From Paraspadella gotoi (taxonomy: Eukaryota; Animalia; Chaetognatha), in NCBI GenBank assembly GCA_051294375.1, contig CM119267.1:367523-431522 (forward strand): a stretch of DNA of 64,000 bases. The letters run 5' to 3'. Under the pieces are notes generated by a model. The model worked only from the letters and a program-made list of their open reading frames with translations. It did not search any database and was not told the origin of the DNA. This document shows, one piece after another, positions 1 through 64,000 of this stretch (position 1 is the first letter of the stretch; the number at the start of each line of letters is the position of its first letter). The translations under genes were made by a program, and so were the position numbers.

Positions 1-239
1 TTGGAAATAAGAAAAATGAAATAAAACAAGCAGAAGAAAAAAAAATAGATAAAATATAAGAAAAACGAAGAAAAGCACAGAAAAGACAAAAAGGATGAAA
101 GCCAAGAAGAAACCCCGAAAAACAGAATGCGTAAACAGAGGCGGATAAATAAAAATTTCTAATTATGTCCTTATGATAACGTAGAAACGAATCGAAGTGG
201 AAAAAAAATCGAAACAGGTCCGATATTTTGTCAGACTTT

Positions 240-1200
240 GTGGTTTTTTGAGCTCACTTTCTCATTTGTGTGATCGCTTCTCTTTGTGAGATTCCACTTG
301 CTCTGTGGTAGGCGATCACTTTTTCGGTTGTGGCGTATGCAACTTTTCTTTGTGCGATCAGCTTCTCTATTGTGAGATCACTTGTCTGTGGTGGCGATCA
401 CTTTCGTTGTTAGCGATCAACTTTTCTTGTGCTTTATCGCTTGCTCTTTGTGAGATCACTTTGTCTTGTGGGTGGGCGATCACTTTCTCGGTTGTGCGAT
501 CAGCTTTTCTGATTGTGCGATCGCTTCTCTTTTGTGAGATCAACTTGTCTGTCGGTGCGATCAACTTTTCGGTTGTGGCGACTCAACTTTTCCTTTGTGC
601 GATAAGCTTTCTCTTGTGTGAGATCACTTGTCTGTGGTGGCGATCACGTTTCGTTGTGCGAATCAACTTTTCCTTATGTGCGATCGAGCTTTCTTCTTTT
701 GTGAGATCACTGTGTACTCTGTGGTGCAATCACTTTTCGGTATGTGGCGATCACTTTTCTTTGTGGCGATTGCGCTTATCTCTTATGTGAGATCACTTTG
801 TCTGTGGTGCGATCCCTGTTCGGATTGTGCGATCACTTTTCTTTGTGCGATCGCCTTCCTCTTTGTGAGATTCACTTGTCTGTGGTGGCGATCACATTTT
901 CGGTTGTGGGCGATTCACTCTTTGCTTTTGTTGCGATCGGCTTTCTTCTTATGTGGAGATCACTTGTCTGTGGTGCGATCACTCTTGCGGTTGTGCGAAC
1001 TCACGTATTCTTTGTGCGATTCGCTTCTACTTTGTGAGAATCACTCTGTCTGTGGGTGGCGATCACCTTTTTCGTTTCTGCGAATCACTTTTCTTTGTGC
1101 GATCAGCTTTCTCTAGTGAGATCACTATCTCTGTTAGTGGCGATCACATGTTCTACTGTTGTGGCGATCACATTCTACCTTTGTGTGATCACTATCCTTT
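240..1200. repeat. Tandem satellite, ~80-85 bp unit built from four ~20 bp GATC-cored subunits
   Basis: TGTGAGATCA recurs at ~371, 449, 533, 617, 700, 786, 864, 952, 1032 and 1116, with GCGATCAC subrepeats between. Confidence 0.85.
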
Positions 1201-1268
1201 TTCAGTTTCAAGTTTTTTTACTTTAATTTTTTTTAATTCCGCTATCAGTTTATTTCATAAGTTAATGT

Positions 1269-1440
1269 TTAGAGAAAACAAAGTTTGTTTGTTTGTAAAC
1301 AACGATTTTATTCACATTGGACATGTTTCGGCTCTTGCCTTCAAGCCTTCATCAACGCTGATGAAGGCTTGAAGGCAAGAGCCGAAACATGTCCAATGTG
1401 AATAAAATCGTTGTTTACAAACAAACTTTGTTTTCTCTAA
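1269..1440. repeat. Near-perfect long inverted repeat (82-bp arms, 4-nt loop), Penelope-like terminal inversion
   Basis: 1269-1354 is the reverse complement of 1359-1440 except for one extra GTTT in the left arm; loop ACGC at 1355-1358. Confidence 0.9.
1358..1393 (+). ncRNA. Minimal type-I hammerhead ribozyme core (PLE-type); stem I apparently lost
   Basis: CTGATGA (1358-1364), stem II GGCT...AGCC, GAAA (1384-1387), palindromic ACATGT stem III, GTC cleavage triplet ending at 1393, AATAAA at 1401. Confidence 0.65.
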
Positions 1441-1772
1441 CTAATTAAACACAACGAAAAAGAAAGGAAATAATATAAAGTTAATATTTATATTAGTTCC
1501 TTAATTTCGGGCCATATATTCTCAAATAAATTAATCAATATCGGATTCTGCTTTTAGCCTTTTACCATCTATGACTAAATGACTATGCATCTATTTTCCA
1601 TCATTTCCCCTCAAATTTCCGGGTTTTTTTCTCTTTCTACTTTTCCGCTTCTAAGTCTTTTTCCACTTCAGCGTTTCGCTTTTCTCCAGACGATGACAAC
1701 AACAACAACAACAACGAATCTGACGGACAAAAGTCGAAAAACGAATCAGATTTCTTTTGTGTCGACGACGCA

Positions 1773-1805
<33 letters not shown>

Positions 1806-2036
1806 AACGACCATATTTTCTCATTCCAAAGAATCAAAAACCGGAAAATCCGGTTGCACGAGACTTAAATGGTCAATTTCTCATGGATGAACTGATCCAT
1901 GGAATAAAGGGGACAAATTCTGGGAGTAGAAAATAGTTGTAATGTGAAAATGGGATTGAGGACAAAATATATATATCTATATATTAGTCTTAATTTAATT
2001 TAATTGGTGCTGACATTTTAACGCACAAAGTTTATA

Positions 2037-2083
<47 letters not shown>

Positions 2084-2207
2084 CTCTTCTCTCTCTCTAC
2101 TGCCTATGTTTGGCAAACTAATTCAAGCGGAGTTTCTCTGTTGTGGTTGCATAAAAACCAAAACACTTTGAAATCGCGCTTATGCTCTCAACTTCTCTTA
2201 TGTTCTT

Positions 2208-2247
<40 letters not shown>

Positions 2248-2252
2248 CTTAT

Positions 2253-2286
<34 letters not shown>

Positions 2287-3402
2287 ATCTCTCTCTNNNN
2301 NNNNNNNNNNNNNNNNNNNNNNNNNNNNNNNNNNNNNNNNNNNNNNNNNNNNNNNNNNNNNNNNNNNNNNNNNNNNNNNNNNNNNNNNNNNNNNNNNNNN
2401 NNNNNNNNNNNNNNNNNNNNNNNNNNNNNNNNNNNNNNNNNNNNNNNNNNNNNNNNNNNNNNNNNNNNNNNNTTTTTTAAAACGACGACAATTTTACAAA
2501 CGAAAGACAAATGTATTTTCTAAATGTTTGTTATTGTTGTTGTTGTCGTTTTTTTTTTNNNNNNNNNNNNNNNNNNNNNNNNNNNNNNNNNNNNNNNNNN
2601 NNNNNNNNNNNNNNNNNNNNNNNNNNNNNNNNNNNNNNNNNNNNNNNNNNNNNNNNNNNNNNNNNNNNNNNNNNNNNNNNNNNNNNNNNNNNNNNNNNNN
2701 NNNNNNNNNNNNNNNNNNNNNNNNNNNNNNNNNNNNNNNNNNNNNNNNNNNNNNNNNNNNNNNNNNNNNNNNNNNNNNNNNNNNNNNNNNNNNNNNNNNN
2801 NNNNNNNNNNNNNNNNNNNNNNNNNNNNNNNNNNNNNNNNNNNNNNNNNNNNNNNNNNNNNNNNNNNNNNNNNNNNNNNNNNNNNNNNNNNNNNNNNNNN
2901 NNNNNNNNNNNNNNNNNNNNNNNNNNNNNNNNNNNNNNNNNNNNNNNNNNNNNNNNNNNNNNNNNNNNNNNNNNNNNNNNNNNNNNNNNNNNNNNNNNNN
3001 NNNNNNNNNNNNNNNNNNNNNNNNNNNNNNNNNNNNNNNNNNTCTCTCTCTCTCCCGCTAACAGCGACTGAGAAAGAGATTAAAAAACTCTGGTTCGAAG
3101 GTTAGTCTCGGAGTTCAAAGTTTAAAGTTAGTTTAGTTCAAAATGAACTCGAAAGAGTTAAAAAAAGGTGCGAATCATTTGGTTGATAATGAATAAAAGA
3201 GAATTGACTCTCTCTCTCTCTCTCTCATGGCATTTTTGAAGTGAGCGAATCAATGAAATAATAGGTTTGAATTGCGTCATACGCTTAATATGCGTAGGTC
3301 TTAATAATCGAGGTTCAAAGGGAAATCGAAAGAGTTCAAATGGTTTGGAGGGAATTCAATTCCTCAAAGTCTTAAGGTTTTGTTTGTTTCCAAAGGTTAA
3401 GA

Positions 3403-3454
<52 letters not shown>

Positions 3455-6400
3455 GAAAAAGTTTCTTCCATCAAAGAAGTGATTTTTTTCCTTCGGTTCT
3501 TTTTCCGTCCTGNNNNNNNNNNAGTCGATCTGTCCATCGGTCTGTCGATTGGTCGGTCCATCGGTTGCTCGGTCGGTCAGTCGATCTGTCTGTCTATCTG
3601 TCGGTCGATCTATCGGTCTGTTGGTCTGTCGGCCTGTCTCTTTATCGGTTCCAAATGGGAAAAGGGTCGATCCTTTTCTGGCCTAAATTTTTACTCCTAA
3701 GCCCAAAGACTTTTTTTGGCCTCAGCTTTTAAATTGTCCTATGGCAAAGTGGTCACACCCATTGGTGAATTCCTTGTTTCCTGTTTCATACGGAGGAATG
3801 ATCCTGATCTGGTTTCTGCAATATTGGCCTCATAACCTCACCATAAATCCATGTTCTTGGCCTCAAATCCTGGCCGCTCATCTGCGTTTTTGGCCTTCGA
3901 TCTTGGCCTAAAAATGGAGTCGTTGGCATCGAAAGTCTTTGTCCTTTGAACTGGAATGATTTCAGTCAATGACTCGTGGTTTAACCTTTTGGCCGTTGGT
4001 GGCGGAAAAGACGACGACGATGACGNNNNNNNNNNNNNNNNNNNNNNNNNNNNNNNNNNNNNNNNNNNNNNNNNNNNNNNNNNNNNNNNNNNNNNNNNNN
4101 NNNNNNNNNNNNNNNNNNNNNNNNNNNNNNNNNNNNNNNNNNNNNNNNNNNNNNNNNNNNNNNNNNNNNNNNNNNNNNNNNNNNNNNNNNNNNNNNNNNN
4201 NNNNNNNNNNNNNNNNNNNNNNNNNNNNNNNNNNNNNNNNNNNNNNNNNNNNNNNNNNNNNNNNNNNNNNNNNNNNNNNNNNNNCGCCGCCGCCGCCGCC
4301 GCCGCCGCTCCGGCGCCGAGTTTCTGGACCCAACGCGCGACAAAAGACGATTATGGGTTCAGAGGCGGCAGCGGCGGCAGCGGCAGCGGCAGCGGNNNNN
4401 NNNNNNNNNNNNNNNNNNNNNNNNNNNNNNNNNNNNNNNNNNNNNNNNNNNNNNNNNNNNNNNNNNNNNNNNNNNNNNNNNNNNNNNNNNNNNNNNNNNN
4501 NNNNNNNNNNNNNNNNNNNNNNNNNNNNNNNNNNNNNNNNNNNNNNNNNNNNNNNNNNNNNNNNNNNNNNNNNNNNNNNNNNNNNNNNNNNNNNNNNNNN
4601 NNNNNNNNNNNNNNNNNNNNNNNNNNNNNNNNNNNNNNNNNNNNNNNNNNNNNNNNNNNNNTTTTTAGTACAAGTGCCATCGTCGCGATTTAGCGAGACG
4701 GAAGAAAACGGACCATATAGACTCGTCGTCGTCGTCGTCGTCGTCGTCATTGTCGTGGTCAACATCGTCGTCATTTTCGTCGTCGTCGTTGTTGTTGTCT
4801 CATTTTCGTCGTTGTCATTGTTGTCGTCATTTTCATCGTTCGTCGTCATTATCGCATTGCTCAACATCGTCGTCATCGTTGTCGACATTTCGTCGTCGTC
4901 GCGTCATTTTGTCGTCGTCCTCTTTGTCGTTGTCGTCATTTTCGTCGTCGTCCTCTTGTCGTGTCGTCATTTTCGTCGTCGTCGTCGTCGTCATTTTCGT
5001 CGTCGGTTAATGACACCAACGGTAATGGTTTTCATCCTTCAAGTTGCCCATTTCTATTCTCTTCACTTTTTTCTTCTATTTTTTTCCTATTCCCTATCTA
5101 TCTTTCACCTCTCTCCTCCCTTCCTCTCTTTCCTTTCTCCTCCCTTCCTCCCTTACTCTCTTTCACTTCCTCTCTCCTCCCTTCCTCTCTTTCCTTTCTC
5201 CTCCCTTTCTCTCTTTCCTCTCTTTCACTTCCTCTCTCCTCCCTTCCTCTCTTTCTCTCCCAACTTTTCTTTCAGAGCCCTTGTTCTTTTTTTTAACCTT
5301 CTAAACTTCTCTTTTTTACTCTTTTCCTTCTTTATTCTCTTTTTCATCTTCTCTACTTCTCTTTTTTTAATTATCTGCTCCTCCTATCTTTTCTGTCCTC
5401 CGATGCCGAACGCCAAAGATGACCTAATGATGGATGACGTGGGAGAGGAAGAGGGAGAGAAGGAGGAAGAGGGTAAGGAGGAGGAAGAAGAGTAAGAGGA
5501 GGAAGAAAGAGAGAGGCAGGAAGAGTAGGAGGAAAAGGGAAAGGAGGAAGGAAGGAAGAAGGAGATAGAGAGGAGTAGGAAGAGGAGGAAGAGAAGGAGA
5601 GAGGGAGGAAGATAAGGAGGAAAAGAGAGAAGAAGAAGAGGAAGAGAAGGAGGAAGAAGGAGAGAGGGAGGAAGACAAAAAGGCAAATGAATTGAGAGAA
5701 AAGGAAGCTGAATAGCTAAGGGCAAGGGAGAAGTTTAGGGCAAAGGACAACTTTGCCGCACGAGAGAATTGACGTACGGCTCAGTAACGATTCTTATACT
5801 TATAGTTAATGTTTTAATTGTCGCAATTTTGAGCATTAGCCATTACAAATCAAATCTAATCCTCTTTTCTGTCTTTCTTCTCCTCTCTCTCTGTCTCTCT
5901 CTCTCTCTCTACCTGTCCTCTTCAGAAACGGCAATAGAACTTTACAATTGAGTTGACCGAGAATCCAAAATGTCATTGGCAACATGATAATTGAAAAAAT
6001 ATTTGCAGCTGTAGTGCTGCCTCAAGTGCCATAGCATGAGCACCAGGCTCTCGGATGCATCCGATGTCCTTTCCGCTATTGGCGAGGAATTCGACATAGG
6101 CAATGGGGTCAAAGAGTCCGAGTCAGGATTGAATCGCCCGCCCGCATCCGTTATTAATTAATAAGCCATTTTCTTGGTGATAATGATTTCAATGATCGTT
6201 CAATATCTCGACTTCGCTTCTGTAGTAAAGGACCGAGAATGATTGAAAGACTTATACACAGTATTTCTATAACAACAAAAGTTTTGATATACCGCACGGT
6301 TTTAAATTAGTTGCATAAATTGTGGGTTCTCCAGCCGAGTTAAGATCACCTCCTAATTCTGTTCTTAAATTCTTAGTTAAAGATGCAATTATTAGAATCG

Positions 6401-7206
6401 CGTAATCTCTTTCCTTACGTCACGCACGTCATAAAGGCCGAAGCCATTTTAAAATTAAGATAGAATTATTCAAACCCTTGAATGATGAGAACCGAATTCC
6501 AGCATTTAATGCATGGGGTAACGGTCGAGCAAGTGCCATTGCAGTGATCCAAATGCCAGGATAGAAAGCAGTCCAGAAAATGTAGAGTTCTCGAATTGTA
6601 AACATGACTAATAAAGCCGACGAGTATCCGTGTTGCAGGTAAAGCGCTTGATTTACATTGTTAATTCAACGCAAATGTAGACAGCAATTGAAGATACAAA
6701 CGGCATGAACGGGCAATTTGAAACCGGCATTACACATCCGGCTGAACGACATAGAAACCGCATCGGAACGCTGACTATCTCAAAGAAGATCAATATAAAC
6801 GAATTAATAAAAACCTATAATACAAACTTTCAAATCAAGCAAAGAAAACATTAAAACAAACCGTCTTCTACCGCTCGTATAAGCTTGAGAAACTACTAAA
6901 TATATTCTTTTACTTTTTTTCTCTCCAAAGGTAATTTCTTCACTCAGAGTACTTATAGCTAAACATTATGTAATGGCCACAAAAGACAGCAACGATTTTT
7001 GGGGAAACGTGCTGAAACACGGAAATATTTTAAACACTCTCCTAACCTCTCTCCTTTTCCTCTTCACCCTACTTTCTCTTCTTCTCTCTCCTACTTCTCC
7101 TCTCTCTCTCTCTCTCTCTCTCCTTCTCACTCTTATCTCTCTCCCTCTACTTCTTCTCTCTTTTCCTTCCTTCCTCTTTCCTCTCTCTCTCTCCTCTCTC
7201 TCTCTC

Positions 7207-7248
<42 letters not shown>

Positions 7249-7299
7249 TATCTCTCTCCTCACTCTTCTCTCTTTTCCTCTCCCTATTTTCCCTCTCCT

Positions 7300-7342
<43 letters not shown>

Positions 7343-7483
7343 TATCTCTCTCCTAACTCTCTCTANNNNNNNNNNNNNNNNNNNNNNNNNCTCTCACTCT
7401 CTCCCTTTCTTCCTCTCTCTCGTCTCTCTCTCACTCTGTATCTCTCTGCCGTAAGCTCTTCTCTCTCTTCCTGCTCCCTATCT

Positions 7484-7522
<39 letters not shown>

Positions 7523-7589
7523 TCTCCTCACTCTTATCTCTTCTCCTACTCTTTCTCTCTTTTCCCTGCTTTCCGTCCTCTCTTTTCTC

Positions 7590-7627
<38 letters not shown>

Positions 7628-7695
7628 ACTCTTATCTCTCTCCTAACTGCTTTCTCTCTTTTCCTCTCCCTATTTTGCTTCCTTCTCTCTCTCTT

Positions 7696-7726
<31 letters not shown>

Positions 7727-7770
7727 ACTCTTATCTCTCTCCTAACTCTTCTCTCTTCCTCTCCTCTGCA

Positions 7771-7813
<43 letters not shown>

Positions 7814-7859
7814 TTCTCTCTCTCTCTCTCTTCTCTCTCTTTCTTCAAATAAAACAAAT

Positions 7860-10800
7860 CAATGGAACATAATGTATTCAAACGTTAGGTTTAAAGGAAA
7901 ACGCTCAAGCATAACAGAATTATTACATGAACATAACCCTGAAATATTCTTAATAACTGAAACACAATTGCGTTGTGACAGCGGCATTGAAATAAAAGGA
8001 TACACTTTTTTTAGTAAAACCCGACAAGACAAACAAGCGGGAGTAGGAATTCTATTGAGAAATGACCCTAACAAATATCACAGCCGTTCATAATCTGAAA
8101 GAGACTTAGAAATATTGTGGATCAGTATAAGAAGGAAAAATAATAGACCTATACTGATTGGTACTACTATGGCAAACAAGAAACTAGAACATCAAAAGCA
8201 GAAATCGAACAAGAATGAACTATTAGCCGAAGAGATAACTGAAATAGCAAATGAAGGAGAAGATCTTTCTAGCGATGGACGAAATGCTAAAATTGGGATA
8301 TTAGTGAGAAGACATTAGCCGTAACGGTAAACTATTACTTGATGTCTTAAACGAAACCAATCCTTATTATCATGAATAACAACTCTAAATGTATAGGAAA
8401 AATCACAAGGAAAAAACACCAAAAACATAAATGAAATTATCAGCATTGATTTTATTGTAGTAAGTCAAAACGTATCAGAATGGATACAACAGGTGCTTAT
8501 TGACGAAGACGGTATAATGAAAATAAAGGAAAAATAAACACTGATCACAACACTATCTTACTCGTCTTAATCTAACAACATAGCCCACCCCGCAATACAA
8601 AAACCAATCACTTGGAATATCCGAGCACCACCACACAAAGTGGAATTTGTTTAAAAAAGAGTTAAACCACCGACAAAAAACAATTAAAACTATAATTACA
8701 AAAAAATCAAATGTATAAATACAAGGTATAAAAAATGGATCCGTGAAGTGAATCAGCTGCTATGAAATCTATAGGAAAAACCACTATTAAATTTAAAAAA
8801 AAGGACAATTCTCAATACGATAAAACAACTGAGAAAAGAAAAACAAAAATTAAAAAAGCTATAATAATGAAAAAGACATGAATTGAGAAAACTAAATTTT
8901 AAAAAAATTGAGAACTTGTCAAGAAAAAATAAAAGAAAACAAAATTAAACGAAAAAAAAATTAAAACTTTTACAAAAACAATTCAAAACAATCATAAGTG
9001 ACTCAACCGGTGGTTTATTTTGGAAAGAAACAAATAGCCATTACAACAGATCACATTTTAGAATGTCTCCATAACAAAAAAACAATAATGGAGAAAGATT
9101 ATACCAGCCTGAAAGAAACATGGAAAATGTAGCATCCTATTACGAAAACATATATAAAAGATGTAACGTGAGATAATCACCCATTCCCGAGAAAGTTAAA
9201 CTAAATTTCATTAAATATGATAAAAAACCGAGAATTTTGAAAGTTTAGAATTTAATAAACCACCGACACAAAGACAAATATCTGATATTATAGAAATAGA
9301 AAAAAAGGAATGGAAAAACAACACGGTTTTAAAAATGAAAGCCTTAAAATACAAACACAGAAATGACAAAAATTATTTTATCAACTTACTTTCAACAATC
9401 TGGGAAGAAGAAAAAATACCTCAAAGCTGGAATGGAAGCATTATTACCAGCGTATGTAAAGGTAAGGGCGAATAAAGAAAAAACTTGATAAACCACCGGT
9501 CCAAATACAGTTTTCATCATCCATTCAGTACAATTCTAGAAGAATTTCTTGGATCAAAAAATACAACAAATTGTCCCATCTTACCCAAGCACAAGGTGTG
9601 AGGAAAAAAAGGCCATGTCTCAACTTACGATCATGTTTTTTTTATCGATCCTTAATTTCAAATTACTTCAGAAACAAAAGAGAAAATATGTTCTTAACTT
9701 TCTATGACGTGACAAAAGCATTGATCATGCGACTACTGAGACATCGTTTAGTAATAATGTGGGAAAAGTTAAAGAGGAAAATATGGCGGAAATTCTGAAA
9801 TATTAAAATGGAAATCTTTGTGCCAGAATAAAAAACACGGCTACGGGCTAAACGTCAAAAAAATTGGAAATGGAGGAAAACAGGCTCTCGCCTTTACAAG
9901 GTAGATTAATTTCCAAGCAGCATGGATACAATTGCAAGAAGAAATCAGTATGCTTCTTAGAACATTAAAAGTCACAGCAAATTTGCAAATTGGGCTCTAC
10001 TCTGGGTTGGACGATGTTGTCCTTGTGTTAGCAAGGCTCGTCAAAAACCAAGGAAAAAGTTCTTGGAAAAATTAGACCGATTGGGCTTGCTAGACACAAA
10101 CTAGAATGGGGTCAGCAAGACAATGTATTAATGCAAATTGGGGAAAATAGTGGACAAACGAGAAAAATGGAAACTTGGAAATATAAAAATTGAAAATTGC
10201 ACTTTCATATAAAGTATCTTAGGAGATATTATAAGTAAAGATGGTTAAAAATACAGAAAAACTTAGAAAACCGGAAAGAAAAAAATTTACAAATGAACAA
10301 TCGAAAATTACACAATGTCCTCAAATGAGTTATGAAACAAATAGAGACATCTTTCTTATCGAACTTCATGAAAAGATTTAATGGTTAGGTTTACTACAAA
10401 CTCCGAACAGGACACTGAACAAAAAAAGAACAAAAGATCTTAGAACAATAGAAATAAAGCATCAAACAATTTATTTTCACTCCCACTTTCAATTACCAAC
10501 ACAGCGTAATACAGCTTCGGTCTTTTGTCACAACTTGCCGAGTTCATCTCAAACAATTGCTTTATCTCCATAAAAATCTTAAACCAAAATCAAACACATT
10601 TGTACCATTACAACTTTTTTAATCCTGTTAGATGAAATGAACATTGGATGGACCAAAAATATAAAAAGAAAAAACTGTTTTAAATATAAAATTTAAACCA
10701 CTGATTTCACTCAATAAAAATAAATCAAAAAATCAATGGAAAATCGAAGTCAAAAAAGAGATAGAAAAATTAATAAACAAAAAATTACTAGACGACTGCC

Positions 10801-11070
10801 ATAAAAATAGAAAATGGAGAAAAATAGTAAAGTCTAAAACTCTAAATCAATCATAGATACCGTTACCAAATGGAACTACAAAAAGAACCATGCAGGAACC
10901 TACTAAAATGCACAAAAACAAAACACCAGATCTCTTTTGATAGCGAGAATTAACGTATGCATAGGATGTTTGGAAAAACTTCAAAGGATCTTTAAAAGAA
11001 ATCTGTGAACAATGTAACACTTTCGATGATGAAGAACACCGTCTAAATTATTGCGTTAAATGGGAATTTA
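7860..11070 (+). mobile_element. Non-LTR retrotransposon (LINE) ORF2: APE endonuclease - RT - CCHC, many frameshifts
   Basis: YSNVR..ITETQL..GVGIL and NAKIG, IDFI, DHN (APE motifs); KGKG, FLTFYDVTKA, KQGS, LLW-VDDV (RT motifs across frameshifts); CEQC..DDEEHRLNYC near 11005-11055. Confidence 0.85.
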
Positions 11071-11149
11071 TAGACAGTCTAATAAAGTTATTAAAACTAC
11101 TATTTAAAGATTGTAAAGATATTATCGAATACATCTCATTAGAAACTTA

Positions 11150-14100
11150 GCCTAAAAGTTGATATCGGTAACTACTTTCCTGAAACACCCGATCGTGTGA
11201 AATGTTTGATTAGCATGTGCCATTTTCGGGTAGAATTAAAAACTACTGGTGATAGAGTTAATGGAAGGTTTAAGCTACTTATGATGCTTTAATGTTTTTT
11301 TCGATAAAGTTTTTCGTGTATGTTTCCTATTCGAGTCAGCATCTAGAAACAAGGGTTTCGTGCTCTTAGACAGGTTCTGAAGATATACAGATATTCTGTC
11401 CGCTTTCAAGGATTTTGTGATCGACTTGGCCGATCTTCTGAGATTTATAAATGGAATTTATAGAGGTTTGAATAGAGAAGATAAAAGATACTCTACGACA
11501 TACAATTATTGGAAGAAAATTTAATGATCTCATTGTCGACGTTTTCTAGCTTTGCATGATAATTTGCATAAAGATAAAAGAGATCGATTACGAGAACCGT
11601 CTCGATCACATAAAAAATTTTTCATACGAACTCACCTGAAGCTTGTTTTGAGTCGTCTTCTTCAAGCGGATGTCTTCGCAGCGGCGAACTCTCGCTGCCC
11701 GATCTTCTCCGGTTCGCCCGATTAAACTCATCGTCCTTACTCGGAGAAAGGCGGATAACGACGACGGACGTCGACGATATATGGACGATTTTCACTCTTT
11801 TGTCGGTAAGCCAGTAGTCGAATGCGTAAACCTTTTCGAAAATCGACCGAGAAAATTGAAAAAGAAAGAACAGGATGTGAAGGAAATGAATGGTGGCCGA
11901 TAAGAGAAATTTCTGGCAGAGTTCAAATGGGAGGATCTGAAAAAGAACTTAAGCGTTGGACCCCTTAGGCTGAGGAATTATTAAAATTATTAAAAATTTA
12001 TGTTGGGATTATCGTGGAATTCTGGCTGGCACGGTGGCGTCAGATGAGAAGAGAAAATCCGTATTTCCCCCATTAAAATTTCCACTTGTTTAAAGATCCA
12101 CCTCCTACCATACGGTAACGCTTATCGACCGGCATTGTCCCTGCAAAAGCGGAAATATTGCAGAATTATGTGAATGATGCCTTAAAGGTGAAATCATAAA
12201 GTGAAGTTCACCGACTCAAGGTACATAGCTAACCCACATATTGTCATAGCCATATACTAATCCTATCACTTGTGAAACCAAATTGAAACATCGATCTACC
12301 ATTGTATTACCGGTCTCAAAACAGCTGATTGAGGTCCCGGGCTTACCGAATTGGGTTTGATGGATGAGTTACTTGACAATTGTGTCAAAGTCAAGGTCAT
12401 ATCTACATTGGGACTGCTCGAATTATTTCTGGCAGCTCCCAATACACAAGGATCACAAGACATTGAGTGCATTTTTGCACAGTTCTAAGATCTTTGTTTT
12501 TTCTGCGGTTACGCTATGGGAAATGAAATCTGCACCGCAAGACGCTCAGGAAAGTGTCTAAATTTTATCTGCAAAAAGATGCCCCTTGCTTTGTTTCGTA
12601 TCGATATGACTACGCAGTCGCGTTATGGACCATCAGTCCCATTGGATGACCTCCCGAAGAATTTTTTGCCACTTATGAGTCAATTTTAATATGAATTTTT
12701 TAATCCTGCCTAAAGTTTCGCTTGCCTTTTCGCAGCCAAACAATTTCTAGGTATGCAGTCGTCTTATAGACTATTCATCGCATTCCTTCTCACAAAACAC
12801 GTACCTTACGGAACCTACAACCTCTCTACTGATAAAGCTACGTATGAAAATCTTCCTTGGTAGCTAAGTTGAGCATGTACCTCATAAATCTAATTTGAGG
12901 TGAGGCAAGCCAACCATTACCTGCGATGGCGAAAAGTTCTGTCCGCCTTTAATGGACTTGATGTTGAAGAAAAGGCTTTTCATCGCTGCATCGACATTCT
13001 TTTTAGGACAGCAAAACAGGGTTTTACGCGCCCTATAGAAGGTGGTGATTACGTACTGTTCACTTTGATTGCCAGTAAAAATGCTCTTGGTTCTGTCTTG
13101 TGCCAATTTGGCCAGCTGCCATCTGAACACGAGATTTTGGCTGGAGCTCCGCCGAACGACAAAAAGGATGATATCTCTTTGCAATACTTTTCTAGGCTTT
13201 TACCCTAGTGACGTCCTTCTACCAATCTATCTCAAGGAGTTGTTCTCCTCGTCAGGAGAGTTATGAAGGCATTTCCGCCACTATTAGTCGGCAGTCCTGT
13301 TCATGTATGTTTGTGGATAGCCGTATTTGTCTCCACTGGGTTAGTATGACATTTCTTAAGGAAGTGTGCAAGAGCAATGCGCCTTATCCAGGATTTCGAT
13401 ATCATGGTACGTTTTATCCCCTCCTTTCTAAATTGCAGCTGACCAACTTACGCGTCAGTTGCTTCATACGATGCGCCGGACATCCGCCTATAACCGGAAT
13501 GTTTTTTGCGACATCGTCATTTATAACTCACTAGGATGTTGTTCCAACCCTCAATCTTCTTTCTCAAGTGACAAAAAGGAAAAGCAATGAACCTATACTT
13601 TTAGGGAGGAAAAAAGGGGCCCTTTGGCTAACTTAACAATAAAGAAATAAATTTACCCTTCCCCTGAAGAGAAAATATGTTTGGGAAACGATGCCAATCA
13701 CTACTCACTATTACTGGCAAGATCAACATGTAGAACCACATGTTGGGTGATCCTTACCCCCCTGTTCCCACTTGGTGATAAAAACGGGCGTCTAACTAGA
13801 CGTTAAAACTCACGGAGCCTATATTATGTAAACGTATTGAAATTGCAGGCCCTTGCTATGTACGTTACACGACAGCCAACAGATGCATGCGCATTGCACC
13901 TGTTGCTGTTGACTTATTACATTTCTATAAACGGACTAGAGCCCCATACAAAAAAGGAAGTAAAACGAAAACGTAAATTCTGACTCCTGAAAACGATTTT
14001 GATTCTGATTTCATATGAAAAAGAGAGAGCACAAATTGTCTCTTCTTGATGAGTTACTCGCGCGGGTATTTCTGTTTTGGAGGATAAATGATGATACAAA

Positions 14101-15300
14101 GGTATCATCTCCCTGAACTCCAAGACCCATATCGGCCAAATAAAGCTTTTACAGTCGACTTCTCCTCCATAGTTAAAATTGGAGGAAATGGTTGTGACCC
14201 GTCTACAGTACCTGATAAAATGAGAGTCTTTGCCTTAGACTCAACAGATCTTACCATTGAAAAACCATCTTACGTTTGTTCAAATACAACGTCCAAAACG
14301 TTCTATACTAGAAATTTTTATAAAAGAAAGGAGTCACAGACACACTTGTACTTGGTCGATAAGGACTACCTAATTGAACTCGATGAAAATCATGAAATTA
14401 TTGGCACTTGCTCTGCCTCAAACACATTTAAACTGATGGCTATAAAATACTACTCACCAGGATGCACAGATAATTAAAGGAACAAATTAGACAATTGCAT
14501 GTCTGTTATTAGTTTAATATTAAACAGACTATTAAAGAGGCGCCCTCTAAGCATGCTCCCTGCGGCCTCGCAGATGCTCTCTTCTGATCCTTTTGGGCCC
14601 TCTGCTAGATCTTCAGGAGCTTGGCGTTCCTCCGCCTGTTACGTAATGAGTATGGAGATCATTTTTCGGAGGGGAATGTTTTTTGTTTCCCACTCGGAAG
14701 TGCCTCTTCCGGAAGAGGAGCAAGTTTCTTAAAACTATTCGAATCTCATGGTTCTTTGGGATTGTGTAGTAGTAGATGGAAAATGTGTTACACAAAGGAA
14801 CATCGATCGTAAATTCTCGATGCCTCGGGCGTAAAGTGAGACAAAGTAACTATACTAGCAAGCATCAAGCTTATTCGAACGACTCAATCAAATTTGCTTG
14901 ATTCGTATTTTAAAACTATTAGATAATGAACCAAAACTTTGCCAAATTGGGCAAAGTATTTGAAAAGGTGGAGTTCAAATTAAAATGAACTCTTCGATCT
15001 CTCTTAACGGCCGAAGTCCATTTTCAAGTACTCGACCGTCACCCGACTGAAAATGTTTATCTCCGGATCTGGATATGTTCGAAGGGAAAAACTCCCGTTC
15101 GAAGATGAGTTTCGAATCAGCTGCTTAAAAATGCATAAGAAATTCGGCTAGCTGCGTTTACGCGAATCTTGTCTCTTACAAAATTATGCGAAACCCGTCA
15201 GATAATAAAGGCATTGAAAATGGAAATGAAATTGTTTTTCGTAACGGATGTCTTTGCGGTGAACATGAAAATAAAAAAAATTACAACAGAAAGTTGTTAC
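11150..15300 (+). mobile_element. Ty3/Gypsy-type LTR retrotransposon pol remnant (RT - RNase H - integrase), frameshifted; LTRs not identified
   Basis: DCSNYFWQLPI..SAF and MKSAP (RT, 12364-12561); FT(D)ASKNALGSVLCQ..QYFSR..IYLKELF (RNase H, ~13060-13260); SDPFGP, VVVDG, ERLNQ (~14878), W.KYL and GRSPF (integrase). The 5' boundary is uncertain. Confidence 0.8.
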
Positions 15301-18300
15301 CGCTTATCAAGTTTCTAGATCGAGTGGGCAACAGGAATTTATAAATTAAAACATTATAAATAATGATGTTTTATTGTTGCCTATTTGCCAATTAATTCGA
15401 TCAACATCTCACTTCAGAACAAGCAAGAGATTGATTCGGGAAAATACAATAAATAATTTTACCTTTTGTTTATTTTTTGCCAGACTTCTTTCGGGGCAAG
15501 GAAACACCGGTTTCGCGTCAACTTGGGGTTGTACGAATGCCTATTGCGTCCATTGGCCGCACTCGCACGGTTCTTTGAGACTTCACTCCTTCCTTCGATG
15601 GTGGACAACGACGTCTGTCTTCTGGCGCGACGTTTCCGACATTTTGTCGAAATCCTGCGTAATAACCACGCAGCAGAGTATAAAGCTATCTACTTCTCGG
15701 TGGTGGTTAATGATTTTAAGCAATAGACTTGGATTCCGTTAATATTTAGAGAAATTTAAAAGAAGTAGTTCAAATTAGCGGGACAATCTTTTCCGCATGG
15801 TTCCCATAGTTACTATGTCACTAATTCCACGATACAAAATTTTGGAATGGGCAAAGCTTCATCGAAGCTGGTCGTCGCTAGTAGATAGTCTACTCCGAAA
15901 CTCTTTCACGAGTCTCACACTGCCACGTCAAACCACAGTTGTTTCCTTATCCAAGAAGTTCGGGTACAGCCTTTAGCGCGCAGCTGTACGAGCGGGACGC
16001 CGCTTCATTCTGAACCCTGGAGTAGCGATCTTTTGCGAAAATCTTGACTGGCTGGGTTGAATCTCTTGAGTCTGATGACTTCTCGCCTAAATATGTATCG
16101 GTTTTGGGTGACGATAAGAAATTTCATTTCTTGTTAAATGATCATTTTATGAATTTTTAGAGGCGTGTGTTATGTATAGTATACAGATTTAAATAAAAAT
16201 TTCATTATTCAAAAACTAAATAAACAATAGACCTTTCGAGATTTAATTTTACAATAAATCCTGGATTCAATTCCAATCATGTTCGATTGCCTTTGTTTAA
16301 CATTGTTTCCTTACGAATTATCGATGACGAACCCGATTTCGTGCACTTCGGTATGAGCGATGGCTTGAGTTTTGGAACGGAGGAAGACCCTCTGTCCCAA
16401 GCAGCAACAGATTGGAACGCAAAGATGGAATTTGCTGTCTCAACTGAAATTGATAAAAACCAATATATTAATCAACCTTATTACTATTCTCTTATTATAT
16501 AAAAACAATATTAAGCCAATTGTTCCTATACTTTGTGAGATTTTTACTCATCAAATTAATCAATTGTTTACTCACCACAATGTTGAAAACTGAGAACTAC
16601 CCATCGGATCGCCAGTAGTGCTGAGCACGTCGATAGTGACGCGACGGACCATGAAGACCCATCGTTGATCGGGTTTGACACGTTCCCAGACTGCCATGCC
16701 GATTCACTTCGATCAAACAGCGATGACCAGCTGTCCAACCAGTTGGTGAGCAATTTCTAATGGGCTGGCGTGACCTAAAATAAAATATAAAATCAATTAA
16801 TAAGAAAACTAATAAAAACAGATATAAATATTACATTAAAACACGCTTTAAGTTTGGTAGAGAAACTTATAAAAAAAAAATATTTTTTAACATAACTAAC
16901 TTTTTACGGGCGCATCTCGATATCGTCTCCAGGCTCAGACCCCGGTGTATGTTCCAAACACACCTGGCGTTTGAACCACGGCATGACGCAACGCCAGGGT
17001 GAAGGCTTCCACCCAAATCTTCACCCGGAAACGTAAAACCAAAAAACTGAAAAAAAGTCATACGCTACAGCCGCTCCCAATAGAAACAAAAAGGTTTCTC
17101 TACGAATCCCAAGGCGTGGACCTTTGACCGCCTCGCCGACTCGAGGACCGAATCGGAGACACGGTCGAAAGGTTGCGGTTAAAAAGACCGCCGTTCCCAT
17201 TTGAGGTCGTCCACTGCTGCACAGGTCCGAATTCGAGAATTGCGGATGACTGCACAGCAAGTTCAGCTTCCCCGCTGAGTCCAGCGTTCTGTGGCGATCG
17301 AAGCAGCGAAGTGGCAAAAGTGATAAATGAAATCATTTTGTTGTTTATTTTTCCTTAAGTTTAGAGAAATTATGAAAATTCTTAGTTCTATTCTAATTTC
17401 GTGCTGTCGAAAGCGAGAAATAATTTAATTCTTGTTTACCATTTTGGTTTCGAGTTTTTGGCGGAGATATCTTTATTCGATTTGTGGAAGTTCGATTGAA
17501 CGAATATCCTTTCGTTTCGCTTTAATAGTTAGCAATGACGATTGGAATTCAGAGCCCGAGCTAGTCCAGGTTGTTAGGAGACGTGTAATCTCTTCTCCTC
17601 TTCTCTCTTTTCCTCTCCCTATTTTCCTCTCTCTCTCCCTCTCTCCCTCCCTCTCTTTGGCTCTGGACAGGAGAGAGAGCCTCTCCCCCTGACATACTCG
17701 TCTGGTCCGGCGCCGGTGAAGGAGGCGTGGTTGCACGTTTCCGGCCAAAGACGCGGAAAATTAACGCGAAAATTATGAGGCGCTCTTCGGTCGTTGTTGT
17801 CGTTGTCGTTGTTGTTGTTGTCGTTTTGTTGTCGTTGTTTCATATAATTTGATTAAGTGTTTAGCTTCGACGCCCTAATTAGGTCTTCGCGATTCTTAAT
17901 GCTCTTTCGTTGTTGCTTGGTTGAGGTTTATCAGTGGGAAAAAGTATGAGGGAGGGAGAGAGGGAGGGGAGGAAGAGGAGGAGGAAACAGAAGGTGGAGG
18001 ACGGAGTAGAGAAGTGGGAGGGAGCAGGAGGGCAGGAGAAGGGCGTGATGTGAGAGGAGAGCGATGGCGGAGGAACGAGGAGTGGGTGGGGAGAAAAGAA
18101 GAGAGGAGAGGAGGAACGGAAGAAAGAGGAGAGGAGATAGAAGAGGAGGAAGAAGAGGAAGGAAGAGAGGGAGGAGGGGAGCGGAAAAAGAACGACGGCG
18201 GGAGGAGGAATGGGGGAAGTGAGGAGAAGGTTGGGGTGGAGAAGAAGGATTCGAGAGTAGAGAGTGGGAGGGCGTGCAGAAGGGCGAGGGAATCAAGGGA

Positions 18301-18885
18301 GAGCAGAGACGAGGGGCGAGACAGAGGGAGGAAGGGGAGAGAGAAAGGGAGCGTGAGGACAGGAGGGAGGAATGGTGGACAGAGAGGAGGAAGAGGAGGC
18401 GAGGAGGGAGGAAGAGAGGAAGGGCGAGGGAGGAAGGGAGAGAGGGAGAAGGGAAGGAACATTAGGGAGGAAGGGAAGGAGGGAAGAGGAAAGAGAGGAA
18501 GGCGAGGGGAGGAAGGGCAGAGGAGAGAAGAGGGAAGGGGAGGAGAGGGAGAGCAGGAGAAAAGTGGAGGTGAGAGGAGAAGGGAAGGAGAGAGGGAGGA
18601 AGGGAGAAGAGAAAGAGGAAGAAGGGAGGAAGGGAAGGAGAGAGGAGGAAGGGGAGAGAGTGAAGGGAAGGGAGAGAGGGAGGAAGGGGAGGAAGTCCAC
18701 TTCTATCGCCTCTAATGGATGAAGACGTAAAGTCGTCATAGATTTACATCAAATTTTTTTTCCTTTTTTTTTTCTGGCGACCGAAACGAGAAGATGAGGA
18801 GGTGAATGTTAATTATTGATAATGAAATTAAATAAAATTACAATTAGCCGGAAAACGGGGGGAAAAAGCGTCGTTATACTAATGA

Positions 18886-19165
18886 TCGCGGATCAACTCT
18901 ATAAATTACTTTTCGGTCGGTCTGTCTTTCGGCCGGTCGGTGGGCGGGAAAAGTCCTCAAATCTAAGGGACTCCTCGCGCCGCCTTCAGCAAATCATGAA
19001 ACTATAAAGAGTAAAAGACGGAATTTCGATGCAGTGCCTGTCATAAATAAACGAGCGAAAAAAGTTATTGTAGTCATGTCATGTCATGTAGTCATGTGAT
19101 CTCAGGGAAATAAACGTGAAAATACTGTCGCTGCGGCGCAACACATTGGATGAACCTATTTTGTT
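18886..19165 (+). mobile_element. DINE-1/HINE-like (Helentron-associated) element, family H1, 5'-truncated
   Basis: Shares GTCGGTC microsatellite, GTCATGTCATG block and 3' GCGGCGCAAC with the copies at 26946, 34677 and 56667. Confidence 0.6.
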
Positions 19166-19439
19166 CAATGATGTATCACGTTGTATCTTCCCCGGTTGAA
19201 TGCGTCCAGAAACACAAGAGACCAAATTGTTATCAGTATCTAACTTGTTACTAATTTAATTCAATTCCTTGAACTTAATCGTTAATTATTATGTAACTGG
19301 GCTAACTGTACTTGACTGGAAAAAAGTCGAGAATGACAAATCATTAAATCGAAAATGAGCAAACAATTCCGTATCTGCTCACGATGATCAGATGATCTGG
19401 TTTTTGTTTTTTTTTCATTAAAACTCTTTTCCACTCAAA

Positions 19440-19683
19440 CGATTCCATCAAAACTTGATCTCCAGCTCAATCACCCATTTCCTCACCCACACACAAAATT
19501 TTCTCACCCACACACAAAATTTCAAGTCATTCGCGTGATCCACTCATGAGTTCAAAGCTGAGCCGAGACAACTGACAAACAGACGGACGGATCTGATCTA
19601 AGTAACTTACCGATAAGATTTAGGGGTAGGAGACAAATTAAATCATAGAGGCAGGAATCTGCTACAAGCAGATCCGGCTAAAA
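19440..19683 (-). mobile_element. DINE-1/HINE-like element, family H2
   Basis: 5' hairpin GCCGGATCTGC-TTGTA-GCAGATTC on the minus strand, GTCY repeat; homologous to 25738, 30361 and 39868. Confidence 0.6.
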
Positions 19684-20095
19684 AGATTAAATGACAAATG
19701 AAATTTCGCTTTTTCTAGTCTCCTCTCCTTTTTATTAATTTTAAAAAAAACGGAGAACCATAAAATTGAAATCGGACGTGTTTCCAATTCAGGGATCGAA
19801 AGCGGACAATTGGCGGTGATATTGTTCAAGTGTGCATAACAAAGGCTTTCTAACTTTAATACCAAATATCAAATCATGCAGTACTAATTTATAGTAATAA
19901 TTTATTAAAGGTGTCATTGTCTTCTTGCAATACGGAGTTTTACAATGCTGTGTGTCAAGGTAACTTCGTCCCATAAAAATTAGGCAGTTCTCTTTCCTTG
20001 ATGAAGAAAAAAAAGGGGAAAAAAAAGAAAAGAAAAGAAAAGAAAAAAATTCCAGATCTCTTCACGCAGGAATCGGCAAGAACGGTCAAGGACGG

Positions 20096-20208
<113 letters not shown>

Positions 20209-20680
20209 CAGTTGGATTCGCCTTTTGCCACCGACGTAATTCTAGTTGAGATGAGAAATATTACTCGAATAACAAAAAATAAAAAGTTCATTGCTAATCT
20301 TAAGTAATATCAATTATGTTAATAGTTTTTTATAAACCCCATCAGATTTTTTTTTAAATTTAACTCAGTTGATTCAATTTTTTGTGTGGAATTCGTAAAA
20401 AAAAAATTTAAATGAAAAAATTTTTTAATGAATTTGACGTCAATGAAAAATATTCCTTTTTTATTAATTTTTTTTGAAAAAAAATTCAAACTTTGAAAAT
20501 TTTTTTTTTTATTCGTACATTTTTAATTCTTCGCATTTTTTGCTAAGAATCTCTAACTCGAAATTTATTCAGTAGTTTACTTATTTTTTCTCTACTCTTT
20601 TTTTAAATTTCTTTTTTACCTTTTTCCTTTATTCTCCTTTTTTTCTTTTTTCTTTTCCTTTCCTTATACTTCTTTCCTCT

Positions 20681-20940
20681 GTGGATAAGGCTCTAAGTAT
20701 GCTGAAGATGACTATACGCAACTTTTTTAACCCTTCTAGAAGCCATGGAACGGTTCCTGGGTTTGGAACCAGGCTTGAGGGTTTTCCAGTCCCCCAAGGC
20801 GGGTTACGGGCGTCCTCACGCTTCCCGCAGGGTAGGAACCTGGTACCTAGAGGTCATGAGCTGATGGCTTTACCCAATGAGCCACCGGGTCACGACCGAA
20901 GGTGTCATGCTTATAGGCGGTGTGAAGTTATGCGATGCCC
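20681..20940 (-). mobile_element. Family A tRNA-derived SINE-like element with embedded type-P5 twister-like ribozyme (20750-20828)
   Basis: Minus strand: GGTGGCTCATTGG A-box head, then GCGG-GAA-GCGT-GAGGA-CGCCCG-TAA-CCC-GC-P3-CCTGG-TTCCAAAC-CCAGG-AA-CCGT; ends TTATCCAC; four homologous copies in the window. Confidence 0.75.
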
Positions 20941-23910
20941 GACTACACCTGCTTTTTTCACTTTTTCTTTCCTTTTACTTCTTTCCTCCTTTTTTCACTT
21001 TTTCTTTCCTTCTTTCCTTTTTCTTTCCTTTTTCTTCTTTCCTCCTTTTTTCACTTTTTATTTTCTTCTTTCCTTTTTCTTCTTTCCTCCTTTTTTCACT
21101 TTTTATTTTCTTCTTTCCTTTTTCTTTCCTTTTTCTTCTTTCCTCCTTTTTTCACTACTACGTGGGACGGCGGTGATTTCACGTTCAGCCTCTGAAAAAA
21201 AATCGCGGAGAGGGAATCATTACTGAAATGTGAGAAGGTGGGAGAAAGAGACAGAGAGAGAGAGAGTGGGAGAGACGAGTGGCGAGAAGCAGAGAGAGAC
21301 GTTGAGAGAAAGAGTGGAGAGAGAAGGNNNNNNNNNNNNNNNNNNNNNNNNNNNNNNNNNNNNNNNNNNNNNNNNNNNNNNNNNNNNNNNNNNNNNNNNN
21401 NNNNNNNNNNNNNNNNNNNNNNNNNNNNNNNNNNNGGAGAGAGAGAGGGAGAAAGGGAGAGAGAAAGAGTGTTAGAGAGAGAGAGAGGGAGACGGATGAA
21501 AGAGGATAAAACCCATTGGAGGAGGAAGAAGAGGAGAGAGACTAAACTAGAGGGCGCGCCTGAGAATTTTAAATTATCCCGCGAAAATTTGAATTTCAAT
21601 TCTCGACGTCGAGAAAAAAAGTGTGGGAAGCAAAAGGAAAGAAGGAGGAAGAGGAGGAAGAGGAGGNNNNNNNNNNNNNNNNNNNNNNNNNNNNNNNNNN
21701 NNNNNNNNNNNNNNNNNNNNNNNNNNNNNNNNNNNNNNNNNNNNNNNNNNNNNNNNNNNNNNNNNNNNNNNNNNNNNNNNNNNNNNNNNNNNNNNNNNNN
21801 NNNNNNNNNNNNNNNNNNNNNNNNNNNNNNNNNNNNNNNNNNNNNNNNNNNNNAGGAGGAAGAAGAGGAGGAGGAGGAAGAGGAGGAGAAAGAGGAGGAT
21901 GGAGAGGATGAGGAGGAAGAGAAGGAAGAAGATGAGGAAGTTAATATCGAAGGCGATGAGTAAAACTATTAAGCAAGAAGATTTCAAAGGCGGAAAAGGA
22001 TTTTTTCCCACCAAAACTGATATCGACATAAATGAGTTTACGTCTTTTTTTGAACTCATCTCTGACCCATTTGACCTATGACGTTTGACCTCTGATTCAC
22101 TGACCTTTGACAATTTAACTTTCTGACATCTGATTCATTGACCACTGACGTTTGTCCTTATTATACAATATTTTTTTATTTAATCGAAAAGATAAGTGAG
22201 TCTGAAAATAATAAGAAATCTGAGGAAGGAAGGGAAAGGTCGATGTTTCGTGGCCGGATTAGATAGCAGACAAGCCCTGCCAAATTATGGAAGAAACGTG
22301 AGAGAATAATAAACTGACATTTTGAGAGCGAGGCTTTCTTAATCTAGTTGTTGTTGTTGTTGGTGGTGTTGGTGTTGTTGTTGTTGTTGTTGTTGTTTTC
22401 AATCTTTTGGCTTTTTACGCTCTCCTTTTCTATTTCTCTTCTTTCTCTCAAGCTCTCTCTCTCTCTCTCTCTCNNNNNNNNNNNNNNNNNNNNNNNNNNN
22501 NNNNNNNNNNNNNNNNNNNNNNNNNNNNNNNNNNNNNNNNNNNNNNNNNNNNNNNNNNNNNNNNNNNNNNNNNNNNNNNNNNNNNNNNNNNNNNNNNNNN
22601 NNNNNNNNNNNNNNNNNNNNNNNNNNNNNNNNNNNNNNNNNNNNNNNNNNNNNNNNNNNNNNNNNNNNNNNNNNNNNNNNNNNNNNNNNNNNNNNNNNNN
22701 NNNNNNNNNNNNNNNNNNNNNNNNNNNNNNNNNNNNNNNNNNNNNNNNNNNNNNNNNNNNNNNNNNNNNNNNNNNNNNNNNNNNNNNNNNNNNNNNNNNN
22801 NNNNNNNNNNNNNNNNNNNNNNNNNNNNNNNNNNNNNNNNNNNNNNNNNNNNNNNNNNNNNNNNNNNNNNNNNNNNNNNNNTCTCTCTTTCAATTTCTTT
22901 CTATAATTGACGAACTACATATCAGAACTAGTAAGTAGCAACTCCAATTATCAGAAAAATCAAAATATGTATGAAAGATTTTGTGACCTCGCGTCCGGTC
23001 ATTTTTCCCTGGTCATTTAGTTGACCTTTTCAGTCCAGTCTTTTCTCCTTGCTCCATGTTAAAGTCAGTTCAACCTCCGACCGACGAATCGAAAGAGCGA
23101 CCCTCGAGGAATAGAAAATAATAAACATTTCCTACAATGTATTTTATATGACCGTTTATATACAAATATTGAGATAAGGAGAAGAGGAAGAGGAGGAGGA
23201 GGAGGAGGAGAAGAAGAAGGAGGAAGAGGAAGAGGAGGAGGAGGAAAAACGAAGTACTTAATGTCTCATATGAATCGCTAATGACAGAAAATTCAGGTTT
23301 TTTTTCAATTCTTTACCTGAAAAAAAAATAAGTTTTTTGAGGGAAAAACCAAAAGAAAAAAGTTTTACTTGTGAAAACCCAATCACTCCATGGGAATTTA
23401 TTAACAGACGACCCGACGGACTCGATGACGATGACGACGACAACAGACCGACCGGGAAGACGACGACGGACGACGAAGGTCAACTTTTGAAATCAGGAAG
23501 AAAAAAGAATTCTCATCGGCTGGGATAAAAGGGAAGAGAGAGAGAGTGTTGAGAGAGAGACGATGAGATGGAGAGAGAGATGAGAGAGGAGAGGGGGGGT
23601 GGTTCTGCTTCATTTATTTTTTCATTTTCTCTTTTCTCTCTCTCACCAATTTTAACGATAAACATCTTTTCCTTTCCATTAAACTAATCATAACTAATTG
23701 CTATTTAATAAACACTATTAAAAACCAAGAAACATTACAATTTAAAAAGTTAATTTATAAATAAAACTTTTATAAAAGCATAAAATTGCAATTTAAGATT
23801 ATTGCTTTCACCAGGAAATTCCTTTCCCCGACTCAAACCATAAACCTGAACGCGTGAGAAAGAAAAAATATGGAAACCACGAAAAAAGGGAGGAACGATT
23901 ATGTGCCTTA

Positions 23911-23958
<48 letters not shown>

Positions 23959-24030
23959 CAAACATTTTTAACGTCGAAAAACCAAGAACTTAGCAAGCAG
24001 GTAGTAAACTAGAATACAAGAATTTCATAT

Positions 24031-24353
24031 GTGGATATGGACAAATCGATAAGTGGCCTGAAAATGACGTCAAATAAATATTAAATTTAACCTGTGCATG
24101 CGAAGTCCTGACAACAGACTTCAGTAACTTATCTAGCCCCTTCTAACGTCCATGGAACGGGTCCTTGGCTTGGAACCAGGTTTGGGAGGTGGCAATGCCC
24201 CCGAGGAGGTCGACGGCCGTCCTCACGCTTCTCATAGAGCAAGTAACGGGTTCGAAGCGAAAGCGGTACCATGTGGTCACAAGCTGATGACTGTACTCAA
24301 GGTCACGACTGAGGGAATGATAATTATTTTCGTGATTAAACTCAGCTATGCCC
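24031..24353 (-). mobile_element. Family A SINE-like element, degenerate twister (24157-24235)
   Basis: Minus strand GCGT-GAGGA-CGGCCG-TCG-ACC...CCTGG-TTCCAAGC-CAAGG; the UAA cleavage motif is mutated. Confidence 0.7.
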
Positions 24354-25366
24354 GCTATATGGAAAGCAAATAATTCAGCCTTGTCACACGACCGTGACAA
24401 TATTGTGTGGCAGCGAAGACAATCGTTTTAAAAACCGTCGGGGTACTAACGTGACACTTGCTTGACATCCTCCCGCCGTTTACCAAGAATCTGCCAACCA
24501 GAGATTCCAGAAAAAAAAACAATATTTTGACATTTTCTTTCTCGTTTGAGTTTTCTTGCTGCAACTGGCATCGACTCGCGTCAATGGGACAACTTTGTCT
24601 TTTTTGTCAAAAAGGAGGTACTATTTTTCGAAAGAGCCCAATTTCTGTTTCTAATCCCTGAATTAATTTTAATCAATGTTATCTAACTTTATAAAATATT
24701 TAACCCAATCCCTAACCCAAATCCCTAATCTTATCCCATTACCCTAATCACTGACTCTAATCCTTAAACTAACCCCTATCCTTAATCCATAAGGTTATGG
24801 ATTAATTACTTAGTAATTTTGAATTTAAACGGACATTGGGGTGGCTTTTGAAAAATATGATTAAAAAGGCCAAAAATTGGATGATGGACTTGAGCAGATG
24901 ACAATGGAAGATTGCAACAAAAAAAAACAATATTTCCAGATTTAATATGTCTTTTTTAATTTCGAAACAAATTTCAGCTGTCAATATCAGATATTTTTTG
25001 ATCGTTAAAATTCGTTTAAATGTTTTCCTTTTTTTGATATTTTAATCTTCGTGTTTTTTTTTAAAGCTGAACATCACAGATGGAATCAGAATTCGAGAAT
25101 GGAATCAGATCCGCGACTTCGGTAAAATCCCCCGGAAGCCGGATTGGACCTCCAAGAGAACCGACCAATCACTAGATGGGCTTCATGCCATCGGGAAAAC
25201 CAGCCCGTGTCGATCATCTACTTGATTAAATGTGAACTTTTTAATGGAGAAAAATGGGGATTTCATTTTAGGGAGCGGAGAATGAGAAGGTCAGGAGGAA
25301 GTAAAAAATAATATGTATGTATGTATGAATACTTACAATTGAAACATTCCTTGAAATATTATCCCT

Positions 25367-25538
25367 CTTCATTGATAGGGAAGCCAGGTAATAAACGAGA
25401 CTGTGATAGAGTCTTTGATTGAAAGCTTGCAGGGACCTGCTACTTCATTATCTTGTAAGAGTGATGGAGGCCTTAAGCCACCAAAGCCTGTCCAAAGTCA
25501 GGGGCGAGATAGCTTATTTATTAAATGAATGGATAATT
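25367..25538 (+). mobile_element. Family C dispersed repeat carrying a twister ribozyme
   Basis: Homologous (reverse complement) to 50056-50235, 54192-54375, 58697-58846 and 40981-41070. Confidence 0.75.
25449..25511 (+). ncRNA. Type-P5 twister ribozyme, apparently intact, with palindromic P1
   Basis: P5 TATCTTG/CGAGATA; P2 GAGT/GCC; L1 GATGG; P1 AGGCCT; TAA at 25474-76; T2 AC/GT; C-AAA-G; P4 CCTG/CAGG; L4 TCCAAAGT; T1 CCA/TGG. Confidence 0.8.
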
Positions 25539-25737
25539 TTTATATTGGAGAAGAGAGAAAGGTGAACTGTGAACTCGTGAACGCGGCCCCGAATCCCTGG
25601 GAGGAGGATGAAGAGGAGGTGAATGAGAAGGAGGGGGTAATAGACCCGCGTCTGTCTATCACCTTTTATACTGGGTTGTACCAATTTCATAAAAGACGAA
25701 GACGATTTTAAATGTTTTAAATAAGTTGTGATAACTT

Positions 25738-26010
25738 TTTAACCGAATCTGCTTGAAGCAAATTCCTGCTTTGTCGGTCTGTCGGTCTGTCGGTCCCACC
25801 ATAAAATCTTGTAATTTACTTAAATCATATCAGAACATCGAATTCTGATAAATTATGCATAAAAAAATAGATGTCCGTCCGTCCGTACGTCCGTCCGTAC
25901 GTCGTCCCACTCTTAGCTTTGTACGTAAATTACTCATGAGTGGATCGGGCGATTGACTTGAAATTTTGTGTGTATGTAAAGAAGTGTATGATTTAGCTGG
26001 AAATCAAAAA
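25738..26010 (+). mobile_element. DINE-1/HINE-like element, family H2
   Basis: ACCGAATCTGCTTGAAGCAAATTC 5' hairpin, (GTCGGTCT)n and (GTCC)n, then ACTCATGAGTGGATC...AAATTTTGTGTGT shared with the other copies. Confidence 0.6.
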
Positions 26011-26132
26011 TAATAATAATTTCTAACATTAATTTTTTGATCAAATCTCAAATCTGGGACTTGATACGAAATCTTGGCGCATTTGTGATAGGAGAGTCTG
26101 TCCGTCTGTCCGTCTGTCTTCTCGTCCGTCTC

Positions 26133-26170
<38 letters not shown>

Positions 26171-26229
26171 GAATGTTAAAAATATCTGTAAAGTAATGAG
26201 AACCTAAAGGAACGAACAGCCATAGAAAA

Positions 26230-26287
<58 letters not shown>

Positions 26288-26396
26288 GCGCCGTTCTCCT
26301 CAAGTAACCAGTTTTGAATTAGATGTTGTAGATAAATTATGGCAAAATGCCAAGCGTAATGGGAGCCATTGTCTTTTCCAGCCTCTCTCTCTCTCT

Positions 26397-26438
<42 letters not shown>

Positions 26439-26945
26439 CCCTCTAACTCTTTCTCTCTCTCCCTCTCTCCCCCTTCTCTCAGTAAAGGTGATTCAGCGAG
26501 CGGCAATGCAATCAGTGGCCAGAGATCGCTGAGGGGATTGTTTCCTGATGGTCGAGGGTCGAAATCCTGATGGAAGAGAAGGTGAGTGACTCAGTCAGGC
26601 GATTGCTGTTTGCGGAGGCAAAGAAAATGTGCAATTTACGCCTCATCGTTTCGTTTAATTCTAAATCTATTTTTGTATGTGTACATTATTGATTTTTAAT
26701 TCTTTAAGCTAAGAAATCTCTTTTTGACTTTCCAAGCGACTATTATACGGGTAAGTTATTTTTGTCTTTCTTAAGTAGTAATTTTAATTTGTGCATTTGT
26801 TTCTTACTTGTATAACATATATTTACGTGGGTGGCTGACAATGTGATGGGAAACAGAAACAATTTTATATTTTCTTTCTTTTTTTTTTCTTAGTTTGATA
26901 TTTTCTATTTTTCTTGTTTTCTATCTTTACTTCCTTTTTATTATT

Positions 26946-27192
26946 TCGCCGCGAGTACTCGCGGAGCAACTCTTTAAGTCACTTTTCGGTCGGTCGGTCG
27001 GTATGTCTGTCCGTGATCACAAAGTAAATGCGGCATATTTCTTGTAATGTCGGGTCGTTTGAGTTGAAACTTTGCAGAGAAAAGTTCAACCATAAGACGT
27101 TGGTTATAACTTATACATAAATTTCCTAGTCATGTAGTCACGTGATCACAGGGAAATACATGTGAAAAGAAAATCACTTCGGCGCAACACAT
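26946..27192 (+). mobile_element. DINE-1/HINE-like element, family H1
   Basis: CGCCGCGAGTACTCGCGGAGCAAC 5' hairpin, GTCG/GTCY repeat, 3' CGGCGCAAC subterminal IR. Confidence 0.65.
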
Positions 27193-27931
27193 CTTCACTT
27201 TCTCTCTCTGTCTCTCTATAACTCTCTCTCTCTCTCTCNNNNNNNNNNNNNNNNNNNNNNNNNNNNNNNNNNNNNNNNNNNNNNNNNNNNNNNNNNNNNN
27301 NNNNNNNNNNNNNNNNNNNNNNNNNNNNNNNNNNNNNNNNNNNNNNNNNNNNNNNNNNNNNNNNNNNNNNNNNNNNNNNNNNNNNNNNNNNNNNNNNNNN
27401 NNNNNNNNNNNNNNNNNNNNNNNNNNNNNNNNNNNNNNNNNNNNNNNNNNNNNNNNNNNNNNNNNNNNNNNNNTCTCTCTCTCTCTCTCTCTCTCCCCCT
27501 TCTGTCGTCGTCATGGTAACGAAGTGAATGTACCTGAGCGATCGAATGATTTGTTCACACGAATTTGAGTAGCCACTTTCACTTTCATGAGGCTCCTTCA
27601 CACTTCACAGTTCACAAGAAATTTCGGTGAGAGGAAAAGAAGAAGTTTCCTTCAATTGAGGTCAATGATGAATTTGAGGAAATTCGGCTCCTCATCAAAA
27701 ACGCCTCAGACCGTGAGAGGGAGAGACGGGGGGGGGAGAAAGAGAGGGAGAGAGGGAGGGAAAGAGAGTGAGAGAGAGGGAGGGAGGGAAGAGAAAGGCT
27801 GGGAGGGTAAAAGAGGGAGGGAGAGAGGGGAGGGATGGAAGGAGAAAGAGATTGAGAAAATGATAGAGACAGAGAAAGAAAGAGAGAGAGAGACAGAGAG
27901 AGAGAGAAAGAAAGAAAGAAAGAAAGAAATA

Positions 27932-28018
<87 letters not shown>

Positions 28019-28108
28019 TCCCATTTTATTTATCCAATGTATTCATCCTTATTTACATTCGTCGGTTGATGAAATGACAACAATAAAGACAACAGTGTCG
28101 TTGATGAA

Positions 28109-28150
<42 letters not shown>

Positions 28151-28249
28151 AAAAAAAGAAAAGTTTGATGAAAAAGCGACTTTTTTTTGGTCGATTGTTT
28201 TTTGATGAGAAGAAAATCTTCGTAGGAGAAAAAAAATGGCGGATTTAGG

Positions 28250-28550
28250 AGATTTAAAATTTATGATTTAAGTTTTAAGATTAAAATATTAAGATTTAAG
28301 TTTTAGGATTTAAGATTTAAGAACAAAAATTAGGATTTAGGATTTGGGATCTAACATTAAAGAGTTAAGATTTAAGATTCAAGATTTAATTTTAATATTT
28401 AAATTTTAAGAATTAAGATTTAAGATTTCGGATTTTTAATCTAGAATTTCGGATTTAAAAGTTAATATTTAAGAATTAAGATTTAGATTTAAGATTGTGG
28501 ATCCAGGATTTAGGATTTAAATATCAAGACTTAAGATTTAGCATTTAGAA
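28250..28550. repeat. Degenerate (GATTTA/TTAAGA)n simple satellite
   Basis: Repeated TTAAGATTTAAG-like 6-7-mers. Confidence 0.6.
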
Positions 28551-29028
28551 TTTTTATTAAACATTTTTATTAATTCTCCTTATTGCATCGAGGATAATCA
28601 GACGTGACCGCCGTTTTTAGATTTTTAAATTTTGCGATTTAAGCATTTCAATTTTTAATAGATTTTATTAATTTGTACTCTTTCTGCTTTTTCTATGACA
28701 TTTCACCTTCGCCTCCCGCGCCTCTCCCCCCCTTCCCCCCCCCCTTTGTCCCCCCTTCACAACGCTCTTTCATTTTCTCTTCATTCTTTGATTTTCCCGA
28801 AATCTTTTTTTCCTTTTTTTTCGTTTGATTGACATTTCATTTTCTTTTATATATATATTATATATTTGTCTTTAGTTCATTTATCTTGTTTCTTTATTTC
28901 GTTAAAAGTTTTGATTCTTTTTTGCCCGCAAATTTTTTTACTAATAAAAAAATATTTTTAAAAAAAGTTGATGGAAAAATCGATGATTGAAAAAAACATT
29001 CGACAAACTTTTTCTCTCTCGCTTCCTT

Positions 29029-29065
<37 letters not shown>

Positions 29066-29137
29066 CTCTCTCTCTCTAACTCGTTCTCTCCCTCTCTCAC
29101 TTTCTCTCTCACCTCCTCTTTTACTTCCTTTCATACT

Positions 29138-29382
29138 GCACACTGCATAAGTTCACCCCGCCTCTAAGCAATGACACCTCCAGCCGTGACCACTGACCAG
29201 TATTACCATCAGCTCAAGACCATTCGGTACCGACATCGAGCCCCAATGGTATCTTCCCTGCAGGAAGCGAGAGAACGACCGTAAACCACCTTGAGGGCGT
29301 GGAAAACCCTCCAATCTGGATCCAAGATCCGTTCCGTGGCGACTAGAGGGGGTTAAAGAAGTTACGGATAGCTCTCTTCAGC
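29138..29382 (+). mobile_element. Family A SINE-like element, degenerate twister (29260-29332)
   Basis: GCGA-GAGAA-CGACCG-TAA-ACC-AC-CTTGAGGG..ACCCTC..CTGG-ATCCAAG; shares the leader and the CCATCAGCTCA head with the other A copies. Confidence 0.7.
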
Positions 29383-29500
29383 TTTCTCCCTCTCTTCCTC
29401 TTCATCTTAACATGCGTTTTTTCTGATGTTTTTCATTTTAAAACAAAACATAGAATCTTTGATCTTTCCCAAACTTTCCATTTTGTCCCTTCTTTCATTC

Positions 29501-29542
<42 letters not shown>

Positions 29543-29543
29543 C

Positions 29544-29608
<65 letters not shown>

Positions 29609-30360
29609 CATCAGAGATTCCATTGTTTTCCATCCGTTTTGTCCCCCGAGTTTATGGGCTCCCGATCTTTGAATGGATAGATATCATCCAATCTCTCACC
29701 AAGAACGAAATCCAATCTGTCACCAAAAATGGAAAGAAATCTTGAGAAAAACAATTTAATGGTTGAATGGAAATTCACTTGTCACCGGCTAAACCTAAAT
29801 TTAGAGAAAAATAATATCATTGTTGTTACTATTTACTATCATCATTATCATAATTTTTATTATTATTGTTATAATTTTTTATTAATATTATTAATATTAA
29901 TATTATTATTAATATTATTAATAATATCATCATTATTGCTATTTTGTTTTGATGAACCCAAATTGTAAGAGGACAAAAGAGGATCATAAACCGAGGGAGA
30001 GAGAGAGAAAGAGAGAGATGTAAGAGAAAGATTCTTAGAATAATACTAAATGAGATTGAGATTTCATAAATCTCATTTGCATTTAGTAGTAAAACATTTT
30101 AAGTCCAATTGATTTTTGTACTGTATTATGATAGAGAGAGAGAGAGAGAGTGAAAACGAAAGAGAGAGATACTCCTTGTCCCTCCCCCTTCTCCCCTTCC
30201 TCCCTCCCTCTCCCTCCTCCCTCCCTCCCTCTCCCTCTCCCTCTCCCTCATGAGCCGTCCATGTTTCTCTGTAAAATGTCATCCACCCTGAGTCACAGAC
30301 TGAGAGCTTAAAACCGTCAAAGGGAAATTGATTAGCGAAGGAAGAAAAAGCGACGAAGCA

Positions 30361-30620
30361 TTTTTCGCCGGATCGGTTTACAGCAGATTCGAGCTTTATA
30401 ATTTACTTTGTCGGTCCGTCGGTACCCAACCCAAAATATTTTCAATAAGATCTTGTCATAATATCAAATTATGATAAATAATGCCCAAAAAAGTGATGTC
30501 TGTCCGACCGTCCGTACGTCTCCTATTAGCATTAAACGCCAATTACTCGTGATTGGATAGATGGATTGGAAATTACTTGATTAAATAATTATGATTAGCT
30601 GCTTACCGCTAATGAACGTG
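30361..30620 (+). mobile_element. DINE-1/HINE-like element, family H2
   Basis: GCCGGATC..GCAGATTC 5' hairpin, GTCY repeats, 3' AGCTGCTTACCGCTAATG matching 40005-40025 (reverse complement). Confidence 0.6.
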
Positions 30621-31319
30621 TTTTTTCAAACTTGTTTCGCTAAATTTTTAATTCATTAATTTTTAAATCGCGCCTCTATATTCTTTGCTCGCGCATTACA
30701 TTACAAATACAACATCTTACAATTTTTCATAAAACAGTCTGAGTATGTAATCGGCTCGGCTAGCAATCGTTTAATTAATTAACTTTGAACTCCTAATACT
30801 AATAGTACGAAAATAATGCGTGATATGTCTAGTCAGATGTTCCTTCATTTTCTTTTCCCAATACTTTTCTTCTAAAAGGATATAAAATTTAAACAAATTA
30901 AAATAACTTTATAATTAATATCAACGTTGTTTTATAAAAAATCCTGTTGATGCGTCATTGTAACTTTTACTCGTTTTCGAAATAGTCAATTATAAAACTT
31001 TTTTTTAAATTACAATAACGTGAAAATTTTAATTAATAAATTACAAGACCTTCATTTTCGCGAAAGTTTACATGTAAACATCTTTACACTTAAACATTTA
31101 TAAAAATTTTATAAAATTTATAAAAAAAATATTAATAAAATAAATAAAAGAATAGAAATGCTAAATTAAGCAAAACATTGAATTGAAAATAATTAAAATG
31201 ATTAAGATAATTTAAATTATTAAAATATTCTCGACCTTTATTTTCTTTCTCTTTCAACTTTCTTGTAATTCTGCCACAAATTTCTTTTCTTGCGAATTTT
31301 GCTGAGTTTAGCTTTTCTA

Positions 31320-31350
<31 letters not shown>

Positions 31351-31375
31351 NNNNNNNNNNNNNNNNNNNNNNNNN

Positions 31376-31421
<46 letters not shown>

Positions 31422-34400
31422 TCTCATTCCTCTCTCTCTCTCTCTCTCTCTCGGCTTGTCTCGCTCAATCCCCATTATACATTTGTACATTCAAGACATT
31501 TCAATTTTTTTTTAAATTTTCTTTGTCGCTGACGTTCATCGTCTTCGTCTTTGTTGTTGTTGTTGTTATCACGGGCGCCTTGGCCTCGTTGTTGTCTACG
31601 TCGTTCGTCGTCGTCGTCATCGTCGTCGTTATCGTCGTTTCAGTTCCAATCAAAACTCTCTCTCCCTCTCTCAGAAATATGAGGGCAAATCTCATGGCCT
31701 CCCTTCATTTCCGTTATGACCTTTTCAGTCAGTGTTCAAGATGGATTAGATTTTCAAAAACGTTTACACAAGTTGATCACACATATATATACTTTAATTT
31801 AAAACACCTTTATTCGATGAAATTTTCAACATGAGAGATTCCCGGTTTCATTTTATCTCGCTCCGAAATATGCCAAATTAGCTTAAGATCGAATTTGTCA
31901 GATAACGATGTACGCTCTTATTCGGCGTAATTTTAAAACGTTTTATATTGTAATATTATAAATAATTAAATATTAGTTTTTAGAAATATTATATTTATAA
32001 ATATAAATATTTATAGTATATATACTAATATAAATAAGACAAAATAGCATTTAAAACGGAGAGCTGAATGCTTCTTTACCTCTACTAAAATAGATAAAAT
32101 TCGAACAAGATTTTATGCATAAACCATAAATAATTAACTACTTTTGCTTCTTAAAATCCTTATTACATATTTAAAACTTTTTATAAATTATATATTCAAT
32201 TGTTTAAGTTACCCATTATATGTGCTTTTAATAAAAAGGTAAATAAGAAAAACTGATAACTTAAGATGAAAATAAGCAATAAAAGTAAAATATTAAGATA
32301 AATAATAATAAATTAAATCATTATCCAAAAATATTCATTAAACAATATTAATAATATATTAAATAATATTAATATATAACTATGAATTAATTTAAAAAAA
32401 TGATATTTTAAAAACTATTGCCAAAGAAACAATTTTAAATTGTTTAAAATTCTAAAATGAATATTTTTCTATAGCAAATGGATATTTATTTTAAAGCAAT
32501 TTTTAGGTTAACTACTCAACCAGGAAATTTTTTGGATGATAGCATTAAAAGAGAAATTTTTTTGTAACAAAAAAAAATTTTCTCTTTTAAAATCAGGGAA
32601 AATTTTACATTTTTAGAGCACCAAGCTTTGCGACAAGCAGGCAATTTTTAGTGATTAGTCTAATCTTACTCAATGTATTTCATAATAACCGGACTTTTAC
32701 ATAAAACTGTCATATCATAAATATTTTGAAAAATAAATAAAAATAAATTAAAATAAAAGGTTAAAAGCATAAAAAACTGAAAGTCTAATTGATAAATTCT
32801 CATATATACATATAGATAAAAAGCCGAAATAACAGAAAATTAAATACTGTCTAATAATATTACTAATTTGAATAACAAATAAATAGATTAAACGATTGGA
32901 TCAATTTTTGTGTTTTGATCGACATGAAGGAACTGTATTTTTTGATATTGTAAAAATAACGTTTTCTTATCTAATTTGTTTATATTCTGAATCATAATCT
33001 TTGTAACTCTGAATTGAAAACTATCTTTTCATTTTATAAAAGAAAACAAGAGCAACACTGAAAAAGAAAACTTAACTTTCCAAAAGTGATATTTATATAT
33101 GGAAATTGTTCGCTATTATGCTCTCTGTATTATATATAGAGTATATTTAACTCTCAAAATCTGAGTGCGATTGATTGATTTATCGTAATTCTAAGATTGG
33201 ATTACTAAGACATTTGTCATAATTTAGAATATATTAAAAAATCATAAGATCAACTTGTGTCTCGTAAAATAATATATAGATAGAAGGTTCTATGTTAAAT
33301 TCTTTTCATATTCAACTAAAATTGAAAAAAAGAGTAGATAACACAATATTCATTCGGATGGATTCGACATACATATCCAGAGTGACATACTGATACGCCT
33401 TACTCTCGTTTGTAACTCTCTCGAGAGCTGTTCGAACGGGACTGGACACGGCTAACACATCTCAGTCAGAAGACACTGATCGAGCTGTTTGTATTGTAGT
33501 GCGAGTAAAAACATTAGTTGCGCTCTCTGGCGTGTCGCCAGAATTAAGACAAAGTATTTATTTGTCTTCTAAATTCAACAACAACATATTTTAATCACGA
33601 TCACTACGTATGAATCAGCCATGACTGAATACAAAACTAAAACACTAAAACAACAGATCTCTCAGGATATAGTTTTCTGACTCCTCAAAGCTCATTCGGA
33701 AAAAAAAAAGGGATGACGCTCCTCAATGCGCGGCTTTCTCGAAAACCCGTCAGTTCGTGCGCGCGACTGAATTATTTGAGAAAAAAACCTAAATTAAGTG
33801 TGTGATATAAAAGAGGCTCGAAATATATTTATATGATGATACAAAGGAGAAATAAAACGACAAAGAATAAAATAAATAAATAGATAAAATAGAGAGAAAA
33901 GAGAGAAAGGCGCATGAAAAAGAATTAGGTAAATCAGAAATCAAGAACATTTATGTTATGTAGTATAACAATTATGTTAAAAAAAATTCATCTTTTATTT
34001 AAATATTAAATGATAATATTCATTGTTAATATAATCAAAGAAAGTTACTATATAAAGGAATCGGATTTTCAATTGATTTTCTTCAATATATGACAATTGG
34101 TACAACCTAATATAAAAATTATCCATTCATATAAAATAATAAGCTATCTTGACCCTGACTTGGATATATGTTCATACTGGAATTTCACAGTAAATCCCAA
34201 AACCAAAATTATCGCGATTAATTTCTAATTACTGTTTATACTTTATAAAAAAATAGAACAAAACTTATTAAAAATCACAACATAGCAGTTCTAAAAACTG
34301 TTAAAGATATATTATAGCATTACTCTCATAAAACGCTAGATTACAATAATTATTAATAATTCATAAGTTATTAAAAAAAAACTAAACTCATCGTCAGATT

Positions 34401-34676
34401 TCACAGGCAAAAGATGCTCTTTTTTATGAAAAAATTTCGCAGAATATCCGCCAGCGTACGTTAGTAATCTTTTGTTTTCTTTTTGACCGGCTTGACCGAT
34501 CACTTTAACATTTAAAAAAGATACGAAATTGACCATTTCGATCTTCGTGTCTCTCTCTCTCTCTCTCTCTCTCGTTTCACTTCAAAGCAGTGAATTTCGA
34601 CATTTTCTCGGCCATTTTGATTTTACGAGAAACGAAATCGATAATTCGTTTTTTTCTCTCGTTTTTCCGATTTTTA

Positions 34677-34828
34677 GTTGCGCCGCGAGTACTCGCAAAT
34701 ACTCATAAATACACGGGCAAAAAAAGTTTTTTAGTTATATCATGTCATGTCATATCATGTGATCAAAGGGAAATACACGTGAAAATAAAGTCACTGCGGC
34801 GCAACACATTGGAATCACCGTTCTTGTT
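34677..34828 (+). mobile_element. DINE-1/HINE-like element, family H1, internally deleted
   Basis: GTTGCGCCGC...GCGGCGCAAC perfect subterminal IR pair. Confidence 0.65.
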
Positions 34829-34991
34829 TTTCTCAATTTTTTCATTATTTTTTTTTTCATCCAAAGTTTGCAAGTTTTCTTTAATTTAATACTTTACAAC
34901 TGTAAATATTAATAAATATTTGCTCAATTTGTTTCGTCAAGTTTTTAATATTTTTGAAGTTTAATTTCTGTTGTCTTCTTTATTTATTCAT

Positions 34992-35603
34992 TAAGGCGTA
35001 GTAAAATTTCTAAATTTAACTTTAATTAAAATTCTAAAAGTGAAGAACGAACAATATTATATTAATAAACATTTATATAATAAAAAAATTTATAATAAAT
35101 TTTACAATTTTCACAGTAGGCCATATTTATACTAGTACTAAACCAATAAATGTTAAAATTTCAAAACAGTTTTTTCTAAGATTTTTTTGCAGATTTGGAT
35201 TTGTCACAAAAAGTTGACATAAAGAAATATAATTCTTTTTGAAAAATTCCTTCATTAAATGGGTCAAAAATTAAAAAAAAGTTATATTTTAAGCTGAAAA
35301 TTAATTTTTTAAGTATTAAATATAGTTTTTTTAATTTTTAACCCACTTAATGAAAGAATTTTAAAAAATGATTTATATTTTCTTTTATCAACTTTTGACG
35401 AGGAATTCAAATCTGCAATCAAAATTAAGAAAAGCCTATTTTGAAATTTTTCGATTTTATAAGGATAGTACTATATATAAATACAGCTTACTGCAAAAAT
35501 TAAAAAACATAGAATTAATTTTTTTTACAAATTAATGTTCACTGATAGTATGTTGTTCATAATTGACTTTTAGAATTTTTGTATGAACTTTCACTACGCC
35601 TTA
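34992..35603. mobile_element. Palindromic (fold-back) MITE, ~300-bp imperfect arms
   Basis: TAAGGCGTAGT...ACTACGCCTTA termini; internal mirror matches (GCAGATTT/AAATCTGC, AAAAGTTGA/TCAACTTTT, TTCATTAA/TTAATGAA); a half copy at ~55060-55330. Confidence 0.75.
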
Positions 35604-35821
35604 TTATTCATATATTGTTTCACGAATGAAAAAAACGAGTTATTAATTTATTATGGATACAATTAAGTAATAATAATTAATTGATTGATAAACAATTCGC
35701 GACCAACCTATAATGATCATCATCATCATCATCATCATGCATAAGTTTGGGTGAGTGACCGTCCCACAATAATTAAATAAATAAATAAATAAATATATAA
35801 ATAAATATATAAATAAATAAA

Positions 35822-35875
<54 letters not shown>

Positions 35876-36889
35876 GGTCACGCCCTCTCACTTCGTCGAT
35901 GGCGCCGACTATCGACGCCGATGGAAGAACAGCGTCGCCACGCCCACTTCCTCCTCCTCCTCCTCCTCGTCATCCCCCACCTCCTCCTCTTATTCTCCCT
36001 CTTCCTCCTCCTTTTCCTCCTCCTCTTCCTCCTCTTCCTCCTCCTACTCCCCCTCCTCCTCCTCCTCTTCTTCTTTTTACCCCGAAGATTTTGTCGAAAA
36101 CGAATAACAAAAGAAAAAATTGACTGAAAAAAAAATAAGATAAAAAAAGAAAAATTTATAAAAACAAAAAACGATAAAAAAAGAAAGATTTTCTCACAAT
36201 AAAATTAAAAAGGAAAAAAGAAATAAAATAGGAATAGAAAAAATGTTTAAAAAGATTTAAAATAGGAATATAAAAAAGATAGTAGAAGATAAAAAAAATG
36301 TGGAAAAAGAATTTAAAAAGATGACAAAAGGATAGAAAAAAAAGACAGAAAAATGAAAGAAAAAATATCAATGAAAGGAAAGAAAACGATATAAAAAAGG
36401 AAGAAAAAAGGAAGAAAAAAAGTAATAATAACAAAAATACGGGTGTTTTGTCTATCACATGCACACTTTCGTTTCATCGTCTCAATTCTTTTTAAAAAAT
36501 TTGGTTTTTTTCTGAAACCAAAACAAAAACGTTTTTTAATCTCTTTTTTTTTCTAATGCTTTAAGATTAAGCGTTTTTTGTTTGTTTTTTTTTTGGGGGG
36601 GGAGGAGGGGAGGTGCGTTTATTTTTCCAGAGTCAAAAAAGGCGGCATCTCGTAACGGAAGAATGCGACGATTTATGTGACAGTTTATCTCCCCATCATT
36701 TGTTTTATTGCGAGAGATTAAAGCGCCCTCTTTTAACCTCGGGCAAAGACGAAGGCCAAGACCCAAGAAAGAAAGAGACCAAAACCCAAAAACGGCTTAA
36801 ACCTAAGCTAAGACAGAGGCTGAGACCCACACGTAATCACACCCGAACCCATAACATAAAGTTAATAACAATTATTCTAAACATATTCT

Positions 36890-37140
36890 TTTTTTTTCAC
36901 AATTTTTATCCTCTTTTTTCACTCCAACTTATCTCTTTTTTCACTCCTATTCCCCTAATTTTTTCACTCCTATTCCTTCATTTTATAACTCCTACTTATC
37001 TGTTTTTTCACTCATATTCCCCTAATTTTTTTACACCTATTCCCTCATTTTTTAACTCTAACTTATCTGTTTTTTCACTCCTATTCCCCTCATTTTTTAA
37101 CTCCTACTTATCTCTTTTTTCACTCCTATTCCCCTCTTTC
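36890..37140. repeat. Degenerate ~19/38-bp minisatellite (TTTTTCACTCCTATTCCCC / TTTAACTCCTACTTATC)
   Basis: Repeated ACTCCTA cores about every 19 bp. Confidence 0.6.
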
Positions 37141-37359
37141 TTTCTCTTCTCTTTCCTCTATATTCTTCTATGTTCTTACCTTTTTTTTCCTTTTTTATTT
37201 TCCCCTTGTTCCTTGGAACAAAAAAAATTGTTTGCTCATTTCATTGTGAGAAATTCGTTCGCTGAGGCTGGCAGGCGTCAGGCCAGAGAGAAAGGAATCA
37301 GGCGTGGGAAGTTGGAAGAAAAATAATCGGGGAAGAGAAAATAAAATAAAGGGAAAAGA

Positions 37360-37390
<31 letters not shown>

Positions 37391-39867
37391 AGAAAGAATA
37401 AAAAAGAAAGAAAATGTTGGGAATAAACGGAGAAAAGGTTTTTTTTTTTCTCTCTCTCTTTTCTATCTCTTCATCCGCCTATGTTTTTGCCTCATTTACT
37501 TTAAAGCTGTAAATCTTTTAGAACCGTAATATAATTTACATGTTGTAGTTTAAAGAACATAGATAGGATCCCAAATTTATTGAGATGATTTCCTTACAAA
37601 CTGTTATGCGAGAAATTAACAAACTTAAGACGAACTTGGTTATTTTTTGTAAATTATGAAGACAAATCAAGGGAATTGACTTTTTTGGTTCAGTGAGAGC
37701 CGTTTTTAATTAATATTAAGTCTGAGTTAAAGTATTACAATAAAGATAGCATTAATGTATTGGCGTTCGCGGTGGCCAACGCGGGCGTCGCTCGTAGGGG
37801 GTGAGAACGGCTCGACGTCCACGGCAAGAATTACGACATCCGAGTCCCAAGTTTCCCGATTCGCGACCAAGAGTCGCGACGACGATTATGAAGAACGAAG
37901 AAGAAGAAGAAGAAAGGCAATATCTGATTATTTTTTCATGTTTGAAACTTAGCAAAAGTCAGAGGCAGTTGCCTCGTAAAAGTCGCGACGGTCGAACGTT
38001 TTTCACGTTGCTTTTAAGGCTGTTTTTAAAGTGTTTTTAAGTGTTTTTAATGTTTTGAAACAACCTGAACTCTTTTTATATATCGTCACCTAATGTCTAA
38101 TGTCAATAAATATTTTAAAACATCGTTGGATTCTCGGTCGCCGTTTCCGAAAAATCAGAAAAAAATTGTTGAAATTAAACCCGAGCAGCTCAAACAATTA
38201 AATTTTTAACTCTTAAATATTAAATAAATACTTAAATCACATTATGATTACGATTCCATTTTAAATGTTTAGTATTTTTCGATTTTGGGAATTTTGGTAG
38301 TTTACATGTTATACGTTTACATTTTAGTTTTTACATGTTTATCGTTTTCAAGTCTTTTACAAAAAAAAACATCACACGATGAGGATAAAAGCCTTAATTA
38401 ATCGACACGAGCATAAATCCTTTTGACAATGAAAATATTTCACTGAGCGACTGCTATAAAACCCGGGGCACATTTTTCGCCTTTTGTCTGGAAGATGGTT
38501 TTTTTTCGCAGCCAATTTTACGTTCGGGACTTTTCCGCCCTCCGCCCTTCCCCCCCCGCCCCGCATTTCTGGGGGTCATCCCGTTCCAGGCTCGCGACCC
38601 GGGTTCCCTGAGGCCGAACCAAAAACCGGGACATCCATTATTTCTTTATTTACACTAAGAAGACAAACGAGGGGGGGTAGGGGGGGGAGGCCGAAGGGGG
38701 GGAGAGGCTGGAAATGGAGAGAGGGAAGGGAAGGAGGGGGGGGGATTTGGGAAGAAGAGGAAAAATTGAGAAAAAAAATGAGGAAAATAGAGGAAAATGA
38801 AGACAAAATGAAGACAAATGAGGGAAATATAGAAAAATGAGGAAAAATGAGAAAATGAGTAACAATGATCGAGACAATGAAGACAAATGAGGAAAAATAT
38901 AGAAAATAAAGAAAAATGAAGAAAAATAAGGAAAAATAAGGAAAATAAAGAAAATTGAGGAAGAATTAAAAAAAATGAGGAAAAATAAGGATATAAGGAA
39001 GGAACTTTTGATACAAACAAGAATGAGATTGAGTTCATCAATCTCATTTGCATATTGTCGTATTGACATTGACTTGTCATAAATTCTGTTCCTGTGCCAT
39101 TTCATGTTCTCATTTCATATTCTTATTGGAACCCACTCTTAGGTATTTCAATTATAGTTTAAAGCTTCAGGATGAATTCTATGCTTGGACTTGGAACAGA
39201 GTTGGATTCCAATATGGCAGTCCCATCCTCTCTGGTCTTAGTTCTTACTCATTGGGTTAGGAACTATGTTAGAAGCATTTTATATATGTTTATTAATAAA
39301 GACTCTTTCTTTCCTCCATAGGGTGTCTATGCTTATCACTTTACTTCTCTTAAGCTAGCTATATGCTTCAAGCATTCTACCACTGAACTACAGCAAGTTA
39401 GCATCTTTTATTCTACAAGTAAGTTAATTGGTATGTTTATTGAGAATACTACTAGAGCTAAGTTTACTGTTATTTTAGGACCAAATAGCTCGCTTACAAG
39501 GAAAATAAAGAAAAATGAAAAAAAGAAGAAAAATTTTAAAAATTTTTAAAAAATTAGCATCTAAACATAACTATAAAAATAATTTAATTCCAATATTTAA
39601 ATGAGTCTTTGCTGAAATGAGTCTCGCATTAAAAACGAGAAAATTTATGCAAAAACAAACAGTAACAAGTTTTATATGTCAATTACACAAAATTAATAAA
39701 AATAGTGTGTATTAAATGCCATCAATAAAACGATAATTTCTTTGATCTTTTCGAGTTCTATTCTACGTAGTCTGGTCGTTGAAAAGTAAACGCAAAATAT
39801 GAGTTTATAACTAAAAAATCTCGGAGGTAAAGTTTGAGCGTAATTGAAACAAGTTTGAGCGAACAAT

Positions 39868-40445
39868 GCCGGATCTGCCCACGATCATAAGCGGTAAGCA
39901 ACTGATCAGATAATTAATTATTACTTAAAAATTTAATTAAGTAATTAATTAACATAATTTAGTTTCTATATTTTTTTCTTTTCAAAGTAAATGTAAATGC
40001 CAACGATCATTAGCGGTAAGCAGCTGATCAGATAAATTATTAATTATTACAGTTTGCATTTAATTATACAAAAAGAAGCATAATCAAATAGTGAAACAGC
40101 TTTTTTATATTTTCTATTTAAACTAATTTTCACTCGGATGATTCCATTGAAACTTTCCAGCTCAATAACACACTTCTTTACCCACACACAAAATTCAAGT
40201 AAATCGACCCATCCACTCATAAGTAATTGGCGTTTCATTGCTAAAGGGGGACGAATGGACGGACGGACAGACGGCAGACAGATAGACACACAGGACAGAC
40301 GAGGACAGATAATTTTTTTGCATAATTTATCATTGAATTTGAGGTACTGACATGATCTCAGTGAATGACCGACAAGATTTAGGGGGCGGACCGACGAACC
40401 GACAAAGTGAATTATAGAGTCGGGATCTGCTGAAAATACTAAAAA
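39868..40445 (-). mobile_element. DINE-1/HINE-like element, family H2, with duplicated 3' end
   Basis: GCAGATCC 5' remnant near 40425, GTCY microsatellite 40255-40310, subterminal GCCGGATCTGC at 39868; 39880-39920 is repeated at 40000-40045. Confidence 0.65.
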
Positions 40446-40804
40446 TACATAAACGCGATTGGCTGATTCGTCCGTCATCCGACCAATGAGAGTCCGCGTT
40501 CCTTTTTTACTCGACGCCGCCGCCCGCGCCGGGAAATCCCTATCGCCGCCGCCGCCGCGCGAAGCGCTGGTCGGAAAGTCGGCGGACTGCTTGGCAGCGA
40601 TGTCTTCGAGCCATTCGGGCACAACCTGCTGCCCGTAACAAAGTTGTCGGACAACGTCCATAGCGAGGCTTCGGTCGAGAGAGTTGGCTTCGTCGAAGAA
40701 GGTTACCGCCCGTCCTTGGAGGCCGCAGCGCCCGGTCCGCCCGATTCGGTGGACGAACTCTTCCGCTTTTTGGGGAAGATCCAAGTTGATGACGAGGTCC
40801 ACGT
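40047..40804 (-). CDS. vas: Vasa-like helicase exon 4 (motif VI); true stop uncertain, probably nearer 40450
   Basis: Acceptor CCTTCCACAG; (D)VDLVINLDLP..FVHRIGRTGRCG..GRAVTFFD..QVVPEWL; the frame then runs open into an H2 repeat. Confidence 0.75.
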
Positions 40805-40980
40805 CTGTGGAAGGGGGGCGTTGGTGTGGGGTCAGGAAGGAGGGGAAGGAAAGTGAGGATGATTTGATTCATTATTAATAATTAAATTTATGACAATTAA
40901 CTTATGTAAAAACCCGTGAATATATGGTAAAAGGAAATGATCTTTCAATAAATTACTATTTATTATTATTATTATAGATA

Positions 40981-41070
40981 TATTTCCTCCTGACTTTGGA
41001 AATGTTAATTAAGTCCTCAATTCTTCATACAAGATAATTACAAAGCAAGACCCTATAATCTTTCAGTCTA
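40981..41070 (-). mobile_element. Family C repeat, decayed twister, in vasa intron 3
   Basis: Minus strand TATCTTG...AATTG-AGGACT-TAA...TCCAAAGT-CAGG. Confidence 0.5.
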
Positions 41071-41249
41071 GTTTATAAACTGTTAGATGAACTCTTTCAT
41101 AAATACTGGCGAATTTTTTAAGCATTTTGTGTAATGTATAAATCATATTGCCCATAATGTCTCTCCCTCTAATACTACTAAAAATAAAAATCATACATTT
41201 ATTCTCTGTTTCTCGCTCCCTCTAAAAAGTCCCACTCAATCCACTCAAC

Positions 41250-41508
41250 CTGGCACGTCCAGCCCTCTAGCGGCGACGTTGGTAGCGATCAAAATGGGCG
41301 CGACGCCGGACCGGAAATCCCTCAGCGCTTCCTCCCTCTCGGGTTGACGTCGATCACCGTGGATTGAGGTAGCATTGAGTCCGAGGCTGGACAAATAAGA
41401 TGCCAGGAATTGCGTCTTGTCTTTTCTTTCGACGAAGACGATCGTCCTCTTGTCATCTTGACTCCAGAGTATCTCGGACACTCTGGACCGTTTGTCCGCC
41501 TCGTACAC
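41250..41508 (-). CDS. vas: Vasa-like helicase exon 3 (motifs IV, QxxR, V)
   Basis: VYEADKR..TIVFVERK..SIHGDRRQPERE..ILIATNVAARGLDVP; AG acceptor at 41509-10, GT donor at 41248-49. Confidence 0.9.
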
Positions 41509-41811
41509 CTTAAAAGGGGAAGATTATTTTACGTACCGCTTTTCTTAAAATAGCTTAATAAATGTTTACTATTCTAGGAAAAAAGTATACCACATAATTC
41601 ATTTAATTCAAATAAAAACTATATAAAAAATGGATAAGAATTATTATATTGGTATACCCTTCTTTGGCCATTGACTATGCGGTACTGCCTGCATTCATCT
41701 GGGATGCTTCTCATACAACAAATTGAGGAATGACAGTAAAATATTTTCCACATCTTTCACGCAATTATTTATGCCCGATGTTAATGTTGCACATCTTTCC
41801 TTTTTTTCTGA

Positions 41812-42232
41812 GAGCTATAATAGCTTTTTTGAACCAAAAAAGGTGCAAGGCTTTTTGCAATTACAAATTTTTAAAATTTTGAAAAATAATTATTCGAAAT
41901 AAAAATAAATAACTAAAATGAAAAAATAATGGAAAAATAAATAGATTTTTTTGATATTTTTCATTTAAAGAAACATATTTTTTTGCCTTTAACTTTCTAA
42001 ATGATTTGACCTAAAGCAATAAGTTATAATAGCTATAATAGCATTTTTTTGAACCAAAAAAGGTGCAAAGCCTTTAGCATTACCAAATTAAAAAAAAATT
42101 AAAAATAATATTTAATAAAAATAAATAACTAAATATTAATAATAATAGAAAAATAAATATGATTTTTTTTAAACATTTTATTTTTAAAGGAACAATATTT
42201 TTTGCCTTTAACTTCTAAACAATTTGACCTAA
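41812..42232. repeat. Two-copy ~215-bp tandem duplication in vasa intron 2
   Basis: AGCTATAATAGC..TTTGAACCAAAAAAGGTGCAA at ~41812 and ~42030; both copies end ATTTGACCTAAA. Confidence 0.7.
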
Positions 42233-42663
42233 AAAAAAGGAAGAAGTAAACTTGAAAAAAAATTTAATGTAAATTTAGAAATATTTTCAAATTTTTTTTA
42301 AATCAAACAAGTGTCGAGTAGATATTCTTTGTTAAAATTGTGATATTACTTTTTCCTAGATAGTAGGTTAAAAATTTATATCAACACCGTCGCAAGCCAT
42401 CAATATTTTAATTCCTTAAATCAATACATTTTTTTCCTTACTCATCTTTTCATTTATTCACTAGTTGTTTTAGATATTAATTTCCTTTTTAATTATTTCA
42501 TTTAATGATTCCCATATTCACTTTTTTTTACCATTCTTCATTTATTATTCCTTCACTCATTTATTCATTTGTTCTTCTATTCATTCCTTCATTTATTTCT
42601 TAATTCATTTCTACATTCATTTTTTGATTCGTTCATTCATTCATTCATTCATTCAATTCCTAC

Positions 42664-42818
42664 CTGAAGCACGTTTGTTGTACGTCCGGGTTAACCGCGC
42701 TTCTTCTGTCCGACTGTCAGGAAGGCGTATCCCGGACAGCGGGATTGGCTAATTCGCTGGCCTAATCGCTGCATCGCTTGAGGAAAAGTGGCCGAGAAGA
42801 AAAGCGTTTGCTTTGATC
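42664..42818 (-). CDS. vas: Vasa-like helicase exon 2 (motif III), with apparent compensating indels
   Basis: KQTLFFSATFPQAMQRL..YAFLTVG..(AVNPDVQQ)NVLQ; TTTCAG acceptor and GTAGG donor; an in-frame TAA arises between two offsetting 1-nt shifts. Confidence 0.8.
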
Positions 42819-43009
42819 CTGAAAGGATTAAAAGTAATGGATGGAACTATTTTCTGAAAGCACCATTACTGTTTTTAACCTTAACTTTATTCAAATCTTT
42901 TTTCTTAGAATCTAACCTAATCTTAATCCCTAATCAAATCCTTATCAAATCTCTAACCAATCCCATAACCCTAAATCTTAATCCCTAAATCCAAATCCTT
43001 TAATCCAAA

Positions 43010-43787
43010 ATCTCCTTTTCCCCTCGACATCAACCCTAATCTCTTTTCCTCTAACACTCACCCTCGACGTCAACCCTAATCTCTTTTCCTCTAACATCAC
43101 CCTCGACGTCAACCCTAATATCCTTTCCCTTTACACTCACCCTCGACATCAACCCTAATCTCCTTTCCCTAACACTCACCCTCGACGTCAACCCTAATCT
43201 CTTTTCCCTAAATCACCCGATCAATCCTAATTTCTTTTCCTCTAACACTCACCCTCGATGTCAACTAATCTTCTTTCCCTACACTCACCCTCGACATAAC
43301 CCTAATCTCCTTTCCCCTAACACTCCACCTCGACATCAACCCTAATTTCCTTCCCTAACACTCACCTCGACATCAACCCTAATCTCCTTTCCCCTACACT
43401 CACCCTTAGATGTCAACCCTAATCTCCTTCCCCTAAACACTCACCCTCGACGTCAACCTAATTCCATTCCCCTAACACTCACCCTCGACATTCAACCCTA
43501 ATCTCCTTTCCCTACACTCACCCTTCGATCAACCCTAATCTCCTTTCCCCTAACACTCACCCTCTGATGTCAACCCTAATCTTCCTTTCCCCTAACACTC
43601 ACCCTCGATTGTCAAAACCCTATCTCTTTCTCCTAACACTCCACCCTCGAGGTCAACCCTAATCTCCTTTCCCTAACACTCACCTCGATGTCAACCTTAA
43701 TATCTCCTTTCCCCTTACAACTCACCCTCGATGTCAACCCTAATCTCCTTTCCCCTAACACTCACCCTCGATGTCAACCCTAATCTC
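43010..43787. repeat. 40-bp minisatellite (~19 copies) spanning the vasa exon 1 / intron 1 boundary
   Basis: Unit CTCACCCTCGATGTCAACCCTAATCTCCTTTCCCCTAACA; the last unit overlaps coding sequence RLGLTSR. Confidence 0.95.
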
Positions 43788-45520
43788 TGAATCGCGTCGA
43801 TTGCCTCCTTAAACCCGAGATCGAGCATCCGGTCCGCCTCGTCGAGGACGAACCACTCGACGCGGCTCAGGTCCACGATGCCTCGATGAAGATAGTCAAG
43901 AAGACGACCCGGCGTCGCCACGAGCACGTCCACGCCTCGGAGGTTGAAAGAGGCGCCGGTGCCGCCGTAGCAGACGCCGAGTCGAGCGTCGACGCCGGCG
44001 GCGAAATCTTTGAATTGGCTGTGAATCTGCAACGCCAATTCGCGGGTCGGGCAGAGGACGAGAGCCGAAGGGGCGGCCACGTCCGGATCGGGACTTCCTT
44101 TCTCTTTGTTCCGTTGGGCTCGGGGCGCCCGCTCGGCGAGTCGCGATAAAATGGGCAAAACAAAGGCGAGCGTTTTGCCGTATCCAGTGAGCGCGCAGGT
44201 CATGAGATCGCGCCCCGCCAGGATCACTGGCACCGCGTAGCGCTGGACCGGCGTCGGCGCCTCGTGAACGACGAGGAGGTTGGCGAGGACTCGAGGGTGC
44301 AGACCCATGGAGTTAAAATCCTCGGCGCCGTCTCGAAACTCCTTAGTTTTTGGTCCCGTGAGTTCGTGTGAGGCGTCGTTCATGTGAGCCAAATCGGCAT
44401 GAGAACGGGCGCCCCCGCCGCCACCGCCACCGCCATCGCCGCCACCGCCACCACCCCGGCCCCCACCGTAGCCTCCACCGCCGCCGCCGCAGTCCCGCGC
44501 GAAGTGACCGTTTTCTCCGCAACGAAAACAAGCAAGAGCGGGACATTCGCGTCGCAGATGGCCGAGTTCGTTGCAACGATAACAACGGCGATCGGGACAA
44601 TCTCGAACGAGGTGGTCCACGGCGCCACAAGCATGGCACGTTGTCACCGCGCCGACCCGGTCATCCTCGTCGTCTCGACGACCGATACGATTCCATTCTT
44701 TCCCGTTAGAGACAGAGAGGAATGGCCATCTGGGTTTTGGCCCGACGTGCTGATCGAGAGAAGAGAGAGAACCCGGTTGAGGAGGATCTCCCGAGCCGCT
44801 CCGGCCGTCTCCGGCACCGACGACGCTTTCCGGAGGAGAGGCTCGAGGGATGAGAGCCCCGCGTCCGAGATGATTTGATCTGCGGGGAGAGAGGAAGGCG
44901 GGAATCCGGCGATGAGAGAGAGCGAGGAATGGCGGGCGGATTGTCGGGCGGATTGTCGGGCAGATTGTTGACAGGCGACGAAAGCGCCTGAGTTCGAAGG
45001 GCGGGTAGTTGGGGCGACGGGGAGGTCGGTCATTGGCGCGGCGGATTGGCGGGCGGATTGGCGGGCGGATTATCTCCGAGGGATGGAGTAGAAAAAGCGA
45101 GGAGGGGGCGGGAGGGAGTGGGCGTTGACGGTTGTTGTTGTTGTTGTTGTCGTTGAACTTATGAGAGCCTGTCCTATAGCTGCTGCTGTGATTGGAGTTT
45201 TTGCTGTTGTTGTCGTCGCTGTTGTTGTTGTTGTTTCTGCAGAATGACGTTATCCCTTCATCCGGGTCGCCACCGTTCGCGTCAGCATGCCACGCCCACC
45301 CGTGAGCGCCGACGTCTCTGTCGACGTCACGTCCTCGACCGCGAGAAAGGACGCCGCCGTTTGTGACGACGCCGGGACGAACTGGCGCTGGTTGATGTCG
45401 ACTCTCAACGCCGTTTTCGATCGGCGCCATTAGAGGTCGCGCGTTCGAGGCGGCGCCGCCGGGAATAAGAGGCGCGTCCGATTCGGCGCGGATTCCTCGT
45501 CCGGCGCCAGAGCGAAACAT
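43766..45520 (-). CDS. vas: Vasa/DDX4-like DEAD-box RNA helicase exon 1 (3 CCHC knuckles, Q motif to motif II)
   Basis: CHAC..H..C, CYRC..H..C, CFRC..H..C; Gly-rich tract; PTPVQ, TGYGKT, PTRELA, GG, TPGRL, LDEADRMLDLGF; donor AGG|GTGAGT at 43765 (or 43725). CCHC knuckles favour Vasa over PL10/DDX3. Confidence 0.9.
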
Positions 45521-46336
45521 GTTTTTTGTTTGTTTTGTTTTTTTCTTTTTTCTTTCTTATTTTATGTTTAAGTTGTTTATGTTTATGTTAAAGTTCTTAC
45601 GAGTTTACGTTCACGTTACTATTTATTTGTTTTCACTACTTTATTTACTTTTTAAATTATAAATTTAAGAGAAAAAAAAAGTTTTGTTTTATTTCGAGGC
45701 GAAACACAAAAATCGAAGGCTAAAAAAAATGAGACAAACTTGGTAAAATTCGTGAATCGCGAATGTGAGAGGATAAAAGATCAAAGGACTGGATTCAAGT
45801 TGACGTCGAAGGGGAAAAAAAAGAAAGGAAAAGAAAGGAAATTACAGTAAAGAGAAGTGAAGCCCAATCGATTGAGATAAACAATCAGCGGCGAAAGCAA
45901 AGAATTTTGATGCCCCGTTTGGACGACCAGTCTACCTCATTTGTTTTGTTGTCTCTTTTTCTTTTCAGAAAAAAAAAAAAGATTTGTTTAGGTTTTCGTC
46001 GTCGTCGTCGTCGTCGTCGTTTGAATCCCGAACTTTGTCGTTATCGTCTCTTCGTTATCGTCCATTCGTTATTTCATATATTTAATTAATATAATTTTCA
46101 TTAATCGCAAACTTTATTAAAAACTTAAGTTGGATCAACTTTAATGCGCGATTTGCTATAGTTATTTCCTAAAATGAATCCTCAGCCTTCTGACTTGGAG
46201 CCAATGAGTTTTTTATCAGCCAATCAGCGAAGACTATTGAGAAATCCTCTTCCTCTTCCTCCTACGCTTTGATTTCTATGGCCTTGTCCTCCTCCCAAAG
46301 ATTTAAAAGCAACCAAATTTTGTGTTTTTTTTTAAT

Positions 46337-46468
46337 TTTTAAATCTTTATGTGCAATAATCGTTTTATGTTAAATTGTTATTGTTTTATATTTTATAGTT
46401 GTGTAGTTATATAGTTATATAGTTCTGTAATGACTACAACAACAACTTTCTGGTAATAACAAGACATA

Positions 46469-46517
<49 letters not shown>

Positions 46518-47955
46518 ATCCCCCTTCACCCTATGTGAGTCCATCCTAAACCGTCAAACCGTCAAACTGACTCAAAGCTGCTGCGAGTCTCGCCGACATT
46601 TATCCCGTCCGCCTCCTCCTCCGCCTCCTCTTTCTCTTCTTCTTCTTCCCGCAGCCCAGCCTTTGCTCGCAGCAGAGCCGCGCCCCGATCTTGACACAGC
46701 TGTTAAGCAGCGGCATAAAATCCGGAGCGGGATTAAATCCGCTGCAGCACAAACCGCGCGTCGACGCAGCTGGAAATCCTCTTCAGTTCAGTACTTGAGC
46801 CTTTTCCCTCACCCCCCCCCACCCGCGTGGGCCTCCGACCCGGCTTCCCAGGATCGGGTCGAAGCCGGTCCGGCACACGAAGCCGGCCTGACACGCCGGG
46901 TACTTTTTTTGGCCTCTGCGAAACCACGAGGCGAGAAGGGAGAACGAAAGGGGAAAGAATTAAAATTTTGGACTTTTGGCTCTCTTATTCGAGAGAGCCC
47001 CATTTCTGTTTTACTTTAAAATTTAATTTTTATTTTAATATTTAATATAAACATATTTTTAAACCTATAAACTGATCCCAAACCCTAATTCCTAATCGAG
47101 GATTAGTAATCTTAATCCTAAGCCTAATCCTAAATCTTAATCTTAAACCCTTATTCCTAGTTTTTAACCCTAAACGGGTCGTTCTGGGAAAATAGGACGT
47201 TGCGTATCTTATTCGTGAGGCAAGTTTAAGTTCAATTTTTTTTTTCTGAAATAATTGCGGTTGCATGAAGATCTTATGTTAACAATAAACGTGAACAAAA
47301 AAGGTAAATAAAAAAGAGATCAGTGGACAAAGTCAAGCAACTCCGTCCACATGAGACGGCAGCTCAATCACGGGATTCCAACTATAAGTGAAACAAAACA
47401 GATAGCCTCGACTCCAAACCCCTTTTTCCCCTCGATCGCGAAACAGGGAAACTTGAGATCAAGATATCAATTCCTAAGCCGTCTCTCCCTACGGCAACGC
47501 TCGCATTGGCCACCACGAACTCCGAGGGGCAGAACGATTAGTGGTGCTGCACAGTGCACAGTGACCTATTGACCAATTCCACTCACTTGACTCACCTGGT
47601 TTAGTAGTGGGTAGAGACCAAGCGTGTCCTTGAGTACACGACACACGACCCATAACTAACCCAACACCCAAACCTAATTTATAGAATAAATTAAAATTAT
47701 AACATGACTTAATTCGTGGCGATATAATAGAAATGTTTAATGATTGATTATTCATTACTGGTGTTTATGTATAAAAGCAAAGTTCAGAACGTTTATGTCA
47801 GCGAAAGTCGGGCTTACAAGGAGAAAGATAAAGAATGGAGACTGGGTGAGAGAGAGAGAGAGAGAGAGAGAGTGAGACAGAGACAGATAAGAGGAGAATG
47901 CAATCAACCATGAATTGTTACAGTGAGAAGAATTCCCGGCCTTTCTGCAATGGGG

Positions 47956-47990
<35 letters not shown>

Positions 47991-49091
47991 CATTGAGAGT
48001 ACTTGTGAAAATTAAAGGAGTCCCTTTCACATGTTCTCTGTTTAGAGACGATCTTCGGTTGTGAGTTTTGGTGAAAAAGACTTAAGTAGATTAAGGATGA
48101 ATTCAAGCGAGATACAAATTTTGTGAGTCGCCTTCCGAACTCAGTTTATTAGGAATTGTATCACCGTAACGCTCGATATTTGCTGCTGACAAGTATCACA
48201 AATTTAACAAATTTCAGTCGTTATTTTTTTTTTTTTTTTTGAAGTCTGAAGAAAAAACAAAACAAAGAGAAAATAAAAAATCAATGTAAACAAACAAAAA
48301 ACAAAACTGCCGGTAAAAATATTATTATTTAATCGGTGTCGGTCAAAAAGTCTCTTCGTATGAAAAAAGTTTTCTGTTGTTGTGATTATTAATCTCAGTA
48401 TTGATCTCATTTTAATCTTATTTTTAATCTCAATTTTAATCTCACTTTTAATCTCATTTAAATTTTGATATTTCGTGAAGAGGACAGCAAATCGCAAGTT
48501 ATTCTTTAATCTTTAAACTTTCTATTTCTCAGCGTTATTATATAAATGTAAACCGATTTAGTTAACTATTAATAATTATTTATAAAAGTAAATATAAATT
48601 CAGAAAAAAATTCTTTAGAAAAATAAATATTCAGGTGGATTAACTTAGAAATAGTTTCGGAGCAGAAACTCGAGAAAGATTTTTTTTTCAGGAGAATAAG
48701 AAAAGAAATTTTTTATCATTAATCATTAATTATATTCAAGCGGCGAAAATTCTTAAATCTCTGCCAACTTGATATCACAAGAAAATAATAAAACCAAACG
48801 AACAAATCCATCAGCGCCAAAAAATTAATCACCTTCTGGCCTTGTTATCGTCATAGATTTATTATTATATTTGCCTAATATACCGCAGTACTACGCGAGG
48901 CTAAGACGATTATTTTTAAACACGATTCTTCACATTTCATTCGTTTTCCACGATCACGACTGACCAACATTCGAAGAACAAAACTGTGAGTCGTCGTCGT
49001 CGTCGTCGAAAACCAAACGTGAAAAAGCAAAGGAGTTTTGAAAACCAGGCAGAGGCCTTTCTCTTTCACCGTGATAATCGTAAAAGGTAAT

Positions 49092-49126
<35 letters not shown>

Positions 49127-50650
49127 ATCTCTCTCCTCTGTAAAAGGGAAAGGTTCAGGTGAGCGAAAGCGAAAGAAAAATGGCTTCTGACGTTAAAAGG
49201 GAAGAAAGGGAAGACAACGACAACAACAACAACAACTAGAAAAACAATAGACTCGACCGTCACGCAGTGCTTTACACCTTGACGTCATAACATAGTGGCA
49301 AAAGAAAGGACGGACCAATCACCCGACACCAACACATGAAACAACCAACATAGACAAAATCAATAGGTACTCGAACCTGTCACTGACTCGCCAAGACTGC
49401 TAGAGTTTCAAAAAAATAATTAGTTTTAAAGAAAGAGACAGTGCAGCGTAGAGCGAGGAGAGTAGAGAGAGAGACAAGACGAGACGAGAGCACGAGAGAC
49501 GAGACGAGAGGAGAGNNNNNNNNNNNNNNNNNNNNNNNNNGAGAGAGAGAGAGAGAGAGCGTCAAACGACCCACGAAAAAGTAAATAAACATTTTCTTGA
49601 TTAAAATTCGAAAATTAAGTTGGTAAGAAAATCGCGACTAAAAAAAATAGCGAATTAATTAAACAAAAAAACTATCTCTCTCTCTCTCTCTCTCTTACCA
49701 TGACCAATTGTTATTTTCTCACGCCACATCTTTCACAATCGTCCTCCTTCAATCAAGAAACTGGTGAAGTCACCACAACAACGACAACAACAACGACGAC
49801 AACGCTTAACGCGTGAATGGATTCACGAGTTGTGAAGATGAAATGGATTCACAGCGTGACCTTGAGATGCGATTGGTCACTTCGTCACTCACCCTAAATA
49901 CGAAAGGAATTCGGTCACGTGACTGTCTACGAATCCCTTATCCTGGAGTCTCGACTCTCCGCCGCAGCCGCAGGAAAGCAGCGGCAGAAATGCTGCAGCC
50001 ATTTCCTGCCAACTCTCGTAAACATTAGAAACGAAATTGATACAATACAATATAAAATTATCCATTCAGTTAATATATTAGCTATCAGGCCCCTGACTTT
50101 GGACAGGCTTTCTTGGTTTAAGACCTCCATCACAGTTACATAGCAGTTCCTTGCAAACTTCCAATCAAGACTCTCTCTCTGTCTCGTTTATTTACTCCCA
50201 AAGTACCTGGTTTCCCTATCAATGAAGTAGGATGTTTATTTTTTTTAATAACCCGTTTATATAGTTGTGAAATATATTTCGTCTCATGTAGCGCTTTCCC
50301 TTTTTTGTTCAATATTTTTACGGCCATTTTTACCCTTAATATCCGAGTGAATTTGAGTTAATTTCAGTCGTACTTATTATAAAGTACGAGAGTTTCCGAG
50401 GGATCTCTATAAAGAATTAAAACGTTTTAACCTTTACTATACGACTTTTCCTTGGCGACTCACGTTGAGACGATTCGTTACGGGCGAAACATCAGACGCT
50501 CGTCCGCGCTCGCATGAGAATAAGCGACAATTCTCACTGGATAAACGATTCCTCGCTTCGCGATACGACGTCTACGAAACAATTTAATCCTATGCTTAAC
50601 AACTTCTCGTAATTAACGAACAAACGAACGAACAAACGAACGAACGAACG
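46337..50650. repeat. ~4.3-kb tandem segmental duplication, copy 1
   Basis: Colinear with 50661-54830 from TTTTAAAT..CAATAATCGTTTTATG to the (AACG)n tract. Confidence 0.95.
50056..50235 (-). mobile_element. Family C repeat with twister-like core (50083-50140)
   Basis: Minus strand GATGG-AGGTCT-TAA-ACC..AAAG-CCTG-TCCAAAGT-CAGG; T2 and P5 are damaged. Confidence 0.7.
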
Positions 50651-50660
50651 AAGAGAGAGA

Positions 50661-53611
50661 TTTTAAATGCTTTATAATGTCAATAATCGTTTTATGTTAA
50701 AATTGGTTATTGTTTTATATTTATAGTTTTGTGTAGTTATATTAGTTATATTAGTCTGTAATTGACTACAAAACAACTTTCTGGTTAATAACAAGACATG
50801 ACTCTCTCTCTTTCATCTCTCTCTCTCTCTCTCTCTCATCCCCTTCACCCTATGTGAGTCCATCCTAAAACCGTCAAAACCGTCAACTGACTCAAAGCTG
50901 TGCGAGTTCTCGCCGACATTTATCCCGCGCCTCCTCCTCCGCCTCCTCTTTCTCTTCTCTTCTTCCGCAGCCCAGCCTTTGCTCGCAGCAGAGCCGCGCC
51001 CCGATCTTGACACAGCTGTTAAGCAGCGGCATAAAATCCGGAGCGGGGATTAAATCCGCTGCAGCACAAACCGCGCGTCGACGCAGCTGGAAATCCTCTT
51101 CAGTTCAGTACTTGAGCCTTTTCCCTCACCCCCCCCCACCCGCGTGGGCCTCCGACCGGCTTCCCAGGATCGGGTCGAAGCCGGTCCGGCACAGCGGAAG
51201 CCGGCGTGACACGCCGGGTATACTTTTTTTGGCTCTGCGAAAACCACGAGGCGAGAAGGGAGAACGAAAGGGGAAAGAATTAAAAATTTTGGACTTTTGG
51301 CTCTCTTATTCGAGAGAGCCCATTTCTGTTTTTACTTTAAAATTTAATTTTTTTTAATATTTAATATAAACATATTTTTAAACCTATAAACTGATCCCAA
51401 ACCTTAATTCCTAATCGAGGATTATTAACTTAATCCTAAGCCTAATCCTAAAACTTAATCTTAAACCCTTATTCCTAGTTTTTAACCCTAAACGGGTCGT
51501 TCTGGAAAATAGGACGTTGCGTATTATTCGTGAAGGCAAGTTTAAGGTTCAATTTTTTTTTTCTGAAATAAATTGCGGTATGCTTGAAGAATCTTATGTT
51601 AAATAAACGGTGAACAAAAAAAGGTAAATAAAAAAGAATGCAAGTGGACACAAGTCAAGCAACTCCGTCAATGAGACGCGCAAGCTCAATCATTGGGAAT
51701 TTCAACTATAGTAAACAAAACAGAATAGCCTCGACTCCAAACCCCTTTTTCCCCTCGATCGGAATCAGGGAAACTTGAGATCAAGATATCAATTCCTTAG
51801 CCGTCTCTCCCTACGGCAACGCTCGGCATTGGCCACCACGAACTCCGAGGGGCAGAACGATTAGTGGTGCTGCACAGTGCACAGTGACCTAATTGACCAA
51901 TTCCACTCACTTGACTCACCCTGGTTTAGTAGTGGGTAGAGACCAAGCGGTGTCCTTGAGTACACGACACACGACCCATAACTAACCATCACCCAAACCT
52001 AATTATAGTAATAAAATTAAGATTATACATTGACTTAAATTCGTGGGCGATATTAATAAAATGTTTAATGATTGATTATTCATTACTGGTGTTTATGTAT
52101 AAAGCAAGTTCAGAACGTTTATGTCAGCGAAAGTCGGCTTACAAGGGAGAAGATAAAGAATGGAGACTGGGTGAAGAGAGAGAGAGAGAGAGAGAGGAGA
52201 GAGTGAGACAGAGACAGATAAGAGGAGAATGCAATCACCATGAATTGTTACAGTGAGAAGAATTCCCGGCCTTTCTGCAATGGGGAAAGAAAGAAAGAAA
52301 GAAAGAAGAGAGAGAGAGACATTGAGAGTACTTGTGAAAATTAAAGGAGTCCCTTTCCACATGTTCTCTGTTTAGAGACGATCTTCGGTTTGTGAGTTTT
52401 GGTGAAAAAGACTTAAGTAGATTAAGGATGAATTCAAGCGAGATACAAATTTTGTGAGTCGCCTTCCGAACTCAGTTTATTAGGAATTGTATCACCGTAA
52501 CGCTCGATAATTTGCTGCTGACAAGTATCACAATTTACAAAATTTCAGTCGTTATTTTTTTTTTTTTTTTTGAAGTCTGAAAGAAAAAAGAAAAAAGAGA
52601 AAATAAAAAATCAATGTAAACCAAACAAAAAACAAAACTGCGGTAAAAATATTATTATTAATTCGGTGTCGTCAAAAAGTCTCTTCGTATGAAAAAAGTT
52701 TTCTGTTGTTGTGATTATTAATCTCAGTATTGATCTCATTTTAATCTTATTTTTTAATCTCAATTTTAATCTCACTTTTAAATCTTCAATTTAAATTTGA
52801 TATTTCGTGAAGAGGACAGCAAATGCAAGTTATTCTTTAATCTTTAAACTTTCTATTTCTCAGCGTTTATTATTATAAGTGTAAACCGATTTAGTAACTA
52901 TTAATAATTATTTATAAAGTAAATATAAATCAGAAAAAAATTCTTTAGAAAAATAAATATTCAGGTGGAGTTAACTTGAGAAATAGTTTTCGGAGCAGAA
53001 ACTCGAGAAAGATTTTTTTTTTCAGGAGAATAAGAAAAGAAATTTTTTTAATCATTAATGCATTAATTATAATTCAAGCGGCGAAAATTTTTAATGCTCT
53101 GCCAAACTTGATATCACAAGAAAATAATAACCAAACGAACAAATCCATCAGCGCCAAAAAATTAATCACTTCTGGCCTGTTATCGGTCATACATTTTTAT
53201 TATATTTGCCTAATATACGCGCAGTACTACGCGAGGCTAAGGACGATTATTTTTAACAACGATTCTTACATTTCATTTTTTCACGATCACGAAACATTCA
53301 GAACAAAACTGTGAGTCGTCGTCGTCGTCGGGAAAACCAAACGTGAAAAAGCAAAGGAGTTTTGAAAACCAGGCAGAGGCCTTTCTCTTCAACCGTGATA
53401 ATCGTAAAAGGTAATTTTCTCTCTCTCTCTCTCCTCTTCTCTCTCTCTCTCTCGGTAAAAGGGAAAGGTTCAGGTGAGCGAAACGAAAAGAAAATGGCTT
53501 CTGACGTTAAAAGGGAAGAAAGGGAAGACAACGACAACAACAACAACAACTAGAAAAACAATAGACTCGACCGTCACGACTCGCAACTGATTGCAAAAAA
53601 ATATTGTTTTA

Positions 53612-53684
<73 letters not shown>

Positions 53685-54830
53685 AGAGGAGCGTCAAACG
53701 ACGCCACGAAAATAAAATAAACATTTTCTTGATTAAAATTCGAAAATTAGTTGGTAAAGAAAAATCGCGACTAAAAAAAATAGCGAATTAATTAAACAAA
53801 AAAACTATCTCTCTCTCCTCTCGTCTCTCTCTCTTCTCTCATCCATGACCAATTGTTATTTTCTCACGCCACATCTTTCACAATCGTCCTCCTTCAAATC
53901 AAGAAACTGGTGAAGTCACCACAACAACACAACAACGACGAACAACGCTTAACGCGTGAATGGATTCACGAGTTGTGAAGAATGAAATGGATTCACGAGC
54001 GTGACCTTGAGATGCGCATTGGTCACTTCGTCACTCACCCTAAATACGAAAGGAATTCGTCACGTGACTGTCTACGAATCCCTTATCCTGGAGTCTCGAC
54101 TCTCCGCCGCAGCGCAGGAAAGCAGCGGCAGAAATGCTGCATTTCCTGCCAACTTCTCGTAAACATAGAAACGAAATTGATACAATACAATAAAATTATC
54201 CATTCAGTTAATATATTAGCTATCAGGCCCCTGACTTTGGACAGGCTTTCTTGTTTAAGACCTCCATCACAGTTCACATAGCAGTTCCTTGCCAAACTTT
54301 CCAATCAAGACTCTCTCTCTCGTCTCGTTTATTTACTCCCAAAGTACCTGGTTTCCCTATCAATGAAGTAGGATGTTTATTTTTTTTTAATAACCCGTTT
54401 ATATAGTTGTAAATATATTTCGCCTCATGTAGCGCTTTCCCTTTTTTGTTCAATATTTTTAACGGCCATTTTTACCCTTAATATCCGAGTGAATTTGAGT
54501 TAATTTCAGTCGTACTTATTATAAAGTACGAGAGTTTCGAGGATCTCTATAAAGAATTAAAACGTTTTAACCTTTAGTAAAGGCTTTACTATACGATTTT
54601 CCTTGGCGACTCACGTTGAGACGATTCGTTACGGGCGAAACATCAGACGCTCGTCCGCGCTCGCATGAGAATAAGCGACAATTCTCACTGGATAAACGAT
54701 TCCTCGCTTGCGATACGACGTCTACGAAACAATTTAATCCTATGCTTAACACTTCTCGTANNNNNNNNNNNNNNNNNNNNNNNNNATTAACGAACAAACG
54801 AACGAACAAACGAACGAACGAACGAACGAA
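50661..54830. repeat. ~4.2-kb tandem segmental duplication, copy 2
   Basis: Near-identical to 46337-50650; differences are mostly 1-nt indels. Confidence 0.95.
54192..54375 (-). mobile_element. Family C repeat (duplicate of the 50056 copy)
   Basis: Same sequence, lying within duplication copy 2. Confidence 0.7.
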
Positions 54831-55059
54831 CCCCTTTCAAATAGACATGCCACTCGATCAAATTGCGGATTTTATAAACCATGGTTCCCGATAGATCACT
54901 CCCTTAAGTATTAGATCGGGGAATACCATATTGTCCTCCGCTCTCTCATAACTGACATATAGGCTTTCGGTCCATTAATAATAATTAATAATAATAATGT
55001 AATGTTTCGAATCAGCGAGGGTAGCTAACCAACCTTAACAACTCATGCGACATATGAAT

Positions 55060-55330
55060 GAAGGAAAGAATTGAAAGGATTTTTTTTTAAATTAGTTATG
55101 TTTTCTTTTATCTACTTTTGACGAGGAATTAAAATCTGTTAAAATTAATTAAAAGTTCATTTTGAAATTTTAGGATTTCTTAAGGATAGTACTATATATA
55201 AATTTAGCCTAATGTGAAAATTAAAAAAATATAAAATTATTTTTTTTTTTATAAATTAATGTTTACTGGTTGTACGTTGTTCATAATTAACAATTAGAAT
55301 TTTCATAAGTGACTATCACTACGCTCTTAT
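55060..55330. mobile_element. Half copy (right arm) of the 34992-35603 MITE
   Basis: CTTTTGACGAGGAATT, TAAGGATAGTACTATATATAAAT and TCACTACGC match 35390-35600. Confidence 0.7.
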
Positions 55331-55475
55331 TCATAAGTATGAACACTTTAGCTAACTTTTTTTTTTAAATCTTAATTCGTCTCGATTCACTACTAAATGC
55401 GCCGCCTTTAAATTTTTTCTTTTCACGAAAATTATAAATGAAAAGATTTTCTTTAATTCCAGGCAGACGTCTCCA

Positions 55476-55599
55476 ATGATGGAATGGACAAAAGGAGTTT
55501 TAATCCTCATTTCGCTTTCTTCATTTTACTTCATCTCTAATCATTTCTTAACTGGAGGACTTCCACGGCCTGGAATGTATTGCGTTACAAATTTCATAG
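55476..55599 (+). CDS. STELLO-like glycosyltransferase exon 1 (signal-anchor)
   Basis: MMEWTKGVLILISLSSFYFISNHF hydrophobic N-terminus; AG|GTAAAT donor; acceptor-like TTCCAG at 55462 suggests a further upstream exon. Confidence 0.6.
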
Positions 55600-55732
55600 G
55601 TAAATAAAGGATTTTGATACAATGAAGGATTAAATAAAAATAATTAGAATTACTTTTATTAATATTAATATTAATAAATAAAACTTATCTAATAAAACCA
55701 CTCGAAAGAATATTTCTTTTTTTTTATTTCAG

Positions 55733-55901
55733 CCGAGAAATCTCCAGGTTCCGTCTCGTCGGCCGTCTCCGCCACTGAATTTGCCGGAAACAAAGTCCGA
55801 GATTTCCCAGCGAATCGCCGAGTCTTCGCCGACGGAATTTATCGGCGAAAAAGATGCGCCGGAAATTTTGGGCGGAGAGAGAATCTTGCAAAGGAGACGG
55901 A
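55733..55901 (+). CDS. STELLO-like glycosyltransferase exon 2
   Basis: TTTCAG acceptor, open frame AEKSPGSVSS..FAGNKVRDF, GTAAG donor; phases are compatible with the flanking exons. Confidence 0.65.
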
Positions 55902-55974
55902 GTAAGATTATATTGGTTGTACCATTTTCATTTATTTAATTGTGTAAATCAATTAGTCAAGATTATTTTCTTAC

Positions 55975-56021
<47 letters not shown>

Positions 56022-56041
56022 TCGCTCACGCCCTCTCACAG

Positions 56042-56165
56042 CCCCTGCAGTGATAATTGGGCGGTTGTGACAACCATCTTTACTCCGCCTTCTGAATCCG
56101 TGAGACGATTTCTCTTCTCTACTGATTGGTGCGTCGTCGTCGTTGGCGACGCTGGAGGGCCAGAG
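56042..56165 (+). CDS. STELLO-like glycosyltransferase exon 3
   Basis: NWAVVTTIF.PPSESVRRF..WCVVVVGD; CAG acceptor and GTAAGC donor. Confidence 0.85.
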
Positions 56166-56230
56166 GTAAGCAGTCGTCGTTGATTGGTCATGGTCAATCA
56201 AGATCTGTGCTTGGTAGCCTTGGTCATTTG

Positions 56231-56261
<31 letters not shown>

Positions 56262-56378
56262 AAATAACAACAAAAGCAAAAAATGTCGTAGGTTAACAAC
56301 GTTGACATTATGAAACAATCTAGTGACTAATTCAATCATACTTGTTTTTATTTAACTTATTTATTTTAACCTTTTAAG

Positions 56379-56503
56379 GATTATTACTTCAATTCTACTC
56401 TCGGTTCTAACATCGTATTTCTCTCCGCCAAATCTCAATCGAAAATAAACAACGCATTCGTCGACGCATTGCCATGGAGAAGTTTCGGACGCAAAAACGT
56501 CGG
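56379..56503 (+). CDS. STELLO-like glycosyltransferase exon 4
   Basis: DYYFNSTLGSNIVFLSAKSQ..LPWRSFGRKNVG. Confidence 0.85.
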
Positions 56504-56666
56504 GTACGTAGATGGCGCTGCATCGCTTCGTCCCCGCTAGCCCAACCTTCATATCATTATTACAAGATCGCTGGTTCGATCCCAACGCCCAAGATCACTT
56601 TCGTTTCTCATTAATATACCTCATCCCCATTACTGCCATTAGTGCATAATTTATCATTTTATTTCT

Positions 56667-57010
56667 AGTTGCGCCGCGAAAACTCGTGGAGCAACTCTAT
56701 TAGTCACTTTTTGGTCGGTCTGTATGTCTGTCCGTCAGTCTGTCTCACTTAAAAATGCTCATAATTCGCCTATATTTGGTTGCTCTTATGTTAAGACAGA
56801 AATAAAACCTCAAATCTAAATGACTGCTAGCGCCGCCTTCAGGAAATCCTAAAACTAAAAAGAATAAAAGATGAAATTCCGATTCAGAGAGTGTCATAAA
56901 TGCACGGGCTAAGAAAGTCATTGTAGTCATGTCGTGTCATTTCATGTTGTCATGTGATCACACGTGAAGATAAAGTCACTGCGGCGCAAGACCTTGAATG
57001 AACCGATTTT
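56667..57010 (+). mobile_element. DINE-1/HINE-like element, family H1, in intron 4
   Basis: GTTGCGCCGCG..GGAGCAAC 5' hairpin, GTCY repeat, 3' GCGGCGCAA. Confidence 0.7.
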
Positions 57011-57048
57011 TATTACAAGATTTTCACTTTGGTATTACAATCAAACAG

Positions 57049-57182
57049 GTATTTGTACGCGATCGCTCGTGGCGCCAAAATCATTTGGGATTTTGACGAT
57101 GACAATTTGTTAAAGTTCTGGATGGAAGGGGCAGCGCCCGACCCTAATTTGGACCTACGAACTTACCTCCGCCAACCAGAGA
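57049..57182 (+). CDS. STELLO-like glycosyltransferase exon 5 (DxD motif)
   Basis: (G)YLYAIARGAKIIWDFDDDN; GTGAGT donor. Confidence 0.9.
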
Positions 57183-57442
57183 GTGAGTGGCACTTTTGTC
57201 AGAAAGCGACCAATTTCTGTTACTAAATCTTGAACTTGATTTTTGAATAATTAATTTTTACTTAATTATTAAGCTTAATCCTTAACCCTTAATTTTTAAT
57301 TAATACTTAATTCTAATCGCTAATCCTTAACTTTATCTTTGAACCCCATATCTTAATCTTTAAATGTATTCTTTAATAAAATACTGAACAAAATCATTCA
57401 CCTAACCTTAAACATTTATTTAACTTTTATCGTTAATTTTAT

Positions 57443-57683
57443 GTGGATAAGGCACAAACTGGGCTGAAGATTATTATCCGTATCTTCTGTGCCTCTTGTA
57501 GCAGCCATAAAACGGATCCTGGGCTTGGAACCAGGCTTGAAGGTTTTCCAAGCCCTCAAAATGATTTATGTAAAAGATCCTGTCCTCACGCTTTCCGCAG
57601 GTTAGGTAGCGGGTTGGGATTGAACCCGGTACTTAGCGTCATGAGCTGATGGCTTTATTCAATGAGCCACCGGATCACGACTG
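57443..57683 (-). mobile_element. Family A SINE-like element with clearest tRNA head; twister-like region 57512-57598
   Basis: Minus strand GGTGGCTCATTG (A box), CTCATGA (CAT anticodon-like), GGGTTCAATCCC (B box); GCGT-GAGGA...CCTGG-TTCCAAGC-CCAGG-AT-CCGT. Confidence 0.8.
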
Positions 57684-57893
57684 TTTATAAGCAGGGTATG
57701 GTGGACTAAAATCCACCAACCGTTCATCAGCGGCCATTGGTGCCGGAAGCAAGTCATTCGCCTCCCAACCCAAAGGTCCGGGGTTCTAGCCCGGTGGCCG
57801 ACTAGCAGTTAAGAGGGACAGGGCGCTTAACCCGCCTGTAACACGGTGTTACAGCCTGATCCGAAGCTCAGGGACTGTTTATATTGAACGGTT
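57684..57893 (+). mobile_element. Family B element: tRNA-Gly-like head plus twister-like ribozyme
   Basis: CGGCCA/TGGCCG acceptor-like stem (57731-57800), TCGCCTCCCA anticodon arm, CCGGG-GTTCTAG-CCCGG T-arm, with the twister immediately 3'. Single copy in the window. Confidence 0.65.
57804..57879 (+). ncRNA. Type-P5 twister ribozyme with palindromic P1 (one T1 mismatch)
   Basis: P5 AGCAGT/ACTGTT; P2 GAGG/CCC; L1 GACAG; P1 GGCGCT; TAA 57828-30; T2 GC/GC; P3 CTGTAAC/GTTACAG; P4 CCTGA/TCAGG; L4 TCCGAAGC. Confidence 0.72.
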
Positions 57894-57999
57894 CTGTCAC
57901 TAACACATAACAATTATCACTGTCTTTTCAAGGGTAAACTTATGCAATACCCAACTACACTTATTCTTTTTATCTAAAATTAAAAACTTGATTCTAAAT

Positions 58000-58183
58000 T
58001 TGGAGTTGGAGCTGCCGGAGCTGGCATATTTGACTGGAGCTGGAGCTGGAGCTGAATTTATTTTCTTACTGGAGCTGGTGCTGAGATTATATCTTGGCCG
58101 GAGCTGGAGCTGAAAAATTTTTTTGGTCGGAGCTGGAGTTTGAGCTGGAGCTGGAGAAAAAATGGCCAGCTCCACAACCCTGG
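58000..58183. repeat. (GGAGCT)n-rich MITE-like fragment
   Basis: Clusters of GGAGCT hexamers ending GCTCCACAACCCTGG. Confidence 0.55.
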
Positions 58184-58324
58184 ATTAAAGATTAAGTTAT
58201 AACTTTAATATAAGTTTTAAAATATGTTTAGGTTTAATTTTAAAGTTAAAATTAAACTCTGAGATAAACAGAATAGAGAGCCGCTTCTTTTGCCCAAGGT
58301 AAGTAAGTACTTGTTTTATCACAG

Positions 58325-58618
58325 AGCTTGGAATCGTAGAACCCGTTCTAAACGAGTCGACTCCAGCATTCAATCCTTACCCTCTCTTGGGCGCGCCTGA
58401 CTTACCTTCCTGGCCACGAGGGTTTCCTCTCAACCTCGTTCTCAAAAATTCCACCTGGGATCTCAAACTGAAACCGACGGAAAATGAAGTCAAATTCGGC
58501 GTCTTGCAATCTCTTGCAGATGTGCAGCCAGACGTTGATGCAGTCTATAGACTCACGAAAACAACGCCTTTTCTATTTCAACGACCAATTGCAAGGGCAG
58601 CGGCGCCTCCTTTTCAAG
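58325..58618 (+). CDS. STELLO-like glycosyltransferase exon 6
   Basis: FNPYPLLG..SWPRGFPL..GVLQSLADVQPDVDAVYRL. Confidence 0.9.
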
Positions 58619-58696
58619 GTTGGTGTCTTCATTTATTGTTGCAAACTTGGCAGACGGAATAATATTGTTACTTTATTATTTAATTTATGAAATTGG

Positions 58697-58846
58697 TATA
58701 ACCATTCATTCAATAAATAAGCTATATTACCCCTGACTCTGGACAGGCTACCATCACTTTTACAAGATAATGACGAAGTAGGTCTCTTTAACCTTTCAAT
58801 CAAGACTCTCTCAGTCTTTTATATTCACTTCCAGAGTACCTGGCTT
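58697..58846 (-). mobile_element. Family C repeat lacking the P1-UAA-P2 segment, in intron 6
   Basis: Minus strand TATCTTG-TAA-AAGT-GATGG-TAG-CCTG-TCCAGAGT-CAGG. Confidence 0.65.
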
Positions 58847-59025
58847 CTATGTTTTTGTTTACTTTAATTTCCTGAAGGCCACAATTTTTCAGGGTGAATT
58901 CAAATCATAACGAATTTTGAAACGTTTTAAAAAAGGCAATCTGTTTTTACATAATTTTTTTTTAAATGATTTCTAATAAGTGTTATTGTTTTTAATAGCT
59001 TTTATGTAATTTCTTTCCATTGCAG

Positions 59026-60860
59026 ACGCCAATTATTCCTTCAAACCAAAACCAATCTTACGAGTCCCGTCCACTCACGTCTCGCCCTACAACGCTCAAG
59101 CTACTCTTCATTTCTACGACTCTTTTTGGTCACTCTATCTCCCCGTGACGGTCCACGGACGCGTCTCCGATATCTGGAGGTCGTACGCCGCTCAGGCGCT
59201 CTTCCCTCGAGTCAATCTGTCCGTGGGATTCCTGCCACGCCCATTGGTCGTACAAGATCGCAATCCTCATTCGTACTTGGCGGACATGAAGGCGGAGACG
59301 GCTCTGTACGAACGAAGCTCCGCGTTGATGGAACGGGTCGTCAAGAAGTACGTGCGAGGATCGGAAAGGGACGGAGATTTTTTGCGGGCGATCGAATCGC
59401 TTTGGATCGATCTTTACGAACGAGGGTACGTGGAGATAGAGGACGTTTTCTTGGCGCAAAATTGGATCGAGGCTTTAGCCTCGATCGGATATCGATTCCC
59501 GGACGAAATCGAAAATTCCATTTGCGAAAATCGAAATAAAGATTTGATCGAGAAAATAATTTCAAGCGGAGAAACGATGAACAAAAGAGCATCGATGTTT
59601 TTAAAACGCAAATTGTCGGCTAAGATTCAACCGCCACATAATCTGACCTTCGCCACGGCCGACATCCACGAGGGAACGAGGACACACATGGCCGCCACTG
59701 TGTCGGCAATGGGAGAGAATATCCTCCTCATGGGATTTCAGAAAAAATTGAAAAATTATCCTCAAGTTAATAAATTTCCCGGAGTTTCGACGCTGGACGA
59801 GGTTTCGCCCGTGCTCGACAAGTACCGAGACCACACTACCAAGCAGCTTCCCGATTGGGCCAAAGACAATCACGACTTTTACAAGCACAACGCGAAGGTG
59901 CAAAGCGTGGACGCGTTTCTCTGCACTTTTCCTGCATCCGAATGTCTCGTTTGGATTCCGTTCGATCGCTCCGTGGTCTTTTATCCAGTTCATCGATACA
60001 ATTTGGGTCGTTGTACTTTGGACGAGTGGAGATCATTAGATCGTCGATTGAAGATCTGGTCGCGAGACCAACGAAACGTCATCGCGGCCTCCAATCGCTA
60101 CGATGTCGAGTACATGAAATATTACACGGGGATCGAGCCGATCCTGGCGCCAACTTTCGGCGGATATCATCTGCAAAACTTAAAATCGCGTGAAACGAGC
60201 GATCGAATTTTAATCTTCACTTTTCACGGACGAAGATCGTCGTTCGTGGATCGAGTCCAATCCTTTCTGCGACCGGAAATAAACTGTCGCCTCGTCAAAG
60301 ATTCTCACCAAACAAAAGATTTTGAGATGGAGAGTCTTTCCGGGTGCAGAGCCATCGTCTATATGCCTTACTCGGTCTTTTCCTTCAGAATCTCGGAACT
60401 CTACGCGTCTTGCGTTCCTCTCTTTTTCCCTTCGCCGAAATTCCTTTTGAATCGATGGTTCTTCGAACCTCACGGAGGCAAAAAGACGGGAGGCATCGGA
60501 TTCGACAGGCAGATGGTAAACTTTCCGTATTGCAAGGACAGTCCGGGTCTCGAAGCCGCGACTCGACCGACCGTACAAGACGGACTCAGTCATCACACGT
60601 ACAGTCCCAATCTAAATATGGACGAGGATGCTGAAGCGGAAATGTATTGGATGCAGTACGCGGATTGGTACGAAATGCCGCACGTGCGACTCTTCGACGA
60701 TTTGCAGCATTTGAAAAAGTTGCTGTTGACGACGAATTTCGATGAGATTCGTCGAGGGATGCGGCGGGAAGTTGCTGTAAAGGAAATGGTGGGGAGAGAA
60801 GCTTGGGCAGAGATTATAAGGAGAGTTGGGGATGGAAAGAGAAGGCGGGAAGTTATTTAG
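59026..60860 (+). CDS. STELLO-like glycosyltransferase exon 7: end of STELLO domain plus C-terminal GT-like domain
   Basis: TTGCAG acceptor; PYNAQATLH..FWSLYLPVTVHGRVSDIWRSY..QDRNPHSYLAD..E; then DAFLCTFPA..HRYNLGR..AIVYMPYSVFSF..ELYA..VPLFFPS; TAG stop at 60860. Confidence 0.9.
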
Positions 60861-61238
60861 ACTAATGTATGAATAGTTTAGTATTTATTACAATGTCATA
60901 AGGTTGCTAATTTATTTCTCTCTCTCTCTCTCTCTCTCTCTTTATTTTTCTGTGAGCTCCACTCTCCGTTCGTCCGTTCGAAACCATCTGCACAGCAGTA
61001 TACCATACATTTGTTAATTTTTATCTTTAACATTTTTTTATATTTTCCTAATAAAAATACAAATGAAAATTTATCTGTCGTATTCTATGTTTTCAGTTTT
61101 ATGTTCAATATTTAAAAAATACCATAGATATTAATAAAAGCAAATCACTTCGTTGAAAGAGAGAGAGATGATTTGTGAGAGAGAGAGGAGAAGGAGAGTG
61201 AGAGACGAGAGGAGGAGAGTGTGAGGAGAGAGAAGAGA

Positions 61239-61302
<64 letters not shown>

Positions 61303-61835
61303 GAGGAGGCATGAAAGTCAAGCGAAAAGTCAAAATAAATATTAGACAAATAAATATAACAGCGATAAGGAAAAAACTGCTCTTGCGTGAAGGATCACAT
61401 CGCATCTCGCTCTCTATCTCTCTCGAGCTCTCTCTCTCGCTCTCTCTTTCTCTCTTCGAATAACGATAAAATCCTTTCAATCACCCATGACAGCTTCTCT
61501 TTCCCTCTCCCTCTCCCTCCCTCCTCCCCTCTCTCTTTCCCTTTCCCTCTCTCCCTTTTTCTTTCTATCCTTCCCTCTCCCTCTCTGTCCATTTTTCCCT
61601 CTCCTTCTCTCTCTCTCCCTCTCCCTCTCTCTCTCTCTCCCTTCCTCGTCAGGATTCTGACTTCAGATGAGATTTCGTTTTGTCACTCAAATTCGTCAAC
61701 CAGAACAAATGATCTTTTGACCACCAAACCTTTTTTTTTTCGTTTTGCCCACCCACCCCCTCAATTTAAATCTCTTTGACCACCTAACCATTAAGGTCAC
61801 TCTGACCATACATCCATTTACTCGACGACCAAAAA

Positions 61836-61946
61836 CTTTTTGACCACAAAACCTTTTTGTCTCTTTTGACCACAAAACCTTTTTGTCTCTTTTGACCACA
61901 TAACCTTTTTGTCTCTTTTGACCACAAAACCTTTCTCTTTTGACCA
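61836..61946. repeat. 26-bp tandem repeat, ~4 copies
   Basis: TGACCACAAAACCTTTTTGTCTCTTT units. Confidence 0.8.
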
Positions 61947-62837
61947 CTCAATCCTCTTAAATAGACGTCGTCTACTTCATCCCTATCTTTGTCTTTGACC
62001 ACAAAACTTTCCTCATATCCACCAAACTGTGGTGTTTCAAAGCGTCTCACCAGTGTTCTCCTTTTTTTCTTCTCACCCCTGCGTCCCGGGTTCAATCCCC
62101 GAATATCCCGTTTCTCCTTCAAAATGTGACGGGACCGTTTGAAACTGACCAGTGACCAATGACAGGAGACGGTCGCAAAGGGTCCACGGCTTCGACGCCA
62201 GCGAGAAGCCCGGCGCCCATGCGATCTCACTGTTGTCATAAAACTTCCATTTTCATTTTGACCTCTGTTCCTTTTTTTGACCCATAAAACAGTCTCGATC
62301 TGTTGTGATCACAAAATCCCCTCTTCCTTTCCCTACCGCCTGCCACTCTTATAGTTATACATTTTAAAAACCCTTATACATTTTAAAAACCCCAGGAAAA
62401 ATCATTATTTTATAAAACTCTTTCTTCTGACATTAAGTTGATCAATTAATCCTTCCTTTTTGTTTTTGGCTTCAGTTCGAATAACACAAACTCACTCATT
62501 CTAATTTTAACAAATAATTTTGGAAATTGGCATTGTACGATTGCTGATAATATTGTCATAGAGTTCTTTTTACAAATCCTGTTTTGTTCTGTTCTGTTTT
62601 GTTCTGTTCTGTTCTGCTCTGTTCATTAGTCACTTACGACTTAGGTAGGTAACGCTCAATCTCGGGATTTCGCTCTATCGAGAAATCTAAAAAAATGTAG
62701 TGAGATTGTAGTGATAAATTATGACAGATATCACTGATAAAACTACAACCATCTCACAAAAATTAAATTTGTCTTTGATAAATTCTGTCATATCAACATT
62801 TTATCATTGTTAAATTCTGTCATTTTGACATCATTTC

Positions 62838-63263
62838 ATGCAAAATGCAAAATGCCATCCGCGGACTTTTCTTGAAGCAGAATTCAAAATGACAAATGCC
62901 ACCCGCTTCCTATTCTTGGAGCAGAACGCAAACTGGCAAATGCCATCCGCTGCCTTTCCATGGTGCAAAAAGTCAACTGGCAAATGCCATCCGCTGCCTT
63001 TTCTTGGAGCAGAAAGCAATCTGGAAAATGCCACCCACTGCCTTTTCTTGGAGCAGAATTCAAAAAGGCAAATGCCACCCGCTTCCTTTTCTTGGAGCAG
63101 AATTCAAGCTTGCAAATGCCATCTGCTGCCTTTTCATGGTGCAAAAAGCCAACTGGCAAATGCCATCTGCTGCCTTTTCTTGGAGCAGAAAGCAAACTGA
63201 AAAATGCCACCCGCTGCCTTTTCTTGAAGCAGAATGCAAAATGGCAAATACCACCCGCCGCCT
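62838..63263. repeat. 44-bp tandem satellite, ~10 copies
   Basis: AATGCC recurs at exact 44-bp spacing (62851, 62895, 62939 ... 63203; AATACC variant at 63247). Confidence 0.9.
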
Positions 63264-63351
63264 CAGAGAAAAGCGTTGAAGAGCAAAAGTTCAACGAGGA
63301 AGAAGTTGATCTGTATTCCAGACGGAAAGAGAATACACGCCTTCAGGAGAA

Positions 63352-63412
<61 letters not shown>

Positions 63413-63413
63413 A

Positions 63414-63462
<49 letters not shown>

Positions 63463-63853
63463 AGAGAGAGAGAGAGAGAGAAAGAGAGCCTTTGTCTTGT
63501 CTTTCTTCTCTTTTTTTCTTTCTTTCTTTCTTTTCTTTCTTTCTTTTTTCTTTTTTCTTTCTTTCTTTCTTTCTTCTTTCTTTCTTTTTCCCCCTTTTTT
63601 TCTTTCTGTCTGTCTCTCTCTCTCTGTCTGTCTCTCTCTTTCTTTATATCTATTTCTCTCTCTCTCTCTCTCTCTCTTTGATCAATCCAGGGTGGAACAA
63701 ATGCTGATTTACGTTGTATCGCCATCTGTTGCACCTGTGCTCTATGGCATCTGTCGCCGTTTGTGGGTTCCCACTCTCTTTAGCCCTCTCGATTTTCTTG
63801 TTCTCTCTCTCTTTTTCTCTCTATCTCTCTCTCTTTCTGTCTCTCTCTATCTC

Positions 63854-63908
<55 letters not shown>

Positions 63909-64000
63909 CTTGAAACACTCTTTTTTTTGTCATGGTTTCTCTCGTTCTCAAAGTCACAAATTTTACGTCTCATTTCCTTTAACGCGTCGAAGGAAAAAAC

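What the first reader, a model, noticed from the sequence alone, without database searches (positions are those of the whole stretch)
20681..58846. At least three unrelated dispersed-repeat families share one type-P5 twister ribozyme design with a 6-nt palindromic P1
Seen: families A (4 copies), B (1) and C (5) have unrelated flanks but the same order: P5 - (T/G)AA - GNGN - GA+3nt - 6-nt palindrome - TAA - NCC - T2 - P3 - P4[TNNNAAGY] - P5'. Pairings covary between families. T1 is TCC/GGA (A), CCG/CAG (B, one mismatch), CCA/TGG (C). T2 is GC/GC (A, B) versus AC/GT (C). P4 is CCTGG/CCAGG, CCTGA/TCAGG, CCTG/CAGG. P1 is CGGCCG, GGCGCT, AGGCCT. All have a 3-bp P2 with a bulge at the same position. 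Established: twister has a U^AA cleavage site, a catalytic G opening the GA-NNN strand, an L4 loop like UCCCAAGC and two pseudoknots; minimal hammerheads use palindromic stems to fold as dimers. Inference: this is a radiation of non-autonomous SINE/retrozyme-like elements whose twister P1 forms between two copies, so cleavage may be gated by multimeric transcripts. I cannot confirm whether this variant has been described.
Basis: partly seen in the sequence, partly recalled or inferred. Interest (0 to 1): 0.93.

Follow-up and report, generated by a model that had tools for sequence, protein, structure and literature searches.

The report
Dimer-forming twister ribozymes in mobile repeats
Three unrelated, very abundant short jumping repeats of an animal genome each carry a twister-type self-cutting RNA fold whose first helix is replaced by a six-letter palindrome, so two copies likely pair up to cut, a trick so far described for hammerhead ribozymes; cutting itself is untested.

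Summary
Families A, B and C are high-copy repeats of about 230-270 bp with unrelated flanks. They share a type-P5 twister core with a 3-bp bulged P2 and only 6 nt where P1 should be. Most window copies are decayed, but the majority letters across thousands of genomic copies keep T1, T2, P2, P4, P5 and the palindromes CGGCCG, GGCGCU and AGGCCU. A database search that left the hexamer free found one further intact ribozyme, in a 974-nt circular or tandem unit, and it carries a fourth palindrome, CAAUUG. So the hexamer likely pairs between two copies, as a 'double twister'. Strict gating is doubtful, because P1 is dispensable in tested twisters. New here: A and B carry a tRNA-like promoter upstream of the ribozyme, TG/TA...CA ends and 4-bp target duplications (one exact, two 3 of 4). 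That fits solo LTRs of Helenus-like or retrozyme-like mini LTR elements better than SINEs. C lacks the tRNA part and may be Penelope-type. No two-LTR copy, RNA or cleavage was shown. Ten literature searches found no description of this variant.

The parts
20680..20947 (-). Family A copy A20, full length (268 bp), ends TGT...ACA, flanks CCTC/CCTG; twister hexamer decayed to CGCCCG
20830..20895 (-). tRNA-like promoter region of A20 (A box with 1 mismatch, shortened B-box region)
   Evidence: not called by ARAGORN or Rfam
20746..20832 (-). Twister core of A20, 18/20 descriptor points; predicted cut U20806^A20805
24094..24312 (-). Family A copy A24, 5'-truncated; hexamer CGGCCG intact (24214-24219), UAA lost
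29130..29382 (+). Family A copy A29, decayed (hexamer CGACCG, L4 shortened)
57442..57959 (-). Family A copy A57, interrupted by B57; ends TGT...ACA, flanks TTTA/CTTA; perfect B box at 57616-57626; insertion over P1/UAA
57697..57930 (+). Family B element (234 bp), ends TA...CA, nested in A57
   Evidence: sharp loose ends at 57696/7 and 57930/1 in 4 of 4 runs
57693..57696 (+). Left target-site duplication AGGG (right copy 57931-57934)
   Evidence: chance of an exact 4-mer match 0.9%
57732..57800 (+). tRNA-like region of B (closing stem, B box at 57782-57792 with 1 mismatch; no convincing A box)
57804..57879 (+). Twister of B: general-base G57817, hexamer GGCGCT 57822-57827, predicted cut U57828^A57829
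   Evidence: 19/20; majority letters
25334..25689 (+). Family C copy C25, with a ~125-bp insert at about 25547-25672; no tRNA-like part found
25449..25511 (+). Intact twister of C25: general-base G25463, hexamer AGGCCT 25468-25473, predicted cut U25474^A25475
   Evidence: 20/20; Rfam Twister-P5 21.5 bits
34095..34161 (-). Family C 3' fragment (L4 to the end)
50048..50233 (-). Family C copy C50 (hexamer AGGTCT; T2 and P5 damaged)
54192..54374 (-). Family C copy C54, duplicate of C50 inside a 4.3-kb tandem duplication
58680..58847 (-). Family C copy C58, with a deletion across P1-UAA-P2-T2

Best explanation
Families A, B and C are three high-copy non-coding repeat families that each keep a type-P5 twister fold with a six-letter palindrome in place of the P1 hairpin, and two ribozyme copies likely share that palindrome as one helix (a 'double twister') when they cut. 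Shown: the fold, its conservation in the family majority, four different palindromes at the same place, and for A and B a tRNA-like stretch upstream, TG/TA...CA ends and 4-bp target duplications. Inferred: A and B are solo LTRs of miniature LTR elements carried by Gypsy-type enzymes. RNA polymerase III would start at the tRNA-like part of the first LTR and read through a short interior into the second, putting two ribozymes on one RNA. The 5' half of each would pair with the 3' half of the other (P5, P2, T1), the two palindromes would form the shared 6-bp P1, both U^A sites would be cut, and the released unit would be circularised and reverse-transcribed as in plant LTR retrozymes. Lone copies read inside host transcripts would cut more slowly, because the open P1 loop and a competing local hairpin disfavour the active fold. 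I expect a rate enhancement rather than an absolute switch. C uses the same ribozyme, but its carrier is open (LTR or Penelope-type).
For: Fold: C25 20/20 and B57 19/20 against shuffles. Family majority, C: 9,792 contigs laid in run X1; no alternative letter reaches 10% at 25461-25476 or 25478-25503 in 4 of 4 runs; the majority letters at 25477 and 25506 improve P2 and P5; minor variants fall on the P2 bulge (25460) and turn a G.U of P5 into A-U (25504). Majority, B: the letters at 57820 and 57878 (98%) complete T1 and P5; minor variants give A-U to G.U in P5 (57804) or lie in the P3 loop (57844). A: loose-end consensus of other copies reads GA-GGA-CGGCCG-UAA-(A/G)CC-GC in 4 of 4 runs. Blind test: of 506 database loci matching the descriptor with the hexamer free, L036 has T1 3/3, P4 4/4, P2 3/3 and a 6-bp P5, and its hexamer is CAATTG; only 4 of 506 hexamers are Watson-Crick palindromes. 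L036 is a 974-nt unit with an exact 123-nt terminal repeat. All three P1 pairs covary over the four types. Self-duplex energies are -10.7, -9.1, -8.3 and -3.0 kcal/mol, against +4.1 to +5.6 for a 1-bp hairpin in the window hexamers. The strand-swapped dimer beats two open monomers by 14.3, 11.7 and 6.8 kcal/mol. Precedent: hammerheads with a 1-bp stem plus palindromic tetraloop cut better as dimers (PMC7229834; PMC6765202). LTR traits: compared with Helenus (PMC10886601) and plant retrozymes (PMC4918200).
Against: P1 is dispensable in tested twisters, so monomers may cut well. No two-LTR copy, PBS, PPT or head-to-tail joint was seen in the window or among the joints shown (15 shown in each call; 96 and 81 more were not shown). 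Only 1 of 3 measurable target duplications in A and B is exact, and C25 shows none that is clear. B starts with TA, and its duplication can also be read as 6 bp with a TG start. ARAGORN and Rfam call no tRNA. C has no promoter-like part. One other locus, L330, also passes T1+P4+P2 with a non-palindromic hexamer; it is a short tandem repeat with a 3-bp P5, judged chance. In B, 12% of depth in X1 (3-4% in the other runs) has a letter at 57863 that breaks T1. The modelled dimer is 2.9-15.0 kcal/mol less stable than two misfolded monomers; pseudoknots are not modelled. All Rfam scores are below gathering. A and C hexamers can cross-pair (-8.7 kcal/mol), so the palindromes are not family-specific locks.
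Confidence: 0.5

Rival explanations
1. Same double twister, but the repeats are non-autonomous riders (or tails) of Penelope-like elements of the Naiad type: twister versions of animal non-LTR retrozymes that are copied from tandem or circular RNA.
For: Naiads lack canonical hammerheads and prefer (TA)n targets (PMC8557442). C is followed by TA in 3 window copies and in loose-end consensuses, has a 5'-truncated copy, and has about 5-fold more depth over its 3' part. L036 is a circular or tandem unit. Unchecked notes from other genomes place palindromic P5 twisters in Naiad tails. Animal retrozymes are tied to PLEs (bioRxiv 10.64898/2026.07.22.740005).
Against: B has sharp ends on both sides, even depth and an exact 4-bp duplication; A has TGT...ACA ends in two copies. 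No partial tandem or inverted arm occurs in the window. No PLE coding sequence was identified next to any copy (ORFs of 90 aa or more; no dedicated PLE search was run). This reading is most plausible for C alone.
Confidence: 0.25
2. The ribozymes cut as monomers (natural mini-twisters). The palindrome is kept for another reason, such as a kissing signal that dimerises the RNA for packaging into Gypsy particles, like the retroviral dimer-initiation loop (recalled).
For: Twisters without P1 cut at almost wild-type rate, and P1 imperfections did not lower cleavage among 2,625 type-P1 candidates. A 6-nt linker can span the gap (inference). GC-rich hexamer palindromes in loops are known dimer signals of LTR elements (recalled).
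Against: The palindrome sits exactly at P1, at a fixed length, in four unrelated sequence contexts, including the AU-rich CAAUUG of L036, which is a weak kissing loop (-3.0 kcal/mol). The geometry matches the double hammerhead. The two roles are not exclusive.
Confidence: 0.15
3. Ordinary tRNA-derived SINEs carried by a LINE, each with a twister behind the head, like the schistosome SINE-like hammerhead elements (recalled).
For: tRNA-like part 5' of the ribozyme in A and B, a T4 run at the very end of B, lengths of 234-268 bp, very high copy number.
Against: 35-60 nt lie upstream of the tRNA-like part and are kept at a fixed end, which a Pol III transcript from a single unit would not contain. 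There is no poly-A or simple-repeat tail. Duplications are 4 bp. Cutting in mid-element would destroy a single-unit template.
Confidence: 0.08
4. Chance resemblance in an AT- and microsatellite-rich window.
For: All Rfam hits are below gathering, and 17/20 descriptor hits are common (15.9 per shuffle).
Against: 20/20 was never reached in 20 shuffles. Majority letters repair exactly the predicted pairs in C and B. An independent fourth example exists.
Confidence: 0.02

Closest known systems
Type-P5 twister ribozyme (Rfam RF02684, clan CL00120; review PMC5408937, passages)
   Same: Order of elements, GA-NNN strand, U^AA, L4 of the form U-NNN-AA-GY, pseudoknots T1 and T2, termini in P5.
   Different: P1 is a 6-nt palindrome with no loop, whereas the model has a hairpin of about 20 nt. 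P2 is one pair shorter with a bulge. T2 is AC/GU in C. Scores of 21-29 bits are under the 37.6 gathering score.
Dimeric minimal hammerheads of Penelope-like elements and amphibian retrozymes (PMC6765202 and PMC7229834, passages; Lunse et al. 2017 not held)
   Same: A short palindrome replaces the helix next to the cut site; two copies would share it; hosts are mobile elements.
   Different: Different ribozyme class. In hammerheads helix III matters for activity, whereas twister P1 is reported dispensable, so the need for a dimer is less obvious.
Helenus TRIMs / TRIMp3 (Kojima 2024, PMC10886601; main text parts 1-4 of 6, supplement parts 1, 5, 6, 7, 9 of 11, motif search of the whole file)
   Same: tRNA-like sequence inside a short LTR, TG (some TA)...CA ends, 4-bp duplications in animals, many solo LTRs.
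   Different: No twister is mentioned or seen in the LTR consensuses read. Most Helenus LTRs end soon after the tRNA part. A two-LTR copy with PBS and PPT was not shown here.
Plant LTR retrozymes (Cervera et al. 2016, PMC4918200, passages)
   Same: Ribozyme inside LTRs of about 300 bp, 4-bp duplications, solo LTRs, no coding capacity; release of a unit that circularises.
   Different: Type III hammerheads in plants; here a twister in an animal, with a tRNA-like promoter.
T-variant twisters of Schistosoma Perere-3 (PMC8501958, abstract and outline only)
   Same: Twister ribozymes in an animal retroelement.
   Different: They sit at the 5' end of an autonomous non-LTR element, and the target duplication forms part of P1; here the ribozyme is internal, permuted at P5 and in non-coding elements.

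Membership tests
Twister ribozyme, type P5 | Pseudoknots T1 (3 bp) and T2 (2 bp) | tested here: met
   C25, L036 and the majority letters of A and B pair fully, with different pairs between families
Twister ribozyme, type P5 | Conserved L1 and L4 nucleotides (GA strand, U^AA, U...AA) | tested here: met
   no alternative letter of 10% or more in C
Twister ribozyme, type P5 | Stems P2 and P4; chain ends in P5 | tested here: met
   P4 4-5 bp, P5 5-9 bp, P2 3 bp with a bulge (one pair shorter than the Rfam model)
Twister ribozyme, type P5 | Intramolecular P1 hairpin | tested here: not met
   only 6 nt; a 1-bp hairpin costs +4.1 to +5.6 kcal/mol; P1 can form only between copies
Twister ribozyme, type P5 | Rfam gathering score (37.6 bits) | tested here: not met
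   best 29.4 bits; L036 24.2
Twister ribozyme, type P5 | Site-specific self-cleavage | not testable with these tools
   only assembled contigs of runs were available; no RNA ends
Helenus (TRIMp3) | tRNA-like sequence with A and B boxes inside the LTR | tested here: inconclusive
   A: A box 1 mismatch (A20), B box perfect (A57); B: B box 1 mismatch, A box unclear; C: none; no ARAGORN or Rfam tRNA call
Helenus (TRIMp3) | TG...CA termini | tested here: met
   A: TGT...ACA in 2 of 2 full-length copies; B: TA...CA, as in a few published Helenus LTRs
Helenus (TRIMp3) | 4-bp target duplication (animal families) | tested here: inconclusive
   B57 4/4, A20 3/4, A57 3/4, C25 no clear match; chance 0.9% and 7.2%
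Helenus (TRIMp3) | Two LTRs around an interior with PBS and PPT | not testable with these tools
   no genome held; none in the window or among the joints shown
LTR retrozyme | Self-cleaving ribozyme in each LTR, of type III hammerhead class | tested here: not met
   ribozyme is twister-like; no hammerhead hit in the window
LTR retrozyme | Circular RNA monomer in vivo | not testable with these tools
   no run on record as RNA; L036 has a circular or tandem signature but comes from a metagenome contig
tRNA-derived SINE | 5' end at the tRNA head; LINE-like or simple-repeat tail; long variable duplication | tested here: not met
   35-60 nt fixed leader before the tRNA-like part, no tail, 4-bp duplication
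Animal non-LTR retrozyme (PLE-dependent) | Head-to-tail tandem units with a type I hammerhead | tested here: not met
   all 10 window copies are single and carry no hammerhead; tandems elsewhere in the genome are not excluded

The most novel reading that the evidence does not exclude
A widespread, so far undescribed class of obligate-dimer twister ribozymes. A lone copy is auto-inhibited and harmless inside host transcripts, and only two copies on one RNA (two LTRs, a tandem or a rolling-circle multimer) assemble a double twister on a shared palindromic P1. The module has been taken up by unrelated mobile elements: tRNA-promoter mini LTR elements (the first animal LTR retrozymes), Penelope-type elements and a ~1-kb circular unit.
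Probability: 0.3. Interest if true: 0.9.

Novelty: new variant of a known kind. Interest (0 to 1): 0.78.

Why it matters
Twister P1 is conserved in nature yet dispensable in the test tube. Here it is reduced to something that can form only between two copies, and four different palindromes show selection for that pairing, so the purpose of P1 becomes directly testable with RNAs of 65-90 nt. It would be a second ribozyme class converging on the double-hammerhead solution for counting copies. It would also give twisters a role in non-autonomous animal retroelements, and possibly extend LTR retrozymes from plants to animals. These ribozymes score below the Rfam threshold, so genome surveys miss them. 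A dimer-dependent twister could be useful as an engineered RNA switch.

Tried and rejected
No genome is held for the window, so no genome-wide alignment or R-scape test was possible. Rfam at gathering: 0 hits. ARAGORN: 0 tRNAs. No RNA holder was listed with certainty (X9 is only a guess), which says nothing on expression. A family-A-specific pattern found 0 hits in the metagenome collection. Descriptor scans of viral contigs (148 loci) and prokaryote genomes (240 loci, from partial scans) gave no convincing ribozyme; L116, L330, L430 and L469 pass loose filters and were rejected for weak P2 or P5, or for being a tandem repeat. The metagenome scan covered 20 of 64 parts (118 of about 410 matches). 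The pair count is discarded: the structure string was out of register with the MAFFT alignment. In one search the L036 hexamer was off by one (corrected), and its P4 was misplaced (corrected). Three rows of the per-copy table were mis-anchored (corrected). L036 has no phage match, no ORF over 129 aa and no second ribozyme. Repeat families D and E show no twister core. Sequence look-ups among earlier findings gave nothing. The host could not be placed beyond 'animal': its vasa-like helicase has no close relative. The Lunse 2017 paper is not held.

Full report
Setting. The window is AT-rich animal DNA full of microsatellites and gaps. It holds a vasa-like DEAD-box gene (minus strand, about 40050-45556) and a STELLO-family glycosyltransferase gene (plus strand, about 57000-60860). 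The helicase has no close relative in the protein collection, so the host is only 'an animal'.

The observation. Self-BLAST recovers four A copies and five C copies, and B is single. Outside one 10-nt match the families do not resemble each other. Rfam finds nothing at gathering level, but Twister-P5 hits three C copies at 21.5-29.4 bits. Its alignments show the two departures from the model: the P1 hairpin has shrunk to 6 nt with no loop, and each strand of P2 aligns with one gap. A 20-point descriptor (catalytic-strand letters, P2, P4, L4, T1, T2) scores C25 20/20 and B57 19/20. Twenty shuffles of the window gave no 20 and 0.15 hits of 19 per shuffle. The other eight copies are damaged; only C25 and B57 keep hexamer plus UAA, and C50 and C54 are one insertion duplicated with 4.3 kb of flank.

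The families as a whole. Laying contigs at 80% likeness on C25 placed 9,792 contigs in the best run, with summed depth of 2.6-3.8 million over the ribozyme against 83 on the flank. The tool warns that this is no copy number, but thousands of copies are implied. No alternative letter reaches 10% anywhere in 25461-25476 or 25478-25503 in any of the four runs. The two places where C25 differs from about 98% of the depth improve P2 and P5. The minor variants hit the P2 bulge and turn a G.U of P5 into A-U. For B (13,800 contigs laid on the A57+B57 stretch in X1), the majority letters complete T1 (CGG with CCG) and P5. Minor variants give A-U to G.U in P5 or lie in the P3 loop. One minor variant (12% in X1, 3-4% elsewhere) breaks T1, and 13 weaker rows were not shown. 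For A, the loose ends of other copies read GA-GGA-CGGCCG-UAA-(A/G)CC-GC in all four runs.

A blind test of the palindrome. I searched three collections with the descriptor, leaving the hexamer, T1 and P4 free: 506 loci, from complete or partial scans. Two pass T1 3/3, P4 4/4 and P2 3/3. L330 is a short tandem repeat with a 3-bp P5 and no palindrome, which I judge chance. L036 has a 6-bp P5, a Twister-P5 hit of 24.2 bits and the hexamer CAATTG. Watson-Crick palindromes occur in 4 of the 506 loci (16 with G.U). L036 is a 1,097-nt metagenome contig with an exact 123-nt terminal repeat, that is, a 974-nt circular or tandem unit with one ribozyme and no long ORF. Over the four types every P1 pair changes and stays paired: C-G, G.U, A-U, C-G; G-C or A-U; G-C, C-G or A-U.

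How it would work. Six nucleotides cannot make a stable hairpin (+4.1 to +5.6 kcal/mol), but they pair with a second copy at -10.7, -9.1, -8.3 and -3.0 kcal/mol. If the 5' half of one copy pairs with the 3' half of another, the two palindromes form one 6-bp helix with an active site at each end, the geometry of the double hammerhead. In nearest-neighbour terms this dimer beats two open monomers by 14.3 (C25), 11.7 (B57) and 6.8 (L036) kcal/mol. In all three, the best monomer fold is a wrong hairpin in which the T1/P1 strand pairs with the P2/T2 strand, and the dimer lies 4.3, 2.9 and 15.0 kcal/mol above two such misfolds. Pseudoknots are not modelled, so this only suggests auto-inhibition. Against strict gating: twisters lacking P1 cut at almost wild-type rate (PMC5408937, passages), and P1 defects did not lower cleavage in a survey of type-P1 twisters (PMC11662667, passages). 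For dimer action: amphibian hammerheads with one pair plus a palindromic tetraloop cut far better as dimers (PMC7229834, passages), and Penelope hammerheads likewise (PMC6765202, passages). My estimates: active ribozyme 0.8; intermolecular P1 0.75; strict requirement 0.3.

What the elements are. B has sharp ends at 57697 and 57930 in all four runs. It sits inside A57, which resumes at 57931, and is flanked by AGGG on both sides; a 6-bp reading with a TG start fits equally. A20 and A57 both run TGT...ACA, with 3-of-4 matching 4-bp flanks. Chance for an exact match is 0.9% and for 3 or more 7.2%. A and B have a tRNA-like stretch 5' of the ribozyme (boxes; not called by ARAGORN or Rfam), preceded by a fixed leader of 35-60 nt. 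A single-unit Pol III transcript would not contain that leader, which argues against an ordinary SINE. The picture fits solo LTRs of Helenus-type TRIMs (PMC10886601) and the layout of plant LTR retrozymes (PMC4918200). The defining two-LTR copy with PBS and PPT was not seen, so membership is not claimed. C has no tRNA-like part, no clear duplication, more depth at its 3' end and TA after its end, and could be Penelope-type. Naiad elements lack canonical hammerheads and prefer (TA)n (PMC8557442, passages), and unchecked notes from other genomes report palindromic P5 twisters in Naiad tails. I could not test that lead.

What is in print. Ten full-text searches and term searches in the papers read found no twister with a palindromic P1, no dimeric twister, and no twister in TRIM or LTR elements. 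'Twister' does not occur in the Helenus, Naiad or 2026 retrozyme texts. Known retroelement twisters are the T-variants at the 5' end of Perere-3 (PMC8501958, abstract) and truncated ones in RTE elements (PMC7761336, passage). One 606-nt circular RNA with a twister-P5 is mentioned without detail (bioRxiv 10.1101/2022.07.19.500677). The library lacks most subscription papers, and I did not see Roth et al. 2014 or its alignments, so earlier listing of such sequences is possible.

Verdict. A real, conserved twister variant built for pairing between copies, carried by at least three non-coding repeat families here and by one unrelated circular or tandem unit. It works like the dimeric hammerheads of retrozymes. 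It is a variant of the type-P5 twister that fails the intramolecular-P1 criterion. New variant of a known kind; interest 0.78.

Noticed in passing
PMC10886601 supplement DataS1: The published LTR consensuses Helenus-2_SyJa and Helenus-2_SyUm contain a hammerhead core downstream of the tRNA-like part; the paper's text uses 'ribozyme' only in a reference. tRNA-plus-ribozyme LTRs may therefore already sit unrecognised among Helenus families.
   Followed up: partly
L036:1-1097: 974-nt unit with an exact 123-nt terminal repeat, one palindromic-P1 twister, no long ORF and no phage match; candidate retrozyme-like or viroid-like circle.
   Followed up: partly
window 46337-50652 and 50661-54826: Tandem duplication of about 4.3 kb at 92-93% identity; may be a real duplication or two haplotypes assembled in series.
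   Followed up: no
window 40990-41070 (-): A sixth, strongly decayed C-like copy between coding segments of the vasa-like gene, in the gene's sense.
   Followed up: partly
window 57697-57930 (+): The near-intact B ribozyme lies between coding segments of the STELLO-like gene in the sense orientation, so it would be part of the pre-mRNA.
   Followed up: no
window 18886-19162, 26944-27192, 34703-34813, 56669-57010; and 19403-19685, 25735-26003, 30361-30567, 40101-40436: Two more dispersed repeat families (D, E) with GTCN-type internal repeats and no twister core.
   Followed up: partly
window 7746-8093 and about 9466-9798 (+): Fragments of a non-LTR retrotransposon (APE endonuclease Pfam hit; a possible RT piece without a hit).
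   Followed up: no
window 1296-1417; 35025-35612 and 55072-55335: A perfect ~120-nt hairpin, and a palindromic repeat family with two copies.
   Followed up: no
window 12894-14477: Several ORF fragments on both strands with no Pfam hit; unexplained.
   Followed up: no

What the first reader, a model, noticed from the sequence alone, without database searches (positions are those of the whole stretch)
25449..25511. Apparently intact 63-nt twister ribozyme (family C), best candidate for assay
Every element is present. P5 TATCTTG(25449-55)/CGAGATA(25505-11); putative catalytic G25463; T1 TGG(25465-67)/CCA(25492-94); palindrome AGGCCT(25468-73); cleavage predicted between T25474 and A25475; T2 AC(25480-81)/GT(25497-98); C-AAA-G mini-P3; P4 CCTG/CAGG. 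The AC/GT T2 is a compensatory change from the usual GC/GC. No tRNA head is visible upstream in this family.
Basis: partly seen in the sequence, partly recalled or inferred. Interest (0 to 1): 0.85.

Follow-up and report, generated by a model that had tools for sequence, protein, structure and literature searches.

The report
Twister-type ribozyme with loopless palindromic stem
This stretch has the fold and catalytic letters of a twister self-cutting RNA and sits in a repeat present in very many copies, but one stem is shrunk to a six-letter palindrome with no loop, so it likely cuts well only when two copies pair up, which is untested and would be new for this ribozyme class.

Summary
Every named element is at the stated place. 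A strict twister descriptor hits only this site and 1 of 200 shuffled windows. Rfam Twister-P5 scores 21.5 bits, below its 37.6 cut-off. The motif lies inside a dispersed repeat found on 8,987-11,063 contigs per run. Nine twister-like copies from three families are in the window, and only this one keeps both pseudoknots and the UAA site.

The AC/GU pseudoknot and the 3-nt P2 strand are ordinary: 153 and 177 of 333 phage type-P5 motifs have them. The unusual part is P1, a 6-nt self-complementary segment with no loop, whereas all 333 phage motifs have 12-30 nt there. All three families have such a hexamer, with different letters. This points to a strand-swapped dimer, like the minimal hammerheads of Penelope-like elements. 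P1 is reported dispensable, so monomer cutting is a strong rival.

The proposed assay needs changes: 25440-25520 is predicted to misfold, and G-to-A at the base is a weak control (0.52 residual). Cleavage is untested.

The parts
25334..25548 (+). Body of the family-C dispersed repeat in this copy (5' end ragged between copies; the family runs further 5' in other copies)
   Evidence: Summed contig depth in run X1 rises from 20.8 in the flank to 3e5-1.8e6 over most of the body; in-window relatives at 50048-50233, 54192-54374, 58699-58813, 34109-34161, 41009-41068
25449..25455 (+). P5, 5' strand
   Evidence: pairs with 25505-25511; pair probability 0.96-1.0 in 25447-25513
25459..25462 (+). P2 strand ahead of the catalytic G (G-A-G-U); A25460 likely bulged
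   Evidence: A25460 is T in 2-12% of family depth
25463..25464 (+). Predicted general-base G25463 and the conserved A of the A.A pair
   Evidence: aligned to Rfam Twister-P5; invariant in 7 of 7 aligned copies; roles from PMC5408937
25465..25467 (+). Pseudoknot T1 strand
   Evidence: 3 Watson-Crick pairs with 25492-94; two of three pairs covary between families
25468..25473 (+). P1 reduced to a 6-nt self-complementary segment with no loop; predicted intermolecular duplex -9.1 kcal/mol
   Evidence: 0 of 333 phage type-P5 motifs have under 12 nt here
25474..25476 (+). U-A-A site; predicted cut between 25474 and 25475, A25475 the predicted general acid
25477..25479 (+). P2 strand after the site (3 nt); G25477 is private to this copy
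25480..25481 (+). Pseudoknot T2 strand (AC)
   Evidence: pairs with 25497-98
25482..25486 (+). One-pair P3 (C-AAA-G)
   Evidence: families A and B carry a longer P3 hairpin here
25487..25502 (+). P4 hairpin with loop L4 (U, T1 partner, AA, T2 partner)
   Evidence: pair probability 0.74-0.80
25505..25511 (+). P5, 3' strand; G25506 is private to this copy
25549..25663 (.). Second, unrelated repeat inserted into the family-C tail, between 11-nt direct repeats (25538-48 and 25664-74, 10 of 11 alike)
   Evidence: (joints skipping it; depth about 1e4-2e4)
25664..25690 (+). Displaced 3' end of the family-C element; fixed end followed by variable A/T-rich flank
   Evidence: loose ends behind 25548 match this stretch
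57797..57881 (+). Family A twister-like copy behind a tRNA-like head; T1 broken
20745..20840 (-). Family B twister-like copy; T2 broken. Further B copies at 24152-24247(-), 29248-29337(+), 57507-57610(-)
50080..50151 (-). Decayed family-C copy, T2 broken; duplicated at 54218-54289(-); a deleted copy at 58720-58809(-)

Best explanation
It is a circularly permuted (type-P5) twister-type RNA motif inside a very high-copy dispersed repeat, predicted to cut itself between U25474 and A25475, and because its P1 stem is a loopless six-base palindrome it likely cuts efficiently only as a strand-swapped pair of copies. Shown: the sequence elements, their pairing, the repeat family, covariation across three families in the window, and that P1 lies outside the range of 333 phage type-P5 motifs. 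Inferred from twister structures: T1 and T2 dock L4 on the core, G25463 acts as base and A25475 as acid, leaving a 2',3'-cyclic phosphate and a 5'-OH. Inferred by analogy with minimal hammerheads: two RNAs, or two tandem units, swap halves. The 5' half of one (P5, P2, G-A, T1 strand) folds with the 3' half of the other (UAA, T2, P4, L4), and the two hexamers form one 6-bp P1 joining two active sites. A lone transcript would then be mostly spared and could be copied whole into new sites, which fits genomic copies running through the site. Which autonomous element moves the repeat is not known.
For: Descriptor specificity and the Rfam P5 match. Eleven of 17 pairs show two-sided changes across 7 window copies and 86% of cells pair, against 19-51% when slid (structure derived from these sequences, and two rows are one duplication). 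Among family-C copies, 3 of 3 sites varying at 3% or more inside the motif fall in the 9 unpaired, non-catalytic positions of 63 (P about 0.002). The rice-ribozyme equivalents of this copy's pairs stay active: G13A/C31U 0.89, C27A/G47U 0.83, C9G/G44U 0.95. P1 is 6 nt and self-complementary in family C (AGGCCU), in the one A copy (GGCGCU, inner pair swapped to C-G) and in one B copy (CGGCCG); phage motifs have 12-30 nt, 333 of 333. The inner pair cannot form within one strand. Depth shows no step at the site (1.44e6 before, 1.40e6 after in X1) and no pile-up of ends. Precedent: palindromic helix III and dimer cutting in hammerheads (PMC4209133; PMC6765202).
Against: No cleavage data. P1 is reported dispensable, with near wild-type rate (PMC5408937; PMC11662667), so a monomer may cut unaided. 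In family B two of three readable copies break the inner pair, both at the third letter, and the family-A swap rests on one decayed copy. The two decayed C copies have a G.U there. Copies are dispersed: only single contigs show partial tandems (one each in X1 and X2), so a partner in cis is not evident. The third P2 pair is a mismatch or a bulge, whereas 170 of 177 phage 3-nt P2 stems are contiguous and 0 of 177 start with G.U. With upstream flank, a rival helix is predicted to hide the catalytic G (probability 0.4-0.6). The Rfam score is far below cut-off.
Confidence: 0.47

Rival explanations
1. An ordinary monomeric twister with P1 nearly deleted: the six bases are just a linker, or one to two pairs with a tiny loop, and each transcript cuts itself in cis at 25474/25475.
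For: Twisters lacking P1 cut at almost wild-type rate (PMC5408937). P1 imperfections and length did not affect cleavage among natural twisters (PMC11662667), and every P5-bearing twister tested there cleaved over 0.80 (small sample). Two outer hexamer pairs are kept in all copies, as a mini-hairpin would need. The inner pair is broken in 2 of 3 B copies.
Against: Does not explain the self-complementary inner pair in C, A and one B copy. A fast internal cutter should destroy the template of an element whose copies span the site (no depth step). Closing A25468-U25473 within one strand costs about 3 kcal/mol in the nearest-neighbour model.
Confidence: 0.32
2. A twister-derived fold that is now catalytically very slow or dead, in this copy or in the whole family, kept in source elements as a structural handle (for example for a reverse transcriptase) or simply not yet decayed.
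For: Copies span the site. P2 is weak, and one review cites the suggestion that changing the P2 pair number disturbs the active site. This copy has two private G.U changes and private upstream letters within the rival helix. Eight of nine window copies are broken. Penelope-type minimal hammerheads cut poorly in vitro.
Against: The catalytic G-A, the UAA site and both pseudoknots show no variant at 3% across family-C depth, while free positions vary, and three diverged families keep them. Three-nt P2 is natural (177 of 333).
Confidence: 0.19
3. A chance resemblance to a twister in A/T-rich repeat DNA.
For: Sub-threshold Rfam score (E 0.12 locally, 4 window-wide); folding z-score of 25440-25520 only -0.26.
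Against: 0-1 of 200 shuffles match the descriptor; covariation across families; Rfam's model also hits two sister copies.
Confidence: 0.02

Closest known systems
Twister ribozyme, type P5 (Rfam RF02684, clan CL00120)
   Same: Strand order, G-A after P2, UAA site, T1, T2, P4/L4 with inner G-C; AC/GU T2 and 3-nt P2 strand are shared with many phage type-P5 motifs
   Different: P1 is a loopless hexamer instead of a 12-30-nt hairpin; third P2 pair bulged or mismatched; closed by a 7-bp P5 (a 5-bp stem nearby in only 36 of 333 phage motifs); scores below gathering
Minimal and type-I hammerheads of Penelope-like elements and metazoan retrozymes (PMC4209133; PMC6765202; PMC7761336)
   Same: Self-cleaving motif in high-copy animal retroelements with one helix cut down to a short palindrome and proposed or shown to work as a dimer
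   Different: Different ribozyme class; no link to a Penelope-like ORF or pseudo-LTR was shown here; copies are mostly dispersed, not tandem
Twister T-variants at the 5' end of Schistosoma Perere-3 LINEs (PMC8501958)
   Same: Twister with defective P1 in a retroelement
   Different: Those are type-P1-order motifs whose cut defines the element's 5' end; here the order is type P5, the site is internal, and copies do not start at it
Schistosoma SINE-like elements with hammerheads (as reviewed in PMC6765202)
   Same: Families A and B in the window put a ribozyme behind a tRNA-like head
   Different: Twister rather than hammerhead; family C shows no tRNA-like head in the copies scanned

Membership tests
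Twister ribozyme (type P5) | Conserved G-A after P2 and N-A-A cleavage site | tested here: met
   G25463, A25464, U25474-A25475-A25476
Twister ribozyme (type P5) | Pseudoknot T1, three pairs plus A.A | tested here: met
   3 Watson-Crick pairs, both As present, covariation between families
Twister ribozyme (type P5) | Pseudoknot T2, two pairs | tested here: met
   A-U and C-G; variant common in phage motifs and active in rice ribozyme
Twister ribozyme (type P5) | P4 with inner G-C pair and U...A in L4 | tested here: met
   G25490-C25499, U25491, A25496
Twister ribozyme (type P5) | Stem P2 (four pairs in the consensus) | tested here: inconclusive
   3-nt strand is natural (177 of 333), but here G.U, C-G, then bulge or mismatch; 170 of 177 phage cases are contiguous
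Twister ribozyme (type P5) | Stem P1 as an intramolecular hairpin | tested here: not met
   6 nt, no loop; 0 of 333 phage motifs under 12 nt. P1 is reported dispensable, so this lowers 'is a canonical member', not 'works like one'
Twister ribozyme (type P5) | Rfam RF02684 gathering score 37.6 | tested here: not met
   21.5 bits
Twister ribozyme (type P5) | Site-specific self-cleavage | not testable with these tools
   needs an in vitro assay or RNA end data
tRNA-derived SINE | tRNA-like head with A and B boxes | tested here: inconclusive
   No B-box-like motif upstream in two family-C copies; B-box-like motif in A and in one of two B copies scanned (box patterns recalled). ARAGORN and Rfam call no tRNA. 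Family-C 5' end not reached
tRNA-derived SINE | Poly(A) or simple-repeat tail | tested here: inconclusive
   Fixed 3' end followed by A/T-rich letters that differ between copies; majority-vote A runs may reflect A/T-rich flanks
Penelope-like element (Naiad) tail or derivative | Sequence link to an RT/GIY-YIG ORF or to a known consensus | tested here: inconclusive
   No real protein hit for the one 49-codon open frame; 12 short motifs gave no twister-like context in the published consensus file (exact text match, line breaks can hide hits); no genome to walk upstream
Penelope-like element (Naiad) tail or derivative | 5' truncation with partial tandem insertions | tested here: inconclusive
   Ragged 5' ends in window copies; go-back joints in single contigs only
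Non-LTR retrozyme | Tandem repeats, each with a ribozyme | tested here: not met
   No tandem array of the unit at this locus; window copies are solitary

The most novel reading that the evidence does not exclude
A natural dimer-dependent twister ribozyme: several high-copy animal repeat families, some with tRNA-like heads, carry a type-P5 twister whose P1 forms only between two RNAs, making cutting a sensor of tandem or abundant transcripts. This would be the twister counterpart of the dimeric hammerheads of Penelope-like elements, a convergent control device in retroelement RNAs that standard Rfam searches miss.
Probability: 0.35. Interest if true: 0.78.

Novelty: new variant of a known kind. 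Interest (0 to 1): 0.55.

Why it matters
Twisters in animal repeats are known, but their job is largely open, and I found no report of a natural dimer-dependent twister or of a twister behind a tRNA-like SINE head (searches; open-access library only). A 63-nt motif makes the dimer question directly testable in a day. If true, it shows the same solution (one helix cut to a palindrome) arising in two unrelated ribozyme classes in retroelements, and it explains how an element can carry an internal cutter without destroying its own template. The family also appears to have tens of thousands of copies that fall below Rfam's cut-off, so such ribozymes are likely under-counted.

Tried and rejected
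Whole genome: none is held, so families A and B could be judged only from window copies.
RNA evidence: no RNA holder listed. Run X9 is only guessed to be RNA; 642 contigs laid, no evidence of transcription. Runs of coded organisms B, C and D gave 1, 1 and 3 contigs at depth under 5, nearly identical to family C: no cross-species covariation, possibly carry-over.
Family-C pattern in JGI metagenomes: 0. Subtype patterns: 1 viral locus, 66 metagenome loci and 120 further viral loci; of these 187 only 1 passed a loose pairing filter and it is not a credible twister. Phage collection blastn: no match.
Coding remnant: a 49-codon open frame over the motif gave 0 of 8 candidates, two chance hits to repeat proteins and no Pfam family. 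A GIY-YIG-like reading seen by eye needs a frameshift and was dropped.
Poly(A) tail: first assumed, then withdrawn.
Short P2 and AC/GU T2 as novelties: rejected by the phage control.
A loose descriptor was uninformative. A form with the family-majority letters did not fold better in a flanked window (P5 probability 0.08 against 0.07), so flank-dependent misfolding is not only this copy's problem, and the folding model ignores pseudoknots.
Supplement of PMC11662667 (list of tested natural twisters) could not be read; it may hold loopless-P1 examples. The dimeric-hammerhead paper PMC5785218 is not held.

Full report
1. Observation. No Rfam family reaches its cut-off anywhere in the window. In E-value mode Twister-P5 matches 25460-25502 at 21.5 bits (cut-off 37.6), and two sister copies at 29.4 and 21.7 bits. 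A descriptor requiring G-A, N-A-A, Watson-Crick T1 and T2, P4, two P2 pairs and the C after T2 finds this site alone; it hits 1 of 200 shuffled windows, and 0 of 200 when a 6-bp P5 is also required (descriptor written after seeing the hit). Plain folding is not informative (z -0.26), as expected for a double pseudoknot.

2. Setting. The window is microsatellite-rich eukaryotic DNA with a split DEAD-box and zinc-knuckle helicase gene and a STELLO-type ORF, likely from an animal; no genome is held. The motif lies inside a dispersed repeat. Five other fragments are in the window, and 8,987, 11,063, 1,829 and 642 contigs of four runs of one organism lay on it. In run X1 summed depth is 20.8 in the unique flank and about 1.4 million over the motif, a ratio near 69,000. 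The tool warns that this is no copy number, so I take it only as 'tens of thousands'. This copy starts near 25334; other copies start at other places or run further 5'. The 3' end is fixed and here is displaced to about 25664-25690 by a 115-bp second repeat between 11-nt direct repeats. I first read a poly(A) tail, but individual contigs continue with different A/T-rich letters, so this is uncertain. There is no step in depth at the predicted cut and no pile-up of ends (contigs have little power for this, and 803 loose-end rows were not shown).

3. Three families, one architecture. A model built from 7 window copies recovers them plus two more decayed copies (57507-57610 and 58720-58809), among 15 matches up to E 3; the other 6 score 12.2 bits or less. 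Families A (57797-57881) and B (four copies) have tRNA-like heads by box motifs only; ARAGORN and Rfam call none. All share: short junction, G-N-G-(U/G), G-A, T1, a 6-nt segment, U-A-A, a 3-nt P2 strand, T2, P3, P4/L4. On the 7-copy alignment 11 of 17 pairs change on both sides and 86% of cells pair, against 19-51% when slid. The structure came from these sequences, two rows are one segmental duplication, and T2 was left out because the aligner misplaces it. Of five copies parsed by script, only 25449-25511 keeps both pseudoknots (which stopped after five). By eye, the B copy at 24152-24247 has lost the A-A at the site and the one at 29248-29337 has a deletion; the last two are deleted or decayed.

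4. Constraint within family C. At the 3% threshold five positions inside the motif are listed. Two (25477, 25506) are private G's of this copy against 98-99.9% A; both leave G.U pairs. The other three (25460, 25484, 25504) are real family variants, and all lie among the 9 unpaired, non-catalytic positions (P about 0.002; 25484 passes 3% in one run only). By my count 4 of about 71 well-covered flanking positions vary, so zero among the 54 constrained ones is only modest further support. This suggests selection on the source elements.

5. What is ordinary and what is not. I retrieved phage type-P5 motifs with five patterns (one scan stopped at 26 of 64 parts; the P1 gap was allowed 4-30 nt). 332 of 397 loci parsed into 333 distinct motifs. 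AC/GU T2 occurs in 153 and a 3-nt P2 strand in 177 (shares depend on my patterns), so neither is special. P1 spans 12-30 nt in all 333. The third P2 pair is contiguous in 170 of 177, and none of the 177 starts with G.U. The loopless 6-nt P1, and a likely bulged P2, are therefore what set these animal motifs apart. Scans for this subtype elsewhere found nothing credible (1 of 187 loci passed a loose filter).

6. Would it cut? From the rice-ribozyme double-mutant matrix (PMC5113685: whole main text; supplement rows; counted), the equivalents of this copy's pairs give relative activity 0.89 (T2 A-U; 0.17 for the single change), 0.83 (T1 A-U) and 0.95 (P2 G.U; 0.63 for A-U). These are one-at-a-time values in a 2-h end-point assay. 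PMC11662667 (abstract; sections 9, 32-35, 38; supplement unreadable) reports about 94% of natural candidates active, with P1 and P2 imperfections tolerated. PMC5408937 (passages and section 11) says P1 is dispensable but also cites a suggestion that P2 length matters. Against activity: with upstream flank a rival helix 25443-50/25462-69 hides the catalytic G (probability about 0.6 in 25440-25520, 0.4-0.5 in longer flanks), while 25447-25513 folds P5 at 0.96-1.0 and P4 at 0.74-0.80. I put the chance that this copy cuts detectably in some format at about 0.75.

7. Mechanism. Inferred from twister structures: G25463 is the base, A25475 the acid, and the cut falls at 25474/25475. The hexamer can make at best one or two intramolecular pairs (closing the outer pair costs about 3 kcal/mol) but a full 6-bp duplex with a second copy (-9.1 kcal/mol; -8.3 for family A). 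It is self-complementary in C, in the one A copy (inner pair swapped) and in one of three readable B copies; the other two B copies differ at the third letter, each by a different base. A dimer would need the two RNAs to swap halves, as proposed for hammerheads with a palindromic helix III (PMC4209133 passages; PMC6765202 passages; the paper titled on dimer cleavage, PMC5785218, was seen only as a reference). Such gating would spare lone transcripts and fits copies that span the site. I give it 0.47, monomer cutting 0.32, slow or dead 0.19, chance 0.02.

8. Which element? Earlier AI notes report type-P5 twister folds in the tails of Naiad Penelope-like elements, one of them lacking its first helix. 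[quoted passage not shown] That fits, but my tests gave no link: no protein hit and no twister-like context for 12 short motifs in the published consensus file. Schistosoma T-variants mark 5' ends of LINEs (PMC8501958, part 3 of 9 and passages), unlike this internal site. A 2026 preprint on retrozymes (part 1 of 5 and passages) does not mention twisters. PMC7761336 (passages) mentions unpublished truncated twisters at RTE 5' ends. PMC10085705 (passages) found no new twister permutations.

9. Verdict. A real twister-type motif of type-P5 order. It is not filed as a canonical RF02684 member, because an intramolecular P1 and the cut-off are not met. It is a new variant of a known kind. Nine literature searches showed no dimeric twister or twister-bearing tRNA-headed SINE in listings or passages read; subscription papers and one key supplement were not seen. 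Interest 0.55; 0.78 if dimer dependence is shown.

Noticed in passing
window 25549-25663: Inserted repeat (summed depth about 1,100 times the flank in X1). By eye it ends in a 9-of-10-bp hairpin (25636-45/25654-63) whose loop is complementary over 6 nt to 25581-86, a possible pseudoknot; no Rfam match.
   Followed up: partly
window 57740-57900 (+); 20680-20896 (-), 24138-24247 (-), 29145-29382 (+), 57442-57681 (-): Two further repeat families put a twister-like motif directly behind a tRNA-like head; all five copies here are damaged.
   Followed up: partly
L188-L584 (IMG/VR contigs), e.g. L435, L281: Type-P5 twister motifs are common in phage contigs and often come in runs of 3-5 within 1-2 kb; many have a 3-nt P2 strand and AC/GU T2, unlike the 4-pair, GC consensus.
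   Followed up: partly
window 43715-45556 (-) and 40047-40868 (-): DEAD-box helicase with three zinc knuckles, C-terminal piece further along (Pfam); Vasa-like by recall.
   Followed up: no
window 59010-60860 (+): 616-codon uninterrupted frame with a STELLO glycosyltransferase match.
   Followed up: no
window 46337-50652 and 50661-54826: Tandem duplication of about 4.2 kb at 92-93% identity, which duplicates one family-C copy; could be an assembly of two haplotypes.
   Followed up: no
window 18955-19162, 27129-27192, 34703-34813, 56808-57010; and 25769-26003, 30377-30567, 40154-40436: Two other dispersed repeat families without a twister motif.
   Followed up: no

Follow-up and report, generated by a model that had tools for sequence, protein, structure and literature searches.

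A predicted twister ribozyme beside a tRNA-like domain in a very abundant, LTR-like repeat of the chaetognath Paraspadella gotoi

Among the described systems that come closest to the locus reported here are the Helenus elements of animals, which make 4-bp target-site duplications, occur also as solo LTRs and have LTRs of up to 323 bp (Kojima 2024, PMC10886601). Five of the animal Helenus LTRs in the supplement of that paper, read by eye, start with TA and end with CA. The word twister has no match in the main text of the paper and ribozyme occurs there only in a reference, and no twister was seen by eye among the animal entries of the supplement. Two wasp entries, Helenus-2_SyJa-LTR and Helenus-2_SyUm-LTR, contain what looks like a hammerhead core on the 3' side of the tRNA part (PMC10886601 supplement; by eye). 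This core looks like that of a type III hammerhead, with CUGAUGA, GAAA, a GUC site and complementary loops, and it goes unmentioned in the main text. The LTR retrozymes of plants likewise have 4-bp duplications and many solo LTRs, and their cDNA is derived from a circle (Cervera et al. 2016, PMC4918200). In these elements the cuts in the LTRs remove the terminal redundancy, a problem that circularisation of the RNA overcomes; when the circle is copied, solo-LTR, full or multimeric cDNA can result (PMC4918200). Our search, which covered sources outside subscription journals and Repbase, found no published description of an LTR, or of an animal repeat derived from a tRNA, that contains a twister.

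The DNA analysed here, called the window below, is a stretch of 64,000 nucleotides from Paraspadella gotoi (GCA_051294375.1, contig CM119267.1, positions 367,523 to 431,522 of the forward strand); all positions are those of the window. The repeat of interest, family B, lies together with a copy of a second repeat, family A, in an intron of a STELLO-like gene. The exons of this gene on the + strand were placed by tblastn and Pfam STELLO at about 56040, 56376, 57050-57182, 58325-58587 and 59034-60860, and the named relatives of its product are bivalve proteins at 33-36%. The host intron, 57183-58324 (+, GT...AG), was bounded from this exon map, Pfam STELLO and splice sites read from the sequence, and it contains the whole A-B nest.

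The rest of the window holds several features of other kinds. A long near-perfect inverted repeat at 1250-1450, with a hammerhead core from 1358 (+), presumably resembles a Penelope-like element at its tail-to-tail end. An exonuclease/endonuclease/phosphatase match at 7746-8090 (E 1.9e-5) is perhaps the remnant of a LINE endonuclease. For the repeat of interest, no partner RT or integrase ORF was found among 60 ORFs scanned in the window. A DEAD-box helicase gene with CCHC zinc knuckles occupies 40050-45556 (-), Vasa/DDX4-like but divergent, at about 50% at best to any protein found, and 46337-54826 is a tandem duplication of ~4.3 kb with 92-93% identity (46337-50652 and 50661-54826), perhaps one of haplotype or assembly origin. 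There are also three further dispersed repeat families, one at 18850-19220, 26920-27240, 34640-34860 and 56640-57040, another at 25330-25720, 49900-50270, 54050-54410 and 58660-58880, and the third at 25740-26120, 30350-30620 and 40090-40470. Two of the three contain (GTCT/GTCC)n tracts, which we take to be of the kind found in Helitron-derived short elements.

The family B element is 234 bp long (57697-57930, +) and has the termini TA...CA. Its extent was read from public contigs aligned to the window (X1, X2, X5 and X9, four of the nine listed runs), which together with the other copies in the window make up the family evidence. In these contigs the left loose ends stack at 57697 in all four runs, and the right ones at 57930 in all four and at 57931 in three. 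Beyond the loose ends the sequence is unrelated between copies, with a consensus agreement of only 0.39-0.47. The element is flanked by AGGG on the left (57693-57696, +) and on the right (57931-57934, +), a 4/4 match that we annotate as a target-site duplication; the other lengths tried, from 2 to 8, do not fit the flanks. On the assumption of 4 bp, the flanks match at 4/4 letters for B and at 3/4 and 3/4 for two copies of family A, and for these three insertions only, 10 or more matches out of 12 would be expected by chance at 1.7e-4, or about 1e-3 when corrected for the 7 lengths tried. A 6-bp duplication AGGGTA combined with a TG start was considered and rejected in view of the loose ends at 57697 and of right flanks that have no fixed TA. 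The consensus lines of the loose ends hint at ATAT at the target with an agreement of only ~0.4, and no preference is claimed.

These ends differ from those of a preliminary description made from the sequence alone, which had drawn a 194-nt unit between two copies of an 11-bp direct repeat, had placed it back-to-back with the head of a family A copy, and had held that family A does not resume behind it. The family A copy in question, A57 (57442-57959, -; 280 bp without B, decayed, flanks TTTA/CTTA), begins with TGTAG at 57959 and ends with CCACA at 57442. It does resume on the right of B, at 57931-57959, so that B sits inside the leader of A57 with its 4-bp duplication. Excising 57697-57934 restores a colinear A57, which excising the 194-nt unit does not (alignment score 264 vs 239.5). 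The 11-bp repeat is real, but it is neither a boundary nor the remnant of a tandem or circular template, since its left copy (57679-57689, +) lies outside B, in family A sequence at a small deletion with a loose end behind 57683, and its right copy hangs on a minority T at 57878; direct repeats of this sort, no more than 250 nt apart, occur for 509 of the window's 34,287 complex 11-mers. Other parts of that description have held up: the sense orientation in the STELLO-like intron agrees with tblastn and Pfam, its number as intron 5 being a reading of the sequence, and the tRNA-like domain, the twister-like fold and the helix enclosing both were all recovered at or within a few letters of where it had put them. 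B is likely a solo LTR that was inserted into family A.

Read from its left end, B starts with a U3-like leader (57697-57718, +), in which a 7-bp hairpin (57699-57718) has a pairing probability of 0.92. Presumably this leader lies upstream of the Pol III start, judging from the start distance that we assume. Counted up to the tRNA-like part, the leader is of fixed length, 33 nt in B and about 55 nt in A. A closing helix of 9 bp, with its 5' arm at 57718-57726 (+) and its 3' arm at 57885-57893 (+), encloses both the tRNA-like and the twister-like parts. Close to the right end stands the sole stretch of four T in B (57925-57928, +), which may serve as a Pol III stop. B has no hammerhead ribozyme and no repeat tail.

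The tRNA-like domain (57730-57801, +) is a damaged tRNA-Gly(CCC)-like cloverleaf. The acceptor stem pairs at 6/7 and the T arm at 5/5, the anticodon stem has mismatches, and CCC stands in the anticodon loop; the box B, GGTTC, is found at 57782-57786, and the box A at about 57738-57749 is degenerate. ARAGORN calls no tRNA at B at its default threshold, and reports a tRNA-Gly(CCC) at 57730-57802 only at a lowered threshold, at which the window yields at least 28 calls. With the Rfam tRNA model B scores 12.1 bits (E 9.8), below the standard thresholds. To judge by these scores and pairings, the domain is tRNA-derived and not a tRNA gene.

Behind the tRNA-like domain follows a predicted type-P5-like twister (57804-57879, +) with an added P3, a bulged 3-bp P2 and a 6-nt P1. 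Pairing is complete in P5 (7/7), P3 (8/8), P4 (5/5) and T2 (2/2). It reaches 2/3 in T1, formed by 57819-57821 with 57861-57863, where the window copy has an A.C mismatch and the family majority pairs 3/3. P2 has 3 pairs around a bulge, and P1 is a self-complementary stretch of 6 nt (57822-57827) that forms only 1 pair as a monomer. The letters of the type-P5 core, as compared with the Rfam Twister-P5 consensus, are present in B, namely the general base G, the UAA, both pseudoknots, P4 and the L4 letters, and the cut is predicted between 57828 and 57829. A loose type-P5 twister descriptor run over the window matched at the B site and nowhere else, the three further dispersed repeat families included. 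Taken alone, such a match says little, because shuffled windows also match, at 0.65 sites each (0.22 with a P4 of 5 or more); what argues for a twister is the variation within the family and the comparison with family A. A gapped twister-core pattern was also tried and gave 1 viral and 81 metagenome loci, which were treated as chance: none of the 82 is like B or A by BLAST, and at least 5 pairs around L4 occur in only 2. A 21-mer of B was matched in 1 bacterial genome, with no colinear likeness beyond that 21-mer.

The Rfam twister models did not match B at any threshold tried, up to an E of 10, and the gathering score of RF02684 was not reached; the Rfam search of the window found no twister, and the family A copy A20 was unmatched as well. 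For B, the shorter P1, the P2 that is one base short and the added P3 likely explain the miss. In pseudoknot-free folding of B, P2 and the T arm have a probability of 0, and when 150-nt intron flanks are added, P5 and the closing helix drop to 0 too. Natural twisters are tolerant of several of these departures: P1 is dispensable, bulges in P2 are tolerated, and a single mismatch in T1 lowers the mean cleavage from 0.76 to 0.65, somewhat more at the middle positions, with C.A among the better-tolerated mismatches (PMC11662667). These values weaken the earlier proposal that the T1 mismatch could keep the copy harmless, and the window copy of B may still cut, slowly. We consider it probable, from the sequences compared, that the family has an active twister.

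Family B is a very high-copy repeat, and not the single-copy sequence that the preliminary description had named as a ground for doubt. The summed contig depth in X1 is 1.5-2.7 million over B and about 110-320 in the unique flanks, and X2, X5 and X9 give similar ratios; depth is no copy number, and it is read here only as "order of ten thousand". A run guessed to be RNA covers unique intron DNA just as the DNA runs do and is therefore no guide to expression. In the X2 contigs B has no indels at 1% or more. Relative to the window copy, 51 of 71 variant places in X2 are C>T or G>A, and among the 40 best-supported of the 71 there are 17 CpG transitions and none that touches the catalytic and L4 core letters. 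The window copy departs from the majority at five listed places, T1 included. At 57820 it has an A, a minority transition at a CpG, where G makes up 95.5% of the depth in X2 and 98% in X1; the majority T1 is thus CGG and fully paired, which answers the question of the consensus that had been raised along with the mismatch. At 57878 the majority letter, C in 97-98% of the X1 and X2 depth, perfects P5 and abolishes the 11-bp repeat, and the majority letters at 57798 and 57801 maintain or complete the tRNA-like acceptor pairing. The window copy appears young and slightly decayed. As to the tandem arrays that had been proposed as a check, neither the 15 best-supported of 46 contig joints nor the 15 best of 110 include a head-to-tail or go-back joint, and no loose end falls at the predicted cut site among the best 6 of 254. 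There is also a diverged subfamily of B: 25 contigs exit B at 57925 and have a different end there, and a single full-length piece shows 41 differences.

Besides A57, the window holds three copies of family A: A20 (20680-20947, -), which is full-length, has the same ends as A57 and the flanks CCTC/CCTG, and comprises a tRNA-like and a twister-like part; A24 (24096-24358, -); and A29 (29133-29400, +). The last two are decayed and their ends are approximate. The family has TG...CA ends and near-4-bp duplications, 3/4 letters at both A57 and A20. B and A20 align colinearly over leader, tRNA part and twister with a score of 107 vs 78 +/- 7 for shuffled sequence, none of 500 shuffles doing as well; for the twister part alone none of 300 did. 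Against the other copies, shuffles as good number 1/500 (A57), 6/500 (A24) and 21/500 (A29), and 89/500 in the antisense control, and the alignment finds no likeness between the tails of B and A. Family A is thus a distant, colinear relative of B.

When the two families are anchored by hand, double changes are seen in T1 (2/3), P4 (1/5), P2 (1/3) and the P1 palindrome (2/3), and P3, P5 and the closing helix pair with different letters; the 6-nt P1 is self-complementary in both. In A20 and A29 the equivalent of the closing helix is better than every one of about 200 other 16-mers; in A24, where 36/200 are as good, it is unremarkable. Core letters are lost in all 4 window copies of A, and the loose-end lines and majority letters of the contigs show an intact twister core for the family. 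The P4-L4 18-mer of family A is also found at 6 viral loci, and 4 of these score higher than the gathering cut-off with Rfam Twister-P5. In the phage contigs L085, L086, L088 and L089, type-P5 twisters near 363-456 share the exact 18-mer with family A. The box A motif TRGCY is present in family A copies and not in B, and the family A leader has a TATAA box (20910-20916, -) about 30 nt upstream of box A. A20 has no run of four T, unlike B. The picture that emerges is more regular than the first one, and at the level of families it would comprise two related, very abundant LTR families that combine a tRNA-like part with a twister.

Our main reading, to which we give a probability of roughly one half, is that B is the solo LTR of a non-coding, Helenus-type mini-retrotransposon, in which the tRNA part acts as a Pol III promoter and the predicted twister leads to a circular RNA template. 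A parent of the form LTR-internal-LTR would be transcribed from the tRNA-like promoter of its first LTR. The twister in each LTR would cut at 57828/57829, possibly as a pair through the self-complementary P1. The two halves flanking the cut remain paired in a type-P5 twister, and the cut ends, kept together by P5, P2 and the closing helix, could then be joined by a host ligase. The circle would be copied by a reverse transcriptase of Gypsy type with its priming site in the internal part, and an integrase would insert the full or solo-LTR cDNA with 4-bp duplications. The fixed TG/TA...CA ends, the 4-bp duplication and the leader in front of the promoter point to an integrase-inserted LTR over a SINE, and an LTR-like insertion by integrase is to our mind highly likely; granted such an insertion and an active twister, a circle is in turn very likely to be the template. 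A paired twister is conceivable because hammerheads of the axolotl with a one-pair helix and a palindromic tetraloop work better as dimers (PMC7229834); pairing would not be required, because P1 is dispensable in natural twisters (PMC11662667). The notion of a circular or dimer-dependent step, put forward in the preliminary description, seems to us right; P1 is self-complementary in A as well as in B, and two double changes separate the two forms. Against the main reading, the four-T run at the end of the LTR would need read-through, and neither a two-LTR copy nor a PBS or PPT came to light among the contig joints shown or in the window.

The evidence from ends, duplication and tRNA part would fit equally well a Helenus-type solo LTR that moves by ordinary strand transfer with no circle, its twister trimming or destroying transcripts such as a short solo-LTR RNA, or being a slow relic. 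The class does not require a twister, because known Helenus elements move with no described ribozyme; indeed most published Helenus LTRs, read by eye, stop soon after the tRNA part and have none (PMC10886601). The weak P2 and a fold that is not favoured in the calculation speak for the same account. On the other hand, two diverged families retain, in different letters, the helices of the twister, the closing helix and a self-complementary P1, and cutting both LTRs destroys the redundancy that strand transfer needs, unless the RNA is circularised (PMC4918200), and we regard this explanation as rather unlikely. One could also do away with the internal domain altogether, and have a single LTR-like monomer that its twister would release from tandem or read-through transcripts and that, once circular, would be copied and then inserted by integrase. 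Single units with unrelated flanks are indeed all that was observed, and one fish Helenus has been reported with tandem arrays (PMC10886601), yet head-to-tail joints are absent among the best-supported joints, no primer site is evident inside the B unit, and fixed ends far from the cut site require priming signals. A monomer of this kind is improbable in our estimate.

If instead B were a tRNA-derived SINE or non-LTR retrozyme, Sm-alpha-like with a twister replacing the hammerhead, and spread by target-primed reverse transcription from a circular or tandem template, its tRNA-derived part, ribozyme and T-run would match the layout of Sm-alpha (PMC6765202), and the use of twisters by RTE-type non-LTR elements (PMC8501958) would suit it. 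Such an origin sits badly with the fixed leader upstream of the tRNA part, with TG/TA...CA ends, 4-bp duplications and no repeat tail, and with the want of tandem joints among the best-supported and of any end at the cut site among the best 6 loose ends; moreover, the non-LTR retrozymes of animals occur in tandem and make longer duplications (PMC7229834). We think it quite improbable. That the window copy is a ribozyme selected by the host to regulate the STELLO-like gene is very improbable: the sense orientation of B in the intron, which invites the thought, has a 1-in-2 chance of arising anyway, and the copy is a single young member of a very large family, off the majority at five listed places, one of them T1. 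It is true that a single T1 mismatch need not stop cutting (PMC11662667). Quick cutting of an intron by a ribozyme can abort splicing, and slow cleavage leaves splicing possible (PMC2995048). The window copy of B is probably a passenger in the host intron, neutral for the STELLO-like gene.

A bolder form of the main reading, which we put forward as tentative and somewhat doubtful, would make A and B the first LTR retrozymes of animals, and also the first of any with a twister: twisters paired through P1 would cut only two-LTR transcripts, these being made by Pol III from a tRNA-derived promoter, Gypsy machinery would copy the circle, and the hammerhead-like cores of the wasp LTRs would be an independent arrival. 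If this were true, thousands of solo LTRs could sit in introns uncut. Most genomic twisters have, to our knowledge, no known job. The sole animal role that we found described is the trimming of non-LTR elements at their 5' end; service in LTR elements would be a second one, and would unite two classes described separately, the TRIMs with a tRNA promoter and the retrozymes with a circular RNA. It makes two questions testable, whether animals have LTR retrozymes and whether a twister can need a partner. Since, moreover, Rfam misses this form of twister although the repeat has a very high copy number, similar families may be overlooked.

How, then, does B compare with the known systems? Its succession of a Pol III-type promoter and a ribozyme, both predicted, is that of schistosome Sm-alpha and the animal non-LTR retrozymes (PMC6765202, PMC7229834), but those are tandem, hammerhead-based and have no LTR ends, whereas B is dispersed and has fixed ends and a 4-bp duplication. 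Its minimal helix with a palindromic tetraloop resembles that of the axolotl hammerheads that act as dimers (PMC7229834). With the Cassandra TRIMs it would share a Pol III promoter taken from a small-RNA gene and placed within the LTR, the Cassandra promoter being derived from 5S, in plants, with no ribozyme described in the account of PMC10886601. As a twister, B has the type-P5 order of Rfam RF02684, P2-GA-T1-P1-UAA-P2-GC-P4-L4, but its P1 is a 6-nt stretch and not a long hairpin, its P2 is one base short of 4 bp, and a P3 hairpin is added. Like the plant LTR retrozymes, B would place a predicted ribozyme in the LTR of a non-coding element that relies on Gypsy machinery and a predicted circle (PMC4918200); unlike these, which use a type III hammerhead, it has a predicted twister, a putative tRNA-derived promoter, an animal host and a shorter LTR (PMC4918200). 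The Helenus TRIMs (TRIMp3), like B, have a short non-coding LTR, a tRNA-derived part behind a leader and a GGTTC box B (PMC10886601). The 4-bp duplication of B is that of the animal families, solo LTRs and TG or TA...CA ends are shared (PMC10886601), and its 234 bp lie within the Helenus LTR range of 120-323 bp (PMC10886601). B departs from the box A motif TRGCY..YGG of most Helenus members in its degenerate box A, and from the Helenus TRIMs in that its tRNA part is followed by a whole predicted twister, both enclosed by the closing helix. On these features of its sequence, B is likely a member of Helenus.
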